Source of the DNA: Macrostomum lignano
Lineage: Eukaryota
Reading direction: 5' to 3'
DNA length: 64,000 nucleotides
Assembly: GCA_002269645.1 (NCBI GenBank)
Contig: NIVC01000090.1
Coordinates: 248,001-312,000 of the forward strand
The notes below the pieces were generated by a model. It worked only from the letters and a program-made list of their open reading frames with translations. It had not been told where the DNA came from and did no database searches. A program made the translations under genes and the position numbers. This document shows, piece after piece, positions 1 to 64,000 of this stretch; positions within the stretch are counted from its first letter, which is position 1, and each line of letters starts with the position of its first letter.

Positions 1-240
1 GAAAATCGAAAATCGAAAAGCATGCGATGTTACGGATGAATTACAAAACGTAATTTGAAAAATCCTTTCCTATGCGAGGAAAATATGACGACCTAAAATT
101 ATCTGCGAAAACTCCTAGTGCTAGTGCTACGAGCCTAAACGCTTCAAACAAGCACAAAGGCGAGTGAAAACCATCGGTAAACATCAAAGTTGATTTTTTA
201 ATAATAGCGAACAACAGTAACTTCACCGCAGTGCCAATTC

Positions 241-1181
241 CTAGGCAAGCTGAATCCGTTCTCCTGACACTATTTTCTTGAGATCGTCCAGCCTCCTCCT
301 GGCGAAGTCGTCCAAGTTGTTGAACCTCTCGAACTCGGACACCGCGGCGTCGACGGCTGCGACGTCGCGAGCGTCGGTAGCCGAAGCCAGCGACCTCACC
401 AGCGAGAGCTCGTCGGTGTCCTTGAACGATCCGCACAGCACAGCCAGCTGCTCCGCCTTCTCGCCGACTCCCGCAGCTCCTGAGCACAGCAGGCACAGAC
501 AGCTCTTGGCCAGGTGGTCCTTGGCTCCGAAGCTCAACAGACTGTGCTGCTCAGCCGACACTCCCAGATCCTCAAACACTGCGGCTGCCTCTGTCAGCCT
601 CCCGCAGTCCGCCGTCAACTCCGCGGCCTTGGCGCGGCTGCCCGCAGCGCTGGCCGGACTGTCCTCGCCGCTCCAGAAGTCCGCCGCTCTCACGTAGGCA
701 CCGATGGCCTCCTCGACTTGCTGAGATGAAGCCAGCAGGTCTCCAGCCTCCTCCAGCTGTCTGGCAGCGATGCTGAACTGGCCCTGCTCTGCGTACATCT
801 CGGCCGCTTGCTGCAGGCACCGCACGGCCTTCGGTCTCGTGTCTGGCAGCTTGCGGTAGCAGTTCGCAGCCTCCGAGTAATTGTTGGCCGCATCGAGCTC
901 GCATCGCCTCTGCTTTGAGAACTGCTCGGCCGCGGCTTCGAATGCCTGCCCAGCTTCGCGCCAGTTTTTAGATATTTTAAGTCTGTTTCCTTTGTCAAGC
1001 AAATGTTCAGATCCTTTGGGCTCTTTGGTGAATGAATAATATAAACCTATGCCAGTTACTGCAGCAACGGACAAAGCCGCCGCCTTTTTAACTTCATGTA
1101 ATTTGTGGTTTCTTAGATTTCCATTGTTCTGAAGTTCGCGAGTTTGGATTTCCGCGGCAGCTTGGACAATTGAACTGAATT
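241..1181 (-). CDS. alpha-SNAP-like protein copy 1 (group A); probable terminal coding exon with a TM-like segment; start codon not in this exon
   Basis: SNAP motifs W.EAG.AF..AA, DAANNYSEAANCYRK, GQFSIAARQ, ADFWSGEDSPASA, LLSFGAKD and LDDF align by eye to alpha-SNAP (NWSAAGNAF, GRFTIAAKH, ADYYKGEES, LLKYSAKD, LDQW). The ORF-track start at 1074 is TTG. The frame stays open upstream to a TTTTAG acceptor at 1182/1181 (phase 1), adding ...HEVKKAAALSVAAVTGIGLYYSF. Stop TAG at 241-243. Confidence 0.8.
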
Positions 1182-1463
1182 CTAAAATACAAACAAAAAT
1201 CGAGTTGAATTTTTAGCTCCAACCTTATTGTTTCCACCTCCAATCTACGGGTAGGAGCTAGTATATCGTTAGCTAATTTTAATCCTGGATATTAGAATAA
1301 CTAGATATGTCTTTCCCAATTAAAGTAGTAAAAAAGTAAAGCGTCTACTCTTTTTTTAGTAGTTTGACTGCGCAAAGTCACATGAATTAATTGTGGCAGC
1401 TAAAACTTCCTTCCCCTTCTCCGACTTTACGGCCCCAGAAGATATAGCGTTAAGAATAAATTA

Positions 1464-1745
1464 AGACGGACGAAACTCAGTCTAGGGGCAGGCTCAATCT
1501 GGCTCAGCCAATGAGAGAGCAGTAGGGAGAGAGGTTTAAGTCAGACGGACGAAACTCAGCCTAGGAGGACAGGCCCAGTCTGGCTCAGCCAATGAGAGAG
1601 CAGTAAGGAGAGAGATTTGAGTCAGACGGACGAAACTCTGCCTAGGGGGACAGGCCCAGTCTGGCTAAGCCAATGAGAGAGCAGTCAGGAGAGATGTTAA
1701 AGTCAGACACAAGCGGGCAAGTGGAAAGCCAGACTGTTTATCGGC
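1464..1745. repeat. three ~80-bp tandem units containing CAGCCAATGAGAG; dispersed repeat also at 23100-23285
   Basis: agacggacgaaactc recurs at 1464, 1543 and 1624. The terminal aagtcagacacaagc..ggaaag..actgttta is shared with the 23100-23285 copy. Confidence 0.85.
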
Positions 1746-1789
1746 ATGGCTGGGTAGCTCGCAATGAGCTACCCTTGGCTGGGTAGCTC

Positions 1790-2370
1790 GGTCCTCTCTC
1801 ACCTCTCTCCTCGGTCCTCTCTCACCTCTTCTCTCGGTCCTCTCTCACCTCTTTCTCTCGGTCCTCTCTCACCTCTTCTCTCGGTCCTCTCTCACCTCTT
1901 CTCTCGGTCCTCTTTCACCTCTTCTCTCGGTCCTCTCTCACCTCTTTCTCTCGGTCCTCTCTCACCTCTTCTCTCGGTCCTCTCTCACCTCTTCTCTCGG
2001 TCCTCTCTCACCACTTCTCTCGGTCCTCTTTCATCTCTTCTCTCGGTCCTCTTTCATCTCTTCTCTCGGTCCTCTTTCATCTCTTCTCTCGGTCCTCTCT
2101 CACCTCATTTCTCGGTCCTCTCTCACCTCTTTCCTCGGTCCTTCTCACCTCATTTCTCGGTCCTCTCTCACCTCTTTCCTCGGTCCTTCTCACCTCATTC
2201 TCTATTTTGTCCTTTTCCTCTCTTCCCCCTCTCTTACCTCTCATTTCTCATCTTCTCTTCTCCTCTCTCGTCTTTCTTTTCGCCTCTCCTTTCTTATCTT
2301 CTCTCTGATCTCTTCTCTTATTTCCTTTCTTATTCTCTCTCACATCTAATTATCTCTCATCTTTATCGCA
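1790..2370. repeat. CT-rich low-complexity minisatellite (ctctcggtcctctctcacctctt-like units)
   Basis: Directly visible pyrimidine-rich tandem units degrading into CT-rich sequence. Confidence 0.9.
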
Positions 2371-3746
2371 GTCATTAGCTAGTAGGCTTTTTTACTGGCC
2401 CTCTAGGTAAAAATGTTTGCCAAGCCTTAGTGTAAAATGTTTTAAGCTTAGCAAAAAAAGTCAGTTTTCTTACGAGATGCGCGCGTGAAAATGAAAATGC
2501 TCCACCGGTGCCACAGCCATTGCAATAGGCCACCGGAAGGTATTAGCGAAATTGAAGCCAAACGGGTTGTTTCTCCAGGTGGTTTACTGTGTGACTGGCC
2601 CATCTTATTCAAGTCGAGCATGAATGACAGAAATTGCTATAAAAAGAAAACATGATTTACCAGTACTGAAAGCTGTAACTTTCTTTGACCTTCTTTGAGC
2701 CCAGAAGTTCTTGACTCAAGTGCTATAATTTAAATAGTAATTAAGAAAATGTAAACTGTTACAGGTTAAAAGTACTAAAAAATAATAATTACTCGCCCTA
2801 GTCACTTAGTAGTCATTCACTCAAGATTTGATATAAAAGTTAGCTAACTCAATCGTAGCATTATATACTTACTTTAATAATATTCTAATAACAAACTACA
2901 CTTCAAAGCAGAATGATTTGTCTAAGAGGAGAACAACAAAAAAATTCAAGTAACCAACAGTCTTTGTTAATATAATACTGCAAATAATTTTGAAATGGGT
3001 GTAACATACAGTGTGTAACAGTAATACGCATGTCCGTGTAAACAGTACATGTAAAAATGTGATATTAAATCGATGATCAACATCTTGAAATACATGTAGT
3101 TGGAAGCACTGACTCGCAAACACAGAAAATATGACCAATTAACCATTTTGAAAATGGAATAGTGAATTTTACATCCGACGGAAAACTAGGAATTTTGGAA
3201 ATTGTCTTTTACATAATATAATAGCTTAAAGTTTAAAGCTGCGTAAAACCTTATTGTAAAACACACAGGAACAAATACAAACAGTTGGTTGGTCATGGAA
3301 GTGAAACTGTTTGTTGATAAATATGCTTCTTTAAAAAAGGCAAAAATGATGATAAAAAACATCCAAAATGAATCTCAGCAATGGCGTATTTAGGAGCAAA
3401 TTAAGAAATAAAAAATAGCCACTGCTAAAAATTGTTTAGTCTATGCATAATAACAAAAAATCCTTGATTTTTACTACATAATTCACTTCGGACTCAAATG
3501 AAGACATTTTGTAGAAATTAATAAATTCTTGAAGATATCATTCAAAAGGCTACACATCATCATGGAAAGGACGGCAAAAAAAGCGCCCGAGTTTTTTACT
3601 CCTTAAAGGACACTAAACTTAATTAATGCAGTGCAATACTCATAAGCACCTGTTTTATTTATTGAAAGTGAACCGATGTAAAACAACTATGATAAATATC
3701 AGACAAGCCAATTCAAGTTCCAATATCTTCCAAAGAGAATTAAAGT

Positions 3747-4799
3747 TTAGGTCAGCGGAATTATCTCTCTGGCTGCGATTTTCCTCAACTGGTCCAGCCT
3801 CCTCCTGGCGAAGTCGTCCAAGTTGTTGAACCTCTCGAACTCGGACACCGCGGCGTCGACGGCTGCGACGTCGCGAGCGTCGGTAGCCGAGGCCAGCGAA
3901 CTCACCAGCGAGAGCTCGTCGGTGTCCTTGAACGAGCCGCACAGCCCAGCCAGCTGCTCCGCCTTCTCGCCGACTCCCGCAGCTCCTGAGCACAGCAGGC
4001 ACAGACAGCTCTTGGCCAGGTGGTCCTTGGCTCCGAAGCTCAACAGACTGTGCTGCTCAGCCGATACTCCCAGATCCTCAAACACCGCGGCTGCATCTGC
4101 CAGCCTCCCGCAGTCCGCCATCAACTCTGCGGCCTTGGCGCGGCTGCCCGCAGCGCTGGCCGGACTGTCCTCGCCGCTCCAGAAGTCCGCCGCTCTCAAG
4201 TAGGCATCGATGGCCTCCTTGACTTGCTGAGATGAAGCCAGTAGGTCTCCAGCCTCCTCCAGCTGTCTGGCAGCGCTGGCCGGACTGTCCTCGCCGCTCC
4301 AGAAGTCCGCCGCTCTCAAGTAGGCATCGATGGCCTCCTTGACTTGCTGAGATGAAGCCAGCAGGTCTCCAGCCTCCACCATCTGTCTGGCAGCGATGCT
4401 GAACTGGCCCTGCTCTGCGTACATCTCGGCCGCTTGCTGCAGGCACCGCACGGCCTTCGGTTTTGTGTCTGGCAGCTTGCGGTAGCAGTTCGCAGCCTCC
4501 GAGTAATTGTTGGCCGCATCGAGCTCGCGTCGCCTCTGCTTTGAGAACTGCTCGGCCGCGGCTTCGAATGCCTGTCCAGCTTCGTGCCAGTTTTGATGAA
4601 GCTTCAGCTGGTCGCCCTGCTGCACTGAGTGTTCAGGGTTGGCTTCAGAATTTGTAGAGAGCCGCCGCGGTGTCCATGTTGCAGAGTTACTCAGCTGCTG
4701 GTACTGTGTATCCCCCTGTTGTTGATAGCAACAGCAATATACAGCAACGACAATTGCAATGATTAGAACAACGAGAATGACGAAGACAATGGCAGACAT
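3747..4799 (-). CDS. alpha-SNAP-like protein copy 2 (group A); N-terminal signal-anchor plus CCC motif; internal 40-aa duplication
   Basis: True ATG at 4799 with an in-frame stop just upstream. MSAIVFVILVVLIIAIVVAVYCCCY precedes the SNAP domain. Stop TAA at 3747-3749. Minus-strand AATAAA near 3655-3665. Confidence 0.88.
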   Translation of the reverse strand: MSAIVFVILVVLIIAIVVAVYCCCYQQQGDTQYQQLSNSATWTPRRLSTNSEANPEHSVQQGDQLKLHQNWHEAGQAFEAAAEQFSKQRRRELDAANNYSEAANCYRKLPDTKPKAVRCLQQAAEMYAEQGQFSIAARQMVEAGDLLASSQQVKEAIDAYLRAADFWSGEDSPASAARQLEEAGDLLASSQQVKEAIDAYLRAADFWSGEDSPASAAGSRAKAAELMADCGRLADAAAVFEDLGVSAEQHSLLSFGAKDHLAKSCLCLLCSGAAGVGEKAEQLAGLCGSFKDTDELSLVSSLASATDARDVAAVDAAVSEFERFNNLDDFARRRLDQLRKIAAREIIPLT

Positions 4800-5092
4800 C
4801 GCTGCGTTGGCAGTTTAAAATTGTGTTTCAAATGCTGCTGTATCTCCTGAACGGTAGTATAGTCTGTCCAAGAGCTTTTTAGTGCCTCATAAATTGAAGA
4901 TTATTACTGGTACACGGACTAAAATATTTTAATACAAGTTGTATGGTACGGCAGCTCAGCCTTTTCAAAGCATCCTGGTGCTCTACTAACGTAGAATGAT
5001 AACTTAACACTGTAAAATAATAAGTTGATTACTACCTGACATTGATATAATATCTGTGTGGTCCGTGAGCTATGTGACTTGTAATCTACAGG

Positions 5093-5547
5093 AATCTGTA
5101 TTGTATTGGATCCGTGATTCACTGGAAATGTATTGTATTGGATCCGTGATTCACTGGAAATGTATTGTATGGGATCTGTGATTCACTGGAAATGTATTGT
5201 ATGGGATCCGTGATTCACTGGATATGTATTGTATGGGATCTGTGATTCACTGGAAATGTATTGTATGGGATCTGTGATTCACTGGAAATGTATTGTGTGG
5301 GATCTGTGATTCACTGGAAATGTATTGTGTGGGATCTGTGATTCACTGGATATGTATTGTATGGGATCTGTGATTCACTGGAAATGTATTGTATGGGATC
5401 TGTGATTCACTGGAAATGTATTGTATTGGATCTGTGATTCACTGGAAATGTATTGTGTGGGATCTGTGATTCACTGGAAATGTATTGTGTGGGATCTGTG
5501 ATTCACTGGAAATGTATTGTGTGGGATCTGTGATTCACTGGATATGT
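5093..5547. repeat. 32-bp minisatellite, ~14 copies (gtgattcactggaaatgtattgtatgggatct)
   Basis: gtgattc recurs every 32 bp from 5114 to 5530; no unique spacers. Confidence 0.95.
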
Positions 5548-6547
5548 AATACAGTACATGAGGATGTGGATCTGGGTTCTGTAAACTTTAGAACCTAGGA
5601 GCTCTAGTTGAGAAAATTGCTACCTTGAAAATATTTTTTGAAACTAGAAAAACCTAAAATCCTAAATGAACACTTCAAAATTATATCTTGGCTGAATAGT
5701 TAGTAATTAGCAGACAATAATCCATACACAGAATATTAATAGCTTGCAGGCCAGCAACAATTACTGGTACAACGAACAAATAAGTTCTGCTTCTAAAATT
5801 TTCGACCATTTGAAATGTAAAAACGTTTTGAGAAAGTGAACCATGAGTAACTGGTAAAACAGCCGAAATGTGTTGGCATAGATACTGACAAAAAGCTGAT
5901 AATTCAGCCAAAAATAGCGTATAAAAACACATATAGCAAGTCGAATGAAAATCTAAAATAAAAATTAAGGCAATGATGTTTCCGTTGGCTTAAAAGCAGA
6001 AGTACTTTTATAGAATGTATTTCTGGTCTGATCGTCATCTTCCATTCTGTCCTATTAGATGACGGACTGACCAAGTGCAGGGTAGCCTGGTAGAAGATGA
6101 TAATTCTTAACTGTCCTAAGATCGGCAGCACTGACATGCTTAGTGGATGACGATGTCAGGTCGCTACGAGACTTGCAACAGTAGGAATATCAGTGCCTTT
6201 AAAATTTAGGCAGAAAAAAGTTTTAATTTGTTACGACCACAAAAAAGATAAATATCGGCAGGAATATATAGATTTCTGATAACACAGTGATTTATCGTAA
6301 GTAGTCGTAACAAAAACAGAGGCAGATATACAAACCCAAAAGGTTGCGGTACTCAAGCCACGGGATTCACCCATAGGCCACGCTGTTAACACTGACGTTG
6401 ACGCTCAGTTAAACAAAAAAATTTATTTCATCAGCTGCTTTAGGAGCTATAATAAACTTAGAGGAAACTTTAAGACTCCAAAATCAATACAAAACAAGAA
6501 CATACTAATACTCATAAATATTTCAGGCTCAGTGACAAGCACCGCAA

Positions 6548-7615
6548 CTACTGCAGCTGCACCCCGCCAGAAGCCACAAACTGCCTCAGCTGGTGCAGTC
6601 TCCTCCTGGCGAAGTCGTCCAAGTTGTTGAACTTCTCGAACTCGGACACCGCGGCGTCGACGGCTGCGACGTCGCGAGCGTCGGTAGCCGAAGCCAGCGA
6701 CCTCACCAGCGAGAGCTCGTCGGTGTCCTTGAACGAGCCGCACAGCCCAGCCAGCTGCTCCGCCTTCTCGCCGACTCCCGCAGCTCCTGAGCACAGCAGG
6801 CACAGACAGCTCTTGGCCAGGTGGTCCTTGGCTCCGAAGCTCAACAGACTGTGCTGCTCAGCCGACACTCCCAGATCCTCAAACACCGCGGCTGCCTCTG
6901 TCAGCCTCCCGCAGTCCGCCATCAACTCCGCGGCCTTGGCGCGGCTGCCCGCAGCGCTGGCCGGACTGTCCTCGCCGCTCCAGAAGTCCGCCGCTCTCAC
7001 GTAGACATCGATCGCTTTTCTTTGTTCTTGAGATGCAGCCAGCAGGTCTCCAGCCTCCTCCAGCTGTCTGGCAGCGATGCGGAACTGGCCCTGCTCTGCG
7101 TACATCTCGGCCGCTTGCTGCAGGCACCGCACGGCGTTCGGTCTCGTGTCTGGCAGCTTGCGGTAGCAGTTCGCAGCCTCTGAGTAATTGTTGGCCGCAT
7201 CGAGCTCGCATCGCCTCTGCTTTGAGAACTGCTCGGCCGCGGCTTCGAATGCCTGTCCAGCTTCGTGCCAGTTTTGATGAAGCTTCAGCTGGTTGCCCTG
7301 CTGCAGAAGCTTGGCGGTGTCAGAGGTTCGCTGTAGGGCCGGCTGGGGCTGCGTCAGCCTGCTTGTTTCTTCATCATCTATAGGAAAGCAACACAGACAA
7401 ACGCCTATGGGTAACGTTAAATCTTCAGGTGACGTCATCCTGCTGGCTTCTTCATCTCTAGGAAAGCAACACGGACAAATGCAGCTCCAGCAGCTGTAGC
7501 AGCAGCCTTCAGGTGACGTTGTGCTGGTCTCTTTATCTCTAGGAAAGCAACACGGAAAAATGCAGCTCCAGCAGCTGCAGCACATTTCGCGAATGCAACT
7601 GCAGATGTTTCCCAT
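6548..7615 (-). CDS. alpha-SNAP-like protein copy 3 (group A); predicted N-myristoylated, Cys-rich (palmitoylated) N-terminus
   Basis: The track start at 7624 is TTG. The first ATG is at 7615, 3 nt after a TTGCAG acceptor, giving MGNICSC... followed by three CC(F)P[RI]D.E repeats and the SNAP domain. Stop TAG at 6548-6550. Confidence 0.87.
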   Translation of the reverse strand: MGNICSCIREMCCSCWSCIFPCCFPRDKETSTTSPEGCCYSCWSCICPCCFPRDEEASRMTSPEDLTLPIGVCLCCFPIDDEETSRLTQPQPALQRTSDTAKLLQQGNQLKLHQNWHEAGQAFEAAAEQFSKQRRCELDAANNYSEAANCYRKLPDTRPNAVRCLQQAAEMYAEQGQFRIAARQLEEAGDLLAASQEQRKAIDVYVRAADFWSGEDSPASAAGSRAKAAELMADCGRLTEAAAVFEDLGVSAEQHSLLSFGAKDHLAKSCLCLLCSGAAGVGEKAEQLAGLCGSFKDTDELSLVRSLASATDARDVAAVDAAVSEFEKFNNLDDFARRRLHQLRQFVASGGVQLQ

Positions 7616-7884
7616 TACCTGCAAGTAGAAAACAGTCTTTAATATGTAATTTTTTGTGTGTCTGCTTTTGCCGCTTTAAGTTTTAAGCTAATTCGTGCAA
7701 GGTGGGAAATGCATGAAATATCGTTGGGTATCTATCAGTACAGCTTCAGCAACTGGCCTACTCAGTTACTACAATAAAAAAACAGTAAAAAGATGGGATC
7801 ACAAATAAGTAATTGATAATATAAATAATAATAATATTTTATTTTTTGACTTGGATCTGCATTTTACTATAGGGGAATTTATTG

Positions 7885-8335
7885 GATTGTGAGGTATGGG
7901 ATGGAGATTGTGAGGTATGGGTTGGAGATTTTGAGATATGGGATGGAGATTGTGAGGTATGGGATGGAGATTGTAAGGTATGGGATGGAGATTGTGAGAT
8001 ATGGGATGTAGATTGTGAGATATGAGATGGAGATTGTGAGGTATGGGATGGAGATTGTGAGGTATGGGATGGAGATTGTGAGGTATGGGATGGAGATTGT
8101 GAGGTATGGGATGGAGATTGTGAGGTATGGGATGGAGATTGTGAGATATGGAATGTAGATTGTGAGATATGAGATGGAGATTGTGAGGTATGGGATGGAG
8201 ATTGTGAGGTATGGGATGGAGATTGTGAGGTATGGGATGGAGATTGTAAGGTATGGGATGGAGATTGTGAGGTATGGGATGGAGATTTTTGAGAAATGGG
8301 ATGGAGATTTTGAGATATGGGATGGAGATTGGGAG
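7885..8335. repeat. 21-bp minisatellite, ~21 copies (gagattgtgaggtatgggatg)
   Basis: Directly visible tandem units. Confidence 0.95.
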
Positions 8336-8879
8336 ACATGACTATTCTATTTCCTACATTGATTGTGCAATTTTCCAGTGAATTTGTGTTTTTATAGACT
8401 AGCAAATAAAGTTTTTAAATAGGTCTATATCGCGTGCAGAGAGACGGATTTTAATAACGTTGGTTTTGCGCAAAGCAAAGATCCTTTAACGGTGGAAAAT
8501 TGTACATACAGGTTAAACCAGTAAAGAATTTAATGAATTTGAAAAAAGCAGATCATAATTGACGAAATGGACAACGAAGTGTGGAAAATAAGCAAATAAA
8601 TGAAAACTGAAACCAAAATGTTGCTACCTACAGTAATAGCGGTTAAAAAAAGAGAAAACTCAGTCAATGAAATCATATTTAGTTATTACTGAATAAATAT
8701 GCGCAGAAACTATAACTAATTCGGGTATGTTTAACGTAAAATAAAATAAAAGCTATTGTTAAAATTGACCTACTTTAAAAAGCTTGTACAGGGACTTCTA
8801 GAAATATTACCAGGTGGACTGGAAGCTTGAAATAATGCTACGCCTTTAACGAAATCCTCTCACAACCAGCGCTGAGACA

Positions 8880-9152
8880 ATTCTGCGCACTCCGCTGACT
8901 CTTCACCACACACAAGCGCGCCAATACTGTACTCAGGCACGGCACTCATACACACGCTCACACAGGGTGTACATCGGCCCTGACTTTCTAATCGTCAGGC
9001 ATGTGCAGTCTCTGTGCCTTGGGGGTTGGCCCTCATGGCTGTGAATCGCACGACAACCTGCATTTTCGTGCACACAAGCCCCAAATGAATGTGTTTGCGT
9101 ACTCAATCGAACCAGGGGTCGTGGGCGTTTATTACCGCTGAGAAGCTCCGCC
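8880..9152 (-). mobile_element. degenerate tRNA-derived SINE-like element, same family as 11640-12010
   Basis: Shares the core ctgtgccttgggggttggccctca and flanks with 11730-11880. B-box-like GGTTCGATT on the minus strand near 9105-9113. Confidence 0.6.
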
Positions 9153-10325
9153 TTAGCACCTTCACTTGGGGATCAAAGGACTCACTTGGTCTAGCCAAAT
9201 CCAAAACACTGCTTGGGGCGGTAATTTTCAGATATAAGAAATAACAGTAGCCACCACATTGGCGTCAACATGGAGCCATGTTGCCTTCTAGCTTCCAGTC
9301 CAACTCTCTGCTGCTACTTCCAGAAGTCCTTGGCTAGTAAATGATTTGAAAAGCAAGCCATACAAATGGATAGAGCGCTATATTAGACAGACCATGTAAA
9401 CAGTAACTAGAGAAGACACTGGGACTAAAAGCAAATTTTAAGACGCAAGAAAAACAAAAGTACCGGCTGTTAAATAGTAAAGCATTGCTAAATTGACACA
9501 GATTGATTATTTTCCTGTTTGATAATACCAGTACGAGCGTAATTTTCAATTTTTGCTAGTTCTCTAATGTCCAGTCTAGATGTCCATGTTCAAGTCAATT
9601 TGCACTTTTTCTGTTCTCACGCCCTATTTTTTCCTACACGGGTGTCCGCTGGTGGTAAAAACGATGGTGGTAGGGGCAGAGAGGAGAGAGATAAGCGTTG
9701 AGTTAAGAACCGCGGCAGCCAATCAGAATGGAGCGAGGAGAGAGACTAAAATATATGTCTACACAAGGAGAGAGAGAATTTGAGTGTTCCTGCACTAAAG
9801 CAGTTTAAGCCAAACAGACTGAAATAGAAAGTCGGCCTAAAATAAACAAACAAACTTTATAATCGGGTGTTGTGTTGGTTAATCTAAGATTGGGGCGACT
9901 AACAAATTCCAGATTAGCATAATAAACTTTGCAATAGAAATTGGACTCATAACTTTGCGAAAAATACCGTTTCGAGGAAAATGAAATAAACAATTACATG
10001 AAAAAATTACATTGCACAAAACATATGTTGGTAAATTCAAACCACCGTATAATTCAAATGATAAATTGATTTTGTCGACAGCAACATATGGAAGAAGATT
10101 CCTACAATTTCCACGAAGTTGGCATTATTGCTGAGCCTTGTACTTCGCAGATTTATAAACCAGTAGAATACTTATAATAAACTGCAACAGCAGAATCATA
10201 CAATAGAAAGCTGGAGATTTCTCGCCTTATCATCATTATGGCTTTGGCATGCAAACTTAAACCTCCAAGACATAGAAGGATTGAGTCGAGTCCAATGCCG
10301 AATATATTAATACTCAGGCTGCTAC

Positions 10326-11411
10326 TTACAGTAACTGCACACTGTCACCAGTAGCTAAAAACTGTCTCAGCTGGTCCAGCCTCCTCCTGGCGAAGTCGTC
10401 CAAGTTGTTGAACCTCTCGAACTCGGACACCGCGGCGTCGACGGCTGCGACGTCGCGAGCGTCGGTAGCCGAAGCCAGCGACCTCACCAGCGAGAGCTCG
10501 TCGGTGTCCTTGAACGAGCCGCACAGCACAGCCAGCTGCTCCGCCTTCTCGCCGACTCCCGCAGCTCCTGAGCACAGCAGGCACAGACAGCTCTTGGCCA
10601 GGTGGTCCTTGGCTCCGAAGCTCAACAGACTGTGCTGCTCAGCCGACACTCCCAGATCCTCAAACACTGCGGCTGCCTCTGTCAGCCTCCCGCAGTCCGC
10701 CATCAACTCCGCGGCCTTGGCGCGGCTGCCCGCAGCGCTGGCCGGACTGTCCTGGCCGCTCCAGAAGTCCGCCGCTCTCAAGTAGGCATCGATGGCGTTT
10801 CTTTGATCTTGTGATGCAGCCAGCAGGTCTCCAGCCTCCTCCAGCTGTCTGGCAGCGATGCGGAACTGGCCCTGCTCTGCGTACATCTCGGCCGCTTGCT
10901 GCAGGCACTGCACGGCCTTCGGTCTCGTGTCTGGCAGCTTGCGGTAGCAGTTCGCAGCCTCCGAGTAATTGTTGGCCGCATCGAGCTCGCGTCTTCTCTG
11001 CTTCGAGAAGCGATCTGCAACAGTCTCAAACTTTTTGCCAGCTTCAAGCCAGTTTTTATCACGTTTGTTCCTGTTGCCATCGTCGATTAATCGCTGCTGC
11101 GATCCGTGCGTTTGACGCTTTCTAAACAGCAGAAAGTACAGTACCAGCAGCAGCAATACTACCAAGATGCACAGAAACCCGACAAAGATATAGGCTGTAT
11201 GTAATTTCGCTGGTGGCACAGTTGGCTGAGCTGTTGGAGCTGATGTAGTCGTGTCGATAGTAGTTGTGTTTGAATAGGACGGATTTGACGTCGTTAGGAC
11301 ACTCGTCGTTGGTCCGGTCGTACTGTTGGCATCAGCAGCAGCGGCACTTTCCACTGCTGCCATTGCGGTACTATTTGAACTTTTGATTTCGCTGCTATTC
11401 GAAGTCTCCAT
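10326..11411 (-). CDS. alpha-SNAP-like protein copy 4 (group A); receptor-like: Ser/Thr/Pro-rich stalk, TM helix, cytosolic SNAP domain
   Basis: The track start at 11486 is TTG; the first ATG is at 11411. The frame is open back to a TTTTTTCAG acceptor at 11471/11470 (phase 1), so an upstream coding exon is possible. Stalk has NSS/NST/NTT sequons. TM is AYIFVGFLCILVVLLLLVLYFLLF followed by RKR. Stop TAA at 10326-10328. Confidence 0.87.
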   Translation of the reverse strand: METSNSSEIKSSNSTAMAAVESAAAADANSTTGPTTSVLTTSNPSYSNTTTIDTTTSAPTAQPTVPPAKLHTAYIFVGFLCILVVLLLLVLYFLLFRKRQTHGSQQRLIDDGNRNKRDKNWLEAGKKFETVADRFSKQRRRELDAANNYSEAANCYRKLPDTRPKAVQCLQQAAEMYAEQGQFRIAARQLEEAGDLLAASQDQRNAIDAYLRAADFWSGQDSPASAAGSRAKAAELMADCGRLTEAAAVFEDLGVSAEQHSLLSFGAKDHLAKSCLCLLCSGAAGVGEKAEQLAVLCGSFKDTDELSLVRSLASATDARDVAAVDAAVSEFERFNNLDDFARRRLDQLRQFLATGDSVQLL

Positions 11412-11639
11412 TCTTGATTCTTGCGAGTTATTAAACAGATGTTCTTTAGTATGCTTTGGGTGAAAATGCACTGAAAAAAGGGTCAATAGTGATATTGAAA
11501 ATAGCGTTAAAATGAAGTTGGAACATAAAGATATTATCTGTTCCTAAGCTCTTTAAACATGGAACGGGAACATATTCTAGTACTTTGTTTCTTTGATTAA
11601 CACTGGCAGCTTGTAGGAAGTGAGGCAGACGTTACGTTA

Positions 11640-12010
11640 AGGTTTTAGAGGCATAGGGCTGTGTGCACCCTGGCGCACTTTAAGCGACATTGTCACACAA
11701 CCGGCGAGAGGCATTACTGCCCCCATTCCGCCGACTCCCCTGAGCAGGTGCACAAGCGCGGGGATACGTACGCAGTCATACGCACAGGCACACACTCACA
11801 GGAGTGTACAGCGGCCCTAACTTTGTTTATCGTTAGGCATGTACACTTCACTGTGCCTTGGGGGTTGGCCCTCAAGCTGGGCGTTAATTGCACGAGCAGA
11901 GCCAAGCCGAGGTTCCAATTTAGCTCCAATATTAATGTGACTGCACTTGGAATCGAGCCTGGGCCGCTGGCACACCAGAGCGCCGCGCTGGACCACTGGG
12001 CTACGTCTCC
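11640..12010 (-). mobile_element. tRNA-derived SINE-like element
   Basis: Minus-strand A box TAGCCCAGTGG (11993-12003) and B-box-like GGCTCGATTCC (11949-11959). The body is shared with 8880-9152. A terminal hairpin ggctgtgtg...cacacaacc lies near 11655-11702. Confidence 0.7.
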
Positions 12011-12702
12011 CAACCAATTGCGTAAATTTTTCTGGCGAAAATTCAAACCTGCAGATATGTTTTGCAACTTAGATGAAACGAGCACAGTATATCGAGGCAT
12101 TTAAACAACTTTTGGGTCAACTTTTGAATGTAGAAGATTAGAACAACAGTTTCTTTTTTAAACTATTAATTTCTACAACGATTGAGACAATTCTTTGCGT
12201 ACGGCTAAAATGAAAAAACCGACAAATTTTTTGCTAGGAAGCAAGCAATCTAAGAAATAGCACAATAATTAGCTACATGGCAACGATCGATGCTAGTTTT
12301 CTTTGTCGGGCTCAAGACGGAATAGGCATGATGCGGCACTTAAATTTCACAGCAGCATAACCAGCTACAGCTTAAAATGATTCAATAAAGCAAGCAGACT
12401 GAAAAAATATGCAAGTGAAATTACGTACCTTTTGAATTCTGGAGACAAAACAAGCAAGCTACCGATATATCACAATGCTATACAACTTGTAAGGATGATG
12501 TTCACAGCTTTCTACTAATTCGGTCTTATATAAGTAACGCCACTAATTAAATATAGAGTAAAAAATCACTGGCATAAAATTGACAGTCTATAACAAACAA
12601 GGATATTAGAACCTACGTTACCTTGAAATAACTATTCAACTTTCGTATGCACACTAAAATGTGTTTCTCAATAAAATTTGAATCGCACAAAACCCTTTCC
12701 AA

Positions 12703-13725
12703 CTACTGCAGCTGCACCCCTCCAGTAGCCACAAACTGCCTCAGCTGGTCCAGCCTCCTCCTGGCGAAGTCGTCCAAGTTGTTGAACCTCTCGAACTCGG
12801 CCACCGCGGCGTCGACGGCTGCGACGTTGCGAGCGTCGGTAGCCGAAACCAGCGACCTCACCAGCGAGAGCTCGTCGGTGTCCTTGAACGAGCCGCACAG
12901 CCCAGCCAGCTGCTCCGCCTTCTCGCCGACTCCCGCAGCTCCTGAGCACAGCAGGCACAGACAGCTCTTGGCCAGCTGGTCCTTGGCTCCGAAGCTCAAC
13001 AGACTGTGCTGCTCAGCTGACACTCCCAGATCCTCAAACACCGCGGCTGCCTCTGCCAGCCTCCCGCAGTCCGCCGTCAACTCCGCGGCCTTGGCGCGGC
13101 TGCCCGCGGCGCTGGCCGGACTGTCCTCGCCGCTCCAGAAGTCCGCCGCTCTCACGTAGACATCGATGGCCTCCTCGACTTGCTGAGATGCAGCCAGCAG
13201 GTCTCCAGCCTCCTCCAGCTGTCTGGCAGCGATGCTGAACTGGCCCTGCTCTGCGTACATCTCGGCCGCTTGCTGCAGGCACCGCACGGCCTTCGGTCTC
13301 GTGTCTGGCAGCTTGCGGTAGCAGTTCGCAGCCTCCGAGTAATTGTTGGCCGCATCGAGCTCGCATCGCCTCTGCTTTGAGAACTGCTCGGCCGCGTTTT
13401 CGAATGCCCTCCCAGCTTCTCTCCAAGTTTTATCGGCTTTGTGTTTGATTCCTTTGGCAACCAAGTTCTCCGCTGTTTCTCCTGTTGCAATTTTCTTGAC
13501 TTGATATAGAAGCCAAAGCATCAATGATGATAGCAGCACTGCTAACCACCATGAGAAAACAACCGAAATTTCATCAGTAGTTGTCGTAGCCCGATGATGT
13601 TCTAGTTCAGTATAGTTGCAGCTCTTTGTTAGATTAGAACTGCCTGATGAAGTATAACGGTAGTAGAGCTGTATGTATATGTGAACACAACTTGCGCTGG
13701 AGTTCTGTAGACGTCCAATTTTCAT
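12703..13725 (-). CDS. alpha-SNAP-like protein copy 5 (group A); short N-glycosylatable ectodomain plus TM
   Basis: ATG at 13725, 2 nt after a CTCACAG acceptor. Sequons NSS, NLT and NYT precede ISVVFSWWLAVLLSSLMLWLLY and the SNAP domain. Confidence 0.87.
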   Translation of the reverse strand: MKIGRLQNSSASCVHIYIQLYYRYTSSGSSNLTKSCNYTELEHHRATTTTDEISVVFSWWLAVLLSSLMLWLLYQVKKIATGETAENLVAKGIKHKADKTWREAGRAFENAAEQFSKQRRCELDAANNYSEAANCYRKLPDTRPKAVRCLQQAAEMYAEQGQFSIAARQLEEAGDLLAASQQVEEAIDVYVRAADFWSGEDSPASAAGSRAKAAELTADCGRLAEAAAVFEDLGVSAEQHSLLSFGAKDQLAKSCLCLLCSGAAGVGEKAEQLAGLCGSFKDTDELSLVRSLVSATDARNVAAVDAAVAEFERFNNLDDFARRRLDQLRQFVATGGVQLQ

Positions 13726-14850
13726 AGCTGTGAGACGCAGGTGGGAGCCGCGGTTTTAAAACAGAAAAATGGGAATGAAAATGGCAATAAAACGTTTTGA
13801 AGTGTTCTTTGATCTACGAGTACACCGACTGATGTTGAATGCTAAAAATGACCTGCTATACACTGAATATAGCTGTCAGCATAGCATCATCACCTTAACA
13901 AATATTCGTTAGATACAGATTCTGTCAAACTACGTAGCTCTAACCACGTGTTCAACTAATTTGTATTCTATTAAATGAGATCTGATAGAGGCGGCATTCT
14001 TATTTATTTTAAATAGAAAAATAAAATAAAGCATCCAGACACGAGTATTAGGGAGACGTGAACTAAAACAGTCTCATTCATTATAATCTACAAAATTTAA
14101 ATAAACAGCTGTCAAACAGGTTTAGTTAGAAACTTATTGTTAAAAATGTCATATTTACGTTTTTAAGCTGGAAGGTTAAAGAGCGCGGTCTATGTAAATT
14201 TGATAACTTGTTAAAATCAGCTGGAAAGTTTTTTAAAAATATTTTTCCACTAAACTTTGACACACGTTTTGTTCTGATGAAACGAATATTTTGAAGTTAA
14301 AAACAGTTTAACATGTCAGCCGGTTGCCTGCAAGACTGCTGGATGTTTCACAATACAAAGCGATGTTTTTACAACAAAGGTTATTTAATATGAAATCAAT
14401 GTCACCATGTAAAACACTTCGAAGTATAACAACACCTGTAGTTTAAAGTCAATACTAATGATAAAAAATATCTGAATTCGGCAAAAAATCAATAAAAAAG
14501 GATTGGAAAATGGATAAAAACCAGTTTACGAGTAAAAAGCAGAATTCCGCGCATTGGAAACTGAGAGATTGATCAATAATTAGTCTGATCCTCATGAAAC
14601 AGGCCGATTCCAGTTTTAATGTTTGTTAAGCAATGGATTACATATTGTGCATCAGATAGATAAAAAATTAAAATAACACACAACTAGGATTAGGACTACA
14701 TACATTTTTTTATTTAAAAAATGAACCTAAGTTATGATCAAAGTTATTTAAAACACGCTAATGTCTGGAAAACATTCACAAAACAGCCTTGCCAATGAAT
14801 AAAAAACAATCCGTCCGTAACTCTCTTCATTCGCCAAAAACCCTTTCCAT

Positions 14851-15810
14851 CTACTGCAGCTGCACCCCGCCAGAAGCCACAAACTGCCTCAGCTGGTGCA
14901 GCCTCCTCCTGGCGAAGTCGTCCAAGTTGTTGAACCTCTCGAACTCGGACACCGCGGCGTCGACGGCTGCGACGTCGCGAGCGTCGGTAGCCGAAGCCAG
15001 CGACCTCACCAGCGAGAGCTCGTCGGTGTCCTTGAACGAGCTGCACAGCCCAGCCAGCTGCTCCGCCTTCTCGCCGACTCCCGCAGCTCCTGAGCACAGC
15101 AGGCACAGACAGCTCTTGGCCAGCTGGTCCTTGGCTCCGAAGCTCAACAGACTGTGCTGCTCAGCCGACACTCCCAGATCCTCAAACACCGCGGCTGCCT
15201 CTGTCAGCCTCCCGCAGTCCGCCATCAACTCCGCGGCCTTGGCGCGGCTGCCCGCAGCGTTGGCCGGACTGTCCTCGCCGCTCCAGAAGTCCGCCGCTCT
15301 CAAGTAGGCACCGATAGCCTCCTCGACTTGCTGAGATGAAGCCAGCAGGTCTCCAGCCTCCTCCAGCTGTCTGGCAGCGATGCTGAACTGGCCCTGCTCT
15401 GCATACATCTCGGCCGCTTGCTGCAGGCACCGCACGGCCTTCGGTCTCGTGACTGGCAGCTTGCGGTAGCAGTTCGCAGCCTCCGAGTAATTGTTGGCCG
15501 CATCGAGCTCGCGTCGCCTCTGCTTTGAGAACTGCTCGGCCGCAGCTTCGAATGGCCGTCCAGCTTCACGCCAGTTTTGATGAAGCTTTAAACGATTTCC
15601 GTCTTGCACAAGCGATAAAGCTGTTCTGTTGCTCTGATCGGATATATTTAGAAGCATGTTCCATACCAATGGTACTATGGTACTATGAAAAAAGGTCCAT
15701 ACCAGCACTAATATGGTTTTTAATTTCTTCAGCAACCAGTAAACCAACAGTACGACCAATTCGCACAGACTTTGAGTTGGCTGAGGTTGGTTTTCAATGA
15801 ATGATTGCAT
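14851..15810 (-). CDS. alpha-SNAP-like protein copy 6 (group A); two N-terminal hydrophobic segments
   Basis: ATG at 15810, 7 nt after a CCCCTTTCAG acceptor. LVVLLVYWLL-KKLK-TILVLVWTFFHSTIVPLVW precedes the SNAP domain. Minus-strand AATAAA near 14708-14716. Confidence 0.88.
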   Translation of the reverse strand: MQSFIENQPQPTQSLCELVVLLVYWLLKKLKTILVLVWTFFHSTIVPLVWNMLLNISDQSNRTALSLVQDGNRLKLHQNWREAGRPFEAAAEQFSKQRRRELDAANNYSEAANCYRKLPVTRPKAVRCLQQAAEMYAEQGQFSIAARQLEEAGDLLASSQQVEEAIGAYLRAADFWSGEDSPANAAGSRAKAAELMADCGRLTEAAAVFEDLGVSAEQHSLLSFGAKDQLAKSCLCLLCSGAAGVGEKAEQLAGLCSSFKDTDELSLVRSLASATDARDVAAVDAAVSEFERFNNLDDFARRRLHQLRQFVASGGVQLQ

Positions 15811-16608
15811 TTTTTGTCTGAAAGGGGAAAAGATGTCACTTTAATTGTTATTAGACAAAAAAGCTGAGCTACGCTAAATAATTACTCTAGATAATAATGA
15901 GGTCTATATTAGTCAGTATATGATAAGCTGGAGACAGAGACCTATACTAAATGTCAAGCAAGTCTTAGTAGCAAGGAAGAGAATTACAAGAGTCTAAAAA
16001 ATATTAAAATATAATTAAAAGCAGAAGAGCGGGTTTCCGAAAAATTGTGCAACAAAATTCACGTAGATACACATATTTCGTTCTAGAACGAAAGTTGTAG
16101 AAATAACAACATAAAAATGAAGTACTTTGTTATAAATTAAAGTCGACACAAATGATTTATTCTTTGTATGTTGTTAACAACGTTTTTGAATAGCTGCATA
16201 CTATTAGTAAATAAAATTCGATAAAACTATTAGCTATACAGGAACTATCGTTAGAATATTTATTTAAAATTTCCGGTCATGAAGGTTCTACGAAATAAAA
16301 AAGTCAGAATGGAATAGCAGTAATACTTACTAAAAATGGTCACCCTAAGCTGCTGATATAGTGTAAATTTTCTCTACTAGATACATAAATTTTTTAAGAT
16401 ACGAGCTAAAGTAAAACATAGCGACACACATATGAGCAAGCAAAGCCGAAAAAAAGAGGTGCAAAAACTTTCCGGATAACCTGCTCAGAAAAAACTACGC
16501 ATGTCTTTTCTTTACTCGTTTTTTAAGATACCTCACCACCACACAACACTTTCAGCCAACAAAAAAGTATAAGTCGGTTCGAATTAAAAAACAGTCAATT
16601 TTTTCTCT

Positions 16609-18291
16609 CTAAGAAAGCTCAACCGTTGAGCTCTGCACGCTTTTACGAGCATCTGTTATCCTGCGCATGTCGAACTCGTCCAATTTTTTGGGAAATTTGA
16701 ACCTCTGGTACTCGGCCACCGCCTTGTCGAAAGCTTCGACACTGATGGCTGCGGCAAGACCTTTGACCAGAGCGAACTCGTCACTTCTAGCGAATGACTC
16801 GCTCTTGGCTGCCAGTTCATCGGCACGTTTTGAGCAGGCTTTAAGATCCATTGCAAGCTGGCACAGACACGACTTGAGCATGTGATCATTGGCTCCGAAC
16901 TGAAGCAGACCGTGGCCTTGAGCCTCTTCACCCAGCTTTGCGAATTCGTTGGCAGCATCACGAAATTGGCCCGAATCGCCAAGCAAAATGGCCAGTTTGG
17001 TTCTACAGCTTGCGGCACTGGCGACACTGTTCTCAGCACTGAAGTGCTCTGCTGCCTTCTGGTAGCGGTTTATGGCTTCTTGCATTGAATTCGCATCGCT
17101 TACGAACTCAAAGCTGCTGAGCTCAGGATCGGAACTGTTCTGAGTATTCCAAGCGGGAAATTTCCTTGCCAATTCCTCAGTCAGCTCACCGGCTGTCTCC
17201 ATCAGTCTGGCTGCAATGCTGAACTGGCCGACTTCGCAGTAAAGTTGAGCTGCTCGCTCAAAGCAGTGAACGGCTTTGGGCTTGTCCGTCTTGCAAAAAC
17301 AGTTGGCAGCACTTTGATAGCAATCCGCCTGCTCGTAAATTGTGCTGCCACCTCGCTGAGAAAATTTCTCTGCAGCTTCTGAGAATGCGTCTCCGGCTTC
17401 GCTCCACTTCTTTTCCAGTTTGAATTTGTTGGCTTTCTGCATCAGCGACTCAGTTGTGTCTTTGTACCAAGTGAAATCAGTTGAAAAATTACTAAACCAT
17501 TTAGATGATTGGTGCCTATCACTTAGATTAGTAGCTTTCGAATCTTCAGTCACTGGTTGCAGACCCTGCTGACCTTCATCGTTTGTTGATTTCTGCCACG
17601 ACAACTTAAAATTATTAGAGCGCCACGTAGAAGCACTACTCAAAACGGACTTTGTTTGCTGAATATAAACTTCAGCCTTTGTTGTTTGATCGTCAGCCTT
17701 TATTGTCCGATAGTCAGATTTTATTGTCTGTTCGTCAGCCTTTGTTGTCTGATCGTCAGCCTTTGTTGTCTGATCGTCAGCCTGTGTTGTTTGATCGTCA
17801 GCCTTTGATGTTTGATCGTCAGCCTGCATCAGCGACTTGGAAGTATCCGCACGAGGTGTCAAAGCTGTACTAACGATTGCAGAGATGTTCCAATTTAAAG
17901 GATTAAAATTACGCAATGGGCCTTCAGGTGTCCTACTAGTGTCTTCATGGCTAGATTCGCGCGAGATTACTCGTAGATTTATGTTTGAACGTTCGCCGCG
18001 TTGCCCTTCTAACGAAGGCGTTCTTCCGCGTAAATGTTGAAAAGCGGCCCATATCAGTCCTTCCAATAGTACTACTACTATTACTAAACTAATGGAGGAA
18101 AAGCTTGCTGCTTCTACTGCTGCTATTACTACTGCTTTTATTACGTCCTTTAGTAAATCTACTACTAACAGCAGTATAGTGAATAATGTGAGTATTGTAA
18201 ATAAATACGGTTTCAATTTCCGCAGCAACCAGTACGCGAACTGTAGATCCAATCGAAACAGCCTCGGAACTCGATCAAATAATGATGGCAT
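16609..18291 (-). CDS. alpha-SNAP-like protein copy 7 (divergent group B); two hydrophobic segments, ADDQTTK repeats, SNAP domain
   Basis: ATG at 18291, 6 nt after a TTTTTTTCAG acceptor. SNAP motifs KANKFKLEKKWSEAGDAF, GQFSIAAR, LLQFGANDH, FARSDEF and LDEF. Stop TAG at 16609-16611. Confidence 0.87.
   Translation of the reverse strand: MPSLFDRVPRLFRLDLQFAYWLLRKLKPYLFTILTLFTILLLVVDLLKDVIKAVVIAAVEAASFSSISLVIVVVLLEGLIWAAFQHLRGRTPSLEGQRGERSNINLRVISRESSHEDTSRTPEGPLRNFNPLNWNISAIVSTALTPRADTSKSLMQADDQTSKADDQTTQADDQTTKADDQTTKADEQTIKSDYRTIKADDQTTKAEVYIQQTKSVLSSASTWRSNNFKLSWQKSTNDEGQQGLQPVTEDSKATNLSDRHQSSKWFSNFSTDFTWYKDTTESLMQKANKFKLEKKWSEAGDAFSEAAEKFSQRGGSTIYEQADCYQSAANCFCKTDKPKAVHCFERAAQLYCEVGQFSIAARLMETAGELTEELARKFPAWNTQNSSDPELSSFEFVSDANSMQEAINRYQKAAEHFSAENSVASAASCRTKLAILLGDSGQFRDAANEFAKLGEEAQGHGLLQFGANDHMLKSCLCQLAMDLKACSKRADELAAKSESFARSDEFALVKGLAAAISVEAFDKAVAEYQRFKFPKKLDEFDMRRITDARKSVQSSTVELS
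17673..17826 (-). repeat. coding 21-bp repeat (~7 x ADDQTTK) in copy 7
   Basis: cagcctttgttgtctgatcgt units, in frame with the ORF. Confidence 0.9.
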
Positions 18292-18436
18292 TTTTGTCTG
18301 AAAAAAAGTGTCAGTTTGAATTGTTGTTAGAAAAATGCTGAGCTTGGCTAAACAGGTAATAACGAGCGCACACGTTCTTAAATTTTAGCTGCTTTTTTTT
18401 ACTAATTTTCGAGCCAGATAATTTTAAAGTAGATTA

Positions 18437-19236
18437 CGAGGGCTGTCTCAAAAGTAGTTTTACTTTTCATGATATCTCTGGTTCTGCTGATCCAAATTTT
18501 GGAGCTAATATCATTTTGCATAGGTTAATAGCGGCGACTCTCTTCTTCCAGTTAACTTTAACATCCTTAAAAGCAGACAATGGAAACAAAAGTTATAAGT
18601 AAAAATGTAGCAGGAGCTCGACCATAGACGTACACTACTTCAACAAGCTAGTGGAAAGTAGCGAAAGTACTTTTGATTGAATGCACTCAGACTTCTTTGT
18701 TAGGCTGCTGTGACAAAGAAATATCTATAAAAAAACTTAAAGAAGAATATAACTTTAAAGCAACAGAATGGGCTGGGCTTGAAACTGGGCTTCAGCTTTA
18801 TTGCTTTTTGTTCCCTCCTTTTGCTGCGCTAAAAGTCCTGGTTGTGCATTCAAGTGTTGTGCAGAGGAGTGTGATATACACCCTTTGGAGCACGGGGCAC
18901 AGTTAGGCCGAGATTCATACTCAACTTTCATCGACTCATGGGTCTATCGCAGTTATTTACTGCAGTCAGTTTGCAGCATTCACAGCAGCCAGTTACCCGT
19001 TTGTCAGCTACCACCTCGAATTTTTGCTAACTTGTTGACTTACTGTAAGTCTATGATCGAGGTCCTGCTACATTTTAGTTTACAACTTTCGTTTCCATTG
19101 TCTGCTTTTAATGATGTTAAAGATAATATAAAGAAGAGAGTCACCACTATAAATCTGTGCAAAATGATGATGTTATTTGGATCAGCAGAACGAGAGATAT
19201 AATGAAAAGTAACATTACTTTTGGGGACAGCCCTCG
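18437..19236. mobile_element. Tc1/mariner-type non-autonomous element with ~200-bp imperfect TIRs
   Basis: TA|CGAGGGCTGTCTCAAAAGTA at the left end and GGGGACAGCCCTCG|TA at the right end. Inverted similarity continues ~200 bp (18437-18640 vs 19030-19236). TA target duplication. Confidence 0.85.
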
Positions 19237-20580
19237 TAGAAACGCCCGAGAGCGAAATGATGGAAGAAAAGGTGTGGAATATTTTGGATTCGACAGCAAG
19301 CTACCGTAGTACGAGCTACAAGCATTCCCTATACCAAAAATGAGTTTTCCCTATCCATCCAACTCTGAAAGTGTTTCGTTAAAGTTGAGATGAGCTTGTT
19401 TCTTATTAACGTTAAACCTTCAGTCGTTTATTGCTTACTAGAATTGATTGGTAGATATTAGATAAATGTTTAAGTTGCGAGTAGCTACTAAGAATTACTA
19501 GAAACTAAACTAATTAAAAGATTATTAACAACATAATTGCATGCTTTCGAAAGATTTTGTAAGCAAATTCACGTAAATATGAAGATGCTTTTTCCTAGAA
19601 CAGTAGCTAGACTCCATAATAATTGCCTAAACTATGAAATAACATCATTAAAACAAAACCCTTTCCGAGAAAATTCAAACCGAAACAAATAATTTATTTT
19701 TTCTATGTTATTAAGAACGTTTTTTGATCACAGGAAGAAAGAAACTATCACGTATGGAAAATGAACTCTTAGCGCTAAAGTACATAAAATACAGAAGAAG
19801 TACAATAAAATTAGCAGATCTTACAGATAGAATATAAAATTTATGCAGTAGTAGATCGACTGGGGTCAAAGGAGTCCAGCTGTCTTTCCAACAGAAAACG
19901 AGTCGTAAGAAACCGTTATGATCCTTGTCTAATTCATGACATAACTCATATAACAATCTGATGCACCCACGGATGACAGACATATGAGGGGCCCTCGCGA
20001 CTATACAAATCCTGAACCTGCTCCTGAATTTTTTATAAAGGCTTACAAAGCATTGTAATCTTAATTTCAAGCAGAAAGTCTCTCAGTAACCCAATCTTCT
20101 TGATAGGAAAAAATCTGCAATTGTTCTGTAAATTCCTACTCTAAATCTTACGAGCCATGTTAGAAAGAAAATAAATTACAAACAGTTAGGGCGTGCTTGT
20201 ACAAACTAATGCAAATAAATTCATCTGAATGTAAATCGTAGCTAAACTTTCAAAATAAAAAAGAAATATTTACGAGCGTAAATGCGTTACTTGAAGAAAT
20301 TCATAAACTTTTGTAATAAAACGTTCGTAGCACCACTTTTTGATCACTTTAAATAAAAAAATACCTACTAATTAATCCATATTGTAAAGGTAAATACATA
20401 CTGTTAAAGTGCTCTTTCGTTAAACAAAAGGCAGAAATTGGATAGCCCTATTTTATGAATTGTTACAGTTTGAGGGGAACATTGAAATTATGATGAAATT
20501 TTCTGTCAGTGGCGCATGTAGGATTTTATTTAGAATTGGCCGCCTTAAACTCTAAGGTCCGCAAATATTTGGGGTCTTAG

Positions 20581-21310
20581 TGGGCACCCCTGTCTCTTGG
20601 TGGCACCCCTGTCTCTTGGTGGCACCCCTGTCTCTTGGTGTCACCCCTGTCTCTTCGTGGCACCCCTGTCTCTTGGTGGCACCCCGGTCTCTTGGTGGCA
20701 CCCCTGTCTCTTGGTGTCACCCCTGTCTCTTGGTGTCACCCCTGTCTCTTGGTGCCACCCCTGTCTCTAGGTGGCACCCCTGTCTCTTGGTGGCACCCCT
20801 GTCTTGGTGCCACCCCTGTCTCTTGGTGGCACCCCTGTCTCTTGGTGTCACTCCTGTCTGTCTCTTGGTGGCACCCCTGTCTCTTGGTGGCACCCCTGTC
20901 TCTTGGTGGCACCCCTGTCTCTTGGTGTCACTCCTGTCTGTCTCTTGGTGGCACCCCTGTCTCTTGGTGTCACTCCTGTCTGTCTCTTGGTGTCACCCCT
21001 GTCTCTTGGTGTCACCCCTGTCTCTTGGTGCCACCCCTGTCTCTTGGTGGCACCCCTGTCTCTTGGTGGCACCCCTGTCTTGGTGCCACCCCTGTCTCTT
21101 GGTGCCACCCCTGTCTCTTGGTGGCACCCCTGTCTCTTGGTGGCACCCCTGTCTTGGTGCCATTCCTGTCTCTTGGTGGCAACCCTGTCTCTTGGTGTCA
21201 CTCCTGTCTATCTCTTGGTGGCACCCCTGTCTCTTGGTGGGCGCCCCTGTCTTTCGGTTGGCGCCCCTGTCTCTTGGTGGGCGCCCCTGTCTTTCGGTTG
21301 GCGCTCCTGT
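20581..21310. repeat. 19-bp minisatellite (gcacccctgtctcttggtg) with variant units
   Basis: gcacccc recurs at 20584, 20603, 20622 and onward. Confidence 0.95.
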
Positions 21311-21506
21311 CTCTTTGTAGGAGACCGTCTGGATGAGTTTCTGGTTTCCTAAAAACACTCTAATGTCTGAAAAACTTTAACAAAACAGCCTTGAATATGA
21401 ACAAAAAACAATCCATCTTGAACTCTCTTTACTCGATGTTAAACAACTATGATAAATATCAGACAAGCAAATTCAAGTTCCAATATCTTCCAAAGAAAAT
21501 TAAAGT

Positions 21507-22583
21507 TCAGGTCAGCGGAATTATCTCTCTGGATGCGATTTTCCTCAGCTGGTCCAGCCTCCTCCTGGCGAAGTCGTCCAAGTTGTTGAACCTCTCGAAC
21601 TCCGACACCGCGGCGTCGACGGCTGCGACGTCGCGAGCGTCGGTAGCCGAAGCCAGCGACCTCACCAGCGAGAGCTCGTCGGTGTCCTTGAACGAGCCGC
21701 ACAGCCCAGCCAGCTGCTCCGTCTTCTCGCCGACTCCCGCAGCTCCTGAGCACAGCAGGCACAGACAGCTCTTGGCCAGGTGGTCCTTGGCTCCGAAGCT
21801 CAACAGACTGTGCTGCTCAGCCGACACTCCCAGATCCTCAAACTCCCGGGCTGCCTCTGCCAGCCTCCCGCAGTCCGCCATCAACTCCGCGGCCTTGGCG
21901 CGGCTGCCCGCAGCGCTGGCCGGACTGTCCTCGCCGCTCCAGAAGTCCGCCGCTCTCAAGTAGGCACCGATGGCCTCCTCGACTTGCTGAGACGCAGCCA
22001 GCAGGTCTCCAGCCTCCTCCAGCTGTCTGGCAGCGATGCTGAACTGGCCCTGCTCTGCGTACATCTCGGCCGCTTGCTGCAGGCACCGCACGGCCTTCGG
22101 TCTCGTGTCTGGCAGCTTGCGGTAGCAGTTCGCAGCCTCCGAGTAATTGTTGGCCGCATCGAGCTCGCGTCGCCTCTGCTTTGAGAACTGCTCGGCCGCG
22201 GATTCGAATTCCTGCCCAGCTTCGCACCAGTTTTGATGAAGCTTCAGCTGGTTTCCTCGGTTTACACATTTTTCTGCTTGCTTTCTAGACCTAGTAAAAA
22301 ACTTTCGAACGCAGCGGCAGAGGTTCTTTGACGCAGAGTACAATCTTTCAACGGTGATTATATTGGTAACGGTATTTTTATGTGTGTTTATTAGAGTCTT
22401 TACGTTTTGGAGCCCAAGATAAATCAAAACTATAATTCCAACGAAAAATACGAGCAATAACATATACTCGTAGTTGTCCATGATAGGAGCAAAGGACGAA
22501 CCGGCGTCGGAAACATCGTTGGAAACATTGTTGCCCTGGATCTTTAAATTAGTCAGGTTGGATCTGCTTTCGGCTGGCGGCAT
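21507..22583 (-). CDS. alpha-SNAP-like protein copy 8 (group A); short ectodomain plus TM
   Basis: ATG at 22583 with an in-frame stop upstream and an acceptor at 22621/22620. Sequons NLT and NVS precede YMLLLVFFVGIIVLIYLGL and the SNAP domain. Stop TGA at 21507-21509. Confidence 0.88.
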   Translation of the reverse strand: MPPAESRSNLTNLKIQGNNVSNDVSDAGSSFAPIMDNYEYMLLLVFFVGIIVLIYLGLQNVKTLINTHKNTVTNIITVERLYSASKNLCRCVRKFFTRSRKQAEKCVNRGNQLKLHQNWCEAGQEFESAAEQFSKQRRRELDAANNYSEAANCYRKLPDTRPKAVRCLQQAAEMYAEQGQFSIAARQLEEAGDLLAASQQVEEAIGAYLRAADFWSGEDSPASAAGSRAKAAELMADCGRLAEAAREFEDLGVSAEQHSLLSFGAKDHLAKSCLCLLCSGAAGVGEKTEQLAGLCGSFKDTDELSLVRSLASATDARDVAAVDAAVSEFERFNNLDDFARRRLDQLRKIASREIIPLT

Positions 22584-22859
22584 ACTCTCGGCTTAACGCT
22601 TCTGGAGGCTGAGCAAAGTTCTGTATTTTGATTAGTCCTAGAGCTGAAAAGAAGAAATGTATTATAACAAAAGACTTGGTATGAAATATCTTTGTTCAGT
22701 TCAAAGTTGTTTTGAGCACTGTCGCAAATCAAGGGGGCGACAGTCGACTCGGAGCCAGCGAGGAGGCAAGCAGTCAGGTATTTTCCACGGGCCGCCATCA
22801 CAAACCCGAAATACTTCAGTATAACTCAGGAAACCGAAATAGAGTAGACATTGTTGTCA

Positions 22860-23030
22860 TTTTTGGAGTTATGATATTTTGGGTTTATGATGGGTGTTGC
22901 TAGCAATTTTGGGTTTATGAAATTTGTGATATTTCGATTTTATGATAATTCGGGTTTATGATATTTTAGGTTTATGATATTTCGGGTTTGTGATATTTCG
23001 GGTTTATGATATTTCGGGTTTGTGATACGC
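22860..23030. repeat. ~16-bp degenerate minisatellite (tgatatttcgggttta)
   Basis: Directly visible tandem units. Confidence 0.85.
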
Positions 23031-23099
23031 TCGTATTTGGGTTGAGGATGGAAATCACTTCCCCCCCCTATTCCACAGACGTTTGAACACCCCTCCTGA

Positions 23100-23285
23100 A
23101 CAGCTGACCCCAATCTAGCTCAGCCAATGAGAGAGAAGAAAGGCGAGTGGCCAAGCACAGATGGACGAAACTAATCTTAGGGGGTAGGCTCAATCCAGCT
23201 CAGCCAATGAGAGAGCAGTAAGGAAAGAGGGTCAAAGTCAGACACAAGCAGGCAAGAGGAAAGACTGTTTACCGGCTGTTAATCG
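23100..23285. repeat. second copy of the CAGCCAATGAGAG-containing dispersed repeat
   Basis: Matches 1464-1745 (gacgaaact..., ctcagccaatgagagag, aagtcagacacaagc). Confidence 0.8.
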
Positions 23286-24254
23286 GCCTGACTGAGGGGG
23301 GGGGGCGCCACCCCTTTGCTCTCTTGCTCGCTTGTTTAGTTTAAAAGTCTAAACAAGCTTATCAAGAAACGAGAAAAGAAACGAAAAGAACGGAGTCTTA
23401 AACGTTAGGGATCATGTTTCTTCACGATTCACCATTCTAAGTATGCCTCATAGTTAGTTAATCAATCAGTGAAACAAAAAACTAATAACACACAAGACAA
23501 AATCTTAGTCTGAAAATTGTAACATTAAGCATATATTTAACCTCATTCTAGCGTTTGTTCAACAACATATCGTTATTTTCATCAACGAATATTATTTTTA
23601 CAATACATGAAAATTTCTTTGATAAATCTGAGTTTTGGAGAAGAGCCAAAATAAAAACAGGGCAAAAAACAAAACAAAAAATTTATTAGAACAGCATGAA
23701 AAAAACTCCAAAAGTATGAATTGAAAATTACAACAGACGATAACAACTTCTAACTGCTGTTTTAACTTTAACAGTTAAAAGTGTGACCAAACTTTATATT
23801 ACCGTGCAGTTCGGTTAAATTTTTAGTCAAGAAAAAACATTCAAGGTTATCGCAATATTTAAGTATTTATATACAAATAGCAAATAAATAACAAAACAAT
23901 CACTTGTTTTGACTGTTGTTTTGATATGGCATCATCATTAGGCTGATATAGGAAGTTTATGAAAATTAATACCAATTGATCCCCCTCTCTATAGTAACAA
24001 AATATTTTAGAGCCAATGTACAAAACACTAAAAAGTTACTAGGGGCTTGGGCAATTAAATTATTTAATTCAAAATACACAGATAAAAAACTTATAAAACA
24101 AGTACCAAGAGCATCCTTTTAATTTTGTGTATGTTAACGTCTTCTGTATGCTATTATTGTTATAACATAATTAGTGTTATTCATCACCACACAACAGTTT
24201 CGCCAAACAAGAAATTGTAAGTCGGGACGGATTAAAACAGTCAACTTCTTCTCT

Positions 24255-26585
24255 CTAAACAAGCTCAACCGTCGACGGCGTCGAGCTCCGATAATTTTTA
24301 CGAGCATCTTGTATCCGGCGCATGTCGAACTCGTCCAAATTGTTGAATCTCTCGTACTCGGCCACCGCCTTGTCGAAATCATCGACACTGTTGGCTGCGG
24401 CAAGACCTTTGACCAGAGCGAACTCGTCACTTCTAGCGAATGACTCGCTCTTGGCTGCCAGTTCATCGGCCTGTTTTGAGCAGGCTTTGGGATTCATTGC
24501 AAGGCACAGGCACGACTTGAGCATGTGATCATTGGCTCCGAACTGAAGCAGATCGTGGCCTTGAGCCTCTTCACCCAGCTTTGCGAATTCGTTGGCAGCA
24601 TCACGGAATTGGCCCGAATCGCCAAGCAAAATGGCCAGTTTGGTTCTACAGCTTGCGGCACTGGCGACACTGTTCTCAGCACTGAAGTAGTCTGCTGCCT
24701 TCTGGTAGCGGTTTATGGCTTCTTGCATTGAATTCGCATCGCTTACTAACTCAAAGCTGCTGAGCTCAGGATCGGAACTGTTCTGAGTACTCAAAGCGGG
24801 ACGTTTCCTTGCCAATTCCTCAGTCAGCTCACCGGCTGTCTCCATCAGTCTGGCCGCAATGCTGAACTGGCCGACTTCGCAGTAAAGTTGAGCTGCTTGC
24901 TCAAAGCAGTGAACGGCTTTGGATTTGTCCGTCTTGCAAAAACAGTTGGCAGCATTTTGATAGCAATCCGCCTGCTCGTGAATTGTGTTGCCACCTTGAT
25001 GACGAAATTTCTCTGCAGCTTGGGAGAATGCGTCTCCGGCTTCGCTCCACTTCTTTTCCAGTTTGAATTTGTTCGCTTTCTGCATCAGCGACTCAGCAGC
25101 ATCCGCATCAGGAAGTGTAGCCACGGCTGCATCTTTGAGCCATCTCCAACCAATTGAAATATTACTCGACCATGAACTTGATGATTGATGTTTACCACAT
25201 TGACTCTGTTCAGTGGCATTCGAATCTTCACTCACTGTTTGCTGACTCATCTGACCTTCGCTCTTTAGATTCAGATCTTCAGTCACTGGTTGCTGACTCA
25301 GCTGACCTTTAGCCTTTGTTGTCGGATCTTCAGTCACTGGTTGCTGACCCAGCTGACTTGTAGCCTTTGTTGTCGGATCTTCAGTCACTGGTTGCTGACC
25401 CAGCTGACTTGTAGCCTTTGTTGTCGGATCTTCAGTCACTGGTTGCTGACTCAGCTGACCTTTAGCCTTTGTTGTCGGATCTTCAGTCACTGGTTGCTGA
25501 CCCAGCTGACTTGTAGCCTTTGTTGTCGGATCTTCAGTCACTGGTTGCTGACCCAGCTGACTTGTAGCCTTTGTTGTCGGATCTTCAGTCACTGGTTGCT
25601 GACCAAGCTGACTTGTAGCCTTTGTTGTCGGATCTTCAGTCACTGGTTGCTGACCCATCTGACCTTTAGCCTTTGTTTCCGGATCTTCAGTCACTGGTTG
25701 CTGACCCTGCTGACCTCCAGCACTTGCCGGATTTTCAGTCACTGGTTGCTGACCAAGCTGACTTGTAGCCTTTGTTGCCGGATCTTCACTCACTGGTTTC
25801 TGACCCAGCTGACCTTTAGCCTTTGTTGTCGGATCTTCAGTCACTGGTTGCTGACCCAGCTGACCTTTAGCCTTTGCCGGATCTTCAGTCACTGGTTGCT
25901 GACCCTGCTGACCTCCAGCACTTGCCGGATTTTCAGTCACTGGTTTCTGACCCAGCTGACCTTTAGCCTTTGTTGTCGGATCTTCAGTCACTTGTTTCTG
26001 ACCCAGCTGACCTTTAGCCTTTGCCGGATCTTCAGTCACTGGTTGCTGACCCAGCTGACCTTTAGCCTTTGTTGTCGGATCTTCAGTCACTGGTTGCTGA
26101 CCCTGCTGACCTCCAGCACTTGCCGGATCTTCAGTCACTGGTTGCTGACCCAGCTGACCTTTAGCCTTTGTTGTCGGATCTTCAGTCACTGGTTGGTGAC
26201 CCAGCTGACCTTTAGCCTTTGTTGTCGGATCTTCAGTCACTGGTTGCTGACCCAGCTGACCTTTAGCCTTTGCCGGATCTTCAGTCACTGGTTGCTGACC
26301 CAGCTGACCTTTAGCCTTTGTTGCCGGATCTTCAGTCACTGGTTGCTGGCCCAGCTGACCTTTAGCCTTTGTTGCCGGATCTTCAGTCACTAGTTGCTGA
26401 CCCAGCTGACCTTTAGCCTTTGCCGGATCTTCAGTCACTGGTTGCTGACCCTGCTGACCTTTAGCCTTTGCCGGATCTTCAGTCACTGGTTGCTGACCCA
26501 GCTGACCTTTAGCCTTTGTTGTGGGATCTTCAGTCTTTGTTGTCGGACCTTTACTTCGAATTGAATATGATATTTCAGCATTCAT
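24255..26585 (-). CDS. alpha-SNAP-like protein copy 9 (group B); ~25-26 x 16/17-aa GQLGQQPVTEDP(T)TKAK repeats; no TM in the ORF
   Basis: ATG at 26585, 4 nt after a CATTCAG acceptor. The SNAP domain is close to that of copy 7. Stop TAG at 24255-24257. Confidence 0.85.
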   Translation of the reverse strand: MNAEISYSIRSKGPTTKTEDPTTKAKGQLGQQPVTEDPAKAKGQQGQQPVTEDPAKAKGQLGQQLVTEDPATKAKGQLGQQPVTEDPATKAKGQLGQQPVTEDPAKAKGQLGQQPVTEDPTTKAKGQLGHQPVTEDPTTKAKGQLGQQPVTEDPASAGGQQGQQPVTEDPTTKAKGQLGQQPVTEDPAKAKGQLGQKQVTEDPTTKAKGQLGQKPVTENPASAGGQQGQQPVTEDPAKAKGQLGQQPVTEDPTTKAKGQLGQKPVSEDPATKATSQLGQQPVTENPASAGGQQGQQPVTEDPETKAKGQMGQQPVTEDPTTKATSQLGQQPVTEDPTTKATSQLGQQPVTEDPTTKATSQLGQQPVTEDPTTKAKGQLSQQPVTEDPTTKATSQLGQQPVTEDPTTKATSQLGQQPVTEDPTTKAKGQLSQQPVTEDLNLKSEGQMSQQTVSEDSNATEQSQCGKHQSSSSWSSNISIGWRWLKDAAVATLPDADAAESLMQKANKFKLEKKWSEAGDAFSQAAEKFRHQGGNTIHEQADCYQNAANCFCKTDKSKAVHCFEQAAQLYCEVGQFSIAARLMETAGELTEELARKRPALSTQNSSDPELSSFELVSDANSMQEAINRYQKAADYFSAENSVASAASCRTKLAILLGDSGQFRDAANEFAKLGEEAQGHDLLQFGANDHMLKSCLCLAMNPKACSKQADELAAKSESFARSDEFALVKGLAAANSVDDFDKAVAEYERFNNLDEFDMRRIQDARKNYRSSTPSTVELV
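25220..26540 (-). repeat. coding 48/51-bp tandem repeat in copy 9
   Basis: Units of 16 or 17 codons keep the frame open over ~1.3 kb. Confidence 0.92.
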
Positions 26586-27599
26586 TGTTCTGAATGCTCT
26601 TAAAAATCTTAGAAATTCAGAAATAAAACGTAAATATCGTTATTACGCAAGTAAATATTGATCATAACAGTAAGAAACTGCCACTGTTTTACAGTATAGG
26701 AATGATAAAATTTGTAGAATATAAATTTTAGTACAGGTTGATTGGATTGTTCGCTTCGAAATCGTGCCATGACAACATGACATCGAAGATGATGTATTTT
26801 AAAAGCTTTTAAAATGCTTTTTAGAGACTACAGATAAGTCAGAAAAATAATGTATCAATGGCACGTTTTTTGACTTATCTAATAACCTCCAAAAGGATAA
26901 GATACAAATAGTAATTTATAAAGGAATTTAATATAGCCACCTCTACTAAATTTTGAGAATTTAATCATAATTGAACGAAAAAGCATTAAAACTTAATAGA
27001 GGTCGTAATTTTTTGAACGAAAGTAGTTAACTGAATTACTGAAAATCTTTACATTTCTACTAGCAGTAGAGTAGTATGAAACTGACTATCGAAAAAAGTT
27101 ACTACTGAATCGGTTTGAAAATATCGATTTGAAACTATTGTTTCTTCTGCAGTCTGAGACGTACAATACAAACTGTGGGTGTTTTGCACAATGCAAGAAG
27201 TATTCAAACTTTAGCTATGCTTTAAACCCATAGTGAGGAATTACTATACTACTAAGAAAAATTAATTCTAGATACTAATTTGCTCTCATCCATAGAAAAC
27301 AGATTGCTATAGCTAGTAGAATTTACAAGATAATTATGAGACTTGCAAAGGCTCAATTATACAAGTTCTTATCAGATTACTTTAAGTAGATAATGAAGAA
27401 TAGTGTCAGGCCATGGCTGTGTACAAGTACATGTACTTGTAAAGTGTTGTGATAATAAACCTGATAAAAATCCTATCCTGTAATCAGTGGTCAGCTCAGA
27501 TTTGCTATTAAATCATAGCAGAGTGACCTGAGAGGTCAGCCAACTTTGCCCACTTGCTTGCATGCACTCACACAGGCATATATATATTGCGCATTTGTC

Positions 27600-29258
27600 C
27601 CTGGAATTTTCCCTACATGTACAAAAACCCCTCATTAACTCCTGACTGACTCACAAGAAGACCCAGGGGTTCACTCAAGGCAGCTCTAGGGCTGCTGGAC
27701 TTACTGGGCTCTGGCGGCGGCAACCCATCCGTAGTCTTGACTTCTGTCATGGCCCCACTGGGTATGAGCTCCGCCCGGAAGTGAACTTGTGCTTATCAGG
27801 AGGTACCTCTGGCCACGGCTCTGAGGAACAGGTATCACCCTCTGACTTTAACAGGGTATGCGGCCAGTCCACAGGCTCTGGGGACAGCCTAATTTGTCCC
27901 CCTCAAGGGCCCAGTGTAACACCGAGCTGATGGTCCTTTGGTTCGGTCTCTAGTTTCTCCAAGCCAGGGAGTTTCTCAGTTGATAGCGGTCGGGCCGGTT
28001 AGGGCCTAAGGCACCATTGGCGCTTGGGGTTACAGCTCAGCAGCTTCTCAACTCTAGTCCCAACCCATTGGCCTTTTAGCGATTCATGAAGTATTCATTT
28101 ACTTCCGACGCGTCCGTGGCTGCTGGAGCGCCAACCGAGGGTGGTACCGCGGCCCAGCCGGACATTCGCAACACCGGAGCCTCCTGTGACTCTCATTCAG
28201 CCCCTGCCGCCACTCAGGACAATACCGAAGTTGGCTGGACAACAGGACAACAGGACAACAAACCTCTAAAAAGAAGGCCTGTAGAATTTCTCGCTACAAA
28301 GCTTTTCTCCAGCGCAAAGCGAAGGAACGGAGGAGTGCGAAAGCCGCCCCTCCGGCCACCTCCGAGGAGGGTGCCGGTAACTCTGCGAATCCTGCGGAGG
28401 AGCCGACATCCGACAGGGGGCGCGGGACCCGCGCGCCGGTCGGAAGCGTCAGGTGCCGCCAAAGCTCCTGGTGCGGCTGGCTCCTCCCGTGGTGGGACCT
28501 CTGCCCGTGTGGAAACTCCTACGGCCGCGGGGGGATCCAAAGCAGAGGATGTTGGCCAAACCACCAAGCCAAAGCGCACCTATGCGGCTATGGCCAAATG
28601 GCAGCCGGCCCTGATCATCCCAGGCCAGGGGACGCCTCCTTCGGTCAAACAGCTCGACCAAATCTGGCGCAGGTTATATTCCCATCGGGTCAAGTTGGCC
28701 TTGAGCGGTACCATCATTCAAGACCTAAAGACGAAAGTTGAGGACCACACCCTCCACATCCAGCCCATCTACAGCCAGTTTGGACAGCAGCTCTTCAAGA
28801 TGCTGAAAGCCTTCGACTGGAATACGGAGCTGTAAACCTGTTCATCTACAGGGAGGATGAACGACCCCGGACACACCGGCACCGTGCCTGGATTCCGGCT
28901 CACAGTTCCATAACCAAAGCCGACGAGCTGCGCCACCTGCTAGTGGCTACCAATCCGGAGCTGCCGACCAATGGCGTCGTAGTTCACGAGACCATCTCCA
29001 TGTAAGCCGCAGACGGTTTCACGGCAATCCTCGGACTACTGGATAGCTGGATGCTCGCGCAAATCCGCAGAGCTTTCGGCGCTACCTGGGGCCTCACCCC
29101 CGCCTCTGGTGGATTTACACTGCCGTTGTTAGACCGGCCATCTCCTTCACCGGCTTCATTTGGAAGTGCTCTCGAGGTGAAAGGGGTTCTTAAGGCTCTA
29201 AACAGGGTGCAAGGCCGCGCTTGTCGAGCTGTCATGAGCGCGGCTCCCTCTACACCCT
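27600..29258 (+). mobile_element. 5' part of a decayed non-LTR retrotransposon (RNase H-bearing, LOA/R1/I-group-like): UTR, ORF1 remnant, and post-RT ORF2 remnant
   Basis: GC-rich ORF 28086-28835 continues as RAWIPAHS...LVATNPELPT. This is followed directly by RRAFGATWGLTP, (frameshifted) WIYTAVVRPAISF and RVQGRACRAVMSAAPSTP, which resemble post-RT LINE motifs. The left boundary is approximate. Confidence 0.7.
28086..28835 (+). pseudogene. LINE ORF1 (gag-like) fragment
   Basis: Low-complexity basic/Pro/Ala-rich ORF upstream of LINE ORF2 remnants; interrupted by a stop. Confidence 0.55.
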
Positions 29259-31727
29259 CAAGGACTACTTAACAACTAGTGTTTGTGCATTAGGCATTTC
29301 TTGGGACAAGCGTGTATAAACTGACCCGTGCTATTAGGACCAAAAATGTGTTGGGCCAGGCCCAGTAAGTGCGTCCCGACACTTCCAAAAATGAATTCTA
29401 TTGAAATGAAAAAATATTCATTGGAACCGTCTTTCGATTCTCCTTTCAAAAATCATTGTCATTTTTTCATATTTTTAATCAAACACGGGGAATCTAATGA
29501 TTTGCAGTGTCCTAAGAAGTTTAAAAAATTATGCGAACTGATGGTCTGATCCAACAGAACAATTGGGTCTCAAATCGGAATTCTCGTTTTATTACAATAT
29601 TTCTTACAATATCAAGAAAGTCTACTACAAGTAACAGATAAAGGTTCCCTACAGGGCTGCCAATCAACACTTGAAAGGATCCTGACATTTGGCATCGTGT
29701 TTACTAAATATGAAATAATTTAATACAGATTTAGAATATTACAAGCAAGCATACAAACCTTATAGATTTAGTATATTTAGATTTTTGCATAGAAACAGCT
29801 AGCATCTAAATTCATTAGCTTCCAATTTCACTTATACACGAAACATAACAAATTAAGGTTACATCCGCTCGTGCCCTGGGCCATTTTAACTGAAATTCTC
29901 GTTTTAAATCCGCTGCATTAATCTATTTGTCATATGTGAATGGGTATTAACTGACTCAAGTTAGTGACTGGAGGCCATTAACGTAAAGTGACACTTTGAG
30001 TGAGGTAGTTTTCCGGTGGAAATTCTCACAGTCTTATGAAGCGCTTTTAGAGCAAAGAAATAAAGGGCAAAGAAAAACTTTGCATTTCCCGAGAAAACCG
30101 AGGACGAGTATTAGAGGGAAACGTTTAATCTCTAAGGCTTTAAATGACTTCTTTATTGGCCTGGGTTTGGGCAGCCATACTATGCAGCAAATTTTTTCCT
30201 AGAATTATGATAATTATCGTCTGGTATACTGAAAAGTACGGAGATACCAAGAAACTTAAGATGACTGCATGGACTGCTAGCACATGTTTGAGTGTCACTG
30301 TCACTGTAAAGTCTAAATCGATGACTAGTTGGCCCAAAACTACTAGGCCTTCCTGGAAAACAATTCTGCTTATCTTGGATCGTAAAGTTAAACCCACGTA
30401 CAGTGCAGAAGTGTTAGGACAAGCGTGTACAAGACCCAGGCAATCCCTTACCCAGGCCACGCGTACATTCCTATCGCGGCGGGGGGGAAGCGGGGAGGAG
30501 AGGCGGGCGCAAGGGAGTCAGGATAAAGTTTACACTGAAGTTGAGGTCTACAAGAGGAAGAGCCAATTCTAACGGAAAGGTACATGTAGAAGTTCCCTTT
30601 GACAAACGGCGTACTGCATATGTTCAAACGAATATAATTCATTTACGAGACCTGCACTACACAGACAAATTGTGCCACGTCACAAGAGTTTCCATGCATG
30701 ACCTGGCATGAAAAGACTTGGCTAGGAACCATTACACATATGTAAGTAGAATTTAAAATTCTTTTTAAAATTTTATGATTAAATAAAAACTTAACTGGAA
30801 TTTACATATGTACTTTCTAAAATTCCAGATACGTTGATATCGATAAGCTACCGTTTTCTTCTATAACAAACAGATTGGCCTTCATTGTCCAGTAAGTCTT
30901 GTCTCGTACTCGTATATGTCGTATTTTTTTACGTTGAAAAATAATAAGCAGCCTAGTAATACTCTGAGCTCAGTGAAATATAAGAGAGGCGGCACGATCA
31001 CCTTATTTATCAATTAATTTACAACAGCCAGTTGAGCAATCATAAGTAGGCAAAATTTACACTTCTAGGAAGAACAAATTTTACTAAAAGTTTCAATCAA
31101 AACATTTGGGAAAGAAATCTCGCACGACACATCGCCCACAGTACTAGAGACTTGGAGAAATACTATGTGAGTTTGCTGGGCAACTAATGTAATATATTAC
31201 CGTTATAATTCGATAGTCGAATTATTTTTTTACCCAAAGCAGTGCTATTGCATAACTAAAGAACAGTATAAAAATGACAGCATTCTAGAACGAGAAACAA
31301 AGCTTACTGCAAAGTCAAACGCCGAAAAGAAAGGAAGGGCAGAGTCAGCAGCAAAAAAGAAGCTCATCTGATTGGAAAGATGGGCGGTCAGCAAAGAGAT
31401 AGGATCTCAGAAAATTGCAACTCCTAGTAACTGAAACTCAATTGCAATAAGTGTTTTGTTCTCTAGGGCATTATTAAAACAAGTAAGCCTGCCTGCAGTC
31501 AGCTAGTGAGAAAGTAAGTTGTTGCGGCACTATCGGGAAAGTGAAATTTGTACTCCATCTGACTCACACAAGCAGCAGCGTTGGGACAAAACTCGAGTAT
31601 TTTAATTGTACAGTAAAATTTCATTGACAATGAAGCATTTATTAGAACAGCGACATTTAAATCTGTTATCAAACAAATCAGACCGATTTCTCAATAAGTT
31701 ATTTTTCTTTTGTGCGCCCACGCACAG

Positions 31728-34700
31728 GTTCATCCGCATTCAAACTCGCCGCTGCATCCGTCATTTGGTTCACTTGCTGCTCACAAGCCGCAGCAGCAGC
31801 AGCAGCAGCAGCAGCCGCTATCCGTGCAGGCAGTCAGTCTATTTGTGAATTTTCTGGTGGATCTGAAGAAAACCCGTCTGGCACAGGATTAAAGAGAAAG
31901 AGACGATCTGTTTTGGGTGAGTATTATCTGCTGTAGAAGTATTGTACACCAGAGTACTTGTGTTACCTGGTAGAGCACAATTCAAAAGCAATGCAACAAT
32001 CTCAGTGGCATTGTTGGGACACAAGCTACAAACGCAATGAATAGTAAACACAGCCCAGCCTAGCTCAAGGCTAGTAATTTGTTGGGCATTTATTGGGACA
32101 TTGCAGCCAGGCCTATTTTTTGAACAGCATTTGTTGGGTCGCACTTATTGGGACAATACTGATTCTAATCGCGACTACTTCTGAGTTCTGACTTTTCAAA
32201 ACAGACCCAGCATTAGTTGAACAAGTTCTATTAAAGGGTTCCTTTATAGCGTATTAATGATTACTAAAGCAAGCCTATCTTAATTGATTTCTTTTCCTCG
32301 CAGCTTCTGAAGTCAGCAACGCCAGCGACATGCCTAAGAGACAAGAATGCGCTTTAACGATCAGCAGCGAGCATTCTGATCTCGCCGCTGCATCCGTCAT
32401 TTGGTTCACTTGCTGCTCACAAGCCGCAGCAGCAGCAGCAGCAGCAGCAGCCGCTATCCGTGCAGGCAGTCAGTCTATTTGTGAATTTTCTGGTGGATCT
32501 GAAGAAAACCCGTCTGGCACAGGATTAAAGAGAAAGAGACGATCTGTTTTGGGTGAGTATTATCTGCTGTAGAAGTATTGTACACCAGAGTACTTGTGTT
32601 ACCTGGTAGAGCACAATTCAAAAGCAATGCAACAATCTCAGTGGCATTGTTGGGACACAAGCTACAAACGCAATGAATAGTAAACACAGCCCAGCCTAGC
32701 TCAAGGCTAGTAATTTGTTGGGCATTTATTGGGACATTGCAGCCAGGCCTATTTTTTGAACAGCATTTGTTGGGTCGCACTTATTGGGACAATACTGATT
32801 CTAATCGCGACTACTTCTGAGTTCTGACTTTTCAAAACAGACCCAGCATTAGTTGAACAAGTTCTATTAAAGGGTTCCTTTATAGCCTATTAATGATTAC
32901 TAAAGCAAGCCTATCTTAATTGATTTCTTTTACTCGCAGCTTCTGAAGTCAGCAACGCCAGCGACATGCCTAAGAGACAAGAATGCGCTTTAACGATCAG
33001 CAGCGAGCATTCTGATCTCGCCGCTGCATCCGTCATTTGGTTCACTTGCTGCTCACAAGCCGCAGCAGCAGCAGCAGCAGCAGCAGCCGCTATCCGTGCA
33101 GGCAGTCAGTCTATTTGTGAATTTTCTGGTGGATCTGAAGAAAACCCGTCTGGCACAGGATTAAAGAGAAAGAGACGATCTGTTTTGGGTGAGTATTATC
33201 TGCTGTAGAAGTATTGTACACCAGAGTACTTGTGTTACCTGGTAGAGCACAATTCAAAAGCAATGCAACAATCTCAGTGGCATTGTTGGGACACAAGCTA
33301 CAAACGCAATGAATAGTAAACACAGCCCAGCCTAGCTCAAGGCTAGTAATTTGTTGGGCATTTATTGGGACATTGCAGCCAGGCCTATTTTTTGAACAGC
33401 ATTTGTTGGGTCGCACTTATTGGGACAATACTGATTCTAATCGCGACTACTTCTGAGTTCTGACTTTTCAAAACAGACCCAGCATTAGTTGAACACGTTC
33501 TATTAAAGGGTTCCTTTATAGCCTATTAATGATTACTAAAGCAAGCCTATCTTAATTGATTTCTTTTCCTCGCAGCTTCTGAAGTCAGCAACGCCAGCGA
33601 CATGCCTAAGAGACAAGAATGCGCTTTAACGATCAGCAGCGAGCATTCTGATCTCGCCGCTGCATCCGTCATTTGGTTCACTTGCTGCTCACAAGCCGCA
33701 GCAGCAGCAGCAGCAGCAGCAGCCGCTATCCGTGCAGGCAGTCAGTCTATTTGTGAATTTTCTGGTGGATCTGAAGAAAACCCGTCTGGCACAGGATTAA
33801 AGAGAAAGAGACGATCTGTTTTGGGTGAGTATTATCTGCTGTAGAAGTATTGTACACCAGAGTACTTGTGTTACCTGGTAGAGCACAATTCAAAAGCAAT
33901 GCAACAATCTCAGTGGCATTGTTGGGACACAAGCTACAAACGCAATGAATAGTAAACACAGCCCAGCCTAGCTCAAGGCTAGTAATTTGTTGGGCATTTA
34001 TTGGGACATTGCAGCCAGGCCTATTTTTTGAACAGCATTTGTTGGGTCGCACTTATTGGGACAATACTGATTCTAATCGCGACTACTTCTGAGTTCTGAC
34101 TTTTCAAAACAGACCCAGCATTAGTTGAACACGTTCTATTAAAGGGTTCCTTTATAGCCTATTAATGATTACTAAAGCAAGCCTATCTTAATTGATTTCT
34201 TTTCCTCGCAGCTTCTGAAGTCAGCAACGCCAGCGACATGCCTAAGAGACAAGAATGCGCTTTAACGATCAGCAGCGAGCATTCTGATCTCGCCGCTGCA
34301 TCCGTCATTTGGTTCACTTGCTGCTCACAAGCCGCAGCAGCAGCAGCAGCAGCAGCAGCCGCTATCCGTGCAGGCAGTCAGTCTATTTGTGAATTTTCTG
34401 GTGGATCTGAAGAAAACCCGTCTGGCACAGGATTAAAGAGAAAGAGACGATCTGTTTTGGGTGAGTATTATCTGCTGTAGAAGTATTGTACACCAGAGTA
34501 CTTGTGTTACCTGGTAGAGCACAATTCAAAAGCAATGCAACAATCTCAGTGGCATTGTTGGGACACAAGCTACAAACGCAATGAATAGTAAACACAGCCC
34601 AGCCTAGCTCAAGGCTAGTAATTTGTTGGGCATTTATTGGGACATTGCAGCCAGGCCTATTTTTTGAACAGCATTTGTTGGGTCGCACTTATTGGGACAA

Positions 34701-37700
34701 TACTGATTCTAATCGCGACTACTTCTGAGTTCTGACTTTTCAAAACAGACCCAGCATTAGTTGAACACGTTCTATTAAAGGGTTCCTTTATAGCCTATTA
34801 ATGATTACTAAAGCAAGCCTATCTTAATTGATTTCTTTTCCTCGCAGCTTCTGAAGTCAGCAACGCCAGCGACATGCCTAAGAGACAAGAATGCGCTTTA
34901 ACGATCAGCAGCGAGCATTCTGATCTCGCCGCTGCATCCGTCATTTGGTTCACTTGCTGCTCACAAGCCGCAGCAGCAGCAGCAGCAGCAGCAGCCGCTA
35001 TCCGTGCAGGCAGTCAGTCTATTTGTGAATTTTCTGGTGGATCTGAAGAAAACCCGTCTGGCACAGGATTAAAGAGAAAGAGACGATCTGTTTTGGGTGA
35101 GTATTATCTGCTGTAGAAGTATTGTACACCAGAGTACTTGTGTTACCTGGTAGAGCACAATTCAAAAGCAATGCAACAATCTCAGTGGCATTGTTGGGAC
35201 ACAAGCTACAAACGCAATGAATAGTAAACACAGCCCAGCCTAGCTCAAGGCTAGTAATTTGTTGGGCATTTATTGGGACATTGCAGCCAGGCCTATTTTT
35301 TGAACAGCATTTGTTGGGTCGCACTTATTGGGACAATACTGATTCTAATCGCGACTACTTCTGAGTTCTGACTTTTCAAAACAGACCCAGCATTAGTTGA
35401 ACACGTTCTATTAAAGGGTTCCTTTATAGCCTATTAATGATTACTAAAGCAAGCCTATCTTAATTGATTTCTTTTCCTCGCAGCTTCTGAAGTCAGCAAC
35501 GCCAGCGACATGCCTAAGAGACAAGAATGCGCTTTAACGATCAGCAGCGAGCATTCTGATCTCGCCGCTGCATCCGTCATTTGGTTCACTTGCTGCTCAC
35601 AAGCCGCAGCAGCAGCAGCAGCAGCAGCAGCCGCTATCCGTGCAGGCAGTCAGTCTATTTGTGAATTTTCTGGTGGATCTGAAGAAAACCCGTCTGGCAC
35701 AGGATTAAAGAGAAAGAGACGATCTGTTTTGGGTGAGTATTATCTGCTGTAGAAGTATTGTACACCAGAGTACTTGTGTTACCTGGTAGAGCACAATTCA
35801 AAAGCAATGCAACAATCTCAGTGGCATTGTTGGGACACAAGCTACAAACGCAATGAATAGTAAACACAGCCCAGCCTAGCTCAAGGCTAGTAATTTGTTG
35901 GGCATTTATTGGGACATTGCAGCCAGGCCTATTTTTTGAACAGCATTTGTTGGGTCGCACTTATTGGGACAATACTGATTCTAATCGCGACTACTTCTGA
36001 GTTCTGACTTTTCAAAACAGACCCAGCATTAGTTGAACACGTTCTATTAAAGGGTTCCTTTATAGCCTATTAATGATTACTAAAGCAAGCCTATCTTAAT
36101 TGATTTCTTTTCCTCGCAGCTTCTGAAGTCAGCAACGCCAGCGACATGCCTAAGAGACAAGAATGCGCTTTAACGATCAGCAGCGAGCATTCTGATCTCG
36201 CCGCTGCATCCGTCATTTGGTTCACTTGCTGCTCACAAGCCGCAGCAGCAGCAGCAGCAGCAGCAGCCGCTATCCGTGCAGGCAGTCAGTCTATTTGTGA
36301 ATTTTCTGGTGGATCTGAAGAAAACCCGTCTGGCACAGGATTAAAGAGAAAGAGACGATCTGTTTTGGGTGAGTATTATCTGCTGTAGAAGTATTGTACA
36401 CCAGAGTACTTGTGTTACCTGGTAGAGCACAATTCAAAAGCAATGCAACAATCTCAGTGGCATTGTTGGGACACAAGCTACAAACGCAATGAATAGTAAA
36501 CACAGCCCAGCCTAGCTCAAGGCTAGTAATTTGTTGGGCATTTATTGGGACATTGCAGCCAGGCCTATTTTTTGAACAGCATTTGTTGGGTCGCACTTAT
36601 TGGGACAATACTGATTCTAATCGCGACTACTTCTGAGTTCTGACTTTTCAAAACAGACCCAGCATTAGTTGAACACGTTCTATTAAAGGGTTCCTTTATA
36701 GCCTATTAATGATTACTAAAGCAAGCCTATCTTAATTGATTTCTTTTCCTCGCAGCTTCTGAAGTCAGCAACGCCAGCGACATGCCTAAGAGACAAGAAT
36801 GCGCTTTAACGATCAGCAGCGAGCATTCTGATCTCGCCGCTGCATCCGTCATTTGGTTCACTTGCTGCTCACAAGCCGCAGCAGCAGCAGCAGCAGCAGC
36901 AGCCGCTATCCGTGCAGGCAGTCAGTCTATTTGTGAATTTTCTGGTGGATCTGAAGAAAACCCGTCTGGCACAGGATTAAAGAGAAAGAGACGATCTGTT
37001 TTGGGTGAGTATTATCTGCTGTAGAAGTATTGTACACCAGAGTACTTGTGTTACCTGGTAGAGCACAATTCAAAAGCAATGCAACAATCTCAGTGGCATT
37101 GTTGGGACACAAGCTACAAACGCAATGAATAGTAAACACAGCCCAGCCTAGCTCAAGGCTAGTAATTTGTTGGGCATTTATTGGGACATTGCAGCCAGGC
37201 CTATTTTTTGAACAGCATTTGTTGGGTCGCACTTATTGGGACAATACTGATTCTAATCGCGACTACTTCTGAGTTCTGACTTTTCAAAACAGACCCAGCA
37301 TTAGTTGAACACGTTCTATTAAAGGGTTCCTTTATAGCCTATTAATGATTACTAAAGCAAGCCTATCTTAATTGATTTCTTTTCCTCGCAGCTTCTGAAG
37401 TCAGCAACGCCAGCGACATGCCTAAGAGACAAGAATGCGCTTTAACGATCAGCAGCGAGCATTCTGATCTCGCCGCTGCATCCGTCATTTGGTTCACTTG
37501 CTGCTCACAAGCCGCAGCAGCAGCAGCAGCAGCAGCAGCCGCTATCCGTGCAGGCAGTCAGTCTATTTGTGAATTTTCTGGTGGATCTGAAGAAAACCCG
37601 TCTGGCACAGGATTAAAGAGAAAGAGACGATCTGTTTTGGGTGAGTATTATCTGCTGTAGAAGTATTGTACACCAGAGTACTTGTGTTACCTGGTAGAGC

Positions 37701-39517
37701 ACAATTCAAAAGCAATGCAACAATCTCAGTGGCATTGTTGGGACACAAGCTACAAACGCAATGAATAGTAAACACAGCCCAGCCTAGCTCAAGGCTAGTA
37801 ATTTGTTGGGCATTTATTGGGACATTGCAGCCAGGCCTATTTTTTGAACAGCATTTGTTGGGTCGCACTTATTGGGACAATACTGATTCTAATCGCGACT
37901 ACTTCTGAGTTCTGACTTTTCAAAACAGACCCAGCATTAGTTGAACACGTTCTATTAAAGGGTTCCTTTATAGCCTATTAATGATTACTAAAGCAAGCCT
38001 ATCTTAATTGATTTCTTTTCCTCGCAGCTTCTGAAGTCAGCAACGCCAGCGACATGCCTAAGAGACAAGAATGCGCTTTAACGATCAGCAGCGAGCATTC
38101 TGATCTCGCCGCTGCATCCGTCATTTGGTTCACTTGCTGCTCACAAGCCGCAGCAGCAGCAGCAGCAGCAGCAGCCGCTATCCGTGCAGGCAGTCAGTCT
38201 ATTTGTGAATTTTCTGGTGGATCTGAAGAAAACCCGTCTGGCACAGGATTAAAGAGAAAGAGACGATCTGTTTTGGGTGAGTATTATCTGCTGTAGAAGT
38301 ATTGTACACCAGAGTACTTGTGTTACCTGGTAGAGCACAATTCAAAAGCAATGCAACAATCTCAGTGGCATTGTTGGGACACAAGCTACAAACGCAATGA
38401 ATAGTAAACACAGCCCAGCCTAGCTCAAGGCTAGTAATTTGTTGGGCATTTATTGGGACATTGCAGCCAGGCCTATTTTTTGAACAGCATTTGTTGGGTC
38501 GCACTTATTGGGACAATACTGATTCTAATCGCGACTACTTCTGAGTTCTGACTTTTCAAAACAGACCCAGCATTAGTTGAACACGTTCTATTAAAGGGTT
38601 CCTTTATAGCCTATTAATGATTACTAAAGCAAGCCTATCTTAATTGATTTCTTTTCCTCGCAGCTTCTGAAGTCAGCAACGCCAGCGACATGCCTAAGAG
38701 ACAAGAATGCGCTTTAACGATCAGCAGCGAGCATTCTGATCTCGCCGCTGCATCCGTCATTTGGTTCACTTGCTGCTCACAAGCCGCAGCAGCAGCAGCA
38801 GCAGCAGCAGCCGCTATCCGTGCAGGCAGTCAGTCTATTTGTGAATTTTCTGGTGGATCTGAAGAAAACCCGTCTGGCACAGGATTAAAGAGAAAGAGAC
38901 GATCTGTTTTGGGTGAGTATTATCTGCTGTAGAAGTATTGTACACCAGAGTACTTGTGTTACCTGGTAGAGCACAATTCAAAAGCAATGCAACAATCTCA
39001 GTGGCATTGTTGGGACACAAGCTACAAACGCAATGAATAGTAAACACAGCCCAGCCTAGCTCAAGGCTAGTAATTTGTTGGGCATTTATTGGGACATTGC
39101 AGCCAGGCCTATTTTTTGAACAGCATTTGTTGGGTCGCACTTATTGGGACAATACTGATTCTAATCGCGACTACTTCTGAGTTCTGACTTTTCAAAACAG
39201 ACCCAGCATTAGTTGAACACGTTCTATTAAAGGGTTCCTTTATAGCCTATTAATGATTACTAAAGCAAGCCTATCTTAATTGATTTCTTTTCCTCGCAGC
39301 TTCTGAAGTCAGCAACGCCAGCGACATGCCTAAGAGACAAGAATGCGCTTTAACGATCAGCAGCGAGCATTCTGATCTCGCCGCTGCATCCGTCATTTGG
39401 TTCACTTGCTGCTCACAAGCCGCAGCAGCAGCAGCAGCAGCAGCAGCCGCTATCCGTGCCGGCAGTCAGTTAATTGATGAGTTTTCTGGCAGAGCTGGTT
39501 ATTTTTTAAGTTTCTGA
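31728..39517 (+). repeat. satellite array A: ~12.2 near-identical 636-bp monomers, each with a candidate 249-nt exon and (GCA)n tract
   Basis: Identical ORFs recur every 636 bp from 32330 to 39326. Confidence 0.95.
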
Positions 39518-39669
39518 ATCGAGAAGCCGATTAACTGTTGTGTGCTTCACTGGAATATTATTCAGAGGACGCATTTTTTTGCAGTCTGTTTCTAATAAAA
39601 TCCGGTGCAATGACCGCGGTAGAGCTCTAGCATTTGCTTTTTATAGTATTTGTGTATATTCTTTTTCAA

Positions 39670-39850
39670 GCTATGCTGGAATTGTTGGGACAGCCCCATC
39701 CACACTGGCTATGGTGGAATTGTTGGGCAGCCCTATCCACACTGGCTATGCTGGAATTGTTGGGACAGCCCTATCCACACTGGCTATGCTGGAATTGTTG
39801 GGACAGCCCTATCCACACTGGCTATGCTGGAATTGTTGGGACAGCCCCAT
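39670..39850. repeat. 38-bp minisatellite (~5 units) containing TTGGGAC
   Basis: ctatg recurs at 39671, 39709, 39746, 39784 and 39822. Confidence 0.9.
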
Positions 39851-40464
39851 ACTATAGTGTGTGCTGGCTTCTGCTATAGTGTGGTTCATTTCCGCATCCT
39901 TTTACGTAGCATTCTGTGGGTCCGAATAGCTGACATGTACCTTTTGAGTAATTCTAGTGATTGTGTCATAATCAATAAAGTACATTTTTATGAACAGTGG
40001 AGTTTCGCTACAGAATTGTTTTTTCCCAGTGGCACTAAATGTAGCAAATTTTGTTTATTCAGATCGTAAAATTTTTTTGATATGTGTCAATGTCGTTTGT
40101 TTTCGATAACCTTAAAGTCCCTTGCCATTTACCATCCTGTCTTCTATAATCTATGATCGCTGAAATTATCTAGTGAAATTTGACGCGCTGATATTATTGC
40201 CTTAAGTGGAATTCAGCAAGACACCAGGGTTTTTTAATTCTGTTTTAGACAAGTATACATGTACAATCTGTTGTGAGTTCAATGCACCTCGAAAAATGCT
40301 TTCCAACTGTTTTCAGTAAGCCAAAAGCATGTTGTCAATAAAAATCGATTTGGTGGGTTGAAAATTGCCTGTGTGGGGACGTGTGTGTGTGTGATTTTTC
40401 GTGTGTCGGAGCAGTCCCAATATGTGCAAGCTTTTGCACACTTGGCCAATAAGTGCCTCGTGCA

Positions 40465-40467
<3 letters not shown>

Positions 40468-40516
<49 letters not shown>
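40468..40516. repeat. (GT)n microsatellite at the junction of the two internal halves of the TIR element
   Basis: Directly visible. Sequence after it repeats the start at 29281; sequence before it matches 48530-48567. Confidence 0.95.
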
Positions 40517-40517
<1 letters not shown>

Positions 40518-42960
40518 ATTAGGCATTTCTTGGGACAAGCGTGTATAAACTGACCCGTGCTATTAGGACCAAAAATGTGTTGGGCCAGGCCCAATAAGTG
40601 CGTCCCGACACTTCCAAAAATGAATTCTATTGAAATGAAAAAATATTCATTGGAACCGTCTTTCGATTCTCCTTTCAAAAATCATTGTCATTTTTTCATA
40701 TTTTTAATCAAACACGGGGAATCTAATGATTTGCAGTGTCCTAAGAAGTTTAAAAAATTATGCGAACTGATGGTCTGATCCAACAGAACAATTGGGTCTC
40801 AAATCGGAATTCTCGTTTTATTACAATATTTCTTACAATATCAAGAAAGTCTACTACAAGTAACAGATAAAGGTTCCCTACAGGGCTGCCAATCAACACT
40901 TGAAAGGATCCTGACATTTGGCATCGTGTTTACTAAATATGAAATAATTTAATACAGATTTAGAATATTACAAGCAAGCATACAAACCTAATAGATTTAG
41001 TATATTTAGATTTTTGCATAGAAACAGCTAGCATCTAAATTCATTAGCTTCCAATTTCACTTATACACGAAACATAACAAATTAAGGTTACATCCGCTCG
41101 TGCCCTGGGCCATTTTAACTGAAATTCTCGTTTTAAATCCGCTGCATTAATCTATTTGTCATATGTGAATGGGATTAACGGACTCAAGTTAGTGACTGGA
41201 GGCCATTAACGTAAAGTGACACTTTGAGTGAGGTAGTTTTCCGGTGGAAATTCTCACAGTCTTATGAAGCGCTTTTAGAGCAAAGAAATAAAGGGCAAAG
41301 AAAAACTTTGCATTTCCCGAGAAAACCGAGGACGAGTATTAGAGGGAAACGTTTAATCTCTAAGGCTTTAAATGACTTCTTTATTGGCCTGGGTTTGGGC
41401 AGCCATACTATGCAGCAAATTTTTTCCTAGAATTATGATAATTATCGTCTGGTATACTGAAAAGTACGGAGATACCAAGAAACTTAAGATGACTGCATGG
41501 ACTGCTAGCACATGTTTGAGTGTCACTGTCACTGTAAAGTCTAAATCGATGACTAGTTGGCCCAAAACTACTAGGCCTTCCTGGAAAACAATTCTGCTTA
41601 TCTCGGATCGTAAAGATAAACCCACGTACAGTGCAGAAGTGTTAGGACAAGCGTGTACAAGACCCAGGCAATCCCTTACCCAGGCCACGCGTACATTCCT
41701 ATCGCGGCGGGGGGAAGCGGGGAGGAGAGGCGGGTGCAAGGGAGTCGGGATAAAGTTTACACTGAAGTTGAGGCCTACAAGAGGAAGAGCCAATTCTAAC
41801 GGAAAGGTTCATGTAGAAGTTCCCTTTGACAAACGGCGTACTGCATATGTTCAAAACGAATATAATTCATTTACGAGACCTGCACTACACAGACAAAATG
41901 TGCCATGTCACAAGAGTTTCCATGCATGACCTGGCATGAAAAGACTTGGCTAGGAACCATTACACATATGTAAGTAGAATTTAAAATTCTTTTTAAAATT
42001 TTATGATTAAATAAAAACTTAACTGGAATTTACATATGTCTTTTCTAAAATTCCAGATACGTTGATTTCGATAAGCTACCGTTTTCTTCTATAACAAACA
42101 GATTTGCCTTCATTGTCCAGTAAGTATTGTCTCGTACTCGTATATGTCGTATTTTTTGTACGTTGAAAAAAATAATTAGCAGCCTAGTAATACTCTGAGC
42201 TCAGTGAAATATAAGAGAGGCGGCACGATCACCTTATTTATCAATTAATTTACAACAGCCAGTTGAGCAATCATAAGTAGGCAAAATTTACACTTCTAGG
42301 AAGAACAAATTTTACTAAAAGTTTCAATCAAAACATTTAGGAAAGAAATCTCGCATGACACATCGCCCACAGTACTAGAGACTTGGAGAAATACTATGTG
42401 AGTTTGCTGGGCAACTAATATAATATATTACTGTTATAATTCGATAGTCAAATTATTTTTCTACTCAAAGCAGTATTATTACATAACTAAAGAACAGTAT
42501 AAAATGACAGCATTCTAGAACGAGAAACAAAGCTTACTGCAAAGGCAAACGCCTAAAGAAAAGCAGGGCAGAGTCAGCAACAAAAAAGAAGCTCATCTGA
42601 TTGGGAAGATGGGCGGTCAGCAAAGAGATAGGATCTCAGAAAATTGCAACTCCCAGTAACTAAAACTTAATTGCAATAAGTGTTTTGTTTTCTAGGGCAT
42701 TATTAAAACAAGCAAGCCTGCCTGCAGTCAGCTAAGGGCAAAGTAAGTTGCTGCGGCACTATCGAGAAAGTGAAATTTGTACATACTCCATCTAACTGAC
42801 ACAAGCAGCACCGTTGGGACAAACTACGAGTATTTTAATTGTACAGTAAAATTTCATTGACAATGAAGCATTTATTAGAACAGCGACATTTAAATCTGTT
42901 TTCAAACAAATCAGACAGATTTCTCAATAAGTGATTTTTCTTTTGTGCGCCCACGCACAG

Positions 42961-45900
42961 GTTCATCCGCATTCAAACTCGCCGCTGCATCCGTCATTTA
43001 TTTCACTTGCTGCTCACAAGCCGCAGCAGCAGCAGCAGCAGCAGCAGCAGCCGCTATCCATGCAGGCAGTCAGTCTATTTGTGAATTTTCTGGTGGATCT
43101 GAAGAAAACCCGTCCGGCACAGGATTAAAGAGAAAGAGACGATCTGTTTTGGGTGAGTATTATCTGCTGTAGAAGTATTGTACACCAGAGTACTTGTGTT
43201 ACCTGGTAGAGCACAATTCAAAAGCAATGCAACATCTCAGTGGCATTGTTGGGACACAAGCTACAAACGCAATGAATAGTAAACACAGCCCAGTCTAGCT
43301 CAAGGCTAGTAATTTGTTGGGCATTTATTGGGACATTGCAGCCAGGCTTATTTTTTGAACAGCATTTGTTGGGTCGCACTTATTGGGACAATACTGATTC
43401 TAATCGCGACTACTTCTGAGTTCTGACTTTTCAAAACAGACCCAGCATTAGTTGAACACGTTCTATTAAAGGGTTCTTTATAGCCTATTAATGATTACTA
43501 AAGCAAGCCTATCTTAATTGATTTCTTTTCCTCGCAGCTTCTGAAGTCAGCAACGCCAGCGACATGCCTAAGAGACAAGAATGCGCTTTAACGATCAGCA
43601 GCGAGCATTCTGATCTCGCCGCTGCATCCGTCATTTAGTTCACTTGCTGCTCACAAGCCGCAGCAGCAGCAGCCGCTATCCTTGCAGGCAGTCAGTCTAT
43701 TTGTGAATTTTCTGGTGGATCTGAAGAAAACCCATCCGGCACAGGATTAAAGAGAAAGAGACGATCTGTTTTGGGTGAGTATTATCTTCTGTAGAAGTAT
43801 TGTACACCAGAGTACTTGTGTTACCTGGTAGAGCACAATTCAAAAGCAATGCAACATCTCAGTGGCATTGTTGGGACACAAGCTACAAACGCAATGAATA
43901 GTAAACACAGCCCAGCCTAGTTCAAGGCTAGTAATTTGTTGGGCATTTATTGGGACATTGCAGCCAGGCTTATTTTTTGAACAGCATTTGTTGGGTCGCA
44001 CTTATTGGGACAATACTGATTCTAATCGCGACTACTTCTGAGTTCTGACTTTTCAAAACAGACCCAGCATTAGTTGAACACGTTCTATTAAAGGGTTCCT
44101 TTATAGCCTATTAATGATTACTAAAGCAAGCCTATCTTAATTGATTTCTTTTCCTCGCAGCTTCTGAAGTCAGCAACGCCAGCGACATGCCTAAGAGACA
44201 AGAATGCGCTTTAACGATCAGCAGCGAGCATTCTGATCTCGCCGCTGCATCCGTCATTTGGTTCACTTGCTGCTCACAAGCCGCAGCAGCAGCAGCCGCT
44301 ATCCGTGCAGGCAGTCAGTCTATTTGTGAATTTTCTGGTGGATCTGAAGAAAACCCGTCCGGCACAGGATTAAAGAGAAAGAGACGATCTGTTTTGGGTG
44401 AGTATTATCTGCTGTAGAAGTATTGTACACCAGAGTACTTGTGTTACCTGGTAGAGCACAATTCAAAAGCAATGCAACATCTCAGTGGCATTGTTGGGAC
44501 ACAAGCTACAAACGCAATGAATAGTAAACACAGCCCAGCCTAGTTCAAGGCTAGTAATTTGTTGGGCATTTATTGGGACATTGCAGCCAGGCTTATTTTT
44601 TGAACAGCATTTGTTGGGTCGCACTTATTGGGACAATACTGATTCTAATCGCGACTACTTCTGAGTTCTGACTTTTCAAAACAGACCCAGCATTAGTTGA
44701 ACACGTTCTATTAAAGGGTTCTTTTATAGCCTATTAATGATTACTAAAGCAAGCCTATCTTAATTGATTTCTTTTCCTCGCAGCTTCTGAAGTCAGCAAC
44801 GCCAGCGACATGCCTAAGAGACAAGAATGCGCTTTAACGATCAGCAGCGAGCATTCTGATCTCGCCGCTGCATCCGTCATTTAGTTCACTTGCTGCTCAC
44901 AAGCCGCAGCAGCAGCAGCCGCTATCCTTGCAGGCAGTCAGTCTATTTGTGAATTTTCTGGTGGATCTGAAGAAAACCCGTCCGGCACAGGATTAAAGAG
45001 AAAGAGACGATCTGTTTTGGGTGAGTATTATCTGCTGTAGAAGTATTGTATACCAGAGTACTTGTGTTACCTGGTAGAGCACAATTCAAAAGCAATGCAA
45101 CATCTCAGTGGCATTGTTGGGACACAAGCTACAAACGCAATGAATAGTAAACACAGCCCAGCCTAGTTCAAGGCTAGTAATTTGTTGGGCATTTATTGGG
45201 ACATTGCAGCCAGGCTTATTTTTTGAACAGCATTTGTTGGGTCGCACTTATTGGGACAATACTGATTCTAATCGCGACTACTTCTGAGTTCTGACTTTTC
45301 AAAACAGACCCAGCATTAGTTGAACACGTTCTATTAAAGGGTTCCTTTATAGCCTATTAATGATTACTAAAGCAAGCCTATCTTAATTGATTTCTTTTCC
45401 TCGCAGCTTCTGAAGTCAGCAACGCCAGCGACATGCCTAAGAGACAAGAATGCGCTTTAACGATCAGCAGCGAGCATTCTGATCTCGCCGCTGCATCCGT
45501 CATTTAGTTCACTTGCTGCTCACAAGCCGCAGCAGCAGCAGCCGCTATCCGTGCAGGCAGTCAGTCTATTTGTGAATTTTCTGGTGGATCTGAAGAAAAC
45601 CCGTCCGGCACAGGATTAAAGAGAAAGAGACGATCTGTTTTGGGTGAGTATTATCTGCTGTAGAAGTATTGTACACCAGAGTACTTGTGTTACCTGGTAG
45701 AGCACAATTCAAAAGCAATGCAACATCTCAGTGGCATTGTTGGGACACAAGCTACAAACGCAATGAATAGTAAACACAGCCCAGCCTAGTTCAAGGCTAG
45801 TAATTTGTTGGGCATTTATTGGGACATTGCAGCCAGGCTTATTTTTTGAACAGCATTTGTTGGGTCGCACTTATTGGGACAATACTGATTCTAATCGCGA

Positions 45901-47430
45901 CTACTTCTGAGTTCTGACTTTTCAAAACAGACCCAGCATTAGTTGAACACGTTCTATTAAAGGGTTCTTTTATAGCCTATTAATGATTACTAAAGCAAGC
46001 CTATCTTAATTGATTTCTTTTCCTCGCAGCTTCTGAAGTCAGCAACGCCAGCGACATGCCTAAGAGACAAGAATGCGCTTTAACGATCAGCAGCGAGCAT
46101 TCTGATCTCGCCGCTGCATCCGTCATTTAGTTCACTTGCTGCTCACAAGCCGCAGCAGCAGCAGCCGCTATCCTTGCAGGCAGTCAGTCTATTTGTGAAT
46201 TTTCTGGTGGATCTGAAGAAAACCCGTCCGGCACAGGATTAAAGAGAAAGAGACGATCTGTTTTGGGTGAGTATTATCTGCTGTAGAAGTATTGTATACC
46301 AGAGTACTTGTGTTACCTGGTAGAGCACAATTCAAAAGCAATGCAACATCTCAGTGGCATTGTTGGGACACAAGCTACAAACGCAATGAATAGTAAACAC
46401 AGCCCAGCCTAGTTCAAGGCTAGTAATTTGTTGGGCATTTATTGGGACATTGCAGCCAGGCTTATTTTTTGAACAGCATTTGTTGGGTCGCACTTATTGG
46501 GACAATACTGATTCTAATCGCGACTACTTCTGAGTTCTGACTTTTCAAAACAGACCCAGCATTAGTTGAACACGTTCTATTAAAGGGTTCCTTTATAGCC
46601 TATTAATGATTACTAAAGCAAGCCTATCTTAATTGATTTCTTTTCCTCGCAGCTTCTGAAGTCAGCAACGCCAGCGACATGCCTAAGAGACAAGAATGCG
46701 CTTTAACGATCAGCAGCGAGCATTCTGATCTCGCCGCTGCATCCGTCATTTAGTTCACTTGCTGCTCACAAGCCGCAGCAGCAGCAGCCGCTATCCATGC
46801 AGGCAGTCAGTCTATTTGTGAATTTTCTGGTGGATCTGAAGAAAACCCGTCCGGCACAGGATTAAAGAGAAAGAGACGATCTGTTTTGGGTGAGTATTAT
46901 CTGCTGTAGAAGTATTGTACACCAGAGTACTTGTGTTACCTGGTAGAGCACAATTCAAAAGCAATGCAACATCTCAGTGGCATTGTTGGGACACAAGCTA
47001 CAAACGCAATGAATAGTAAACACAGCCCAGCCTAGTTCAAGGCTAGTAATTTGTTGGGCATTTATTGGGACATTGCAGCCAGGCTTATTTTTTGAACAGC
47101 ATTTGTTGGGTCGCACTTATTGGGACAATACTGATTCTAATCGCGACTACTTCTGAGTTCTGACTTTTCAAAACAGACCCAGCATTAGTTGAACACGTTC
47201 TATTAAAGGGTTCTTTTATAGCCTATTAATGATTACTAAAGCAAGCCTATCTTAATTGATTTCTTTTCCTCGCAGCTTCTGAAGTCAGCAACGCCAGCGA
47301 CATGCCTAAGAGACAAGAATGCGCTTTAACGATCAGCAGCGAGCATTCTGATCTCGCCGCTGCATCCGTCATTTAGTTCACTTGCTGCTCACAAGCCGCA
47401 GCAGCAGCAGCAGCAGCAGCCGCTATCTGT
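42961..47430 (+). repeat. satellite array B: ~7 monomers of 623 bp, same family as array A
   Basis: atgcctaag at 43564, 44187, 44810, 45433, 46056, 46679 and 47302. Monomers are 13 bp shorter than in array A: four fewer GCA plus a 1-bp deletion. Confidence 0.95.
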
Positions 47431-47641
47431 GCAGCAGTCAGTTAATTCATGAGTTTTCTGGCGGAGCTGGTTATATTTTAAGTTTCTGAATCGAGTAGCC
47501 GATCAACTGTTGTTTGATTTACTCGAATATTATTTAAAGGACGCATTTGTTTGCATTCTGTTTCTAATAAAATCCTGTGCACTGACCGCGGTGGAGCTCT
47601 AGCATTTTGCTTTTTATAGTATTTGTGTATATTGTTCTTCA

Positions 47642-47940
47642 AGCTATACTGGAATTGTTGGGACAGCCCTATCCACACTGGCTATGCTGGAATTGTTGGG
47701 ACAGCCCTATCCACACTGGCTACGGTGGAATTGTTGGACAGCCCCATCCACACTGGCTATGCTGGAATTGTTGGGACAGCCCTATCCACACTGGCTATGG
47801 TGGAATTGTTGGGACAGCCCCATCCACACTGGCTATGGTGGAATTGTTGGGACAGCCCCATCCACACTGGCTATGGTGGAATTGTTGGGACAGCCCCATC
47901 CACACTGGCTATGGTGGAATTGTTGGGACAGCCCCATACT
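47642..47940. repeat. 38-bp minisatellite (~8 units), paralogous to 39670-39850
   Basis: Same unit, ggctatggtggaattgttgggacagccccatccacact. Confidence 0.9.
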
Positions 47941-48593
47941 ATAGTGTGTGCTGGCTTCTGCTATAGTGTTGTTCATTTCCGCATCCTTTTACGTAGCATT
48001 CTGTGGGTCCGAATAGCTGACATGTACCTTTTGAGTAATTCTAGTGATTGTGTCATAATCAATAAAGTTCATTTTTATGAACAGTGGAGTTTCGCTACAG
48101 AATTGTTTTTTCCCAGTGGCACTAAATGTAGCAAATTTTGTTTATTCAGATCGTAAAATTTTTTTGATATGTGTCAATGTCGTTTGTCTTCGATAACCTT
48201 AAAGTCCCTTGCCATTTACCATCCTGTCTTCTATATTCTATGATCGCTGAAATTATCCGGTGAAATTTGACGCGCTGATATTATTGCCTTAAGTGGAATT
48301 CAGCAAGGGTTTTTTAATTCTGTTTTAGACAAGTATACATGTACAGTCTGTTGTGAGTTCAATACACCTCGAAAAATGCTTTCCAACTGTTTTCAGTAAG
48401 CTAAAAGCATGTTGTCAATAAAAATCTATTTGTTGGGTTGAAAATTGCCTGTGTGGGGACGTGTGTGTGTGTGATTTTTCGTGTGTCGGAGCAGTCCCAA
48501 TATGTGCAAGCTTTTGCACACTTGGCCAATAAGTGCCTCGTGCACGTTTGTGTGTGTGTGTGTGTGTGTTGTTAAGTAGTCCTTGTACACCCT

Positions 48594-49745
48594 TTGCTGG
48601 CATGAACTCCTTCCTGGACATTCCCCCCTTGACCTTTTTGTCAGAGGGGAGGAAATGAAGACCACCCGCCGTCTGCTTGACGCGGGTGTCCCCACTTAGA
48701 AGCAATTCGCCTTCAAAAAGCGGAACCTCCGGCCGCACGGCGACCTCAGCCTACCTCAGCAGCGGGAGGCCTGTTGACCCTCTCGGATGAAATTCCGTCC
48801 ACGCTCTGCCCTCCGCTCAAATTCAAAACCAGTATTTCACCACGTCACGAGGCTAGGGACAACTGGAAACTCTGTGAAATCCACTGCTTCACTGATAGGT
48901 CCCAAATCAACTCCGCCTCTGGCCACGGCTACTGCATCGTGTCTGGAGGGAGAACCGTGGCGACCTTCTCCCAGCACACCGGCACCTGCTCCACCGTTTT
49001 CCAGAACGAAGTGCTCGCCATCAGCTCCTGCGCCATGGAGCTGTACAATCAGCGCGTCTGGGGGAAGGAGATTATCTTCCACTCGGACAGTCAAGCGGCG
49101 ATCCACGACCTTGAGCGCACCACCACCTGCTCGTGTACAGTCTTCGACTGCATCGGGCAGCTCAATCGCTTAAGTGCCTTCAACAAGGTGTCCCTAAGGT
49201 GGATCCTCGGGCACTCGGGCCATCCCGGCAACGAGTTGGCTGATCGCCTGGCTAAGGCTAGCTCGACCGGTTCTTTTACTGGTCCCCTGCCCGTGGCCCC
49301 CACCCCACCACCATTGTTACCACTCGGATCAACCAGTGGGTGGCTTCAAAACACAGGGAGAGGTGGGCTAACGCCCCCGACTGCTGGCAATCCTGTGCAG
49401 CTGTCCCCTGTCCTTCCTCCACACTGCATAGGGCTCTGCTTGGACTCGACCACAGGGACTTCAGGGTGGTGACCATAGCCTTTTCAGGGTCATGGCTGTT
49501 TTGCTAGGCATTGTTACCTCCAGGGAAAAATCTATACTAAGGAATGCCCATTCTTACTCTCTGGTATCAAGAATATAGAGTACTTTATCTGTGAATTACC
49601 TGCATTTACTCAGGACAGGCTCACCTACCTTGGCTTAAACCCAGACCTTCCCAACATTATTAGGCCCAAGAGCCTGTCTTTTTTTATTAGCTCGGCAGGG
49701 GGGTTGTGTGTACCCTGGTGCACTTTAAGTGACATTGGCATATAA
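48594..49745 (+). mobile_element. 3' part of the interrupted LINE: RNase H domain and degenerate C-terminal Cys/His region
   Basis: Motifs FTDRS (for YTDGS), VFQNE, SDSQAA and WILGHSGHPGNELADRLAK. A later frameshifted [16 protein letters not shown] remnant follows. Confidence 0.85.
48774..49472 (+). pseudogene. LINE ORF2 RNase H fragment
   Basis: RNase H catalytic motif order as above; the frame is broken on both sides. Confidence 0.85.
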
Positions 49746-51410
49746 AACAAAATAATTAATTTGGATACATTACAGTAATTACACTATAGAAACAAATCTA
49801 GTTACTCACTCTAGTGCAAGAGTAAACTAAACTAATCTGCCAATTTCAAGTTGCTTTATTAGTTAAAATAAAAATTAAGTTTGGCTTCTAAAATATAATA
49901 AACTTTATTAGACTTTTTAGCAATACCCTGTTTTTATTACAATAGAGAGAAATATTAAAAAATCAATAAAAAACTGAAAATTACAATTGATTATATTTTA
50001 AATATATGATTTGACCTAATTAACTATGGCCATTTTCTATACTATAATGTACATTTTTCTTAAACTTTAGATTCTTTTAGATAGAAAAAAGAACTGTTTA
50101 TCTAACAGAACCTGATGCCCATAGGTCACAAAGCCTTTATCGGAATGCTGATATAATTTAACATTTAAAATTTAAATTAAAGATAATGTAGCAAATTATT
50201 AAATTAGCAACATGCAATTAATAAAGTGATAAAAATATCCTAGTATTGTAAAATATAAATAATTAGGAGGACATTTGCTTTGGTCCTTCCCAATAAAAAC
50301 AGGTCCTGAATCAGCCCCTGGCTTCATAACAATATACTTTTTCAATTAAATAAGGCATGGCATAGCATGCATCATATTGATGGCTATCTAATTAATAAAT
50401 AAATATTTAGCTATATGATATTAGCATAGATAAAATAAAATTTAATTTTTGCACAGTCTCTTATAATTTGTGCATTTTGTCAGGTAGTTAAAAACAACTA
50501 TAAATTATGCAGTAAAAGATAATTGGAAGATCAATACATATTATGCTTGAAACTAAGGAAGTAAAGTATACATATCTAGTTAACACGAGTCACGAGGTGC
50601 AGCAGATTTGCAAAGTATGCTCGTACATTGAATTTTGAAAGTTTTTCAACTATTTTATCTGCATTGCAAAAAAAGGAACTTCGCTTTTTGTTTAGTGTAC
50701 ATTTTAATTTAATTGTACAAAGCCCTTCAACGAAAAATGTACTACGTACTTCTCACGTAGCGTAGTTTATGAATAACGTACTTCAAAGAAGATAGTACCT
50801 TATTTGTGGTGAAAAAATTCGATTCAGCGCCCGAGCACATGTACATTAGTGCTCAAAGTTTTAAATTAACTCGGCCAAATTAATTGATCCTAATTTACAA
50901 ACAATCAGATATTTTGCTCTTAAGTTTATTTCGTAAAGCTATTTACGGAGAAAAACTAATCATTTTGTTAAAGTTTATATCGTAATCTTTGATACACATT
51001 TTAACTTGAGTATTTTTGAGAGAAATTATTTTGCGAAAAAAACAATTCAAACAAACAGTGGGATTGCATATTAGTTTGCTTTTTTCATTTTATTTAATTT
51101 AAGGAATGCAATGAAGATTACAGTTTATATTAGAGACATCTGCTAGAAATAAAACAACTACAGTATTTATACATGCAATTCTTTTGACCGTTGCATATGT
51201 AAAGCACAAAAGGGCCCTAGGTCTGAAAAACTTAATCGCTGGGCTCTCTAGCCTCCCACTCCTGTCAAATGGTTAGCCAACTAGTAGCAAAGATCTGATG
51301 AGCAGCTAGTTAATTAAGCTAGCTATATAGATAGCGAGAGCTGATTTCATGCAGATTCCATTTAACAATAATTTAAGAATCCGATCGAAAATACATATTA
51401 TACATGTAAA

Positions 51411-51756
51411 CAGGGGCATCGCCATGGATTTTTTAGAGGGGGTGGACAAAGCCAACAATGATACACGTACATGTGCATGAATAAATTCCTACATGTACAT
51501 TATTTTCAAAATAGGTATTGTCAGCACTCATTTTGGCGCCGCAGGACTCTTTTAAGCGCCGCGGGCACTCATTTTAGCGCCACAGGCGCCTCATTTTAGC
51601 GCCTCAGGCACCATGCTTTGTCTCCCAGCTGCAAAATTATTGATTTCCATAACGGGTCACAAGGTGGGGGGGGAAATTGGCATGTCCCCGGCCCAAGATC
51701 TTTTACTGGGGGGGGGGGACATGTCCCCCTTGTCCCCCCCATTGGTGACGCCCCTG
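51411..51756. mobile_element. hAT-type MITE (346 bp)
   Basis: Imperfect TIRs CAGGGGCATCGCCA / TGGTGACGCCCCTG. 8-bp TSD CATGTAAA at 51403-51410 and 51757-51764. Confidence 0.88.
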
Positions 51757-53134
51757 CATGTAAATCATGCATGCATGCAGCTGATCCGACAGGATTGTGT
51801 AATCTGCCTCCTGTGAAAATTGTCTTTCCAAACCAGCTCTCTCAAAATCTGGTTTCCAAGAAGGAACTCTAAACTACTATAGTAACCTTTTTATGCTGTC
51901 AATCTAATTTAAGTATCTCTAAAAGCTAAGTAACGTAAGTAATCTAAAGTAGAGTAAATTAAAGTAAAGATTCTAAAGTAATCAAAATTCATATAAAGTA
52001 TCGAGCTAGACGTACATGTACATGCAGTACTGCTGGGACTGGATCATCGTTTGCTTTGACAACATATGGGATTCTTGCAGAGACATATCTGATCGTTCCA
52101 AACCGCGGTTGCCCTCTTACTGTCTCAATTCTGTAGTATTAGGAGAGTCGACCGCGGAGTATCATTTTAACTCCTTGCCATTACATGTACAGCTGTATAC
52201 TTCGATAATGCGCGGCACAAACACCATCAGCCACCCCTAACTATAGTGGATCAACGAGCCCAGAAAACATCCCAGACTTTCGCGCCTCTGTTTTGAGATA
52301 CCGCGGCCGGATGTCGAGGGTCGCCGATGCGAACTCTTGTGTGAACCGCGCCGACTACTCGCGGTGCCTGCGAGTAGTATAATTAGTACTCGCATTAAGT
52401 ACTATAATTATTGTGTGTAGGTGTCTTTGATTTTTTTCAGCGGTCGGAAAACTCAGCAGGCCCTCGAAGTCGATCTCTGTCAGGCCCTCGGGTGCTTTGA
52501 AACTTCACAATAGCAATTCACCCGGCCTGCTCAAGGTTTGTCTCTCTGCTCTCTTAATTCTCTTTTCTCTCTCTCACTCTCTCTCTTCTAAACTCTCGGA
52601 TCCCATCTCCCTAATTCTCCCCTCTCCCTTCTCTTCTTTTCTTCCCCTCCCATTCTGTCTCTCTCAATCTTCTCTCTCCCCCCACTGAAAAAGCCGCTAG
52701 CGTGCCACTAGTGAGCCGCTATCTGTATGGTGGCATAGTAGCGGCGGACAAAAAATTAAAAAGCCCCTAAAATTTGTCGAAAAGAAACCAAAAAATTGTT
52801 AAAACATATTTTTTGGGGTTTAAGCGCTGTAAATACGATTTTACTTAAAAGCGGCGAAATGGTGGCAACTAAAATTTGCCGCCAGCAAGCCGACCATGAA
52901 CTCATACAACTGAGTTTTTTGCCTTGTTATTAAATTATTTAATTGTGCACTTCATTTAAAAACAGAAAACCTAATTTTATAAGTAAATAAACTGTAGCTT
53001 TCAAAAAAATATTGTTTATTTTGTTACTCGAGTCTTAAAGATGGTCAATCTGATCAGAATTTTTGCGGGACTTTAAAAAACATTTCTGCAAGCGTTTTCT
53101 GATCGAGAAATCGTTTTCTGATCGTTTTCTTTTT

Positions 53135-56100
53135 CTGATTCGGATCGAGAACGACTTAACAGAAAAGGAACGGGCATTTAAGCAGAAGATTGTTAAAGAG
53201 CTTAAGACTCGTCAAGAAAATGGTGAGAAAAACATCCGAATTGGCTATAAGAGGGGAGTTCCCTTCATTAAAACCTACTGAACTTCCTCTGTAAACTGTG
53301 ACTTAAATACCCCAACAGTTAATGGTCAAAATAGTCAAAATATTATCAAAGCAAATGAGAAGCGGATACAATACACTAGAGAGTACCTCATTTCTATTAG
53401 AAATAACAATGCTCAAAAGATCAAAAAAATTCCTTACAATATCAAATCAAAACTCCTTGAATTCAATATTATCCAAAAAATGGATAAAGAAAAATTTACT
53501 ATCAGCAGCTGGAATATCAATGGTCTTTACACAATAAAAGACTCTGTGATGATTCCCAAACTTGAACTACTGGAAACTGAATCAGTTTTTAAGAATAATA
53601 TTCTCTGCTTTCAAGAAACTTGGATAATAGACACAAAAAATGAAAACAAGCGACTCAAAATCAACAACCTGTCTGAAAACTACATAACATACCAAAAGCC
53701 TGCAAACAAAAAAGGCTGTAAATTCGTTGGCAGAGCTTCTGGTGGATTATTGACAGCTTACAAAAAGTCACTAGATACACAATACAATGTTACAGAATCA
53801 TTCAAACATTATAAAAACTTCTTGACGCTAAATTTTAAACACAAAAAGGATAAAAACAAAACCTTCACCTTAATAAACTCCTATATACCCCCACTGTCTT
53901 CAAAATATTATGAAGAAGAAAACTGGGAACAGCTAACAATTCTCCTTGATGCTTATCACTCCGAAGAAAACATCTTCCTTATTGGAGACTTCAATGCTCA
54001 TATAAACAATACCTCATACATAGATTTAAATTCAATATATACCACCAGAGCAAAAAACATCTCACTTACTAGACAAAGCCAAGACAAGAAAAACTGCAAA
54101 AATGGTAGACTACTTAACCAGATCACTGACTCATACAACCTGCATCTAATCAATGGTAGATCACTATCAGACACAAATGGTGAATTCACCTTTCTCTCAA
54201 AATCTGGTTCCTCTGTTATAGATCTCTGTTTCGTCTCTACCAGCTTACTCCAACACCTCGAAGACTTTAAAGTAAAGAACCACACCTACTTTAGCGACCA
54301 CAACCAAATAGTGCTCTCCTTATCAAGTGAATTCACAGAGGAAATCACAGAAACTAAACAAGCAACCAATAACTCGAAAACGAGATACGGAGTCCTAAAA
54401 AAGTCACATAAACCCAACCTGCAACAAGAAAAACATATCAATAACTTCGCAAATGACCTGAAAAACATGCATGACAAAATCACAAATCTAGACATACAAA
54501 ACCCAGCTTTTATAAATGAATTAAGTAGAAAAGTTAGACAAATTCAAAACAACATCACAGTAGAGATAAAGAACCCACTATGCTCAACACTGCCTCGCTT
54601 CCTTAAAGATTTAAGAAACGCTGCTAGACATGCCTGCAGAAGATATAAAACCTTCCCTACTCCCAACAACCTCTCAAGCAAAGTACAACTCAAAAAAGCA
54701 TACGAAAAAAAGCTCACTTCATGGAAATTTGAAACAACTCTCTGTGCAGACAACATGATCAACCAGGCCTTTATTCAAAACGATACAAAACAACTTTGGA
54801 ACCTATTAAAAACACCAAATCCCTCAAACAACAGAGTAACAATTGATGAAAAATTTGTCATACACTTTCAAAATCTTGTAACTGAACAAGACAGCAGCAT
54901 TAGACTATCATACAATCTTCACCTTGACAACCCTATTCTGGCTGATTTAGAGGATTTCAATGCCCCATTCACCAAAGAAGAAGTTATAAAACATATCAAA
55001 AAGCTCAAAACCGACAAAGCACCTGGGCACGATAAAGTATATGTAGAAACACTCAAATACCTCGAGAACGAACTTGCTGACCTCCTATGCTCACTTTTCA
55101 ACGAAGCACTCAAACAAGGAACCTTCCCAACTAGTTGGATAACAAATACACTTCATCCGATTTATAAAAACAAAGGCAGCAGTGCCGACCCCAACAATTA
55201 CAGAGGAATCTGCATTCAACCAATTCTTGGCAAGCTCTTTTGCCAAATTATTAAATCCAGACTCGAAAACCTAGCATACGCAAACAATCTTATATCAAAA
55301 TACCAATACGGTTTCAAGCCCAATCACAGCACAATCGACCAATGTTTTAATCTTTACAACATTATAAACCAATCCATCTACAACAAAGAAGAACTCTTTA
55401 TTGGATTTGTTGACTATGAAAAAGCCTTCGATAGCTTAAATCAACCGACCCTTTGGTGCAAAACGGATAATCAGGGTATTAAAGGTCAAATGATGGAACT
55501 TATCAAGAACATGCATAAAAATGCCTGCTTCATTCTAAAAAAAGATGATGATGATGATGAAACCCAGCCAATCCCAATATCTAAAGGTGTTCTTCAAGGC
55601 AACCCTCTCTCTACCATTCTTTTTGAACTATATATTGATGACATTGTTGAATATCTTGAACTCTCTAGCGCTAGGCACTCTCTTACGAGATCTGCTTTCC
55701 CACTCATCCTACTCTTTGCAGACGATCAAGCCATTCTAGCTAAAAACAAAGACGAACTTCAAGACACATTTACGACTATGGAAAATTACTGCAAGCAAAA
55801 TTACTTGAAAGTAAACGCAAGCAAAAAAAAGTTTATGCAGGGCAATACCAGACAAAAAAACGACACAGATAGCATTGCTACAAAAATATACTACGACAAC
55901 CAAGAAATAGAAGAAGTAAATGAATTTAAATACCTGGGAATTATTTTTGAACCAAAAAACAGCTTTAAAAAATGTATTGAACACCAAACTAAGCAGGGAT
56001 ATACAGCCATGTTTTCCCTACTCCATAGGGTAAAGAATACGTCCCTAGACATCACACTCATTCGCAGACTATTTGACGCGCTTGTTACCCCCGTTATCAC

Positions 56101-57298
56101 TTACGGTTGTGAGCTCTGGGGCCCTCTGGCTACCATGTCTGATACAAAAGCTATTGATAATATTCAGCTGAAATTCTACAAATATCTCCTCAATCTACCA
56201 AAATTTGCTAGCAACAGTGTGATATCATCAGAACTTGAGCTTACTCCAATCTCTCAACGAATCGCTAAAACCTACCTCATCTACTGGCTGAAGATTAGAC
56301 ACAAAAAACTCTGCCAAACGACTCTAGAAATTTTCTACTCAAGCACCGGCCAAAAAAATCCATGGAAAATGAATGTACTAAAGAAACTAGAAAGTATAAA
56401 CCTAAAAGCACTAACTGAAGATAAACTTTCCCAAAGCTTTAATAACGAGAAATACCTAGTGAAAAAGCACCTCAAGATACACAGAGAAAGAGAACTTAGC
56501 CAAAAGCTAGAGAATCAGCAACATATTAAACTCTACAAAAACGCCTATCTCTACAAAAAAATCTGCAGGCCCGACCTTTCAGATTACTTTCCATGTACAT
56601 TTAGAAACAAAAAATTCTTAACAACCCTTCTAAAACTGAAATGCGAGATTACAGTACCCAACTTTTTTTCTCAAGAACCATGTAAAATGTGTGGAGCGCG
56701 AAATGGTTCTGACATTCTACACTACTTGACCGAATGTCCACAAACTGAAGAGATCAGGAAAAAATACTTCTGTCAATACCTCTTAATTAGCAATCAAATA
56801 CACAAGATAGGATATGCTACAAATGAAAAAAGAGTCAGAAAAGAACTCACTGGTGTAGCTAAAATATATGAAGTCATGAATAGCTAAAACAGTTATGCAA
56901 ACTGAAACAGACATTTCAGCAGTGTAAAAAATCCGCTTTTCTTTTGTTTATTTATTTACTGTCTTTTTAATTTCCTATTTAATTAGCATTTAATTAGTAT
57001 TTAATTAGTTTCCTATCTAATACCTATTCGTTTAACGTAAAGTTCTTTCGAAGTTCGTTTTTCATTTTTCGTTCGTTTTTCACGCTTTGAAATATTGCGC
57101 GCTTGCAAAATACTACATCTTTTTTCAAAAAACGCTCTTTCAAATACCTTAATAATTTTACAAATATCGTAACTCGCATCGTAATCGTACTTAAATAACT
57201 TATATTGCCTTCTATTCTTGAATTATCCTTAAATACACTGAAATATATTGGCCAAACAGGCTTCTTGCCTGAGCCAAACTTACTTACTACTACTACTT
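53135..57298 (+). mobile_element. 5'-truncated LINE (CR1/L2-group-like): ORF1 C-terminal remnant, intact ORF2, 3' stem-loop and (TAC)n tail
   Basis: ORF1-like IENDLTEKER...ELKTRQENGEKNIRI at ~53140-53281; ORF2 at 53480-56887; hairpin caggc-ttctt-gcctg then ttacttactactactact near 57257-57298. The 5' boundary is approximate. Confidence 0.85.
53480..56887 (+). CDS. LINE ORF2: AP endonuclease plus reverse transcriptase plus C-terminal Cys/His motif (1135 aa)
   Basis: Endonuclease motifs SWNING, FQETW, GDFNAH, SVID, SDH. RT motifs KAPGHD, NYRGI, QYGF, DYEKAFDS, GVLQGNPLS, FADD, KYLG. C-terminal C..C...H..T.CP. Confidence 0.95.
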   Translation: MDKEKFTISSWNINGLYTIKDSVMIPKLELLETESVFKNNILCFQETWIIDTKNENKRLKINNLSENYITYQKPANKKGCKFVGRASGGLLTAYKKSLDTQYNVTESFKHYKNFLTLNFKHKKDKNKTFTLINSYIPPLSSKYYEEENWEQLTILLDAYHSEENIFLIGDFNAHINNTSYIDLNSIYTTRAKNISLTRQSQDKKNCKNGRLLNQITDSYNLHLINGRSLSDTNGEFTFLSKSGSSVIDLCFVSTSLLQHLEDFKVKNHTYFSDHNQIVLSLSSEFTEEITETKQATNNSKTRYGVLKKSHKPNLQQEKHINNFANDLKNMHDKITNLDIQNPAFINELSRKVRQIQNNITVEIKNPLCSTLPRFLKDLRNAARHACRRYKTFPTPNNLSSKVQLKKAYEKKLTSWKFETTLCADNMINQAFIQNDTKQLWNLLKTPNPSNNRVTIDEKFVIHFQNLVTEQDSSIRLSYNLHLDNPILADLEDFNAPFTKEEVIKHIKKLKTDKAPGHDKVYVETLKYLENELADLLCSLFNEALKQGTFPTSWITNTLHPIYKNKGSSADPNNYRGICIQPILGKLFCQIIKSRLENLAYANNLISKYQYGFKPNHSTIDQCFNLYNIINQSIYNKEELFIGFVDYEKAFDSLNQPTLWCKTDNQGIKGQMMELIKNMHKNACFILKKDDDDDETQPIPISKGVLQGNPLSTILFELYIDDIVEYLELSSARHSLTRSAFPLILLFADDQAILAKNKDELQDTFTTMENYCKQNYLKVNASKKKFMQGNTRQKNDTDSIATKIYYDNQEIEEVNEFKYLGIIFEPKNSFKKCIEHQTKQGYTAMFSLLHRVKNTSLDITLIRRLFDALVTPVITYGCELWGPLATMSDTKAIDNIQLKFYKYLLNLPKFASNSVISSELELTPISQRIAKTYLIYWLKIRHKKLCQTTLEIFYSSTGQKNPWKMNVLKKLESINLKALTEDKLSQSFNNEKYLVKKHLKIHRERELSQKLENQQHIKLYKNAYLYKKICRPDLSDYFPCTFRNKKFLTTLLKLKCEITVPNFFSQEPCKMCGARNGSDILHYLTECPQTEEIRKKYFCQYLLISNQIHKIGYATNEKRVRKELTGVAKIYEVMNS

Positions 57299-57466
57299 CT
57301 TGAAGGGTCTCGGCACGTACTGCACTGCAGTATTAAGAAGATAGCGCAGCATTGCCCTAGTATATTTAAATCCTTTCGGTTTTGAAGTATTTTATTATTG
57401 TTGTTATCGCCAAACCTAAGGACAGTTTTGATTTTTCTGGTTTCCTTGGCTTGATGTACTGTTTTT

Positions 57467-58145
57467 TAGAGCTGTCAAAATTAGATATTTTATTCGAGAC
57501 GAGAAAGGCTTATAAGTCGAGAATTTCGAGACGAGACAAGACAAAGTAAATCTAAAAAATATATTTCAGAATTGCATCTTGTCTTGCTCTTATCTTGCCT
57601 TATCTTGTCTTAAATTTCTTGATAAGATACAATTCAAAAATATATTTTTTAGATTTTCCAAAATACTTTCTTAATTCTAGTTTAAATTCTTTGCTATTTA
57701 TTCATAAGAATTTATGCATGTAGCATATAGGCCCTTGGCCCTACTATGTCTATTACTAATTCATCAAAAGACCTGTGTAGATTGTCTTCCAGTCTGCTAT
57801 GATACACCTTGCTGCAGAACTGAAATGATAACTAAAAGAGCGCATATGCAATGCAAACTCGTAGGCCCTATATAACGACATTTGTTAAGTAACTGCTTGA
57901 CATTGGCTAGATTTTACCATTTGAAAATTGCCCTATCAAGCGTGTTACAACAAACAGTTGTATTTATATGAAAATTTGCTCCCTTTTTATATCTTATCAC
58001 TTAAAAGCTTTTGAAAAAAAGGTATCAGAAAAATTCTTGAATCTCGTCTTGAATTTCTTGACAAAATTCGAGATTTCTCGAGACGAGAAAAAATGTCGAG
58101 ATCTTGTCTCGAATCTTGTCTTGTCAAGATCTCGTGACAGCTCTA
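57467..58145. mobile_element. hAT-type MITE (679 bp)
   Basis: Perfect 11-bp TIRs TAGAGCTGTCA / TGACAGCTCTA. 8-bp TSD CTGTTTTT at 57459-57466 and 58146-58153. Subterminal gagacgag repeats. Confidence 0.9.
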
Positions 58146-58716
58146 CTGTTTTTACTTTGTTTTGCATAATTTTAACTCTATCTTATCTAGCTTTCGTGTT
58201 TTAAACTGGTTGAATAATTTCCGGTTGCTTATTGAATTGAATCAAGAGTCTATATTCACTAGATGTTATATTGCTATTGATGCTATTTCCAGGAGAATAA
58301 AGGATATTTAAAGTGTTAATAGGCCTAAAGGCTAAGCCAAAATATTTTTAGAGTTTTCTATTATTAGTCGCTAGGCCTAATGCTAGGCCTACTATTTTAA
58401 GATTATTTAGGTAGGCCTGCTTTGCCCCTAACAAGTGTTAAGTTAACTAAGCCTTAGCAAAGATTTTATTTTTTTGGTCTATTAACAGCATTTATATTTA
58501 ATGATTGTTTTGCTTTAATAATAAAGCTAGGCCTATAATTGTATAAATTACATAGGCCAATGTCACTTGCTAGGCCTATGCTAAGGCTAAGTCTAAGCCT
58601 ATCTTAATAATAAATAGACTAAGCTAGTAGTAGGTCTAGGATTTTTAATGTAGAGAGTGGTCCCACCTAGATTGGCCCAAAATAAGCTTTGAATAGCCTA
58701 TTGTAGTATTCCTCCT

Positions 58717-59136
58717 AGTGTAAGACCAAGACCGCCACACACCAAGACCGCCACACTTGGGGGAGCTAGGAGGGAGGAATTTGGCTCGCCATGTTATTGG
58801 ATGGTGCTGAGGAAGGGTGAGATGGGGAGAGCCAGCAAGACAAGGCCACGAGAGAGGAACTGGTGAGCAGGCCAGCCTGGCTAGGTAGGTGAGTGAGCCA
58901 GGCTCCTTGTTTTTTTCATTTAATTTGAATTGTTAAAATTGCCCTGGTTGACTTGCAATCATTTTGGGCCACTTATTCATCTTATTAGTGACCAATCTTG
59001 GGACACTTCCTCCTCATCTAACTCCACAACTCATCATAACCAATAGCAATACTGGAAGATTGGTAGCTTCCCCTCAATTCCAATAGTCAGTAAGAGCTAT
59101 GGCGGTCTTGGTATGTGGTGGTCTTGGTCATGCACC
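58717..59136. mobile_element. MITE (420 bp) with ~37-bp TIRs and 8-bp TSD (Merlin/MULE-like ends)
   Basis: Left agtgtaagaccaagaccgccacacaccaagaccgcca; reverse complement of the right end ggtgcatgaccaagaccaccacataccaagaccgcca. TSD TTCCTCCT at 58709-58716 and 59137-59144. Confidence 0.85.
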
Positions 59137-59234
59137 TTCCTCCTTATATACAAGTTTAGCCATAGCAAAAAGGGGTTGCTATCCTTTTGCCCTCCTAAAT
59201 CTACCTCTAGGCTAAGCAAGCCTTACTAAGTTTG

Positions 59235-61261
59235 TCTATCTCTACATATAAAAATCAAAACTCTGTGTGTGTGTGTGTCTGTCTGTGTGTGGACAATTTT
59301 GATCGCTATGGACTCCCAAACCGCTCAACCAAATGACACCAAATTTTACACCCACCCTAAACTCACTACGGAGAATGTCTTAGGCTACCTTTAAATTTCC
59401 TAAATTTGAGTCTTCCTACCTAAAAGTGCAAAAAACTGCTCAAAATGCGCGATTTTTTTACTAAAGCCTCCTTAGCGCCGCTCCACTTCTACCGATCCTC
59501 TTCAAATTTGACACAATCAATTTTCAACTATTTTGACACAATCGTGTAAAATTTCGAGTCTCAAAGTTAATCCTGAACGGCGCTGTGCACTTTTAAAGTT
59601 GGGCTGTTTTTTGTCAGCGAGACAGCCACCCCAACCTCCGCCCGCCTGCCTCTCTTTCCCGATCTGGGCGGCCCAGATGTGTAAAAGGGTTTCAAAATGG
59701 ACTAACTTTCGGCTGCCATAAGTTTGCTCCACGTAAAGCGATTAACTTCAAACTTGACACAATTCTTCATTGACCCATTCTCTGTCTAAATGTAAAGTTT
59801 CAACTCTGTAACTCAACCGAAAAAGAAACTGTAAGCATGTGAAGTTTGTCTCCTTTTTCTGTTGTTTGTGCTACTCACTCACTCATTCCCCCAGAGCCAG
59901 ACGAAGGGTCAGGCGATAGGACTGAATGTACATAGCAAATGTACAGTGTTTTGGAATAACTTTATTTATAGCCTTCTCTGCACCCCGAGAGTGGAGAGGC
60001 TACGTTTAGCCATAACAGTTTAGTGAGAAATTCTAACCACTGCCCTCCCCTCTGTATTGGCAAACTCTGCAGCAGTTTAACAGTGGATGGCAAATGGCAA
60101 ATCGAGGCAATCCAGCATGGTTTGTAAAAGCGAAATATTTATGAAAAGGTGATGCGATGCAATGAAATACAACCCTACTAAATTAGGCACACCATGGAAA
60201 TTTTAAGTTTCTCTTAAAAGTACTTTGAAATTTAAATGGCCTAAGAAATGCGTATTTCCTTGGTTGTTAGACTGATGCAGACTGCAGTGGAGCTGAAGAT
60301 ACACAAATTCCTTTCAGGGCTGCAAATTGGCAAGAAAGATGACGTGATCAAAGCATGAGAATAACGATGAGAGTAGTACGTCCCACAAACTGGCTTTCGA
60401 AGCAGTGATCGGCAGACTTTTACTTCAAAAGCCAGATAAAGAATCCAGCTTATGTGCGGGCCAGATGAGAGTGGAAAGGAGAAGGAATAGACTATTAGAA
60501 GAGAGGAGAGGCGGGACGGGGATAAGAGAAAACATGGAAGATAAGAGAAGAGACAAGTGGTGAGGAGAGAGCAGAGAAGAAGGGAGGAAGAAGCGAGAGG
60601 AGGGGAGAAAGGAGGGAGAGGAAAGAGTAAAGGTGAGAAGAGGGGAGAGATGAGACAGAGGATCGATGAGAGGAGAGTAGAGAAGAGTGAGAAAAGAGTA
60701 GAGATGAGAGAGCAGAAAGAAGATGACAGAGGGTCAAGAGGAGAGGAGAGAGTAGAAAGGATAGAGAAGAGAGAAGATAAGAGGGGGAGAGAAGAGTGAG
60801 AAGAGAAGAGATAGAGATAATAGAGATAAGAGAGGGATGTAAGAAGAGGGGAGAAAGGAGAGATGAGATTGTAGGTAGAGATGAGACAAATGAAAGGAGA
60901 GATGAGAGAGTAAAGATAAGAGATGAAAAAGGTGAGAGGAGAGTGCAGAGAGATGAGAGAAGATATTAGAGGAGAGAGAGTATAGAAGAGAGGAGTAAGG
61001 AAAGAGAGGAGTCAGAAGAGGTGAAAGAGAAGAGTACAGAGGAGATAAGTGAGAGAACGTATTAGAGAGTAAAGATGACAGATGAGAGAGCAGAGATGAG
61101 GGTGAACAGACGAGAGATGGGAGAGTAGAGAGAACAGAGGAGAGATAAGAGAGAAGAGATTACAGAGACTAGAGGAGAGAGGAGAGACAGGGAGAGAGAA
61201 GAGGAAATAGGAGAATGAAGAGGGGAGAGAGTAGAGAGTAGAAGAGGGATGGGAGAGGAGA

Positions 61262-61350
<89 letters not shown>

Positions 61351-62312
61351 CGCAGAGCAGAGAGATATGAGAAGAGATAAGAGAGAAAAGATAAAAGAAG
61401 AGAAAGGAGAGATAAAAACGCAGACAAGAGAGAAGAGAGGTGAGGGAAGAGACGAGTGACGAGGGGAGAGAGAAGAGATAAAACAAGAAAAGAGATGAGA
61501 GGAAAGAGAGAGAGGAAAGAGGTGAAAGAAGAGACGAGAGAAGAGGGGAGAGAGGAGAGAGAGAGGAAAGAGGAGAGAGGAGAGAGGAGAGAGTTAAGAG
61601 AAGAGAGAAAAGAATAGAGAGGAGAAGGAAGAGACGAGAGAAGAGGGGGAGAGAGGAGAGAGAAGAAGAGAGAAAACGAAAAAGTAGAGAGGAGAGAGGA
61701 GAGGAGAGAGAAAAGAAAAGGGAAGAGATGAGATAAGATAAGAGATATGAAAGAGAAGAGAGATGAGGGAAGATACGAAAGAAGATAGGAGAGAGGAGAG
61801 GAGAGAGAAAACGAAAGAGTAGAGAGGAGAGAGGAGAGGAGAGAGAAAACGAAAAGTAGAGAGGAGACAGGAGAGAGGAGAGAAGAGAGAAGAGACAAGA
61901 GATAAGAGAGATGAAAGAGAAGAGAGATGAGGGAAGATATGAGAGAAGAGAGGAGAGAAGAGAGAGGAGAGACGAGGGACGAGAGAGAAGAGAGGAAACA
62001 GAAGAGACGATAGAAATTTTAAAGGATCCAAGGGACATAGGGAGAGTCAGGGAGAGGCCAGAGTTTGCCAATACATGTTTTAGAGTCAGACAGACATTGC
62101 CTGACATTCTGTGAAGTAACCCAGCCAACAATATCAATGTTTGCTTCAAATCCTAATTTTACACGAATGTGTCCATTTTATGTCTACCTCTATTCTACTA
62201 ACTATTAACAAGTTTTTGTTTGTGTATGACCTTAGATTTCAGAATACATGCAAAAGTAGTTCCGGGGATTGGAATTCCCCGGGTTCAAAATCCGCGGGTT
62301 TCAACAGCTTGT
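59235..62312 (+). mobile_element. non-autonomous Helitron-like element, unit 1, with a GA-rich interior
   Basis: 5' tctat..acatataaaaatcaaaactc-(GTCT/GT)n-...aaaccgctcaaccaaat is typical of Helitron-derived repeats. A GC hairpin (ccggggattggaattccccgg) and cagcttgt occur near 62250-62312. Boundaries are approximate. Confidence 0.6.
60470..62010. repeat. GA-rich low-complexity tract including a (GA)n microsatellite near 61265-61350
   Basis: Directly visible; a second tract spans 63570-64000. Confidence 0.95.
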
Positions 62313-62334
62313 CTATACATATAAAAATCAAAAC

Positions 62335-62367
<33 letters not shown>

Positions 62368-64000
62368 GGACAAATTACTTCGCTATGGACTCCCAAACCG
62401 CTCAACCAAATGACACCAAACTTTACACCCACCCTAAAATTACTACGGAGAATGTCTTAGGCTACCTTTAAATTTCCTAAACTCAAGTCTTCCTGCCTAA
62501 AAGTACAAAAAACTGCTCAAAATGCACGATTTTTCCACTAAATCCTCCATAGCGCCGCTCCACTTCTACCGATCCTCTTCAAATTTGACACAGATAATCT
62601 TTAACTATTTTGGCACAATCGTGTAAAATTTCGAGTCTCAAAGTTAATCCTGAGCGGTACTGTGCACTTTTAAAGTTAGGCTGTTTTTTTCAGCGTAGCA
62701 ACCACCCCAACCTCCGCCCGCCTGCCTCTCTTTCCCGATACCGATCTGGGCCCAGATGTGTAAAAGGGTTTCAAAATTGACTAACTTTCAGCTGCCATAA
62801 GTTTGCTCCACGTAAAGCGATTGACTTCAAACTTGACACAATTCTTCATTGACTCATTCTCTGTCTAACTGTAAAGTTACAACTCTGTAACTAATTCAGA
62901 AAAGAAACTGTAAGCGTGTGAAGTTTGTCTGCTTTTTCGGTTGTTTGTGCCGCTCATTCACTCATTCCCCCAGCTCAGACGAGGGTCAGGCGATAGGGCT
63001 CAATGTACATAGCAAACGTAGTGTTTTGGAATAACTTTTTAATAGCCTTCTCGGCACCCCGCGCGCGGAGAGCCTACGTACGTTTAGCCATGACAGTTTA
63101 GCGAGAGATTCAAACCAGTGTCCTCTGTATAGACAAGTCTGCAGCCGTTTAACAGTGGATGGCAAATCAAGGCGATGTGGGATGGTTTATAAAAATAGCG
63201 AAAAATTAATGAATAACTGATTACAATGCAATCCTACTAAATTAGTTACTACCATGAAAATTTTAACATTAAGATTCGAAAAAGGTAACTTTAAAATTTA
63301 AATGGCCTTCTAAGAAATGCGTATTTCCTTGGTTGTTAGACTGCTGCAGACTGTGGTGGTGGAGCTGGAGAATGGAGATACACAAATTCCTCTCAGGGCT
63401 GCTAATTGGCCAGAAAGATGACGTGATTAAAGCATGAGAAATGATAGCAACCATGATAGAACTACGTCCCATGATAGTACTTTCGAAGCAGGGATTGGCA
63501 GATTTTTATCTCAAAGGCCAGATAAAGAAAACAGCTCATGGCTGCGGGCCAGATGAGAGTGAAAAGGAAAAGTGGTGAGGAGAGAGCAGAGAAGAAGGGA
63601 GGAAGAAGCGAGAGGAGGGGAGAAAGGAAGGAGAGTAAAGAGTAAAGGTGAGAAGGGAGAGATGAGACAGAGGATCGATGAGAGGAGAATAGAGAAGATT
63701 GAGAAGAGAGTAGAGATGAGAGAGCAGAAAGAAGATGACAGAGGGTCAAGAGGAGAGGAGAGAGTAGAAAGGATAGAGAAGAAAGGAGACAAGAGGGGAG
63801 AGAGGAGTGAGAAGAGAAGAGATAGAGATAAGAGAGTGGTGAATGAAGAGGGGAGAAAGGAGAGATGAGAGAGTAAAGGGAAGAGGAGGAGAGAGGAAAG
63901 AGATGAGATTGTAGAGATGAGACAGATGAAAGAAGAGATGAGAGATGAAAAAGGTGAGAGGAGAGTGCAGAGAGACGAGAGAAGATAAAAGAGGAGAGAG
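62312..64000 (+). mobile_element. Helitron-like unit 2, head-to-tail with unit 1; runs off the window
   Basis: Diverged copy of 59235 onward, offset 3073 bp at the tacatata motif, including the start of the GA-rich tract. Confidence 0.6.

Follow-up and report, generated by a model that had tools for sequence, protein, structure and literature searches.

An array of alpha-SNAP descendants with an invariant penultimate leucine and putative membrane anchors in Macrostomum lignano

Alpha-SNAP is the adaptor that links the NSF ATPase to SNARE complexes. A single residue, L294, is conserved among the last ten of SNAP proteins and is needed for stimulation of the NSF ATPase (Barnard 1997, PMC2139964). 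Studies of Sec17 indicated that its L291A,L292A variant loses its activity with Sec18 yet remains fully active in fusion that does not depend on Sec18, that its N-terminus adjoins the bilayer in the 20S particle, and that a transmembrane anchor placed on that N-terminus bypasses the requirement for the apolar loop (Song, Orr, Duan, Merz, Wickner 2017, PMC5540461). At the soybean Rhg1 locus, altered alpha-SNAP C-termini result in poor binding of wild-type NSF and in cytotoxicity, and a compensating NSF allele is documented (PMC12807349). According to PMC6172762, most opisthokonts reportedly express one alpha-SNAP, whereas the genome of the flatworm Macrostomum lignano holds at least 16 copies.

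Nine of these are found in the window analysed here, a stretch of 64,000 nucleotides of contig NIVC01000090.1 (assembly GCA_002269645.1), where they form a tandem array of intact open reading frames, all on the minus strand, at window positions 241-26585. All nine match the Pfam family PF14938 (SNAP) with E values of 1e-46 to 1e-55 and alignments reaching profile positions 272-280 of 282, and an hmmsearch across the whole window recovered the same nine SNAP genes and none besides. A phmmer search against the PDB matched alpha-SNAP (E 2e-28) collinearly up to the last residues, and the SNAP fold is complete in each gene from approximately alpha-SNAP residue 40 to the C-terminus. An AlphaFold2 model of g6 (pLDDT 92.8, with a non-helical tail at residues 313-319 of lower confidence) placed Sec17 and the alpha-SNAP of 20S particles at the top of its Foldseek matches (TM 0.73-0.82). 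The GenBank gene models of this assembly, which derive from RNA-seq (PMC5730564), cover g1 (P0003, BOX15_Mlig021756g2) and copies of a second array described below. The array is a lineage-specific tandem set of nine transcribed alpha-SNAP descendants, of which g7 and g9 constitute group B and the remaining seven group A. Their features, in window positions, are as follows.

241..1181, minus strand: large 3' exon of g1 with the SNAP domain (PF14938 E 2.5e-52; ORF 241-1074), its start at about 1179-1181 placed by comparison with the RNA-based model P0003; stop codon 241-243, penultimate Leu codon 247-249 (CTT), tail RIQLA.
2473..2603, minus strand: 5' coding exon of g1, beginning MGQSHSKPPGE and followed by an intron of about 1.29 kb; by tblastn the P0003 N-terminus lies at 2612-2472 (98% identity).
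3747..4799, minus strand: g2, a transmembrane-like N-terminal segment IVFVILVVLIIAIVVAVYC (KD19 3.53), then CCC, then the SNAP domain; an internal tandem duplication of 120 nt (4150-4395) lengthens the protein by about 40 residues, close to the size of one helical hairpin; Leu codon 3753-3755 (CTG), tail IIPLT.
6548..7615, minus strand: g3 (ORF 6548-7624), reading MGNICSC from the first ATG, a myristoylation pattern with an adjacent Cys, then the SNAP domain; 18 Cys precede that domain, in stretches that include MCCSCWSCIFPCCFPRD and CCYSCWSCICPCCFPRD, and hydropathy found no transmembrane segment in this N-terminus, which has been conserved between the two arrays; Leu codon 6554-6556 (CTG), tail GVQLQ.
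10326..11486, minus strand: g4, a Ser/Thr-rich region with five N-x-S/T sequons, transmembrane-like VGFLCILVVLLLLVLYFLL (KD19 3.26), RKRQ and the SNAP domain; its 5' end is uncertain: the first ATG lies at 11411, and there may be a further exon upstream; the tail SVQLL has its Leu codon (TTA) at 10332-10334, and one additional residue lies ahead of the motif.
12703..13725, minus strand: g5 (model P0002), three sequons, transmembrane-like VVFSWWLAVLLSSLMLWLL (KD19 2.14), QVKK and the SNAP domain; Leu codon 12709-12711 (CTG), tail GVQLQ.
14851..15810, minus strand: g6, a hydrophobic N-terminus VVLLVYWLLKKLKTILVLV, followed by VWTFFHSTIVPLVWNMLL and the SNAP domain; Leu codon 14857-14859 (CTG), tail GVQLQ.
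16609..18291, minus strand: g7 (group B), a pair of transmembrane-like segments (KD19 2.45 and 2.39), a linker of ADDQTTK-type repeats, and a SNAP domain that contains about 26 inserted residues and whose Pfam alignment begins at profile position 16; Leu codon 16615-16617 (CTT), tail TVELS.
21507..22583, minus strand: g8, two sequons, transmembrane-like YMLLLVFFVGIIVLIYLGL (KD19 2.79), a Lys/Arg-rich linker and the SNAP domain; Leu codon 21513-21515 (CTG), tail IIPLT.
24255..26585, minus strand: g9 (group B), in which a 17-residue repeat (51 nt) occurs about 26 times at 25220-26535, ahead of the SNAP domain; neither hydropathy nor the acylation pattern found a recognisable membrane anchor in this ORF; the tail TVELV has its Leu codon (CTT) at 24261-24263, and three additional residues lie ahead of the motif.

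An earlier note on this DNA had held that all nine proteins keep the penultimate leucine although their tails differ, and the nine tails were recovered exactly as quoted there. When the tails are aligned on the stop codon, the leucine at -2 is the sole invariant residue among the last 12; across seven tail classes the other 11 positions average 14% pairwise identity. The leucine codons are CTT, CTG and TTA, so that variation at this residue is purely synonymous, and the indels of g4 and g9 lie upstream of the motif [IV]-x-L-x-stop, leaving its spacing to the stop codon unchanged. In a gap-free alignment to alpha-SNAP, the leucine occupies the position homologous to L294. As a rough figure, the probability of an invariant leucine arising by chance is about 0.003 for six classes and about 0.008 for five independent tail lineages. 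Site-specific constraint, as the note had supposed, is supported by an invariant position encoded by three codons. It agrees with the published family-wide rule, of which the array is a repeat rather than a departure: among 114 eukaryote-wide SNAP representatives, -2 is L in 64%, and L, I, F or V in 87%.

The same leucine was found in paralogs elsewhere in the genome. A second, collinear array on NIVC01000684.1 contains six more copies, one of them split by a frameshift, and P0006 on NIVC01000992.1 is a third, more divergent paralog with the tail GPRLA; the residue is therefore invariant in 9 + 6 + 1 copies and in all three subfamilies. Groups A, B and C were joined in one clade in 100/100 neighbour-joining bootstraps. 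Since Sec17 L291A,L292A fails only with Sec18, retention of the leucine argues for an NSF-coupled role.

At the opposite end of the proteins, unrelated N-termini take the place of the alpha-SNAP region with helix 1 and the apolar membrane loop; they consist of transmembrane-like segments, acylation motifs, mucin-like stretches or repeat linkers. Helix 1 is absent from all copies; group A has no apolar loop, and groups B and C have no more than a vestige of it, which the KWFSNF of g7 may represent. In eight of the nine, the N-terminus carries either a Met-Gly/Cys acylation motif or a transmembrane-like hydrophobic segment, as predicted from hydropathy and a low-specificity pattern only. The MGQSHSKPPGE of g1 fits the N-myristoylation pattern G-{EDRKHPFYW}-x2-[STAGCN]-{P}. 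The anchors are conserved in the second array, and hydropathy found no such hydrophobic segment in canonical alpha-SNAP. Some N-termini may be misread, since 5' exon structure is established for g1 alone and a single GenBank model stretches from g4 to g2. Neither this replacement nor the gene conversion described below was part of the earlier note.

Taken together, the predicted N-terminal anchors and the retained leucine suggest, with about an even chance of being right, that the array products are membrane-resident, NSF-coupled SNAP paralogs. The N-terminal anchor would pin the SNAP domain to a particular membrane with the polarity of the 20S particle, the N-terminus at the bilayer and the C-terminus facing NSF; the concave face would still bind a helical bundle, probably from a restricted set of SNAREs, and the penultimate leucine of the free C-terminal tail would trigger ATP hydrolysis by NSF. 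Differing N-termini might route individual copies to separate membranes or cell types, and the net effect would be either local stimulation of SNARE recycling or local damping. Several observations weigh against this reading: the altered SNARE and NSF contacts and the weak recent constraint described below, the leucine that group C keeps despite its lost contacts, and anchor predictions made from hydropathy and a low-specificity pattern, with none recognisable in g9.

The principal alternative, proposed in the earlier note and in our judgement unlikely but deserving serious attention, is that the proteins are modulators or partial antagonists with weakened NSF binding, comparable to the resistance-type alpha-SNAPs of soybean Rhg1; they would dampen trafficking by tying up SNAREs or NSF in unproductive complexes, an effect possibly offset by a co-adapted NSF. 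Its factual basis was confirmed in the numbering of bovine alpha-SNAP: LLKY is kept as LLSF or LLQF (L197-L198 retained, K199 replaced by S or Q, Y200 by F), K122 is R in all nine copies, and the acidic patch is mostly lost, with D290-D293 mostly non-acidic and zero or one D/E in the last eight residues. Contact residues listed in a review (PMC11532144) extend the pattern, in that every copy lacks two of the four basic residues given there as SNARE contacts (K163, now G or S, and R239, now D) and the acids contacting the NSF N-domain are largely replaced (D217 to G in group A, E249 to S/A, E253 to A or a gap). In favour of this alternative, the D-E-E-D run, most of the D217/E249/E252/E253 set, K163 and R239 are gone, and the tandem multicopy locus itself resembles Rhg1. 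However, a tail with no more than one acidic residue in its last eight is not rare in itself, being found in 27% of the same 114 representatives, and loss of NSF binding does not follow from charge, since the net charge of the C-terminal bundle is -2 to -4 in eight of the nine (g7, +2) against -4 in alpha-SNAP. The classical dominant-negative L294A moreover binds NSF and lacks the leucine, the reverse of the pattern seen here (PMC2139964), and an anchor that raises local concentration could offset weaker electrostatic recruitment.

A rather improbable alternative is that the SNAP fold has been co-opted as a scaffold attached to membranes, with partners that are neither SNAREs nor NSF, and that the leucine is kept for a different C-terminal recognition through [IV]-x-L-x-COOH. 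The presence of HAP40 chains among the Foldseek matches (TM 0.64-0.77) illustrates that the fold can switch partners, and position -4 varies only conservatively, between I and V, across the nine window copies, unlike canonical SNAPs, in which D, P or E predominate there. Group C no longer has K122, K163, K167, L197 and Y200, nearly all of its SNARE-contact residues, and keeps the leucine, which may therefore serve something besides the SNARE-coupled NSF cycle. Against this, R122, K167 and the zero-layer loop residues L197, L198 and F200 are present in all nine copies of groups A and B (K203 in group A, N in group B), the leucine sits exactly at the L294-homologous position, and none of the searches suggested an alternative partner.

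The history of the copies bears on whether they are maintained at all. In the seven group A genes a core of about 650 nt with sharp edges is 95-100% identical, with flanks at about 35%; pS rises from 0.049 in the core to 0.49-0.59 at the ends, GC3 falls from 0.80 to 0.55 and 0.68, nearest neighbours change from segment to segment, and directly past the stop codons the DNA can no longer be aligned (identity about 35%). This mosaic indicates that the group A core has been homogenised by gene conversion and that the first helix, the last 12-15 codons and the flanks are old. The tails accordingly differ mainly because they lie outside the conversion tract, and not through relaxed tail selection alone. 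That the copies are not dead pseudogenes, as the note had stated, agrees with nine intact ORFs, with RNA-seq-derived models, and with an A-versus-B dN of about 0.5 at saturated dS (ratio no greater than about 0.25); pN/pS values, at 0.4-0.8 inside the groups and as high as 1.1 when the two arrays are compared, indicate weak recent constraint. A history of recent, largely neutral duplicates in decay, sharing the leucine by descent and kept intact by conversion, is very improbable: these pN/pS values, the frameshifted copy and the known redundancy of the DV1 assembly favour it, but pS of about 0.5-0.6 at tails and first helices together with the unalignable flanks makes the copies old, yet every ORF is intact and ends one residue after a leucine that has changed only synonymously beside 11 divergent positions, the three groups remain SNAP folds at dN of at least about 0.5 with saturated dS, and RNA-based models exist.

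The reading of the products as membrane-resident, NSF-coupled paralogs can be set against several known systems. HAP40 (F8A), a huntingtin partner, shares the re-used SNAP fold, but its sequence similarity to the array proteins is far below that of alpha-SNAP, and it has no membrane anchor; to our knowledge it is not known to engage SNAREs or NSF. The alpha-SNAP paralogues of Giardia and Leishmania are likewise duplicated adaptors found in different compartments, and both Leishmania paralogues carry a conserved C-terminal leucine; they number two or three, however, and are soluble, full-length and unanchored, with no tandem array and no reported concerted evolution. Soybean Rhg1 is similarly a tandemly repeated locus with alpha-SNAP C-terminal changes at otherwise conserved sites and an altered NSF interaction (PMC12807349), but its proteins are full-length and soluble with few substitutions, its repeat unit is a four-gene block, and its effects are documented. 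With canonical alpha-SNAP/Sec17 (PF14938, 20S particle) the copies share the fold over about 250 residues, a flexible C-terminal tail, the homologous penultimate leucine, and L197, L198, Y200 (as F), K122 (as R) and K167, but lack helix 1, K163, R239 and most NSF-contact acids. The engineered TM-Sec17 is similar in that an N-terminal transmembrane anchor holds the SNAP domain and substitutes for membrane binding by the apolar loop; that laboratory construct retains the whole of Sec17, whereas the anchors predicted in M. lignano are natural, vary by copy and replace the N-terminal segment, so that the array has the appearance of a natural counterpart of the membrane-tethered SNAP that has until now existed only as a laboratory product.

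A six-frame profile scan of the window recovered nine alpha-SNAP-derived open reading frames (g1 to g9), all on the minus strand between positions 241 and 26585, and only these nine in the 64 kb. Every one of them matches the SNAP profile PF14938, with E values of 1e-46 to 1e-55 and alignments that reach profile positions 272-280 of 282, and the closest solved structure is that of alpha-SNAP (3j96_G, E 2.2e-28, phmmer against the PDB). In the SNAP fold, TPR-like helical hairpins form a twisted sheet at the N-terminus, and a helical bundle lies at the C-terminus; an AlphaFold2 model of g6, built from 56 sequences, displays the expected helical-hairpin stack at a mean pLDDT of 92.8, with the final seven residues non-helical and of lower confidence. 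A Foldseek comparison of that model with the PDB placed Sec17 and alpha-SNAP chains of 20S particles at the top (TM 0.73-0.82, rmsd 2.0-2.8 A), followed by HAP40 and gamma-SNAP. Membership of the gamma-SNAP branch was ruled out, on the basis of an E value of 6e-5 for 2ifu versus 2e-28 for alpha-SNAP in phmmer, and of its rank below all Sec17 and alpha-SNAP chains in Foldseek.

The near database relatives of these proteins are exclusively from Macrostomum lignano (BOX15_Mlig021756g2, which is g1, and BOX15_Mlig027212g2), and the family was seen in that species alone within the collections searched, where sister-species data may simply be lacking. The seven genes g1-g6 and g8 form group A, and g7 and g9 form group B; a third paralog on NIVC01000992.1 (P0006, group C) was the next-best match after the window's own proteins (162 versus 494 bits) in a profile search of 1.84 billion representative proteins. 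All 100 neighbour-joining bootstraps unite the three groups in one clade relative to canonical SNAPs, a result to which long-branch effects may contribute. A word-index search with the group B domain gave no match, its own sequence included. GenBank models exist for g1, for two genes of a second, collinear array on NIVC01000684.1 and for the third paralog, and because the annotation of GCA_002269645.1 was built from a genome-guided RNA-seq transcriptome (PMC5730564), these models indicate transcription. A full-text literature search for Mlig021756 and Mlig027212 returned no mention of either gene id, and no expression pattern was found, with 0 occurrences in the supplementary tables of PMC5816591. 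None of the 120 matches listed for a tapeworm canonical alpha-SNAP (P0008) is named as M. lignano, which is not evidence that a canonical alpha-SNAP is absent from this species. On NIVC01000090.1, g1 is followed by a calpain gene.

The earlier note had listed nine differing C-terminal tails that share a penultimate leucine, and that list is exact: the tails of g1 to g9 read RIQLA, IIPLT, GVQLQ, SVQLL, GVQLQ, GVQLQ, TVELS, IIPLT and TVELV, and in all nine the leucine aligns without gaps to L294 of alpha-SNAP, the hydrophobic penultimate residue (L291 in Sec17) on which stimulation of the NSF ATPase depends. Its codons (CTT, CTG, CTG, TTA, CTG, CTG, CTT, CTG and CTT, from g1 to g9) differ by synonymous changes only, and the tail insertions in g4 (one residue) and g9 (three residues) both lie upstream, leaving the [IV]-x-L-x-stop register to the stop codon unchanged. 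Among the last 12 positions of the seven stop-anchored tail classes, -2 is the sole invariant one, the other 11 averaging 14% pairwise identity; by a rough calculation rather than a formal test, the probability of such invariance by chance is approximately 0.003 for six independent classes, or 0.008 for five tail lineages. The second array, which comprises collinear copies designated g8', g7/9', g6', g5', g4' and g3', carries the same tails, with leucine at -2 in all six, and P0006, a single uninterrupted 287-residue reading frame that starts near alpha-SNAP residue 40, ends in GPRLA. Of the two refuting conditions named in the earlier note, neither was borne out: paralogs elsewhere in the genome, which might have lacked the residue, retain it as well, and differently spliced 3' ends were rejected, given that the RNA-based models (P0003 for g1, P0004 from the second array, and P0006) terminate at the same stop codons as the reading frames, and that matches to the SNAP profile and to alpha-SNAP extend as far as the last residues of the proteins. 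Several results, drawn from codons, indels, neighbouring positions and additional copies, indicate that conservation of the leucine exceeds what shared ancestry would provide.

That finding is real, yet by itself it re-finds a family rule published in 1997, when L294 was described as the only conserved residue in the final 10 of known SNAPs, and when the L294A form of alpha-SNAP was found to retain NSF binding, to fail to stimulate its ATPase, and to be inhibitory (Barnard, Morgan and Burgoyne 1997, PMC2139964). In a sample of 114 SNAP representatives whose C-termini are complete, L occupies the penultimate position in 64%, followed by I (15%), F (5%) and V (3%); D stands at -3 in 54%, and in 27% the last 8 residues include no more than one acidic one. 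The tapeworm canonical alpha-SNAP ends in DEEDIN.

A feature beyond those of the earlier note lies at the opposite end of the protein. Homology of group A to alpha-SNAP begins at approximately residue 40, and helix 1 and the apolar membrane loop (the F27/F28 region; F21/M22 in Sec17) were not recovered, transmembrane-like segments or acylation motifs being present instead. The sequences upstream of the SNAP domain are mutually unrelated, and eight of the nine include a putative membrane-attachment device, where the transmembrane and acylation calls derive from hydropathy and a low-specificity pattern, and a 5' exon structure is established for g1 alone.

N-terminal features of the nine minus-strand genes and of bovine alpha-SNAP
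g1: approximately 2473-2603, minus strand; a separate 5' exon with an MGQSHSK start that fits the N-myristoylation pattern
g3: starts MGNICSC; 18 cysteines, in stretches such as CCYSCWSCICPCCFPRD
g2, g4, g5, g6, g7 and g8: 19-residue windows with Kyte-Doolittle means of 1.97-3.53
g9: a 17-residue repeat alone, in approximately 26 copies
Bovine alpha-SNAP: without such a segment

Several of the genes with hydrophobic segments (g2 and g4-g8) display N-x-S/T sequons before the segment and basic residues after it, as one would expect if the N-terminus were outside and the SNAP domain in the cytosol. The second array carries identical N-terminal types. A g7-like anchor hidden upstream of g9 was looked for within the window and rejected. 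Possible remnants of the apolar loop (KWFSNF in g7 against SFFSGL, TFFHS in g6 against GFFHS in the tapeworm protein, and SWFS in P0006) are suggestive only, as short matches that might be vestiges of it. The motif YWLLKKLK of g6 (14851-15810, group A) has a counterpart, YWLLRKLK, in the neighbouring g7 (16609-18291, group B), their SNAP domains being only about 45% identical, and this common motif hints at an exchange of N-terminal modules between subfamilies. An annotated gene of 419 residues, with no Pfam match on record, begins where g4 starts and ends at the stop of g2 (1145-8866 of the overlapping database locus L002, or approximately 3747-11468 of the window); it is probably a chimeric transcript model, for which the near-identical cores of the array would probably be responsible. 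A search of the literature found no report of natural membrane-anchored SNAPs, or of this flatworm family.

The functional sites were aligned to what we take to be the bovine alpha-SNAP sequence, of which positions 48-287 agree with the PDB alignment. In canonical complexes, the SNARE bundle is contacted by the basic residues K122, K163, K203 and R239 and by the zero-layer loop (L197/Y200), and the NSF N-domains by the acidic residues D217, E249, E252, E253 and D290-D293 (PMC11532144, citing Zhao et al. 2015).

Bovine alpha-SNAP residues and their counterparts in g1-g9
K122: R throughout
K163: replaced throughout, by G or S
K167: retained in all nine
L197, L198: retained in all nine
K199: S or Q
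Y200: F in all nine
K203: retained in group A; N in both group B genes
D217: G, except D in g7 and N in g9
R239: replaced throughout, by D
E249: S or A
E252: D or a gap in one alignment; D in group A and S in group B in another
E253: A or a gap
D290-D293: no more than one acidic residue left

The alignment bears out the earlier observations that the LLKY motif persists as LLSF or LLQF, that K122 is replaced by R, and that the acidic patch is mostly gone; in addition, two of the four listed SNARE-contact basics (K163 and R239) are absent throughout the nine. The NSF N-domain contact acids are largely replaced, yet the neighbourhood holds other acidic residues, and the C-terminal bundle carries a net charge of -2 to -4 in eight of the nine, as compared with -4 for alpha-SNAP (g7, +2). 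Such losses, of contact acids and of K163 and R239 alike, fit in part with the proposal in the earlier note that these proteins may be modulators or partial antagonists, a model that would resemble Rhg1 (PMC12807349), although the known dominant-negative protein, L294A, shows the reverse pattern, and tails of weak acidity are frequent among SNAPs. A re-use of the SNAP fold for some other purpose, as in HAP40, likewise fits in part: group C has lost nearly all of its SNARE contacts while keeping the leucine, and I or V is additionally conserved at -4, but the zero-layer loop is retained in groups A and B.

The two ends of the SNAP domain evolve differently from the core between them. Within group A, synonymous differences make up a proportion of 0.049 in the core, as against 0.59 for the first 32 domain codons and 0.49 over the final 20 columns of the alignment. 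Nucleotide identity is approximately 35% (the random level) in the 5' flank, reaches 95-100% from roughly nt 60-90 to nt 735 of the 771-nt domain, and is back down to approximately 35-50% past the stop codon. The nearest neighbour of g3 is g2 in the first helix and g4 in the core, and its tail is identical to that of g6; GC3 is 0.80 in the core, and 0.55 and 0.68 in the two ends. The divergence, the identity profile, the incongruent neighbours and the GC3 values together indicate that gene conversion is limited to the core, and that the ends are older, exchangeable modules. The interpretation first offered for the tails is partly supported, the constraint on the leucine included. Relaxed selection as the sole source of the tail differences is rejected, since their synonymous divergence is also about ten times that of the core.

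Whole-domain dN/dS is 0.42-0.77 within group A, at most approximately 0.25 between group A and group B (with dS saturated), and 0.5-1.1, from few changes, between the two arrays, a pattern in which long-term constraint is clear and short-term constraint is weak, or blurred by conversion. Neutral decay of the copies fits only in part, with a high recent pN/pS and one frameshifted copy in its favour, and against it the old, diverged ends that still possess an intact frame and the L-x-stop ending. The frameshifted copy, a g6-like member of the second array (9620-10558 of its locus, L003), is divided into two reading frames of 91 and 220 residues, and the 185-aa GenBank model P0004 starts at an internal Met of it; the split reflects either decay of this copy or an error in the assembly. 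Within g2, an in-frame 120-nt tandem duplication (4150-4395; 2.0 copies, 97% match) repeats approximately 40 residues (AARQ...SPAS) and lengthens the twisted sheet by about one helical hairpin; as a result, the Pfam match in that gene is split into two stretches.

The remainder of the window contains satellites, a LINE-type element and minisatellites. Two long satellite arrays lie beyond the SNAP array and before the LINE element, each with self-identity above 85% at a shift of its own period.

Other features of the window
1787-2203, 5097-5548, 7885-8335 and 20583-21315: intergenic spacers, each with its own minisatellite (periods of 23, 32, 21 and 19 nt; 14-38 copies)
31649-39601: satellite array, period 636 bp
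43378-47525: satellite array, period 623 bp
48774-49472, plus strand: a separate open reading frame, putatively RNase H-like from the appearance of its sequence
53480-56887, plus strand: 1135-residue open reading frame, putative non-LTR (LINE-type) endonuclease and reverse transcriptase, likewise from its appearance
60668-62007: long degenerate GAGAAGA-type heptamer repeat, approximately 188 copies, 63% match, coinciding with extreme GC and AT skew

The spacer minisatellites give rise to long, spurious, low-complexity open reading frames on both strands.

The boldest reading of these observations is held with less than even confidence: the array may encode the first natural membrane-integral or lipid-anchored SNAPs, in which the apolar loop would have been swapped for permanent anchors (transmembrane, myristoyl or palmitoyl, or cysteine-string-like), yielding compartment-resident activators or regulators of NSF whose core is kept uniform by gene conversion while the N-terminus and tail diversify around a fixed leucine. 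The mechanism proposed as most likely is that the copies act as membrane-resident, NSF-coupled adaptors or regulators, stimulating or restraining the cycle; their location would be set by the N-terminus, and the concave face, being altered, would restrict the SNARE bundles that they bind. The fold, the origin, the anchor-like sequences, the mosaic evolution and the constraint on the leucine are established here, and the membrane topology, SNARE binding, activation of NSF and direction of the effect are inferences.

It is an old question whether the N-terminal loop of alpha-SNAP and Sec17 is a mere membrane tether or a bilayer wedge as well, as is how much of NSF activation is owed to the single C-terminal leucine and how much to the acidic patches. 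A family without the loop, in which the leucine is kept and most of the acids are dropped, constitutes a natural mutant series for both questions, in an animal where transgenesis and RNAi are feasible. The array is also a clear case of modular concerted evolution, with a converted core and unconverted, exchangeable ends, and it multiplies, unusually, a gene of which animals normally have one copy.

Several alpha-SNAP paralogues are known in Giardia and Leishmania, and such multiplicity is described as unusual elsewhere (PMC6172762, PMC12019078). A laboratory parallel is TM-Sec17, an engineered protein in which an N-terminal transmembrane anchor stands in for the apolar loop (PMC5540461). Within 20S particles, SNAPs have their N-terminus at the bilayer, beside the SNARE membrane anchors, and their C-terminus points toward NSF; Sec17 with the substitutions L291A,L292A is inactive with Sec18 and fully active in Sec18-independent fusion (PMC5540461). 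Given that orientation and that phenotype, the array is apparently a natural counterpart of TM-Sec17: each copy looks like a SNAP domain that is fixed to the membrane in the right polarity, with its NSF-coupling residue kept.

What the first reader, a model, noticed from the sequence alone, without database searches (positions are those of the whole stretch)
241..15700. The TM helix sits where alpha-SNAP has its membrane-inserting hydrophobic loop
Established: alpha-SNAP binds membranes through the F27/F28 loop (SQSFFSGLF), about 20 residues before AANMFK. Seen: group A copies lack that N-terminal region. In copies 1, 4, 5 and 6 the aromatic C-terminal end of the hydrophobic segment (LYYSF, YFLLF, LWLLY, LVWNMLL) lies roughly 15-22 residues before the equivalent G[NI].[LNH]K motif. 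Group B keeps a loop-like aromatic stretch at this spacing (SSKWFSNFS in copy 7). Inference: a transient membrane dip was converted into a permanent anchor with similar geometry.
Basis: partly seen in the sequence, partly recalled or inferred. Interest (0 to 1): 0.7.

Follow-up and report, generated by a model that had tools for sequence, protein, structure and literature searches.

The report
Membrane-anchored alpha-SNAP-like gene family in flatworm
A flatworm (Macrostomum lignano) carries a tandem cluster of nine genes for relatives of the normally soluble vesicle-fusion cofactor alpha-SNAP. Most have swapped the protein's membrane-dipping tip for a permanent membrane anchor, but the anchors are unrelated to each other and sit at the old loop position in only about half the copies.

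Summary
The window is Macrostomum lignano DNA. It holds nine minus-strand genes with a SNAP domain (PF14938, E 1e-45 to 1e-55): seven of "group A" and two of "group B".

- Group A lacks helix alpha1 and the F27/F28 loop.
- In copies 1, 4, 5 and 6 a hydrophobic segment ends 14-18 residues before the GNxLK motif (= alpha-SNAP A49-K53). That maps to alpha-SNAP positions 31-35, the C-terminal edge of the loop.
- Only copies 4 and 5 have clearly TM-grade helices there; copies 1 and 6 are marginal.
- The two strongest TM helices (copies 2 and 8) lie 36 and 51 residues upstream.
- Copy 3 has no TM. It starts with a myristoylation-like site followed by a Cys-rich (palmitoylation-like) string.
- Group B keeps W265/F266 at exactly the F27/F28 spacing and has a TM hairpin about 180 residues upstream.

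The anchor modules are not detectably homologous to each other. They join a 94-97% identical, GC-rich SNAP block right at the motif, so a gradual loop-to-TM conversion with conserved geometry is not shown.

My best reading is a lineage-specific family of N-terminally anchored, cytosol-facing SNAP domains. They probably still bind SNAREs but have lost key NSF-coupling residues. This resembles a natural version of engineered TM-Sec17. Nothing here has been tested experimentally.

The parts
241..1181 (-). Copy 1 (group A), exon 2: end of the N-terminal module, weakly hydrophobic segment AAALSVAAVTGIGLYYSF (window 1030-1083), and SNAP block
   Evidence: PF14938 E 2.5e-52. AG acceptor at 1183-1182. 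Matches NCBI PAA91313.1 = P0003. Hessa sum +3.5, which is marginal.
2474..2603 (-). Copy 1, exon 1: MGQSHSKPP... (N-myristoylation-type start) plus the hydrophobic stretch LLQWLWHRWSIFIF
   Evidence: Peptide located in the window. GT donor at 2473-2472. The gene model is P0003.
3747..4799 (-). Copy 2 (group A): N-terminal TM (residues 4-22, window 4734-4790) followed by CCC, a 36-residue linker, then a SNAP block with a 120-bp internal tandem duplication (4150-4395)
   Evidence: Hessa sum -5.8; period 120, 2.0 copies, 97% matches.
6548..7615 (-). Copy 3 (group A): no TM. It starts MGNICSC and has a duplicated Cys-rich string (CCSCWSCIFPCCFPRD / CCYSCWSCICPCCFPRD), i.e. myristoylation- and palmitoylation-like motifs
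   Evidence: no hydrophobic segment; 81-bp repeat at 7423-7582. PF14938 E 3e-50.
10326..11411 (-). Copy 4 (group A): Ser/Thr-rich N-terminal domain with 4 N-glycosylation sequons, TM (ORF residues 102-121, window 11124-11183), RKRQ, and 15 intervening residues before GNRNK
   Evidence: (Hessa sum -6.2).
12703..13725 (-). Copy 5 (group A): 54-residue N-terminal domain with 3 sequons, TM residues 55-74 (window 13504-13563), and 17 intervening residues before GIKHK
   Evidence: Hessa sum -1.7. AlphaFold2 gives helix 49-81, a break at 82-84, then helix 85-97. Foldseek matches alpha-SNAP/Sec17 in 20S complexes at rmsd 2.1-2.8 A.
14851..15810 (-). Copy 6 (group A): hydrophobic region LCELVVLLVYWLLKKLKTILVLVWTFFHSTIVPLVWNMLL (residues 15-54, window 15649-15768), and 16 intervening residues before GNRLK
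   Evidence: Hessa sum +2.6, marginal. A YWLLKKLK motif is shared weakly with copy 7.
16609..18291 (-). Copy 7 (group B): two TM-grade segments (residues 29-47 and 66-84, window 18040-18207), an ADDQTTK-repeat linker, the loop-like KWFSNFSTDFTWY (window 17464-17502), and a SNAP domain with a 26-residue insert
21507..22583 (-). Copy 8 (group A): N-terminal domain with 2 sequons, TM residues 40-58 (window 22410-22466), a 51-residue linker predicted to be a helical stalk continuous with alpha2, and SNAP block
   Evidence: Hessa sum -3.9. AlphaFold2 gives helix 38-67, a break at 68-72, then helix 73-115.
24255..26585 (-). Copy 9 (group B): about 26 copies of a 17-residue repeat (PVTEDPTTKAKGQLGQQ), the loop-like GWRWL, and a SNAP domain. 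No TM lies in the ORF and no upstream TM exon was found

Best explanation
The region is a lineage-specific tandem array in Macrostomum lignano. It encodes alpha-SNAP-derived proteins that have been turned from soluble, peripherally binding factors into permanently membrane-attached ones.

Architecture. Each gene joins a conserved SNAP block to a different N-terminal anchoring module. The block runs from the C-terminal half of helix alpha2 to the C-terminus. Across group A it is homogenised by gene conversion. The anchoring modules are of four kinds:
- a single-pass TM with a short, probably glycosylated exoplasmic N-terminus and a cytosolic SNAP domain (c4, c5, c8, and probably c2);
- a hydrophobic hairpin (c7, perhaps c6);
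- a myristoylation-type start plus a weak hydrophobic segment (c1);
- a myristoylation-type start plus a Cys-rich, palmitoylation-type string (c3).

Why the overlap with the loop position. The anchor is always at the N-terminal tip, which is the membrane-proximal end of SNAP in the 20S complex. The coincidence in c1, c4, c5 and c6 follows from truncating the domain at alpha2 and fusing an anchor directly to it. It does not require the loop itself to have evolved into a helix.

Inferred, not shown. The cytosolic domain still lies along membrane-anchored SNARE bundles in the normal polarity. R116 and the acidic NSF-N-domain contact patches are lost while the penultimate Leu is kept. The proteins therefore probably act as resident SNARE binders or regulators with altered or weak coupling to NSF, and the different N-termini send them to different membranes or cell types.
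For: Fold and identity:
- PF14938 in all nine copies.
- alpha-SNAP is the best PDB sequence hit at E 2e-28, against 6e-5 for gamma-SNAP.
- AlphaFold2 models have pLDDT 87-88, and Foldseek top hits are alpha-SNAP/Sec17 chains inside 20S complexes (TM-score 0.78-0.83 normalised by target length, rmsd 2.1-2.8 A over 253 columns).

Anchors:
- TM-grade segments in c2, c4, c5, c7 and c8, far above background.
- There are more K/R residues on the C-terminal than on the N-terminal side of the TM in c4, c5 and c8. There are 9 N-glycosylation sequons in the 173 residues N-terminal of the TMs, against 1 in the 249-residue SNAP block.
- MG-x-x-x-S starts in c1 and c3.

The N-terminal modules are real coding sequence:
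- The frames are open where shuffled sequence rarely is (P 0.000-0.009 for five of the seven group A copies and for both group B copies).
- Against a second, syntenic array (L001, NIVC01000684.1) the modules differ at 1.07% of sites with 0 gap columns. Intergenic DNA differs at 3.06% with 160 gap columns (Fisher P = 4e-7).

Modular origin:
- DNA identity of 94-97% starts at the motif and ends at the stop codon.
- The N-terminal modules show no mutual similarity.
- GC3 is 74-79% in the block against 32-56% in the modules.

Constraint: dN/dS is 0.36-0.79 among group A blocks, and dN is significantly below dS (P = 1e-3 to 7e-5).

Functional residues:
- Kept: K53, K94, K122->R, K167, L197, L198, Y200->F, D204, K208 and L294 in all nine copies, and K203 in group A.
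- Lost: R116->Q, K163->G/S, D217, E249, E253, and the acidic tail DEED(290-293).
- Residue roles come from PMC6457932 and PMC6130971.

Precedent: TM-Sec17 works and bypasses the apolar loop (PMC5540461).
Against: - There is no expression, localisation or binding data. I found no literature on this family.
- TM calls rest on simple hydrophobicity scales, and c1 and c6 are marginal.
- For c6, the charge bias around the long hydrophobic segment would put the SNAP domain on the wrong side of the membrane if that segment spans it.
- The family is only weakly constrained. dN/dS is about 1 for the block between the two arrays, though this rests on few changes and is confounded by gene conversion. One copy in the second array carries a premature stop.
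- R116 is Q in all nine copies, and R116A leaves only 2% of disassembly activity. SNARE binding may therefore also be altered.
- c9 has no anchor in its ORF.
- I could not confirm that a canonical alpha-SNAP exists in M. lignano (the hit list is truncated).
Confidence: 0.65

Rival explanations
1. The alpha-SNAP membrane-dipping loop was converted in place into a TM helix. The loop-to-domain geometry was preserved so that canonical SNARE/NSF (20S) function continues from a fixed anchor.
For: - In c1, c4, c5 and c6 the hydrophobic segment ends at alpha-SNAP-equivalent positions 31-35.
- The linker from that end to the conserved part of alpha2 is 5-9 residues, against 8 in alpha-SNAP.
- The penultimate Leu is kept in all copies.
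- TM-Sec17 is functional.
- Gene conversion of the block could hide an old common TM-bearing ancestor. c6 and c7 share YWLL[KR]KLK.
Against: - The N-terminal modules are not homologous to each other, and the homology and GC boundary at the motif is sharp.
- Spacing is 36 and 51 residues in c2 and c8. c8 has a predicted 25-residue stalk helix.
- c3 has no TM, and group B has both a loop and a distant TM.
- R116 and the acidic NSF-binding patches are lost.
- Foldseek alignments that include the TM helix rise to rmsd 9-10 A, so the TM helix does not sit on alpha1.
Confidence: 0.2
2. A neofunctionalised scaffold. The SNAP fold has been reused as a membrane-tethered TPR-like adaptor for non-SNARE partners, as HAP40 is a SNAP-fold protein that binds huntingtin. 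On this view the position of the anchor has nothing to do with the alpha-SNAP loop.
For: - Only about 28% identity to alpha-SNAP, and a 400-bit gap to the nearest relatives outside M. lignano.
- R116, K163 and the acidic NSF contact residues are lost.
- dN/dS is high.
- HAP40 appears among the structural matches.
Against: - Most residues of the concave SNARE-contact face (K53, K94, R122, K167, L197, L198, F200, K203, D204, K208) and the penultimate Leu are conserved across both groups, although dS between groups A and B is saturated.
- alpha-SNAP and Sec17 are much better matches than HAP40 or gamma-SNAP.
- An anchor at the membrane-proximal tip is the orientation SNARE binding needs.
Confidence: 0.2
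3. The hydrophobic N-termini are accidental. They would be read-through or de novo ORF extensions from T-rich flanking DNA on decaying gene copies, with no selected anchoring function.
For: - The N-terminal modules have ordinary genomic GC content (39-51%).
- Random frames reach Kyte-Doolittle >= 1.6 in 27% of cases.
- One copy in the second array is a pseudogene.
- The block's dN/dS is about 1 between the two arrays.
Against: - The modules are three times more conserved than intergenic DNA between the two arrays and have no indels (P = 4e-7).
- The frames are open with P <= 0.009 in most copies.
- The conserved block has no ATG before residue ~65 of the block, so translation must start inside the modules.
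- TM-grade segments are about 40 times enriched over background.
- The sequon and charge asymmetry fits one coherent topology.
Confidence: 0.08

Closest known systems
alpha-SNAP / Sec17 (canonical soluble NSF attachment protein, PF14938)
   Same: - Same fold: a twisted sheet of helical hairpins plus a C-terminal bundle, rmsd 2.1-2.8 A to chains in 20S complexes.
- Conserved: K53, K94, K122(R), K167, L197, L198, Y200(F), D204, K208 and the penultimate Leu in all nine copies, and K203 in group A.
- Membrane contact is at the N-terminal tip.
   Different: - No alpha1 and no F27/F28 loop in group A.
- Predicted permanent TM or lipid anchor instead of a transient dip.
- R116->Q, K163->G/S, and the acidic NSF-N-domain contact residues and the DEED tail are lost.
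- Only about 28% identity.
- Tandemly amplified.
Engineered TM-Sec17 (Vti1 TM fused to the Sec17 N-terminus; Song et al. 2017, PMC5540461)
   Same: An N-terminal TM anchor placed directly in front of the SNAP domain. In that experiment the anchor removed the need for an apolar loop when the SNAREs zipper fully.
   Different: - TM-Sec17 keeps the whole of Sec17, including alpha1 and the loop. The natural group A copies delete them.
- With incomplete zippering the loop was still needed in TM-Sec17, so loss of the loop may cost function.
- The natural copies also change the NSF-coupling residues.
Soybean Rhg1 resistance-type alpha-SNAPs (PMC6712407)
   Same: Tandemly amplified, atypical alpha-SNAP genes whose otherwise conserved C-terminal NSF-interaction residues are altered.
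   Different: - The Rhg1 proteins are soluble and full length, and they sit in a four-gene repeat unit.
- Their effect is dosage-dependent impairment of NSF function in nematode feeding sites.
- No membrane anchor is involved.
gamma-SNAP and HAP40 (other SNAP-fold proteins)
   Same: The same helical-hairpin fold appears among the structural matches.
   Different: They match much more weakly: gamma-SNAP at sequence E 6e-5 and HAP40 at Foldseek E 4e-7 or weaker, against about 4e-11 for alpha-SNAP. Neither is membrane-anchored.

Membership tests
alpha-SNAP/Sec17 family | SNAP domain fold (PF14938): helical-hairpin sheet plus C-terminal bundle | tested here: met
   Pfam E 1e-45 to 1e-55 for all nine copies. 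PDB phmmer E 2e-28 to alpha-SNAP. AlphaFold2 plus Foldseek give target-normalised TM-score 0.78-0.83 and rmsd 2.1-2.8 A.
alpha-SNAP/Sec17 family | N-terminal alpha1 - apolar loop (F27/F28; Sec17 F21/M22) - alpha2 | tested here: not met
   Group A starts within alpha2, and alpha1 and the loop are absent. Group B keeps a WF/aromatic stretch at the same spacing but has no recognisable alpha1.
alpha-SNAP/Sec17 family | SNARE-contact residues on the concave face (K122, K163, L197, L198, Y200, R116) | tested here: inconclusive
   Kept: K122->R, L197, L198, Y200->F, plus K53, K94, K167, K203 (group A) and K208. Lost: R116->Q in all nine copies and K163->G/S. Residue roles are from PMC6457932.
alpha-SNAP/Sec17 family | C-terminal NSF-coupling element (penultimate Leu; acidic C-terminal residues) | tested here: inconclusive
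   The penultimate Leu is invariant in all nine copies. The acidic DEED(290-293) is replaced by GGVQ, ERIQ, EIIP, GSVQ or STVE, and D217, E249 and E253 are mostly lost. The role of L294 and of the acidic patches is from my own knowledge (Barnard 1997; Zhao 2015) and was not re-read here.
alpha-SNAP/Sec17 family | Soluble cytosolic protein that binds membranes only peripherally | tested here: not met
   TM-grade segments are predicted in c2, c4, c5, c7 and c8, and lipidation-type motifs in c1 and c3. This is prediction only.
alpha-SNAP/Sec17 family | Binds SNARE complexes and recruits or stimulates NSF | not testable with these tools
   Needs biochemistry.
TM-anchored SNAP architecture (as in engineered TM-Sec17) | TM helix N-terminal to a cytosolic SNAP domain | tested here: met
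   c2, c4, c5 and c8 have one strong TM N-terminal of the domain. K/R residues are more numerous on the C-terminal side of the TM and the sequons lie on its N-terminal side. AlphaFold2 predicts these helices.
   The linear spacing fits in c1, c4, c5 and c6 (alpha-SNAP positions 31-35). It fails in c2 (36 residues), c8 (51 residues with a stalk helix) and c3 (no TM). The three-dimensional geometry cannot be measured because no coordinates are available.
Rhg1-type atypical alpha-SNAP | Tandem amplification plus altered C-terminal NSF-contact residues that impair NSF function | tested here: inconclusive
   Amplification and the altered C-terminus are seen. The effect on NSF is untestable here, and this is an analogy only.

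The most novel reading that the evidence does not exclude
Macrostomum has evolved a family of permanently membrane-resident SNAPs, something I found no natural precedent for. They would act largely independently of NSF-driven disassembly, as compartment- or cell-type-specific SNARE regulators that either promote fusion or protect SNARE complexes. The family would diversify by shuffling unrelated anchor modules onto a SNAP cassette that is kept uniform by GC-biased gene conversion.
Probability: 0.3. Interest if true: 0.75.

Novelty: new variant of a known kind. Interest (0 to 1): 0.55.

Why it matters
SNAPs are soluble by definition. Their transient membrane contact through the N-terminal apolar loop is central to current models of how alpha-SNAP/Sec17 speeds SNARE disassembly and promotes fusion.

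A natural family that swaps the loop for permanent anchors would be an evolutionary counterpart of the engineered TM-Sec17 experiment. It has several anchor types and several spacings. It would therefore offer ready-made variants for asking what the loop does beyond membrane recruitment.

The family is also a clean example of domain-cassette evolution: a conserved block homogenised by gene conversion, joined to non-homologous targeting modules.

If the proteins prove not to bind SNAREs, the family becomes a second case, after HAP40, of the SNAP fold being reused for something else.

Tried and rejected
- An exact look-up of copy 6 in public assemblies found nothing on record.
- The first word-indexed homologue search returned only M. 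lignano proteins and one weak hit.
- The exhaustive profile search found 1715 SNAP relatives, but with a gap from 561 bits to 168 bits after the M. lignano proteins. Among the best 150, only a Rhododendron gene model (P0010, a tandem-duplicated alpha-SNAP with an upstream exon) had an N-terminal TM. I treat it as a doubtful annotation and not as a relative.
- The nearest hits outside M. lignano are ordinary alpha-SNAPs of scattered eukaryotes.
- A search seeded with a tapeworm alpha-SNAP, meant to find the canonical M. lignano alpha-SNAP, listed none among its best 120 hits. This is inconclusive because the list is truncated.
- tblastn of every N-terminal module against the window found no paralogous similarity, apart from a weak c6/c7 motif.
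- No upstream TM exon was found for copy 9.
- Literature searches for natural TM-anchored SNAPs, or for this Macrostomum family, found nothing relevant.
- I looked for model coordinates to superpose on the 20S complex, and none are exposed.
- I considered that c8 keeps alpha1 plus an FF loop (VRKFFTRS). AlphaFold2 instead predicts one continuous helix through it, so I dropped that idea.

Full report
**What is there.** The window is genomic DNA of the free-living flatworm Macrostomum lignano. Proteins encoded here match NCBI entries BOX15_Mlig021756g2 and BOX15_Mlig027212g2 of assembly GCA_002269645.1. Nine ORFs lie on the minus strand between 241 and 26585. Each carries a SNAP domain (PF14938, E 1e-45 to 1e-55). 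Seven form group A (c1 to c6 and c8), with blocks 86-94% identical in protein. Two form group B (c7, c9), about 45% identical to group A over the block, with a 26-residue insert. By sequence the closest solved structures are alpha-SNAP chains of 20S complexes (E 2e-28). Sec17 scores 3e-15 and gamma-SNAP only 6e-5. AlphaFold2 models of c5 and c8 (pLDDT 87.7 and 86.6) superpose on alpha-SNAP/Sec17 chains in 20S complexes at rmsd 2.1-2.8 A over about 253 columns.

**Checking the observation.** I verified the alpha-SNAP numbering against PDB chains. F27/F28 sit in SQSFFSGLF, and A48-A49-N50-M51-F52-K53 is the AANMFK motif. The loop between alpha1 and alpha2 carrying F27/F28 is the published membrane-insertion site (PMC12923601, citing Winter et al. 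2009). In the phmmer and MAFFT alignments the G of G[NDI]x[LNH]K aligns with A49. Group A lacks alpha1 and the loop.

The residues just upstream of the motif still resemble the C-terminal half of alpha2, including an E at the E43 position in 6 of 9 copies. The linker between the hydrophobic end and this conserved stretch is 5-9 residues, against 8 in alpha-SNAP.

It needs four corrections.
1. Only c4 and c5 have TM-grade segments at this place (sums of the Hessa biological scale over 19 residues of -6.2 and -1.7). c6 (+2.6, with H, P and N inside) and c1 (+3.5) are marginal.
2. c1 is a two-exon gene. An upstream exon (2474-2603) is joined through a GT-AG intron (1182-2473) and begins MGQSHSKPP, a myristoylation-type start.
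3. In c2 (-5.8) the TM ends 36 residues before the motif. In c8 (-3.9) it ends 51 residues before it.
4. c3 has no hydrophobic segment. It begins MGNICSC and carries a duplicated Cys-rich string (CCSCWSCIFPCCFPRD), which points to lipid anchoring.

The group B statement is confirmed. In c7, W265/F266 lie exactly 22 and 21 residues before A287, as F27/F28 do before A49. c7 also has two TM-grade segments about 180 residues further upstream.

**More than chance.** TM-grade segments (Hessa sum <= -1.5) occur in 2 of 158 background stop-to-stop frames of 60-140 codons in this window. They occur in 4 of 7 group A N-termini (P about 9e-7). With the laxer Kyte-Doolittle cut-off the contrast is 27% against 5 of 7 (P = 0.017).

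**Are the N-terminal modules real coding sequence?**
- The frames are open where shuffles of the same sequence almost never are (P 0.000-0.009 for five of the seven group A copies and for both group B copies).
- The conserved block has no ATG until far inside the domain, so translation must begin in the modules.
- The database's own gene calls for c5 and c6 equal these ORFs.
- The best evidence comes from a second, syntenic array on contig NIVC01000684.1 (locus L001). It keeps the same modules for c3, c4, c5, c7 and c8.
- Between the two arrays the modules differ at 1.07% of sites with no gap columns. Intergenic DNA differs at 3.06% with 160 gap columns (Fisher P = 4e-7).

**Topology.** For c4, c5 and c8, K/R residues are more numerous on the C-terminal than on the N-terminal side of the TM. 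Nine N-glycosylation sequons lie in the 173 residues N-terminal of the TMs. None lie in the linkers, and one lies in a 249-residue SNAP block. This fits an exoplasmic N-terminus and a cytosolic SNAP domain. c7 fits a two-TM hairpin with both ends cytosolic. c6 is ambiguous.

**How the family is built.** Among group A copies DNA identity is 94-97% over about 700 bp. This stretch begins at the GNxLK motif and ends at or just after the stop codon. Flanks and N-terminal modules show no similarity. Composition jumps at the same boundary: the block has GC 61-64% and GC3 74-79%, while the modules have GC 39-51% and GC3 32-56%.

Synonymous divergence in the block is only 0.06-0.22, although the flanks are unalignable. 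The simplest account is concerted evolution of the block by GC-biased gene conversion. The conversion tracts would stop where homology stops.

The second array shows the reshuffling directly. Synteny with c6 starts exactly at the block boundary. The copy at the c6 position carries a c8-type TM module (MDNYLLLLVFFGGIIVSIYFAY) only 11 residues before GNQLK, and also a premature stop. Because the block is homogenised, the true age of the duplications is hidden. I cannot tell whether the TM modules were acquired independently or descend from one old TM that diverged beyond recognition. A weak shared motif, YWLL[KR]KLK, in c6 and c7 hints at some common ancestry.

**Geometry.**
- AlphaFold2 predicts for c5 a helix 49-81 that contains the TM (55-74), a three-residue break (GET), then the alpha2 remnant 85-97.
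- For c8 it predicts a TM helix 38-67, a short break, and one continuous helix 73-115. That amounts to a stalk of about 25 residues running into alpha2, with the KFF dipeptide inside the helix and not in a loop.
- Foldseek alignments that include the TM helix rise to rmsd 9-10 A, so the helix does not occupy the alpha1 position.
- Linear spacing and secondary structure already show that the anchor-to-domain geometry is not conserved across the family.

**Function-bearing residues** (roles from PMC6457932 and PMC6130971).
- Kept in all nine copies: K53, K94, K122 (as R), K167, L197, L198, Y200 (as F), D204, K208 and the penultimate Leu (L294).
- Kept in group A only: K203.
- Changed in all nine copies: R116 to Q (R116A leaves 2% of disassembly activity) and K163 to G or S.
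- Also lost or mostly lost: D217, E249 and E253, and the acidic DEED tail before the Leu. The role of these acidic patches and of L294 in NSF binding and stimulation is from my own knowledge (Zhao et al. 2015; Barnard et al. 1997).
- dN/dS among group A blocks is 0.36-0.79, and dN is significantly below dS (P = 1e-3 to 7e-5).
- dN/dS between groups A and B is 0.1-0.25, but dS is saturated there.
- Between the two arrays the block ratio is about 1. This rests on few changes and gene conversion confounds it.
- The domain is therefore constrained, but loosely.

**Interpretation.** Shown by the sequence:
- A lineage-specific tandem family of alpha-SNAP-derived domains.
- The domains are fused at their membrane-proximal N-terminal tip to diverse hydrophobic or lipidation-type modules.
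- These modules are themselves conserved as coding sequence.

Inferred:
- The proteins are permanently membrane-attached with the SNAP domain in the cytosol.
- They still lie along SNARE bundles.
- Their coupling to NSF is altered.

An engineered N-terminal TM anchor lets Sec17 dispense with its apolar loop when SNAREs zipper fully. It does not when zippering is incomplete (PMC5540461). This makes the architecture plausible, and it also predicts that the loop-less copies lack part of Sec17's fusion-promoting activity.

The positional overlap in four copies is real. It is better explained by truncation at alpha2 plus direct fusion of an anchor, and the rest of the family does not share it.

**Comparison with known systems.** The family passes the fold criterion for alpha-SNAP/Sec17. 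It fails the alpha1-loop-alpha2 criterion (group A) and the solubility criterion. It is mixed on SNARE- and NSF-contact residues.

I found no natural TM-anchored SNAP in the literature searches. Among the 150 best of 1715 profile hits, the only candidate was a doubtful Rhododendron gene model. A third M. lignano SNAP-like group (BOX15_Mlig015185, 287 residues, starting MASWFSKS, with no TM) is the nearest relative at 168 bits. The soybean Rhg1 alpha-SNAPs are an analogy for tandem amplification with an altered NSF-contact C-terminus (PMC6712407).

**Verdict.** I rate it a new variant of a known kind and of moderate interest. Everything rests on sequence and prediction.

Noticed in passing
window 4150-4395 (copy 2): A 120-bp tandem duplication (2.0 copies, 97% identical) repeats exactly 40 residues (AARQ..EDSPAS). 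That is one helix-turn-helix unit of the SNAP sheet. It would lengthen the SNARE-facing sheet by one hairpin while keeping the reading frame.
   Followed up: partly
window, block/module boundary of every group A copy (e.g. 15588-15600 in copy 6): Composition jumps sharply at this boundary. The SNAP block has GC 61-64% and GC3 74-79%, while the N-terminal modules have GC 39-51% and GC3 32-56%. The group B blocks have GC 51%. This fits GC-biased gene conversion acting on the seven-copy block. It also explains the long spurious ORFs in all frames over the block.
   Followed up: partly
L001 (NIVC01000684.1) 9600-10560: In the second, syntenic array the copy at the c6 position has a c8-type TM module with the stalk deleted, so the TM ends 11 residues before GNQLK. 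It also has a premature stop (FSKQR*), and it is annotated as a 185-residue fragment (PAA78525.1). The group B copy in that array is a c7/c9 hybrid.
   Followed up: partly
window 7370-7615 (copy 3 N-terminus; 81-bp repeat 7423-7582): A duplicated Cys-rich motif (CCSCWSCIFPCCFPRD / CCYSCWSCICPCCFPRD) follows an MGN start, and a third CLCCFP follows. It resembles cysteine-string palmitoylation clusters.
   Followed up: no
window 25220-26535 (copy 9) and 17672-17825 (copy 7): The group B linkers are coding minisatellites. Copy 9 has about 26 copies of a 51-bp unit (PVTEDPTTKAKGQLGQQ). Copy 7 has about 7 copies of a 21-bp unit (ADDQTTK). Both are probably disordered spacers between the N-terminus and the SNAP domain.
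   Followed up: no
window 1787-2203, 5097-5548, 7885-8335, 20583-21315: Non-coding minisatellites with periods of 23, 32, 21 and 19 bp lie between the SNAP genes, and one lies inside the copy 1 intron. The 19-bp array is much longer in the second array (L001 about 2170-4420). They produce the long low-complexity ORFs such as SPSHTSQ.
   Followed up: partly
window 53480-56887 (+) and 48774-49472 (+): There is an intact 1135-residue ORF of a non-LTR retrotransposon (endonuclease plus reverse transcriptase; PF03372, PF14529, PF00078). A separate RNase H fragment (PF00075) also lies here, in an AT-rich part of the window.
   Followed up: partly
window 60000-62200: This is a strongly strand-skewed, low-complexity stretch (GC skew 0.70, AT skew 0.60). 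It gives long Ser/Leu-rich pseudo-ORFs on the minus strand.
   Followed up: no
L002 (NIVC01000992.1) 6001-6864: A third M. lignano SNAP-like group (BOX15_Mlig015185g1-3, 287 residues) is intronless and has no anchor. It starts right at a loop-like MASWFSKS and has an insert at the same place as group B. It may represent the soluble, alpha1-less intermediate form.
   Followed up: partly

Follow-up and report, generated by a model that had tools for sequence, protein, structure and literature searches.

Alpha-SNAP is a soluble adaptor that recycles membrane-fusion proteins. A locus in the flatworm Macrostomum lignano raises the question of what such an adaptor becomes when it is multiplied in tandem and fixed to membranes. 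The window (i.e. the whole stretch of DNA analysed) comprises 64,000 nucleotides of contig NIVC01000090.1, positions 248,001 to 312,000. Nine intact minus-strand open reading frames (277-776 codons) span positions 241-26585, and are listed at 241-1074, 3747-4799, 6548-7624, 10326-11486 and 12703-13725 (copies 1 to 5), and at 14851-15810, 16609-18291, 21507-22583 and 24255-26585 (copies 6 to 9). A tblastn scan of the window detects nine SNAP modules and no more, the stretch beyond 26585 having none.

A sequence-only reading had assigned a SNAP-type domain to all nine frames, and this is correct. Every copy matches the Pfam SNAP family PF14938 (E values of 1e-45 to 1e-55, 157-187 bits, the cut-off being 25 bits), while every match to a TPR model lies below its own cut-off in all nine. 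In a search of PDB sequences the family matches alpha-SNAP at 2e-32, Sec17 at 1e-15 and gamma-SNAP at 2e-6. For copy 5, AlphaFold gives a model with a long helix at 50-80 and pLDDT values of 95-98 in the SNAP module. The best 29 Foldseek matches to this model are all Sec17 or alpha-SNAP chains, with target-normalised TM-scores of 0.74-0.83, compared with only 0.2-0.45 for generic TPR proteins. The domain is a true alpha-type SNAP and not a generic TPR. The copies fall into two subfamilies, A (copies 1-6 and 8) and B (copies 7 and 9).

The N-terminal regions are quite different from one another; all features described below lie on the minus strand. Copy 1 (A; 241..2603) has two exons, as defined by tblastn mapping, the splice sites and the NCBI model BOX15_Mlig021756g2 (P0003). 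Exon 1 (2603-2474) encodes MGQSHSKPPGE..., an N-myristoylation-type motif with a Trp-rich hydrophobic stretch. It is followed by a GT..AG intron (2473-1182) and by exon 2 (1181-241), encoding a segment of weak hydrophobicity, AAALSVAAVTGIGLYYSF, and after it the SNAP module (Pfam 2.5e-52) ending ...IQLA. The segment had been read as transmembrane (TM)-like, but its Kyte-Doolittle maximum of 1.36 is below threshold and the real start is that of the upstream MGQSHSK exon; no in-frame ATG precedes the SNAP domain within the listed frame.

Copy 2 (A; 3747..4799, 350 aa, ending ...IPLT) has a TM segment at aa 3-21 (4793-4737, Kyte-Doolittle 3.53) that is directly followed by CCC (4736-4728), as had been proposed, and then by a linker of ~45 aa and the SNAP module. 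The module contains an in-frame internal duplication of 120 bp (4150-4395) that adds one helical hairpin. The ORF list allowed bacterial start codons, and copies 3 and 4 were re-started at internal ATGs. Copy 3 (A; 6548..7615, 355 aa, ending ...VQLQ) thus starts from the ATG at 7615. It bears out the MGNICSC and Cys repeats noticed earlier, having this myristoylation/palmitoylation-type motif and three Cys-rich strings, with 18 Cys in aa 1-104; a Kyte-Doolittle scan found no TM segment in this copy. Copy 4 (A; 10326..11411, 361 aa starting METSNSS, ATG at 11411; SNAP 1.1e-47, ending ...VQLL) begins with a Ser/Thr-rich stalk of ~70 aa containing four sequons. The TM segment at aa 73-96 (11195-11124, Kyte-Doolittle 3.26) is followed by RKRQ, and the SNAP module begins ~10 residues further on. 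A Pfam match of this copy to MGC-24 lies under the cut-off.

Copy 5 (A; 12703..13725, 340 aa, ending ...VQLQ) corresponds exactly to the protein of a gene model on record. Its TM segment (aa 53-74, 13569-13504, Kyte-Doolittle 2.14) is preceded by three sequons and followed by QVKK, with the SNAP module starting from about aa 85. Copy 6 (A; 14851..15810, 319 aa, gene model P0002, ending ...VQLQ) has a putative hairpin formed from hydrophobic stretches at aa 15-27 and 32-54 (15768-15649, Kyte-Doolittle 1.97 and 1.75), with a YWLLKKLK motif. Copy 7 (B; 16609..18291, 560 aa, SNAP 1.6e-47, ending ...VELS) has hydrophobic segments at aa 28-47 and 50-84 (18210-18040, Kyte-Doolittle 2.45 and 2.39) that are preceded by YWLLRKLK. 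A hydrophilic linker of ~190 aa with 7-aa ADDQTTK repeats (17823-17674) leads to a B-type SNAP module with a 26-aa insertion. In copy 8 (A; 21507..22583, 358 aa, ending ...IPLT) two sequons precede the TM segment (aa 40-58, 22466-22410, Kyte-Doolittle 2.79) and a basic linker of ~45 aa follows it. Copy 9 (B; 24255..26585, 776 aa, SNAP 1.2e-45, ending ...VELV) carries ~26 repeats of 17 aa (51 nt), GQLGQQPVTEDPTTKAK, at 25220-26535, followed by its B-type SNAP module. The Kyte-Doolittle scan of copy 9 found no anchor segment, and no hairpin exon was found upstream of it within the window.

These are therefore nine tandem alpha-SNAP-derived genes in which the N-terminal end has been swapped for a differing membrane anchor in at least six, and probably eight. 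TM segments and topology were called by simple rules (hydrophobicity, sequons and flanking charges). The earlier count of eight anchored copies stands for copies 2 and 4-8, which have strongly hydrophobic segments (19-residue Kyte-Doolittle means of 1.75-3.5), while copies 1 and 3 have lipidation-type motifs only (myristoylation/palmitoylation), and their lipidation is putative. The N-termini are largely unrelated, as had been claimed. There is no DNA alignment between them, the sole relation being a weak protein-level similarity between copies 6 and 7, and a homology search found no homologues of them anywhere. The match to PF14938 starts at profile positions 23-42 of 282 in eight copies, and at position 16 in copy 7. 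In the alignment helix 1 and the F27/F28 apolar membrane loop of alpha-SNAP are missing from all copies, and the anchors occupy that place. In copies 4, 5 and 8 the sequons are all N-terminal to the TM segment; these and the positive-inside charge pattern support the proposal that the SNAP module of these copies is cytosolic.

The anchors are part of the genes as annotated. The Mlig_3_7 annotation rests on RNA-seq (PMC5730564), and the models P0001, P0002, P0003 and P0158 take in the N-termini. The last of these, PAA78487.1, is the transcript model of the counterpart of copy 8 in a second array (L003), and includes the TM segment. There is no gene model on record for copies 7, 8 and 9 of the window. 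In each copy an in-frame ATG lies upstream, and no Met further inside the frame could start an intact SNAP module. Thus the assignment of the anchors to the same reading frames and RNA-seq-derived models as the SNAP modules is supported.

The seven A copies are 95-97% similar in DNA sequence, and this similarity is limited to the ~700-bp SNAP module. The nearest neighbour switches along the module, giving a gene-conversion mosaic; 13 'cross' informative sites are clustered within 29 nt. The uniformity of the SNAP domain is thus due to gene conversion, which has homogenised the A modules while the anchors diverge. Yet individually the anchors are conserved in the second array, which is colinear with the first. 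The N-terminus of copy 4 is kept there, and the anchors of copies 4, 5 and 8 diverge by 0.4-1.3% between the arrays, compared with 1.1-2.8% for intergenic DNA. All three B-type copies of the second array are frame-disrupted. Comparing subfamily A with B gives a dN/dS ratio of 0.23 at saturated dS. The ratio is 0.4-0.8 among A copies and about 1 when 'orthologous' modules from the two arrays are compared; such values fit conversion between diverged paralogs, and also relaxed constraint.

Among 1.84 billion representative sequences, scores of ~490 bits were obtained only for clusters of the array locus itself, and the next match was Mlig015185 (PAA56338.1 and relatives) at 160 bits. A, B and Mlig015185 form a clade with a bootstrap of 100 on a very long branch, with about 25-29% identity between the family and alpha-SNAP. 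By these searches the clade appears in M. lignano only. Mlig015185 shares with the array the absence of introns, of helix 1 and of the loop as well as the penultimate Leu, and an insertion in it coincides in position with that of subfamily B. Unlike the array copies it is soluble (287 aa, anchorless) and lies outside any array, and its SNARE-contact basic residues are even fewer.

Contact sites were taken from PMC6457932 and PMC11532144. On alignment to alpha-SNAP, L197, L198, K167 and K94 are kept, Y200 and K122 are replaced conservatively (Y200F, K122R), and K203 is kept in subfamily A. A, B and Mlig015185 all keep the penultimate Leu without exception, although the tail around it varies more than any other part of the protein. 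Basic SNARE contacts have been lost (R116Q, K163G/S, R239D), and the acidic NSF-binding sets D217/E249/E252/E253 and D290-D293 are essentially gone, with 0-1 acidic residues in the last 12 compared with four in alpha-SNAP. The R116A substitution in alpha-SNAP leaves 2% of disassembly activity (PMC6457932). Because both acidic patches and R116, K163 and R239 are lost, the copies are unlikely to work as ordinary NSF adaptors. For the same reason they may lack binding to SNAREs as well as to NSF. The retained LLxF motif may have a structural role instead of making a contact.

The array shares its Pfam family and fold with alpha-SNAP and Sec17, and is nearer in sequence to alpha- than to gamma-SNAP. 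It differs in being membrane-anchored and in lacking helix 1 and the apolar loop; it is also multi-copy, tandem and intronless (except in copy 1, where the intron separates the anchor exon from that of the SNAP module), whereas animals usually have a single alpha-SNAP. The literature searched contained no natural TM-SNAP family, and the one description of an N-terminally anchored SNAP that we found there concerns a laboratory construct. This is TM-Sec17 (Song et al. 2017, eLife, PMC5540461), which is active without recourse to the apolar loop, its N-terminal anchor taking over the membrane-binding role of the loop. In the array too the TM segment (copies 4 and 5) or hydrophobic hairpin (copy 6) lies ~10-15 residues from the first SNAP helix. 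However, TM-Sec17 retains full-length Sec17 with all its NSF and SNARE contacts, whereas in the array the helix and loop are deleted and the contacts have diverged.

Our preferred explanation, to which we give a probability of about 0.5, is that the array is a transcribed tandem family specific to this lineage, whose products are cytosol-facing SNARE binders that are tethered to membranes and altered in their coupling to NSF. The founder was probably an intronless, 5′-truncated alpha-SNAP copy already lacking helix 1 and the apolar loop, and the soluble gene Mlig015185 has the look of a relative left over from this stage. In the array the SNAP solenoid is joined to differing N-terminal anchors, namely a myristoyl/Cys-string motif, a hydrophobic hairpin, or a single TM segment that either follows a short glycosylatable ectodomain or precedes a Cys cluster. 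They sit at that end of the solenoid which is turned towards the membrane in the 20S complex, and the charge pattern around the TM segment places the solenoid in the cytosol. We infer that the proteins are resident, tethered binders of SNARE bundles, acting through the retained hydrophobic contacts. The penultimate leucine, which stimulates NSF, is retained, but coupling to NSF would be altered, and probably weak or specialised, because three basic SNARE contacts are lost, as are both acidic patches by which the NSF N-domain docks. The proteins would act locally, modulating how SNAREs assemble or disassemble on certain membranes, and not in general recycling. The sequence-only reading thus survives in part, i.e. 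in the real SNAP domain, the anchors within frames and gene models, the cytosolic module of copies 4, 5 and 8, and the absence of a natural TM-SNAP family from the literature searched. Its further proposals, that each copy is addressed to a different membrane and that the copies have immune, decoy or receptor-like roles, are hypothetical.

The loss of most electrostatic contacts to both SNAREs and NSF, together with the very long branch and low identity to alpha-SNAP, could instead reflect a scaffold repurposed to bind a non-SNARE membrane partner, the link to SNAREs and NSF being merely historical. HAP40, the huntingtin partner, is a SNAP-like solenoid and its chains rank next after SNAPs in Foldseek, so the fold can be re-used in this way; HAP40 is soluble, though, its structural and sequence similarity to the array is lower than that of SNAPs, and the array copies match no Pfam family beyond SNAP and weak TPR. 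Such repurposing is possible but rather unlikely, given the invariant penultimate Leu within a highly variable tail, the retention of L197, L198, F200, K122R, K167, K94 and (in A) K203, and membrane-proximal N-terminal anchoring, the geometry expected for binding a SNARE bundle. At the other extreme the copies might be fully competent, compartment-specific NSF adaptors, with tethering or a co-evolved NSF offsetting the lost charges. TM-Sec17 functions in vitro (PMC5540461), the hydrophobic contacts and penultimate Leu are retained, and soybean NSF-RAN07 is an NSF that co-evolves with atypical SNAPs (PMC6712407). The alpha-SNAP paralogues of Giardia and Leishmania also have distinct subcellular distributions and a conserved C-terminal Leu (PMC6172762, PMC12019078), but they number two or three, are non-tandem and soluble, and lack TM or lipid anchors; the term 'transmembrane' appears nowhere in the Leishmania paper. 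With both acidic NSF-docking sets lost, and R116Q alongside K163G/S and R239D where R116A alone is so damaging, we regard full competence as unlikely.

Soybean Rhg1 had been put forward as the precedent, and tandem copy number and atypical residues at the C-terminal NSF-binding site are indeed shared, but the rest of the analogy fails. Rhg1 is a 31-kb four-gene repeat encoding soluble, near-canonical alpha-SNAPs without anchors and with a known defence role (PMC6712407). NSF-defective poisons or decoys of this kind, blocking trafficking in defence or conflict at a dose set by copy number, would accord with the elevated dN/dS of the modules. Divergence here is protein-wide, rather than a few C-terminal changes in an otherwise ordinary alpha-SNAP, the charges that a SNARE-trapping poison needs are eroded, and the anchors are individually conserved, all of which makes this very unlikely. 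We give least credence to the proposal that these are non-functional recent duplicates, left to decay after segmental duplication, with 'anchors' that are chance hydrophobic extensions of the reading frames. The genome is repeat-rich and partly polyploid, with 180 Mb of blocks at >=95% identity (PMC5730564), the B-type copies of the second array are disrupted, some copies have no gene model and the N-termini have no homologues. Against this, none of the nine frames in the window is broken, the A-to-B dN/dS is low at saturated dS, each copy has its upstream ATG and no internal start that yields an intact domain, and six of the nine extensions hold strongly hydrophobic segments. Moreover, transcripts exist, and between the arrays the anchors diverge less than the intergenic DNA.

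Nine long same-strand SNAP-like open reading frames had been claimed in the sequence-only reading, and an ORF listing of the window recovers them on the minus strand at exactly the same coordinates (copies 1-9, window 241-26585, with copy 1 nearest to the window start). Searching the window by tblastn with two of the ORFs as queries finds nine SNAP modules (i.e. SNAP domains), with none past 26585. All nine match the Pfam SNAP family PF14938 with E values from 1e-45 to 8e-55 and scores of 157-187 bits, where the curated cut-off is 25 bits. The Pfam search also matched TPR_12, TPR_2, TPR_11 and TPR_9 in the nine copies, each below its own cut-off. A phmmer search of PDB sequences returned alpha-SNAP at 2e-32, Sec17 at 1.4e-15 and gamma-SNAP at 2.2e-6; judged by sequence, the domain is of the alpha type and not the gamma type.

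The structure of copy 5 alone was modelled, at full length, using AlphaFold2 with an input alignment of 63 sequences; the pLDDT is 95-98 over residues 85-333. The fold of the model agrees with that of Sec17 and alpha-SNAP, comprising a twisted sheet of alpha-helical hairpins and a C-terminal helical bundle. On comparison with the PDB using Foldseek the best 29 matches all come from 20S complexes, as chains of Sec17 or alpha-SNAP, with TM scores of 0.74-0.83 normalised to the target and rmsd values mostly of 2-3 Å (maximum 6.8 Å). These are followed by gamma-SNAP and HAP40, and generic TPR proteins give TM scores of only 0.2-0.45. A generic TPR domain, which would have contradicted the earlier assignment, is therefore discarded, given the far better score with the SNAP HMM, the sub-cut-off TPR models and the poor fit to TPR structures. 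The fold is thus that of a genuine SNAP of the alpha type.

The initial ORF listing had used bacterial start codons, and the starts were re-derived using ATG and splice sites. The bacterial-style starts of copies 1, 3 and 4 were discarded after re-derivation, while the listed ATG stands for copies 2, 5, 6, 7, 8 and 9. Copy 3 begins with an ATG at 7615 (MGNICSC) and copy 4 with one at 11411 (METSNSS), both on the minus strand. The ORF of copy 1 has no ATG upstream of the domain, and its upstream exon is supplied by the NCBI model BOX15_Mlig021756g2 (protein P0003). Mapping of P0003 places exon 1 at 2603-2474 (encoding MGQSHSKPPGE...) and exon 2 at 1181-241, separated by an intron at 2473-1182 with canonical GT..AG ends, all on the minus strand. 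No internal methionine could start an intact SNAP module in any of the nine copies; in subfamily A (copies 1-6 and 8) the first module-internal methionine sits deep in the domain. A protein containing the whole module must therefore carry an N-terminal extension. We note that copy 2 has an in-frame 120-bp tandem duplication (4150-4395, 97% identical) within the SNAP module, adding one 40-residue helical hairpin to the solenoid.

At the N-terminal end of the module, part of alpha-SNAP is missing. The Pfam match starts between profile positions 23 and 42 of 282 in eight of the nine copies, and at position 16 in copy 7. Alignment to mammalian and tapeworm alpha-SNAP reveals that helix 1 and the apolar membrane-binding loop (F27/F28 and neighbours in alpha-SNAP, F21/M22 in Sec17) are absent from all nine. 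The loop positions are filled by gaps or by residues of the anchor (i.e. the N-terminal membrane-targeting part), so that the anchors stand in the place of the missing element. Only ~10-15 residues separate the hydrophobic segment from the first SNAP helix in copies 4, 5 and 6; the linkers are ~45 residues long in copies 2 and 8, and ~190 in copy 7. Within the SNARE/SNAP/NSF complex, SNAP lies with its N-terminal end next to the membrane (PMC5540461), and thus the anchored architecture is mechanistically sensible. The array proteins are the natural counterpart of the engineered construct TM-Sec17.

Using a criterion of a 19-residue Kyte-Doolittle mean of at least 1.6, strong TM-type segments are present in six of the nine copies. 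There is a single segment in copy 2 (aa 3-21, mean 3.53, then CCC), copy 4 (aa 73-96, 3.26), copy 5 (aa 53-74, 2.14) and copy 8 (aa 40-58, 2.79), while copy 6 has two adjacent segments (1.97 and 1.75) that form a putative hairpin and copy 7 also has two (2.45 and 2.39). Copy 1 reaches a maximum of just 1.36, which leaves the TM-like segment earlier ascribed to it below the threshold. Its N-terminus MGQSHSK matches the N-myristoylation pattern G-x-x-x-S, and copy 3 follows its MGNICSC start with a cysteine-rich region (18 Cys among the first 104 residues, in three strings); lipidation of copies 1 and 3 is a prediction at the level of these motifs. Copy 9 is without an anchor and has ~26 copies of a 17-residue repeat; an upstream anchor exon was looked for in the window and none was found. 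The proposal that eight copies are anchored thus stands for the six with strong TM segments and is reduced to lipidation motifs for copies 1 and 3, with copy 9 lacking an anchor as had been stated.

N-x-S/T sequons lie upstream of the TM segment in copies 4 (four), 5 (three) and 8 (two), with none between the TM segment and the module. The residues before the segment are neutral or acidic, and those following it are basic (RKRQ in copy 4, QVKK in copy 5 and QNVK...RKFFTRSRK in copy 8). From the positive-inside rule and the placement of the sequons an N-out/C-in topology is therefore predicted for these three copies, with the SNAP module in the cytosol; the charges thus agree with the orientation proposed earlier from the sequons. 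In the AlphaFold model of copy 5, residues 1-48 are disordered, a single long helix (residues 50-80) includes the TM segment and the first SNAP helix begins at residue 85. A search for donors of the anchor modules in an index of 5.8 billion proteins found no homologue of the copy 7 N-terminus. Sialomucin MGC-24 was considered as a source of that of copy 4 and rejected; the Pfam match is sub-cut-off and probably compositional. Taken together, the alignments and topology predictions show an alpha-SNAP membrane-contact element that has been deleted and replaced by diverse anchors, in a predicted cytosolic orientation.

The array proteins were found only in assembly GCA_002269645.1 of the free-living flatworm Macrostomum lignano, on contig NIVC01000090.1 (411,559 bp), of which the window covers bases 248001-312000. 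Duplicated blocks with ≥95% identity make up 180 Mb of the DV1 assembly of this species, and the annotation was built from RNA-seq (PMC5730564). The gene model of copy 1 includes the anchor exon, that of copy 5 is exactly the 340-aa ORF and copy 6 likewise has a model. A second, colinear array (L003) lies at the end of contig NIVC01000685.1, and the model of its copy-8 counterpart (P0158) has the TM segment and module in one ORF. These RNA-seq-derived models show that anchor and module are transcribed together; the anchors are retained in these models, as the earlier idea of tethered SNAPs supposed. The exact product of copy 9 is not on record, and gene calls over copies 7 or 8 are absent from the record stretch examined. 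Searching by gene ID, the supplements of four M. lignano papers hold no expression entry for Mlig021756 or Mlig023934. One data set has Mlig015185g1 as expressed, and of the SNAP-like genes only Mlig015185, a soluble relative, and one further paralogue appear.

Some gene models span more than one copy. A 419-aa NCBI model (3747-11468) runs from the N-terminus of copy 4 to the stop codon of copy 2; its length is that of the 5′-extended copy 4 ORF plus the 40-residue duplication of copy 2 minus one residue. This arithmetic fits copies 4 and 2, and we read the model as a mapping chimera. A 13.4-kb model in L003 (10001-23371) jumps between neighbouring copies. We do not take the two models as evidence for variable-exon splicing; they are most likely mapping chimeras across modules that are 95-97% identical.

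The sites of contact with SNAREs and NSF were taken from Huang et al. 2019 (PMC6457932) and the review of Zhao et al. 2015 (PMC11532144). The hydrophobic SNARE contacts L197 and L198 are retained in all nine copies, and Y200 is replaced by F in every one. Among the basic SNARE contacts, K122 is R in all nine, K203 is retained in subfamily A and is N in subfamily B (copies 7 and 9), K163 is G or S in all copies, R239 is D in all copies and R116 is Q in all nine; the R116A substitution in alpha-SNAP leaves 2% of disassembly (PMC6457932). At most one acidic residue is retained from the first NSF-docking set (D217, E249, E252 and E253), and corresponding to the second (D290-D293) there are 0-1 acidic residues among the last 12, compared with four in alpha-SNAP. 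The penultimate leucine, required for stimulation of the NSF ATPase, is invariant in subfamilies A and B, the L003 copies and Mlig015185. It is constant even though the module varies most in the tail around it. K94 and K167 of alpha-SNAP, reported by Marz et al. 2003, are retained as well.

The modules of subfamily A are 86-91% identical to one another, while those of subfamily B share only ~45% identity with A and contain an insertion of 26 residues. When 1.84 billion representative proteins were searched exhaustively with a profile, the two clusters of this locus alone reached ~490 bits and no other cluster exceeded 160 bits, the score of the next match, Mlig015185, which is also from M. lignano; ordinary alpha-SNAPs of ~290 residues come after it. 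Mlig015185 is a soluble protein of 287 aa in which helix 1 and the loop are missing; an insertion is present where subfamily B has its own, and the protein ends ...RLA; its gene is intronless, 864 bp in length and on another contig. Neighbour-joining unites A, B and Mlig015185 in a long-branched clade with a bootstrap of 100, within which A and B group with a bootstrap of 86. A word-indexed protein search for the array family returned only the proteins of the locus itself, a search of the 5.8-billion-protein index with Mlig015185 returned only itself, and a scan of metagenome contigs for the family was negative. The array family is restricted to M. lignano in current databases. In the simplest history the founder would be a 5′-truncated, intronless (retro)copy of alpha-SNAP that diverged, and would then have expanded in tandem and gained new 5′ coding sequence supplying the anchors. 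A newer M. lignano annotation (supplement of PMC12896417) has a further SNAP-like gene, mikado.scaf249G20, 44.6% identical to Mlig015185g2. It matches none of the nine copies, none of which is as similar to Mlig015185g2, and therefore at least one further gene belongs to the divergent SNAP-like clade.

Self-comparison of the window DNA reveals that the similarity of the A copies (95-97%) is limited to ~700 bp inside the SNAP module. It begins near the second SNAP helix and in most pairs does not pass the stop codon, ending there or slightly upstream; in a few it extends up to ~75 bp further, and the N-termini, UTRs and intergenic DNA do not align to one another. Simple whole-gene tandem duplication was rejected as the source, given such unalignable flanks around modules that are nearly identical mosaics. 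L003 contains counterparts of copies 9, 8, 7, 6, 5 and 4, one additional copy that resembles copy 8 and a fragment that resembles copy 9. Comparison of the two arrays gives a substitution level of 1.1-2.8% for intergenic DNA; the anchors of copies 4 and 5 differ by 0.4-1.3%, the copy 8 anchor differs at just 3 positions in 103 codons, and the SNAP modules differ by 2.8-3.9% with pN ~ pS. The nearest neighbour is not the same over the whole module; in its middle third, the closest relative of copy 4 is the L003 counterpart of copy 5, and vice versa. For the quartet of copies 4 and 5 and their counterparts 47 informative sites favour orthology and 13 favour the crossed pairing, all 13 lying inside 29 nt, in a patch that reads QQVEEAI or QDQRNAI. 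Such clustering, with mosaic neighbours, is the signature of short-tract gene conversion among paralogs, which accounts for modules that look younger than the array. The twelve A modules vary mainly at the membrane-proximal end, over the first two helices, and also in the QQVEEAI/QDQRNAI patch and in the C-terminal tail. Thus the comparison of the arrays shows a module that evolves in concert while individual anchors are conserved. A weak N-terminal motif common to copies 6 (A) and 7 (B), M-x-S-F-I...YWLL(K/R)KLK, hints at whole-module exchange.

Textbooks present SNAPs as soluble adaptors, and a single alpha-SNAP gene is the norm in animals. By contrast with ordinary alpha-SNAP, soluble and of single or low copy in animals, the array has six TM-type and two lipidation-motif copies among its nine members, and L003 has at least eight members of its own. 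Published accounts describe a single alpha-SNAP for animals (PMC6172762, PMC12019078, PMC6712407), and several soluble paralogues with distinct locations in Giardia and Leishmania (PMC6172762, PMC12019078). In the literature, the searchable part of which is incomplete, no naturally occurring SNAP was found to be described with either a transmembrane or a lipid anchor; only the engineered TM-Sec17 emerged on checking for a TM-SNAP family already documented. What is new here is the membrane-anchored architecture within the SNAP family and its distinctive modular evolution.

We infer that the array proteins still act on SNAREs, given their geometry, the hydrophobic contacts that are retained and an activating leucine that never varies. 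The same features would suit fully competent compartment-specific adaptors, but the loss of R116, K163 and R239 together with both NSF-docking patches argues against ordinary recycling adaptors. The best functional reading, to which we give a probability of about one half, is that these are membrane-resident SNARE-bundle binders with altered NSF coupling, acting as local modulators where the anchors would specify the membranes or cell types. We hold more doubtful the proposal that permanent anchors replace the transient contact of the apolar loop and that, depending on the anchor, SNAP activity is directed to one membrane or cell type or another, to stabilise SNARE complexes or to disassemble them in an NSF-coupled way through a co-evolved NSF interface.

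Other explanations were considered as well. A scaffold repurposed in the manner of HAP40 would share the fold, and HAP40 is indeed found by Foldseek, but its chains rank below all those of alpha-SNAP, Sec17 and gamma-SNAP, and no HAP40-type Pfam match was obtained at E ≤ 0.01 in the nine copies. Poison SNAPs have a precedent in soybean Rhg1, where alpha-SNAPs with atypical C-termini are tandemly amplified, and the resistance-type protein has impaired interaction with NSF and a dosage-dependent cytotoxicity (PMC6712407). The C-terminus of the array proteins is also atypical; however, resistance-type alpha-SNAP is an otherwise canonical soluble protein in which a few polymorphisms affect the C-terminal NSF site, whereas the array proteins are only ~25-29% identical to alpha-SNAP throughout and have an N-terminal anchor. 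Non-functional duplicates would be in keeping with the B-type copies of L003 (6370-8258, 13567-15743 and 20685-21497), all three of which are frame-disrupted, through either real decay to pseudogenes or indel error in the long-read assembly; both window B copies are intact. The dN/dS ratio is 0.23 between A and B, where dS is saturated, and 0.4-0.8 among A copies.

If permanent anchors do direct SNAP activity to different membranes or cell types, these SNAPs would add to SNARE recycling in an animal a level of control that is addressed by organelle and was not known before, and would be nature's version of the TM-Sec17 experiment. SNAPs hard-wired into the bilayer by many anchors offer a natural test of the purpose of the apolar loop, and of whether SNAP action can become membrane-specific. 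Since the activating leucine is kept while the charges that dock NSF are lost, one may also ask whether SNAP folds can work on SNAREs without NSF, or with a modified one. Modular evolution is also plainly seen in the array, where a constant, gene-converted module is joined to freely diverging orphan N-terminal targeting modules. Transgenesis works in M. lignano, so localisation and function are directly testable.

The gene next beyond copy 1, just below the window start (17581-22372 of L001, a stretch of the NIVC01000090.1 record), encodes a calpain-type protease (Peptidase_C2 and Calpain_III), and therefore the SNAP array ends there at copy 1. Minisatellites at 1787-2203, 5097-5548, 7885-8335 and 20583-21315 (units of 23, 32, 21 and 19 nt) occupy the copy 1 intron and intergenic spacers and yield long spurious ORFs on both strands. 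In L003 the repeat region upstream of the first frame-disrupted B-type copy has expanded to ~5 kb (~1.1-6.4 kb). Antisense plus-strand ORFs of 170-190 aa at 12647-13159, 14789-15307 and 21391-21963 overlap SNAP modules. They are alike only because the modules are alike, and are best read as by-products of an Ala/Ser-rich coding strand.

No match to Rfam families or tRNA was found anywhere in the window. Beyond the array there are at least 12 copies of a 636-bp satellite unit at 31745-39529 (~99-100% identity), and seven copies of a related 623-bp unit at 42981-47505, ~74-87% identical to the first. Repeated segments at 29279-30925 and 40508-42153 (98-99% identity, spacing ~11.2 kb) each precede one satellite array, so that flank and satellite unit appear to have been duplicated in tandem; the ORFs at 30144-30572 and 41372-41929 have a common N-terminus. 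An intact plus-strand ORF of 1135 aa (53480-56887), in an AT-rich region, belongs to a non-LTR (LINE-type) retrotransposon, with endonuclease/exonuclease/phosphatase and reverse transcriptase domains (Pfam RVT_1, 4e-30). The 232-aa plus-strand ORF at 48774-49472 has an RNase H domain (2e-10) and is probably a fragment of another retroelement. A strand-skewed low-complexity tract at 60001-62150 (GC skew 0.70, AT skew 0.60) yields Ser/Leu-rich pseudo-ORFs on the minus strand.

Follow-up and report, generated by a model that had tools for sequence, protein, structure and literature searches.

Array 1, a tandem array in Macrostomum lignano (31745–39470, plus strand, of the window, i.e. the whole 64,000-nt stretch of DNA analysed), probably represents the internal tandem repeats of an 8–11 kb non-autonomous element that is expressed as a spliced and polyadenylated RNA whose ORF is incidental, a reading to which we assign a probability of roughly 0.55. 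The array comprises 12.15 units of 636 bp, with 11 full 249-nt exons (32304+636k to 32552+636k, k = 0–10) that are each followed by a 387-nt intron; acceptors (...TCGCAG|) set the exon starts at 32304+636k (k = 0–11), and donors (TTTTGG|GTGAGT) set the exon ends at 31916 and 32552+636k. For example, the first full repeat exon (32304–32552, plus strand) has the first in-frame ATG (32330) as well as a (GCA)n tract (32422–32451), and the first full repeat intron (32553–32939, plus strand), which starts with GTGAGT and ends with TTTCTTTTACTCGCAG, bears the terminal-repeat-like motif GCAYTTNTTGGGAC in three full and two partial copies. The repeat exon is in phase 1-1 and its sole open frame is the one skipping 2 nt (an example peptide of this frame is AGSQSICEFSGGSEENPSGTGLK), the remaining frames having 2 and 4 stops. 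All 11 full exons are open, and the only differences among the 11 full units are at 2 positions within the first unit's intron.

The array is preceded by a leader exon of 189 nt (31728–31916, plus strand, phase 1-1), which follows an acceptor of its own, ...CGCACAG|G, and consists of 17 unique nt followed by unit positions 78–249; its frame has no ATG and is closed upstream at 31661, and its frame-0 translation, VHPHSNSPLHPSF, opens some UniProt models. The coding part of the terminal exon (39300–39519, plus strand) leaves the repeat sequence after about 39470 and ends with TGA at 39517–39519, downstream of which lies an AATAAA polyadenylation-signal-like hexamer (39594–39599, plus strand; counterpart in element copy 2 at 47566). 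When spliced, the 13 exons of array 1 give 1047 codons, 976 counted from the ATG at 32330. The acceptors, donors, leader, TGA, AATAAA and ~976-aa product given in the initial annotation were thus all reproduced, and its proposal that an exon-intron cassette had been amplified is supported.

Splicing of the repeat exons head to tail at the predicted sites is shown by RNA-seq-based gene models. The GenBank BOX15 models were derived from RNA-seq assembly (StringTie/TACO and a de novo transcriptome), and TransDecoder was used to call the ORFs (PMC5730564). Mapped exon borders of three of them (P0004 at locus L001, P0002 at L002 and P0008 at L003) coincide with the predicted acceptor and donor, and P0029 at L004 contains the predicted exon-exon junction, the junction in the models being ...KRKRRSVL|ASEVSNAS... 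exactly as predicted. P0004 ends with ...IRAGSQLIDEFSGRAGYFLSF, as does the terminal exon in the window, at the corresponding L001 stop. In the repeat unit, GTGAG at the donor and CAG at the acceptor agree with the cis-splice motifs of the species (PMC8629364); the donor is kept in 50/50 units, and CAG in all 46 units with acceptors listed. The earlier suggestion that the monomer combines an exon with an intron is therefore borne out by models at four other loci, although the gene was not ‘hidden’, as fragments are already present in GenBank and UniProt as hypothetical proteins.

Array 1 lies in a dispersed mobile element, as judged from shared ends, unrelated flanks, a target duplication and inverted ends. 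The element has imperfect inverted ends and was found as two adjacent copies in the window and at four other loci (L001–L004). Copy 1 (29279–40493, plus strand) consists of a 2.45-kb 5' region, array 1, a 38-bp minisatellite and, at the 3' side, a region that terminates in ...GTGCACGTT(TG)n, and shows 97% identity to window 40508–48572 and 99.4% to L001:4439–12458. Its 5' terminal inverted-repeat-like end (29285–29314, plus strand, GTGCATTAGGCATTTCTTGGGACAAGCGTG) aligns locally, over about 30 nt and with about 80% identity, to the reverse-complemented 3' end (GTGCACGAGGCACTTATT-GGCCAAGTGTG; 40436–40465, minus strand), after which a (TG)24 tract at 40469–40516 forms the junction of copies 1 and 2; the inner element ends are TG-rich. 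The 5' end is common to all six copies and the 3' end to the four copies with that end within the sequence examined. Flanks are unrelated in L001, L003 and L004, and those of the L001 copy adjoin in an uninterrupted paralogue at window 8858–8973, so the transposon-borne nature of the unit that had been surmised earlier holds. The two window copies lie in a 19.3-kb insertion block bounded by an 8-nt target-site duplication (TACACCCT, left copy at 29251–29258, identical to 48586–48593); joining the block flanks minus one 8-nt copy gives a continuous LINE reading frame, ...AAPSTP|FAGMNSFLDIPPL.... Just inside this duplication is an outer inverted repeat, whose left arm (29259–29276, CAAGGACTACTTAACAAC) is a perfect 18-nt reverse complement of the right arm (48568–48585, GTTGTTAAGTAGTCCTTG, followed by the second TACACCCT), and which is missing in the copies at L001, L003 and L004. 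The motif TTGGGAC occurs 77 times versus 5.6 expected, nearly always inside the element: three times per intron, once in each unit of the 38-bp minisatellite (39670–39850, plus strand, 4.7 copies; paralogue at 47643–47937, 7.8 copies) and at both termini. No transposase-like ORF was found among the element ORFs of ≥150 aa, and Pfam gave no family for the exon peptide or for the sole long ORF of the 5' region.

Copy 2 (40508–48572, plus strand) is a paralogue of copy 1 with a shorter array; this second array and the duplication of the whole locus were absent from the initial annotation. Its leader exon (42961–43152, plus strand) is open in the frame matching the copy-1 leader, with a Trp codon changed to TAT (Tyr). 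Array 2 (42978–47469, plus strand) is made up of about seven 623-bp units, the exons being 237 nt long (43538+623k to 43774+623k, k = 0–5), and an in-frame TAG (TGG→TAG) is present in 5/6 full units as well as in the terminal exon (from 47276).

We examined whether the open frame of array 1 is that of a young lineage-specific gene carried on the element, with translation starting at the 32330 ATG and giving a tandem-repeat protein of roughly 1000 aa, which we regard as possible but doubtful. Under such a reading array 1, L001 and L003 would be intact masters, other copies pseudogenes and copy number dosage, and cleavage at the conserved RKRR/KR might release Cys-containing peptides of about 55 aa. 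It would account for a frame open across all 13 exons, for the phase 1-1 symmetry of every exon and for microsatellite length changes that stay in frame, and ORFs were called by the TransDecoder and UniProt pipelines, some UniProt entries being auto-named ‘Secreted protein’. A second, diverged family (UniProt A0A1I8HX90, P0033) has 80-aa repeats in the same frame with 53% identity, and the two families have identical exon ends (AS.VSNASDMPKR ... GLKRKRRSVL), including the basic motifs flanking the junction. Such a retained frame is what one would expect under selection on an ORF or on processing sites, but this argument is biased, as protein databases take only ORF-bearing copies. The KRKRR sequence could equally be a nuclear localisation signal or a dibasic processing site.

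Across the six arrays, the frame is intact in 29/50 units and broken in 21/50, and only one array is fully open; the nonsense change TGG→TAG occurs in 15/46 units, having spread through two arrays and being present also in a third, and other arrays have frameshifts. Three of the six arrays (window array 1, L001 and L003) are open or broken by one homopolymer/microsatellite indel only, and such single indels could be long-read assembly errors. The comparison of exon and intron substitutions proposed in the initial annotation showed equal variation in the two (8 substituted sites in about 227 nt, 3.5%, versus 14 in 387 nt, 3.6%), and pN/pS was about 1 (7 non-synonymous changes over 171.7 sites, 2 synonymous over 50.3 sites); with only 9 and 22 variable sites these tests have little power, also because transposon-borne ORF copies diverge neutrally after insertion. 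The codon-usage score was 0.07 for the proposed frame, showing no preference over frame 0 (0.18), and 0.33–0.40 for neighbouring real genes, with a single gene family as reference. All protein matches to the repeat were from M. lignano, and an exhaustive HMMER search gave nothing credible outside this species; P0032 (E 7.7e-4, 25% identity) was rejected as a homologue, being an unrelated repeat protein. AlphaFold yielded no confident fold (mean pLDDT 38), and each repeat has a hydrophobic stretch of about 25 aa with a basic cluster, which would be awkward for a secreted polyprotein. The leader frame, lacking an ATG and closed upstream, also argues against a protein product: the M. lignano spliced leader has a terminal ATG (PMC8629364), and, if the leader exon were trans-spliced, this ATG would read frame 0 and end within the leader exon. 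Transcript models P0002 and P0029 originate from arrays with a truncated ORF. Consequently, of the earlier repeat-protein reading, the spliced transcripts stood, but the exon and intron diverge equally and stops and frameshifts are present in other copies, i.e. one half of what had been named as refuting it was found, whereas an absence of spliced transcripts was not. Since the open frame is broken elsewhere and appears to evolve neutrally, the product is most likely a spliced RNA rather than a selected protein, so that the alternative of a lncRNA, mentioned in passing in the initial annotation, fits the evidence better.

It is improbable, though less easily dismissed than chance, that the element has no transcription unit of its own and that strong cryptic splice sites are used only under read-through or host transcription, the models being by-products of exonisation. 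A host gene encoding a TIR_2 domain spans the L003 copy on the other strand, the four GenBank models are all fragments that lack a 5' end, and no promoter, transcription start, first exon or trans-splice site was found; fragmentation of transcription units in repeat-rich regions (PMC8629364) would also be compatible with exonisation. On the other hand, both window copies keep an acceptor dedicated to the leader as well as a terminal exon that has a stop and AATAAA, P0004 finishes at the corresponding stop in L001, the models from four different loci share the strand of the element, the L003 host gene is antisense to its model, and host-gene-like UniProt names (Dymeclin, UCH, Rho-GAP) have no non-repeat sequence behind them.

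For estimation of chance, 3000 first-order-Markov 636-nt units were simulated and scored on both strands for a symmetric open exon of ≥249 nt lying between a pyrimidine-rich YAG acceptor and a donor of the form GTRAGT; 0/3000 met the full combination and 6/3000 reached ≥150 nt. With any AG/GT allowed, open symmetric intervals of 252–270 nt were found on either strand of the unit, and the minus strand has a 101-codon open stretch, so the ORF by itself is ordinary, and it is strong splice sites and an open frame together that exceed chance. That array 1 is an ordinary non-transcribed satellite with a fortuitous AG...GT and open frame, or an artefact, is extremely unlikely: such intervals do arise on both strands and the near-100% unit identity could partly stem from assembly or polishing, but the reading is effectively refuted by RNA-seq-derived models with exact junctions at four loci, and the same structure recurs across six arrays, of which five come from another assembly.

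According to the favoured explanation of a transposon-derived spliced RNA, the transcription unit of the element would have comprised a leader exon, a 387-nt intron and a terminal exon with stop and AATAAA, the leader acceptor either receiving an exon from upstream or being the site of trans-splicing to the spliced leader. A 94-nt segment including the (GCA)n microsatellite is common to the leader and terminal exons, and unequal exchange between two such segments 636 bp apart would yield a hybrid exon plus intron, that is, the 636-bp cassette. Ongoing unequal exchange may then expand, contract and homogenise the cassettes, whose copy number ranges by locus from at least 4 to at least 15. Because every cassette retains a strong acceptor and a consensus donor, the spliceosome joins the repeat exons in series, as the RNA-seq-based models show, and the through-running frame would persist only in the youngest, fully homogenised array, with neutral evolution breaking it elsewhere. 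The intron is largely made of multiplied copies of the terminal-repeat motif, which suggests that it may be derived from, or act as, extra transposase-binding sequence.

Exon-intron cassette repeats include human LPA kringle IV-2, the NBPF Olduvai exon doublets and the repeat-bearing exons of the lncRNA FIRRE. These resemble array 1 in having a kilobase-scale or sub-kilobase monomer with exon(s) and intron(s), phase-symmetric exons of which any number can be spliced in series, and units homogenised within the array with copy number set by unequal exchange; unlike them, the M. lignano cassette resides in a dispersed mobile element at several loci, its ORF is broken in half the arrays and has no recognisable protein family or fold, and its intron is made from the element's own terminal-repeat motif. 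Exonisation of transposable-element sequence, e.g. Alu or L1 antisense exons, likewise uses splice sites residing in a mobile element, but typically gives a weak, alternatively used exon within a host intron, whereas the acceptor and donor here are of consensus strength, are kept in every unit examined and occur one-to-one in series with a dedicated leader and terminal exon. Nascent transcripts of LL2R, a tandem repeat in chicken, attract splicing factors, and the repeat, in which donors exceed acceptors more than threefold, has no poly(A) signals and is poorly spliced (bioRxiv 10.64898/2026.03.19.712899); in the M. lignano array, by contrast, donors and acceptors are balanced, there is a poly(A) signal downstream, and assembly of RNA-seq data gave spliced products. 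Non-autonomous DNA transposons with internal tandem repeats and transposon-derived satellites, the subject of one review (PMC12628747), share with the element imperfect inverted ends without a transposase, internal multiplication of terminal-repeat-like motifs into variable-length arrays, several dispersed copies and insertion into other repeats. Processing of the array into repeat-exon RNA was not described for such transposons in the literature searched; the M. lignano array is so processed because its monomer has a used acceptor-donor pair and its terminal exon a poly(A) signal. On balance, the locus more probably yields a spliced RNA of transposon origin than it conceals a gene for a protein.

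Acceptors ending in ...TTTCTTTTCCTCGCAG| recur in the first array (31745–39470) at a 636-bp period and place exon starts at 32304+636k, while donors of the form TTTTGG|GTGAGT place exon ends at 31916 and 32552+636k, so that ...GTTTTGG is predicted to be joined to CTTCTGAAG... at each exon-exon junction. The repeat exon is 249 nt long, symmetric (phase 1-1) and open in that frame only, with 2 and 4 stops in the other frames, and the repeat intron is 387 nt. Upstream lies a leader exon (31728–31916) with its own acceptor and a frame matching the repeat exons, in which a stop is found upstream at 31661 and no ATG within; downstream, a terminal unit starting at 39300 diverges past ~39470 and carries a TGA (39517–39519) followed by AATAAA at 39594. 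When 13 exons are spliced, 1047 codons are obtained, or 976 counted from the ATG at 32330. The initial annotation had proposed these coordinates, the phase, the leader acceptor, the TGA, the AATAAA and the 976-aa product, all of which were borne out by re-analysis of the sequence. Among 3000 Markov-simulated 636-nt units, none contained a symmetric open exon as long as this one with sites as strong, and 6 reached at least 150 nt. An antisense gene was considered for a 101-codon open stretch on the minus strand and rejected, as that strand offered no symmetric exon with strong sites and every transcript model is plus-stranded. Rfam and tRNA scans of the window gave no matches, on which a structured RNA or tRNA-derived element was also rejected.

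The predicted splicing is supported by gene models derived from RNA-seq at four other loci that carry the same array (L001–L004). The BOX15_... entries of GenBank originate from a genome-guided RNA-seq assembly, in which ORFs were called by TransDecoder (PMC5730564). When the models P0004 (L001), P0002 (L002) and P0008 (L003) were mapped to their own contigs, their exon borders coincided exactly with the predicted acceptor and donor, and P0029 (L004) contains the same exon-exon junction; in addition, P0004 terminates at the L001 stop equivalent to 39517. Splicing inferred from sequence is thus supported, at the level of models, by experimental transcript data. GTGAG donors and CAG acceptors are enriched cis-splice motifs of M. 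lignano (PMC8629364), and the donor and acceptor of the array agree with them. Expression data were sought through the four GenBank model identifiers, which were absent from indexed papers and from the supplements of PMC5816591.

In total, six arrays were found, with ~12, ~7, 7, at least 15, 10 and at least 4 units. The second array of the window (~42978–47469) consists of paralogous 623-bp units at a spacing of 623 bp with 237-nt exons, and has a leader exon (42961–43152), a terminal exon (from 47276) and an AATAAA (47566) of its own. The donor GGTGAGTA was kept in 50/50 units of the six arrays, and the acceptor CAG in all 46 units for which an acceptor was listed. The 11 full units of the first array are essentially identical, and its 11 spacings are each exactly 636 bp at ~100% identity, which is the head-to-tail arrangement of a satellite. 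Satellites and macrosatellites are otherwise recognized as long arrays that occupy a sizeable fraction of the genome, typically in non-transcribed heterochromatin.

The arrays reside in a mobile element. In the window, the locus is duplicated in tandem (29279–40493 versus 40508–48572, 97% identical), the two copies being joined by (TG)24; a copy begins with ...TGTTTGTGCATTAGGCATTTCTTGGGAC and finishes with ...AATAAGTGCCTCGTGCACGTT(TG)n, and its end sequences, GTGCATTAGGCATTTCTTGGGAC... and ...GTGCACG, form imperfect inverted repeats (~80% complementary over ~30 nt). In the window, TTGGGAC was counted 77 times where 5.6 occurrences were expected, and nearly all of these heptamers lie inside the element: three in each intron as part of a longer GCAYTTNTTGGGAC motif, one in each unit of a 38-bp minisatellite located 3' of each array, and one at each terminus. 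Further copies of the element were found at L001, L003 and L004; all three share its 5' end, L001 and L003 its 3' end too, and their flanks resemble neither the window nor one another. L002 is an array running to the contig end. The two sides of the L001 insertion adjoin directly in an uninterrupted paralogue at 8858–8973 of the window, i.e. an empty site. Six copies, with identical ends, unrelated flanks and this empty site, agree with a non-autonomous cut-and-paste (terminal-inverted-repeat) DNA transposon. A short repeat 'X' (...TGTACACCCTGTGTGAGCGTGTG...) flanks the element at L001:4370–4440 and 12444–12520 and, in diverged form, at L004:~6050–6113, and is uninterrupted at window 8858–8973; this flanking may reflect a TG-rich target preference. 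At L003, the element copy lies antisense within the span (1–20371) of a minus-strand gene model that encodes 981 aa and a TIR_2 domain (PF13676). We found no transposase-like ORF or Pfam domain in the element, and because its ends and targets are both TG-rich, the target duplication of the inner element is unreadable. A remnant of a transposase gene was rejected as the source of the repeat, since no protein linking the repeat to a transposase domain was returned by word-indexed or exhaustive searches.

The two copies together form a 19.3-kb outer block bounded by perfect 18-nt inverted repeats (29259–29276 and 48568–48585, CAAGGACTACTTAACAAC), which are absent from the other genomic copies, and by an identical 8-nt TACACCCT (29251–29276 and 48568–48593 including the inverted repeats). 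When the flanks were joined, the frame of a non-LTR retrotransposon became uninterrupted (...AAPSTP|FAGMNSFLDIPPL...) and continued into the RNase H domain, indicating that the block is an insertion into a LINE. The LINE fragments split by the insertion (28086–29258 and 48594–49472) contain a 249-aa ORF of no assigned family, the C-terminal portion of a reverse transcriptase and RNase H (PF00075). Either a tiny palindromic element may have served as the target, or a second transposon may have captured two array elements. Target-site duplications of fixed length assign transposons to superfamilies, e.g. 8 bp for hAT; the outer block, with its 8-nt duplication, resembles hAT in this respect, which we regard as a lead only.

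The repeat starts 17 nt into the leader exon and finishes ~170 nt into the terminal exon, i.e. its borders lie within these two exons, which makes the array 12.15 units long. A 94-nt segment including (GCA)n is common to the leader and terminal exons, and unequal exchange between these shared segments, 636 bp apart, could have generated a cassette of hybrid exon plus intron, which would then have expanded. Since the cassette keeps a complete acceptor-donor pair as well as phase symmetry, serial splicing can accommodate however many units are present.

The likeliest product of these arrays is a transposon-derived, spliced and polyadenylated repeat RNA with an incidental ORF, to which we assign a probability of about 0.55. 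That the ORF encodes a real repeat protein, as the initial annotation had proposed, appears doubtful. Among the full units of the six arrays, 29 of 50 are intact, and the remaining 21 are disrupted by a stop or frameshift. The frame is open throughout only in the first array of the window (ATG 32330) and nearly open at L001 and L003, where two of the frameshifts are of a kind introduced by long-read assemblies, and it is broken in the second array, L002 and L004. Of the 46 aligned units, 15 have TGG altered to TAG, and arrays truncated by this change are represented by transcript models. The initially suggested comparison of exon and intron substitution across copies gave equal variation: outside (GCA)n, 8 of ~227 exon sites (3.5%) and 14 of 387 intron sites (3.6%) were variable, with stops in other copies. 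The exon changes comprised 7 non-synonymous (1 nonsense) and 2 synonymous (171.7 and 50.3 sites, respectively), giving pN/pS ~1 in a test of low power because the copies differ by ≤3%, and within a transposon family, changes private to single copies should be neutral even when a functional master copy exists. Purifying selection, as excess conservation of exon over intron or dN/dS <1, was accordingly not observed. The codon-usage score was 0.07 in the proposed frame, 0.18 in frame 0 (an alternative frame of the repeat exon) and 0.33–0.40 in neighbouring real genes; the predicted fold was not confident (mean pLDDT 38), and Pfam holds no family for the exon peptide or for the ORF of the 5' region. 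With exon and intron varying equally, 21 of 50 units broken and neither family nor fold, the designation as a repeat-protein gene is weakened.

On the other side, a diverged relative of the repeat (family 2, UniProt A0A1I8HX90) shares 53% identity with the present arrays (family 1) over its 80-aa repeats, which are in the same frame and have identical exon ends (AS.VSNASDMPKR ... GLKRKRRSVL); because protein databases take in only ORF-bearing copies, this evidence is suggestive rather than decisive. The family 2 segment QEQQQTLLMQT resembles QQQPLSVQA, the frame-0 reading of family 1, which suggests a microsatellite frameshift that was compensated afterwards. The conserved exon ends are equally compatible with splicing signals and with processing sites. 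Family 2 DNA was not found in the window or at L001–L003, and GenBank contains no model of it. The two families share conserved RKRR and KR sites, but conservation is lowest between these sites; for a polyprotein precursor processed by proprotein convertases, neither a signal peptide or upstream exon nor homologues could be established. We consider it rather unlikely that an M. lignano DNA transposon spreads a translated exon-intron cassette gene of variable copy number, in which intact masters would give a long polyprotein, unequal exchange would tune its dose and transposition would establish it at new loci. Were it so, cleavage of the polyprotein at the conserved RKRR/KR sites might release numerous rapidly evolving peptides, and the same-frame family 2 would reflect selection on the master lineage. 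Passive exonisation of an element lacking its own promoter is improbable. Transposon exonisation as such is already known (PMC2330237, PMC2176070). Chance or artefact, to which the open frame by itself could be ascribed (open AG...GT intervals of 252–270 nt occur on either strand), is scarcely credible.

A word-indexed search with the spliced peptide gave 28 matches, in M. lignano only, and an exhaustive HMMER scan against 1.84 billion representatives gave a list of 9, of which those with a source looked up were also from M. lignano; the lowest-ranking one, P0032 (E 7.7e-4, 25% identity), is an unrelated repeat protein. No credible homologue outside M. lignano was thus returned by either search. 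Many UniProt models showed differing junctions and frame switches under names such as Dymeclin and Rho-GAP. Host-gene fusions were rejected, because the entries with Dymeclin, UCH, BAF250_C, DRIM and Rho-GAP names consist of the repeat only, in various frames, and their junctions (e.g. IRAG|NSEVSH and LKKT|HSEVS) resemble ab initio stitching; holding nothing beyond the repeat, these models were treated as prediction artefacts. A Pfam Bd3614_N match on the protein P0001 was a borderline low-complexity score summed over the repeats, with no single significant stretch, and was disregarded.

Elsewhere in the window, at least nine tandem, apparently intronless paralogues with a C-terminal SNAP domain (soluble NSF attachment protein, PF14938; E 1e-45 to 1e-55 in the two scanned) occupy 241–26585 on the minus strand. 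Their C-terminal parts are 95–97% identical in seven, and the longer two (16609–18291 and 24255–26585) are ~92% identical to each other; the N-termini are unrelated, with hydrophobic segments, Cys-rich stretches or long peptide repeats, and the ORF at 24255–26585 encodes 776 aa with a 51-nt repeat present 26 times. Two of these SNAP-like ORFs were looked up by exact match without yielding a record; the window may stem from a different assembly. Minisatellites of 16–32 bp lie between and in some cases within these genes (1787–2203, 5097–5548, 7885–8335, 17672–17825, 20583–21315 and 22923–23027). An intact-looking 1135-aa LINE ORF2 with endonuclease and reverse transcriptase (53480–56887, plus strand) is embedded in sequence of marked AT richness, a long low-complexity tract rich in GA extends over 60546–64000, and 59239–60978 is directly duplicated at 62312–64000 (81% identical).

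Tandem exon-intron cassettes are known from LPA KIV-2, NBPF and FIRRE. Tandem repeats internal to transposons are likewise known (reviewed in PMC12628747). The chicken LL2R array is also non-coding and rich in splice signals, but it is donor-biased and poorly spliced (bioRxiv 10.64898/2026.03.19.712899). Our literature search found no published description of the M. lignano element or of a comparable transposon-borne, serially spliced cassette. The arrays account for odd 'hypothetical' and 'secreted' repeat proteins of M. lignano in GenBank and UniProt, and call for caution with the names Dymeclin, UCH and Rho-GAP, given in UniProt to repeat proteins without a visible domain. M. lignano is a model for regeneration and stem cells with a very repeat-rich genome. 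Here, a block that repeat-finders would mask as a 636-bp satellite is a serially spliced transcription unit riding on a mobile element, which connects tandem repeats inside transposons, the birth of satellites and cassette amplification akin to exon shuffling, usually handled separately. If the doubtful protein reading were true, it would mean a gene born in a single lineage, spread by a transposon and tunable in copy number.
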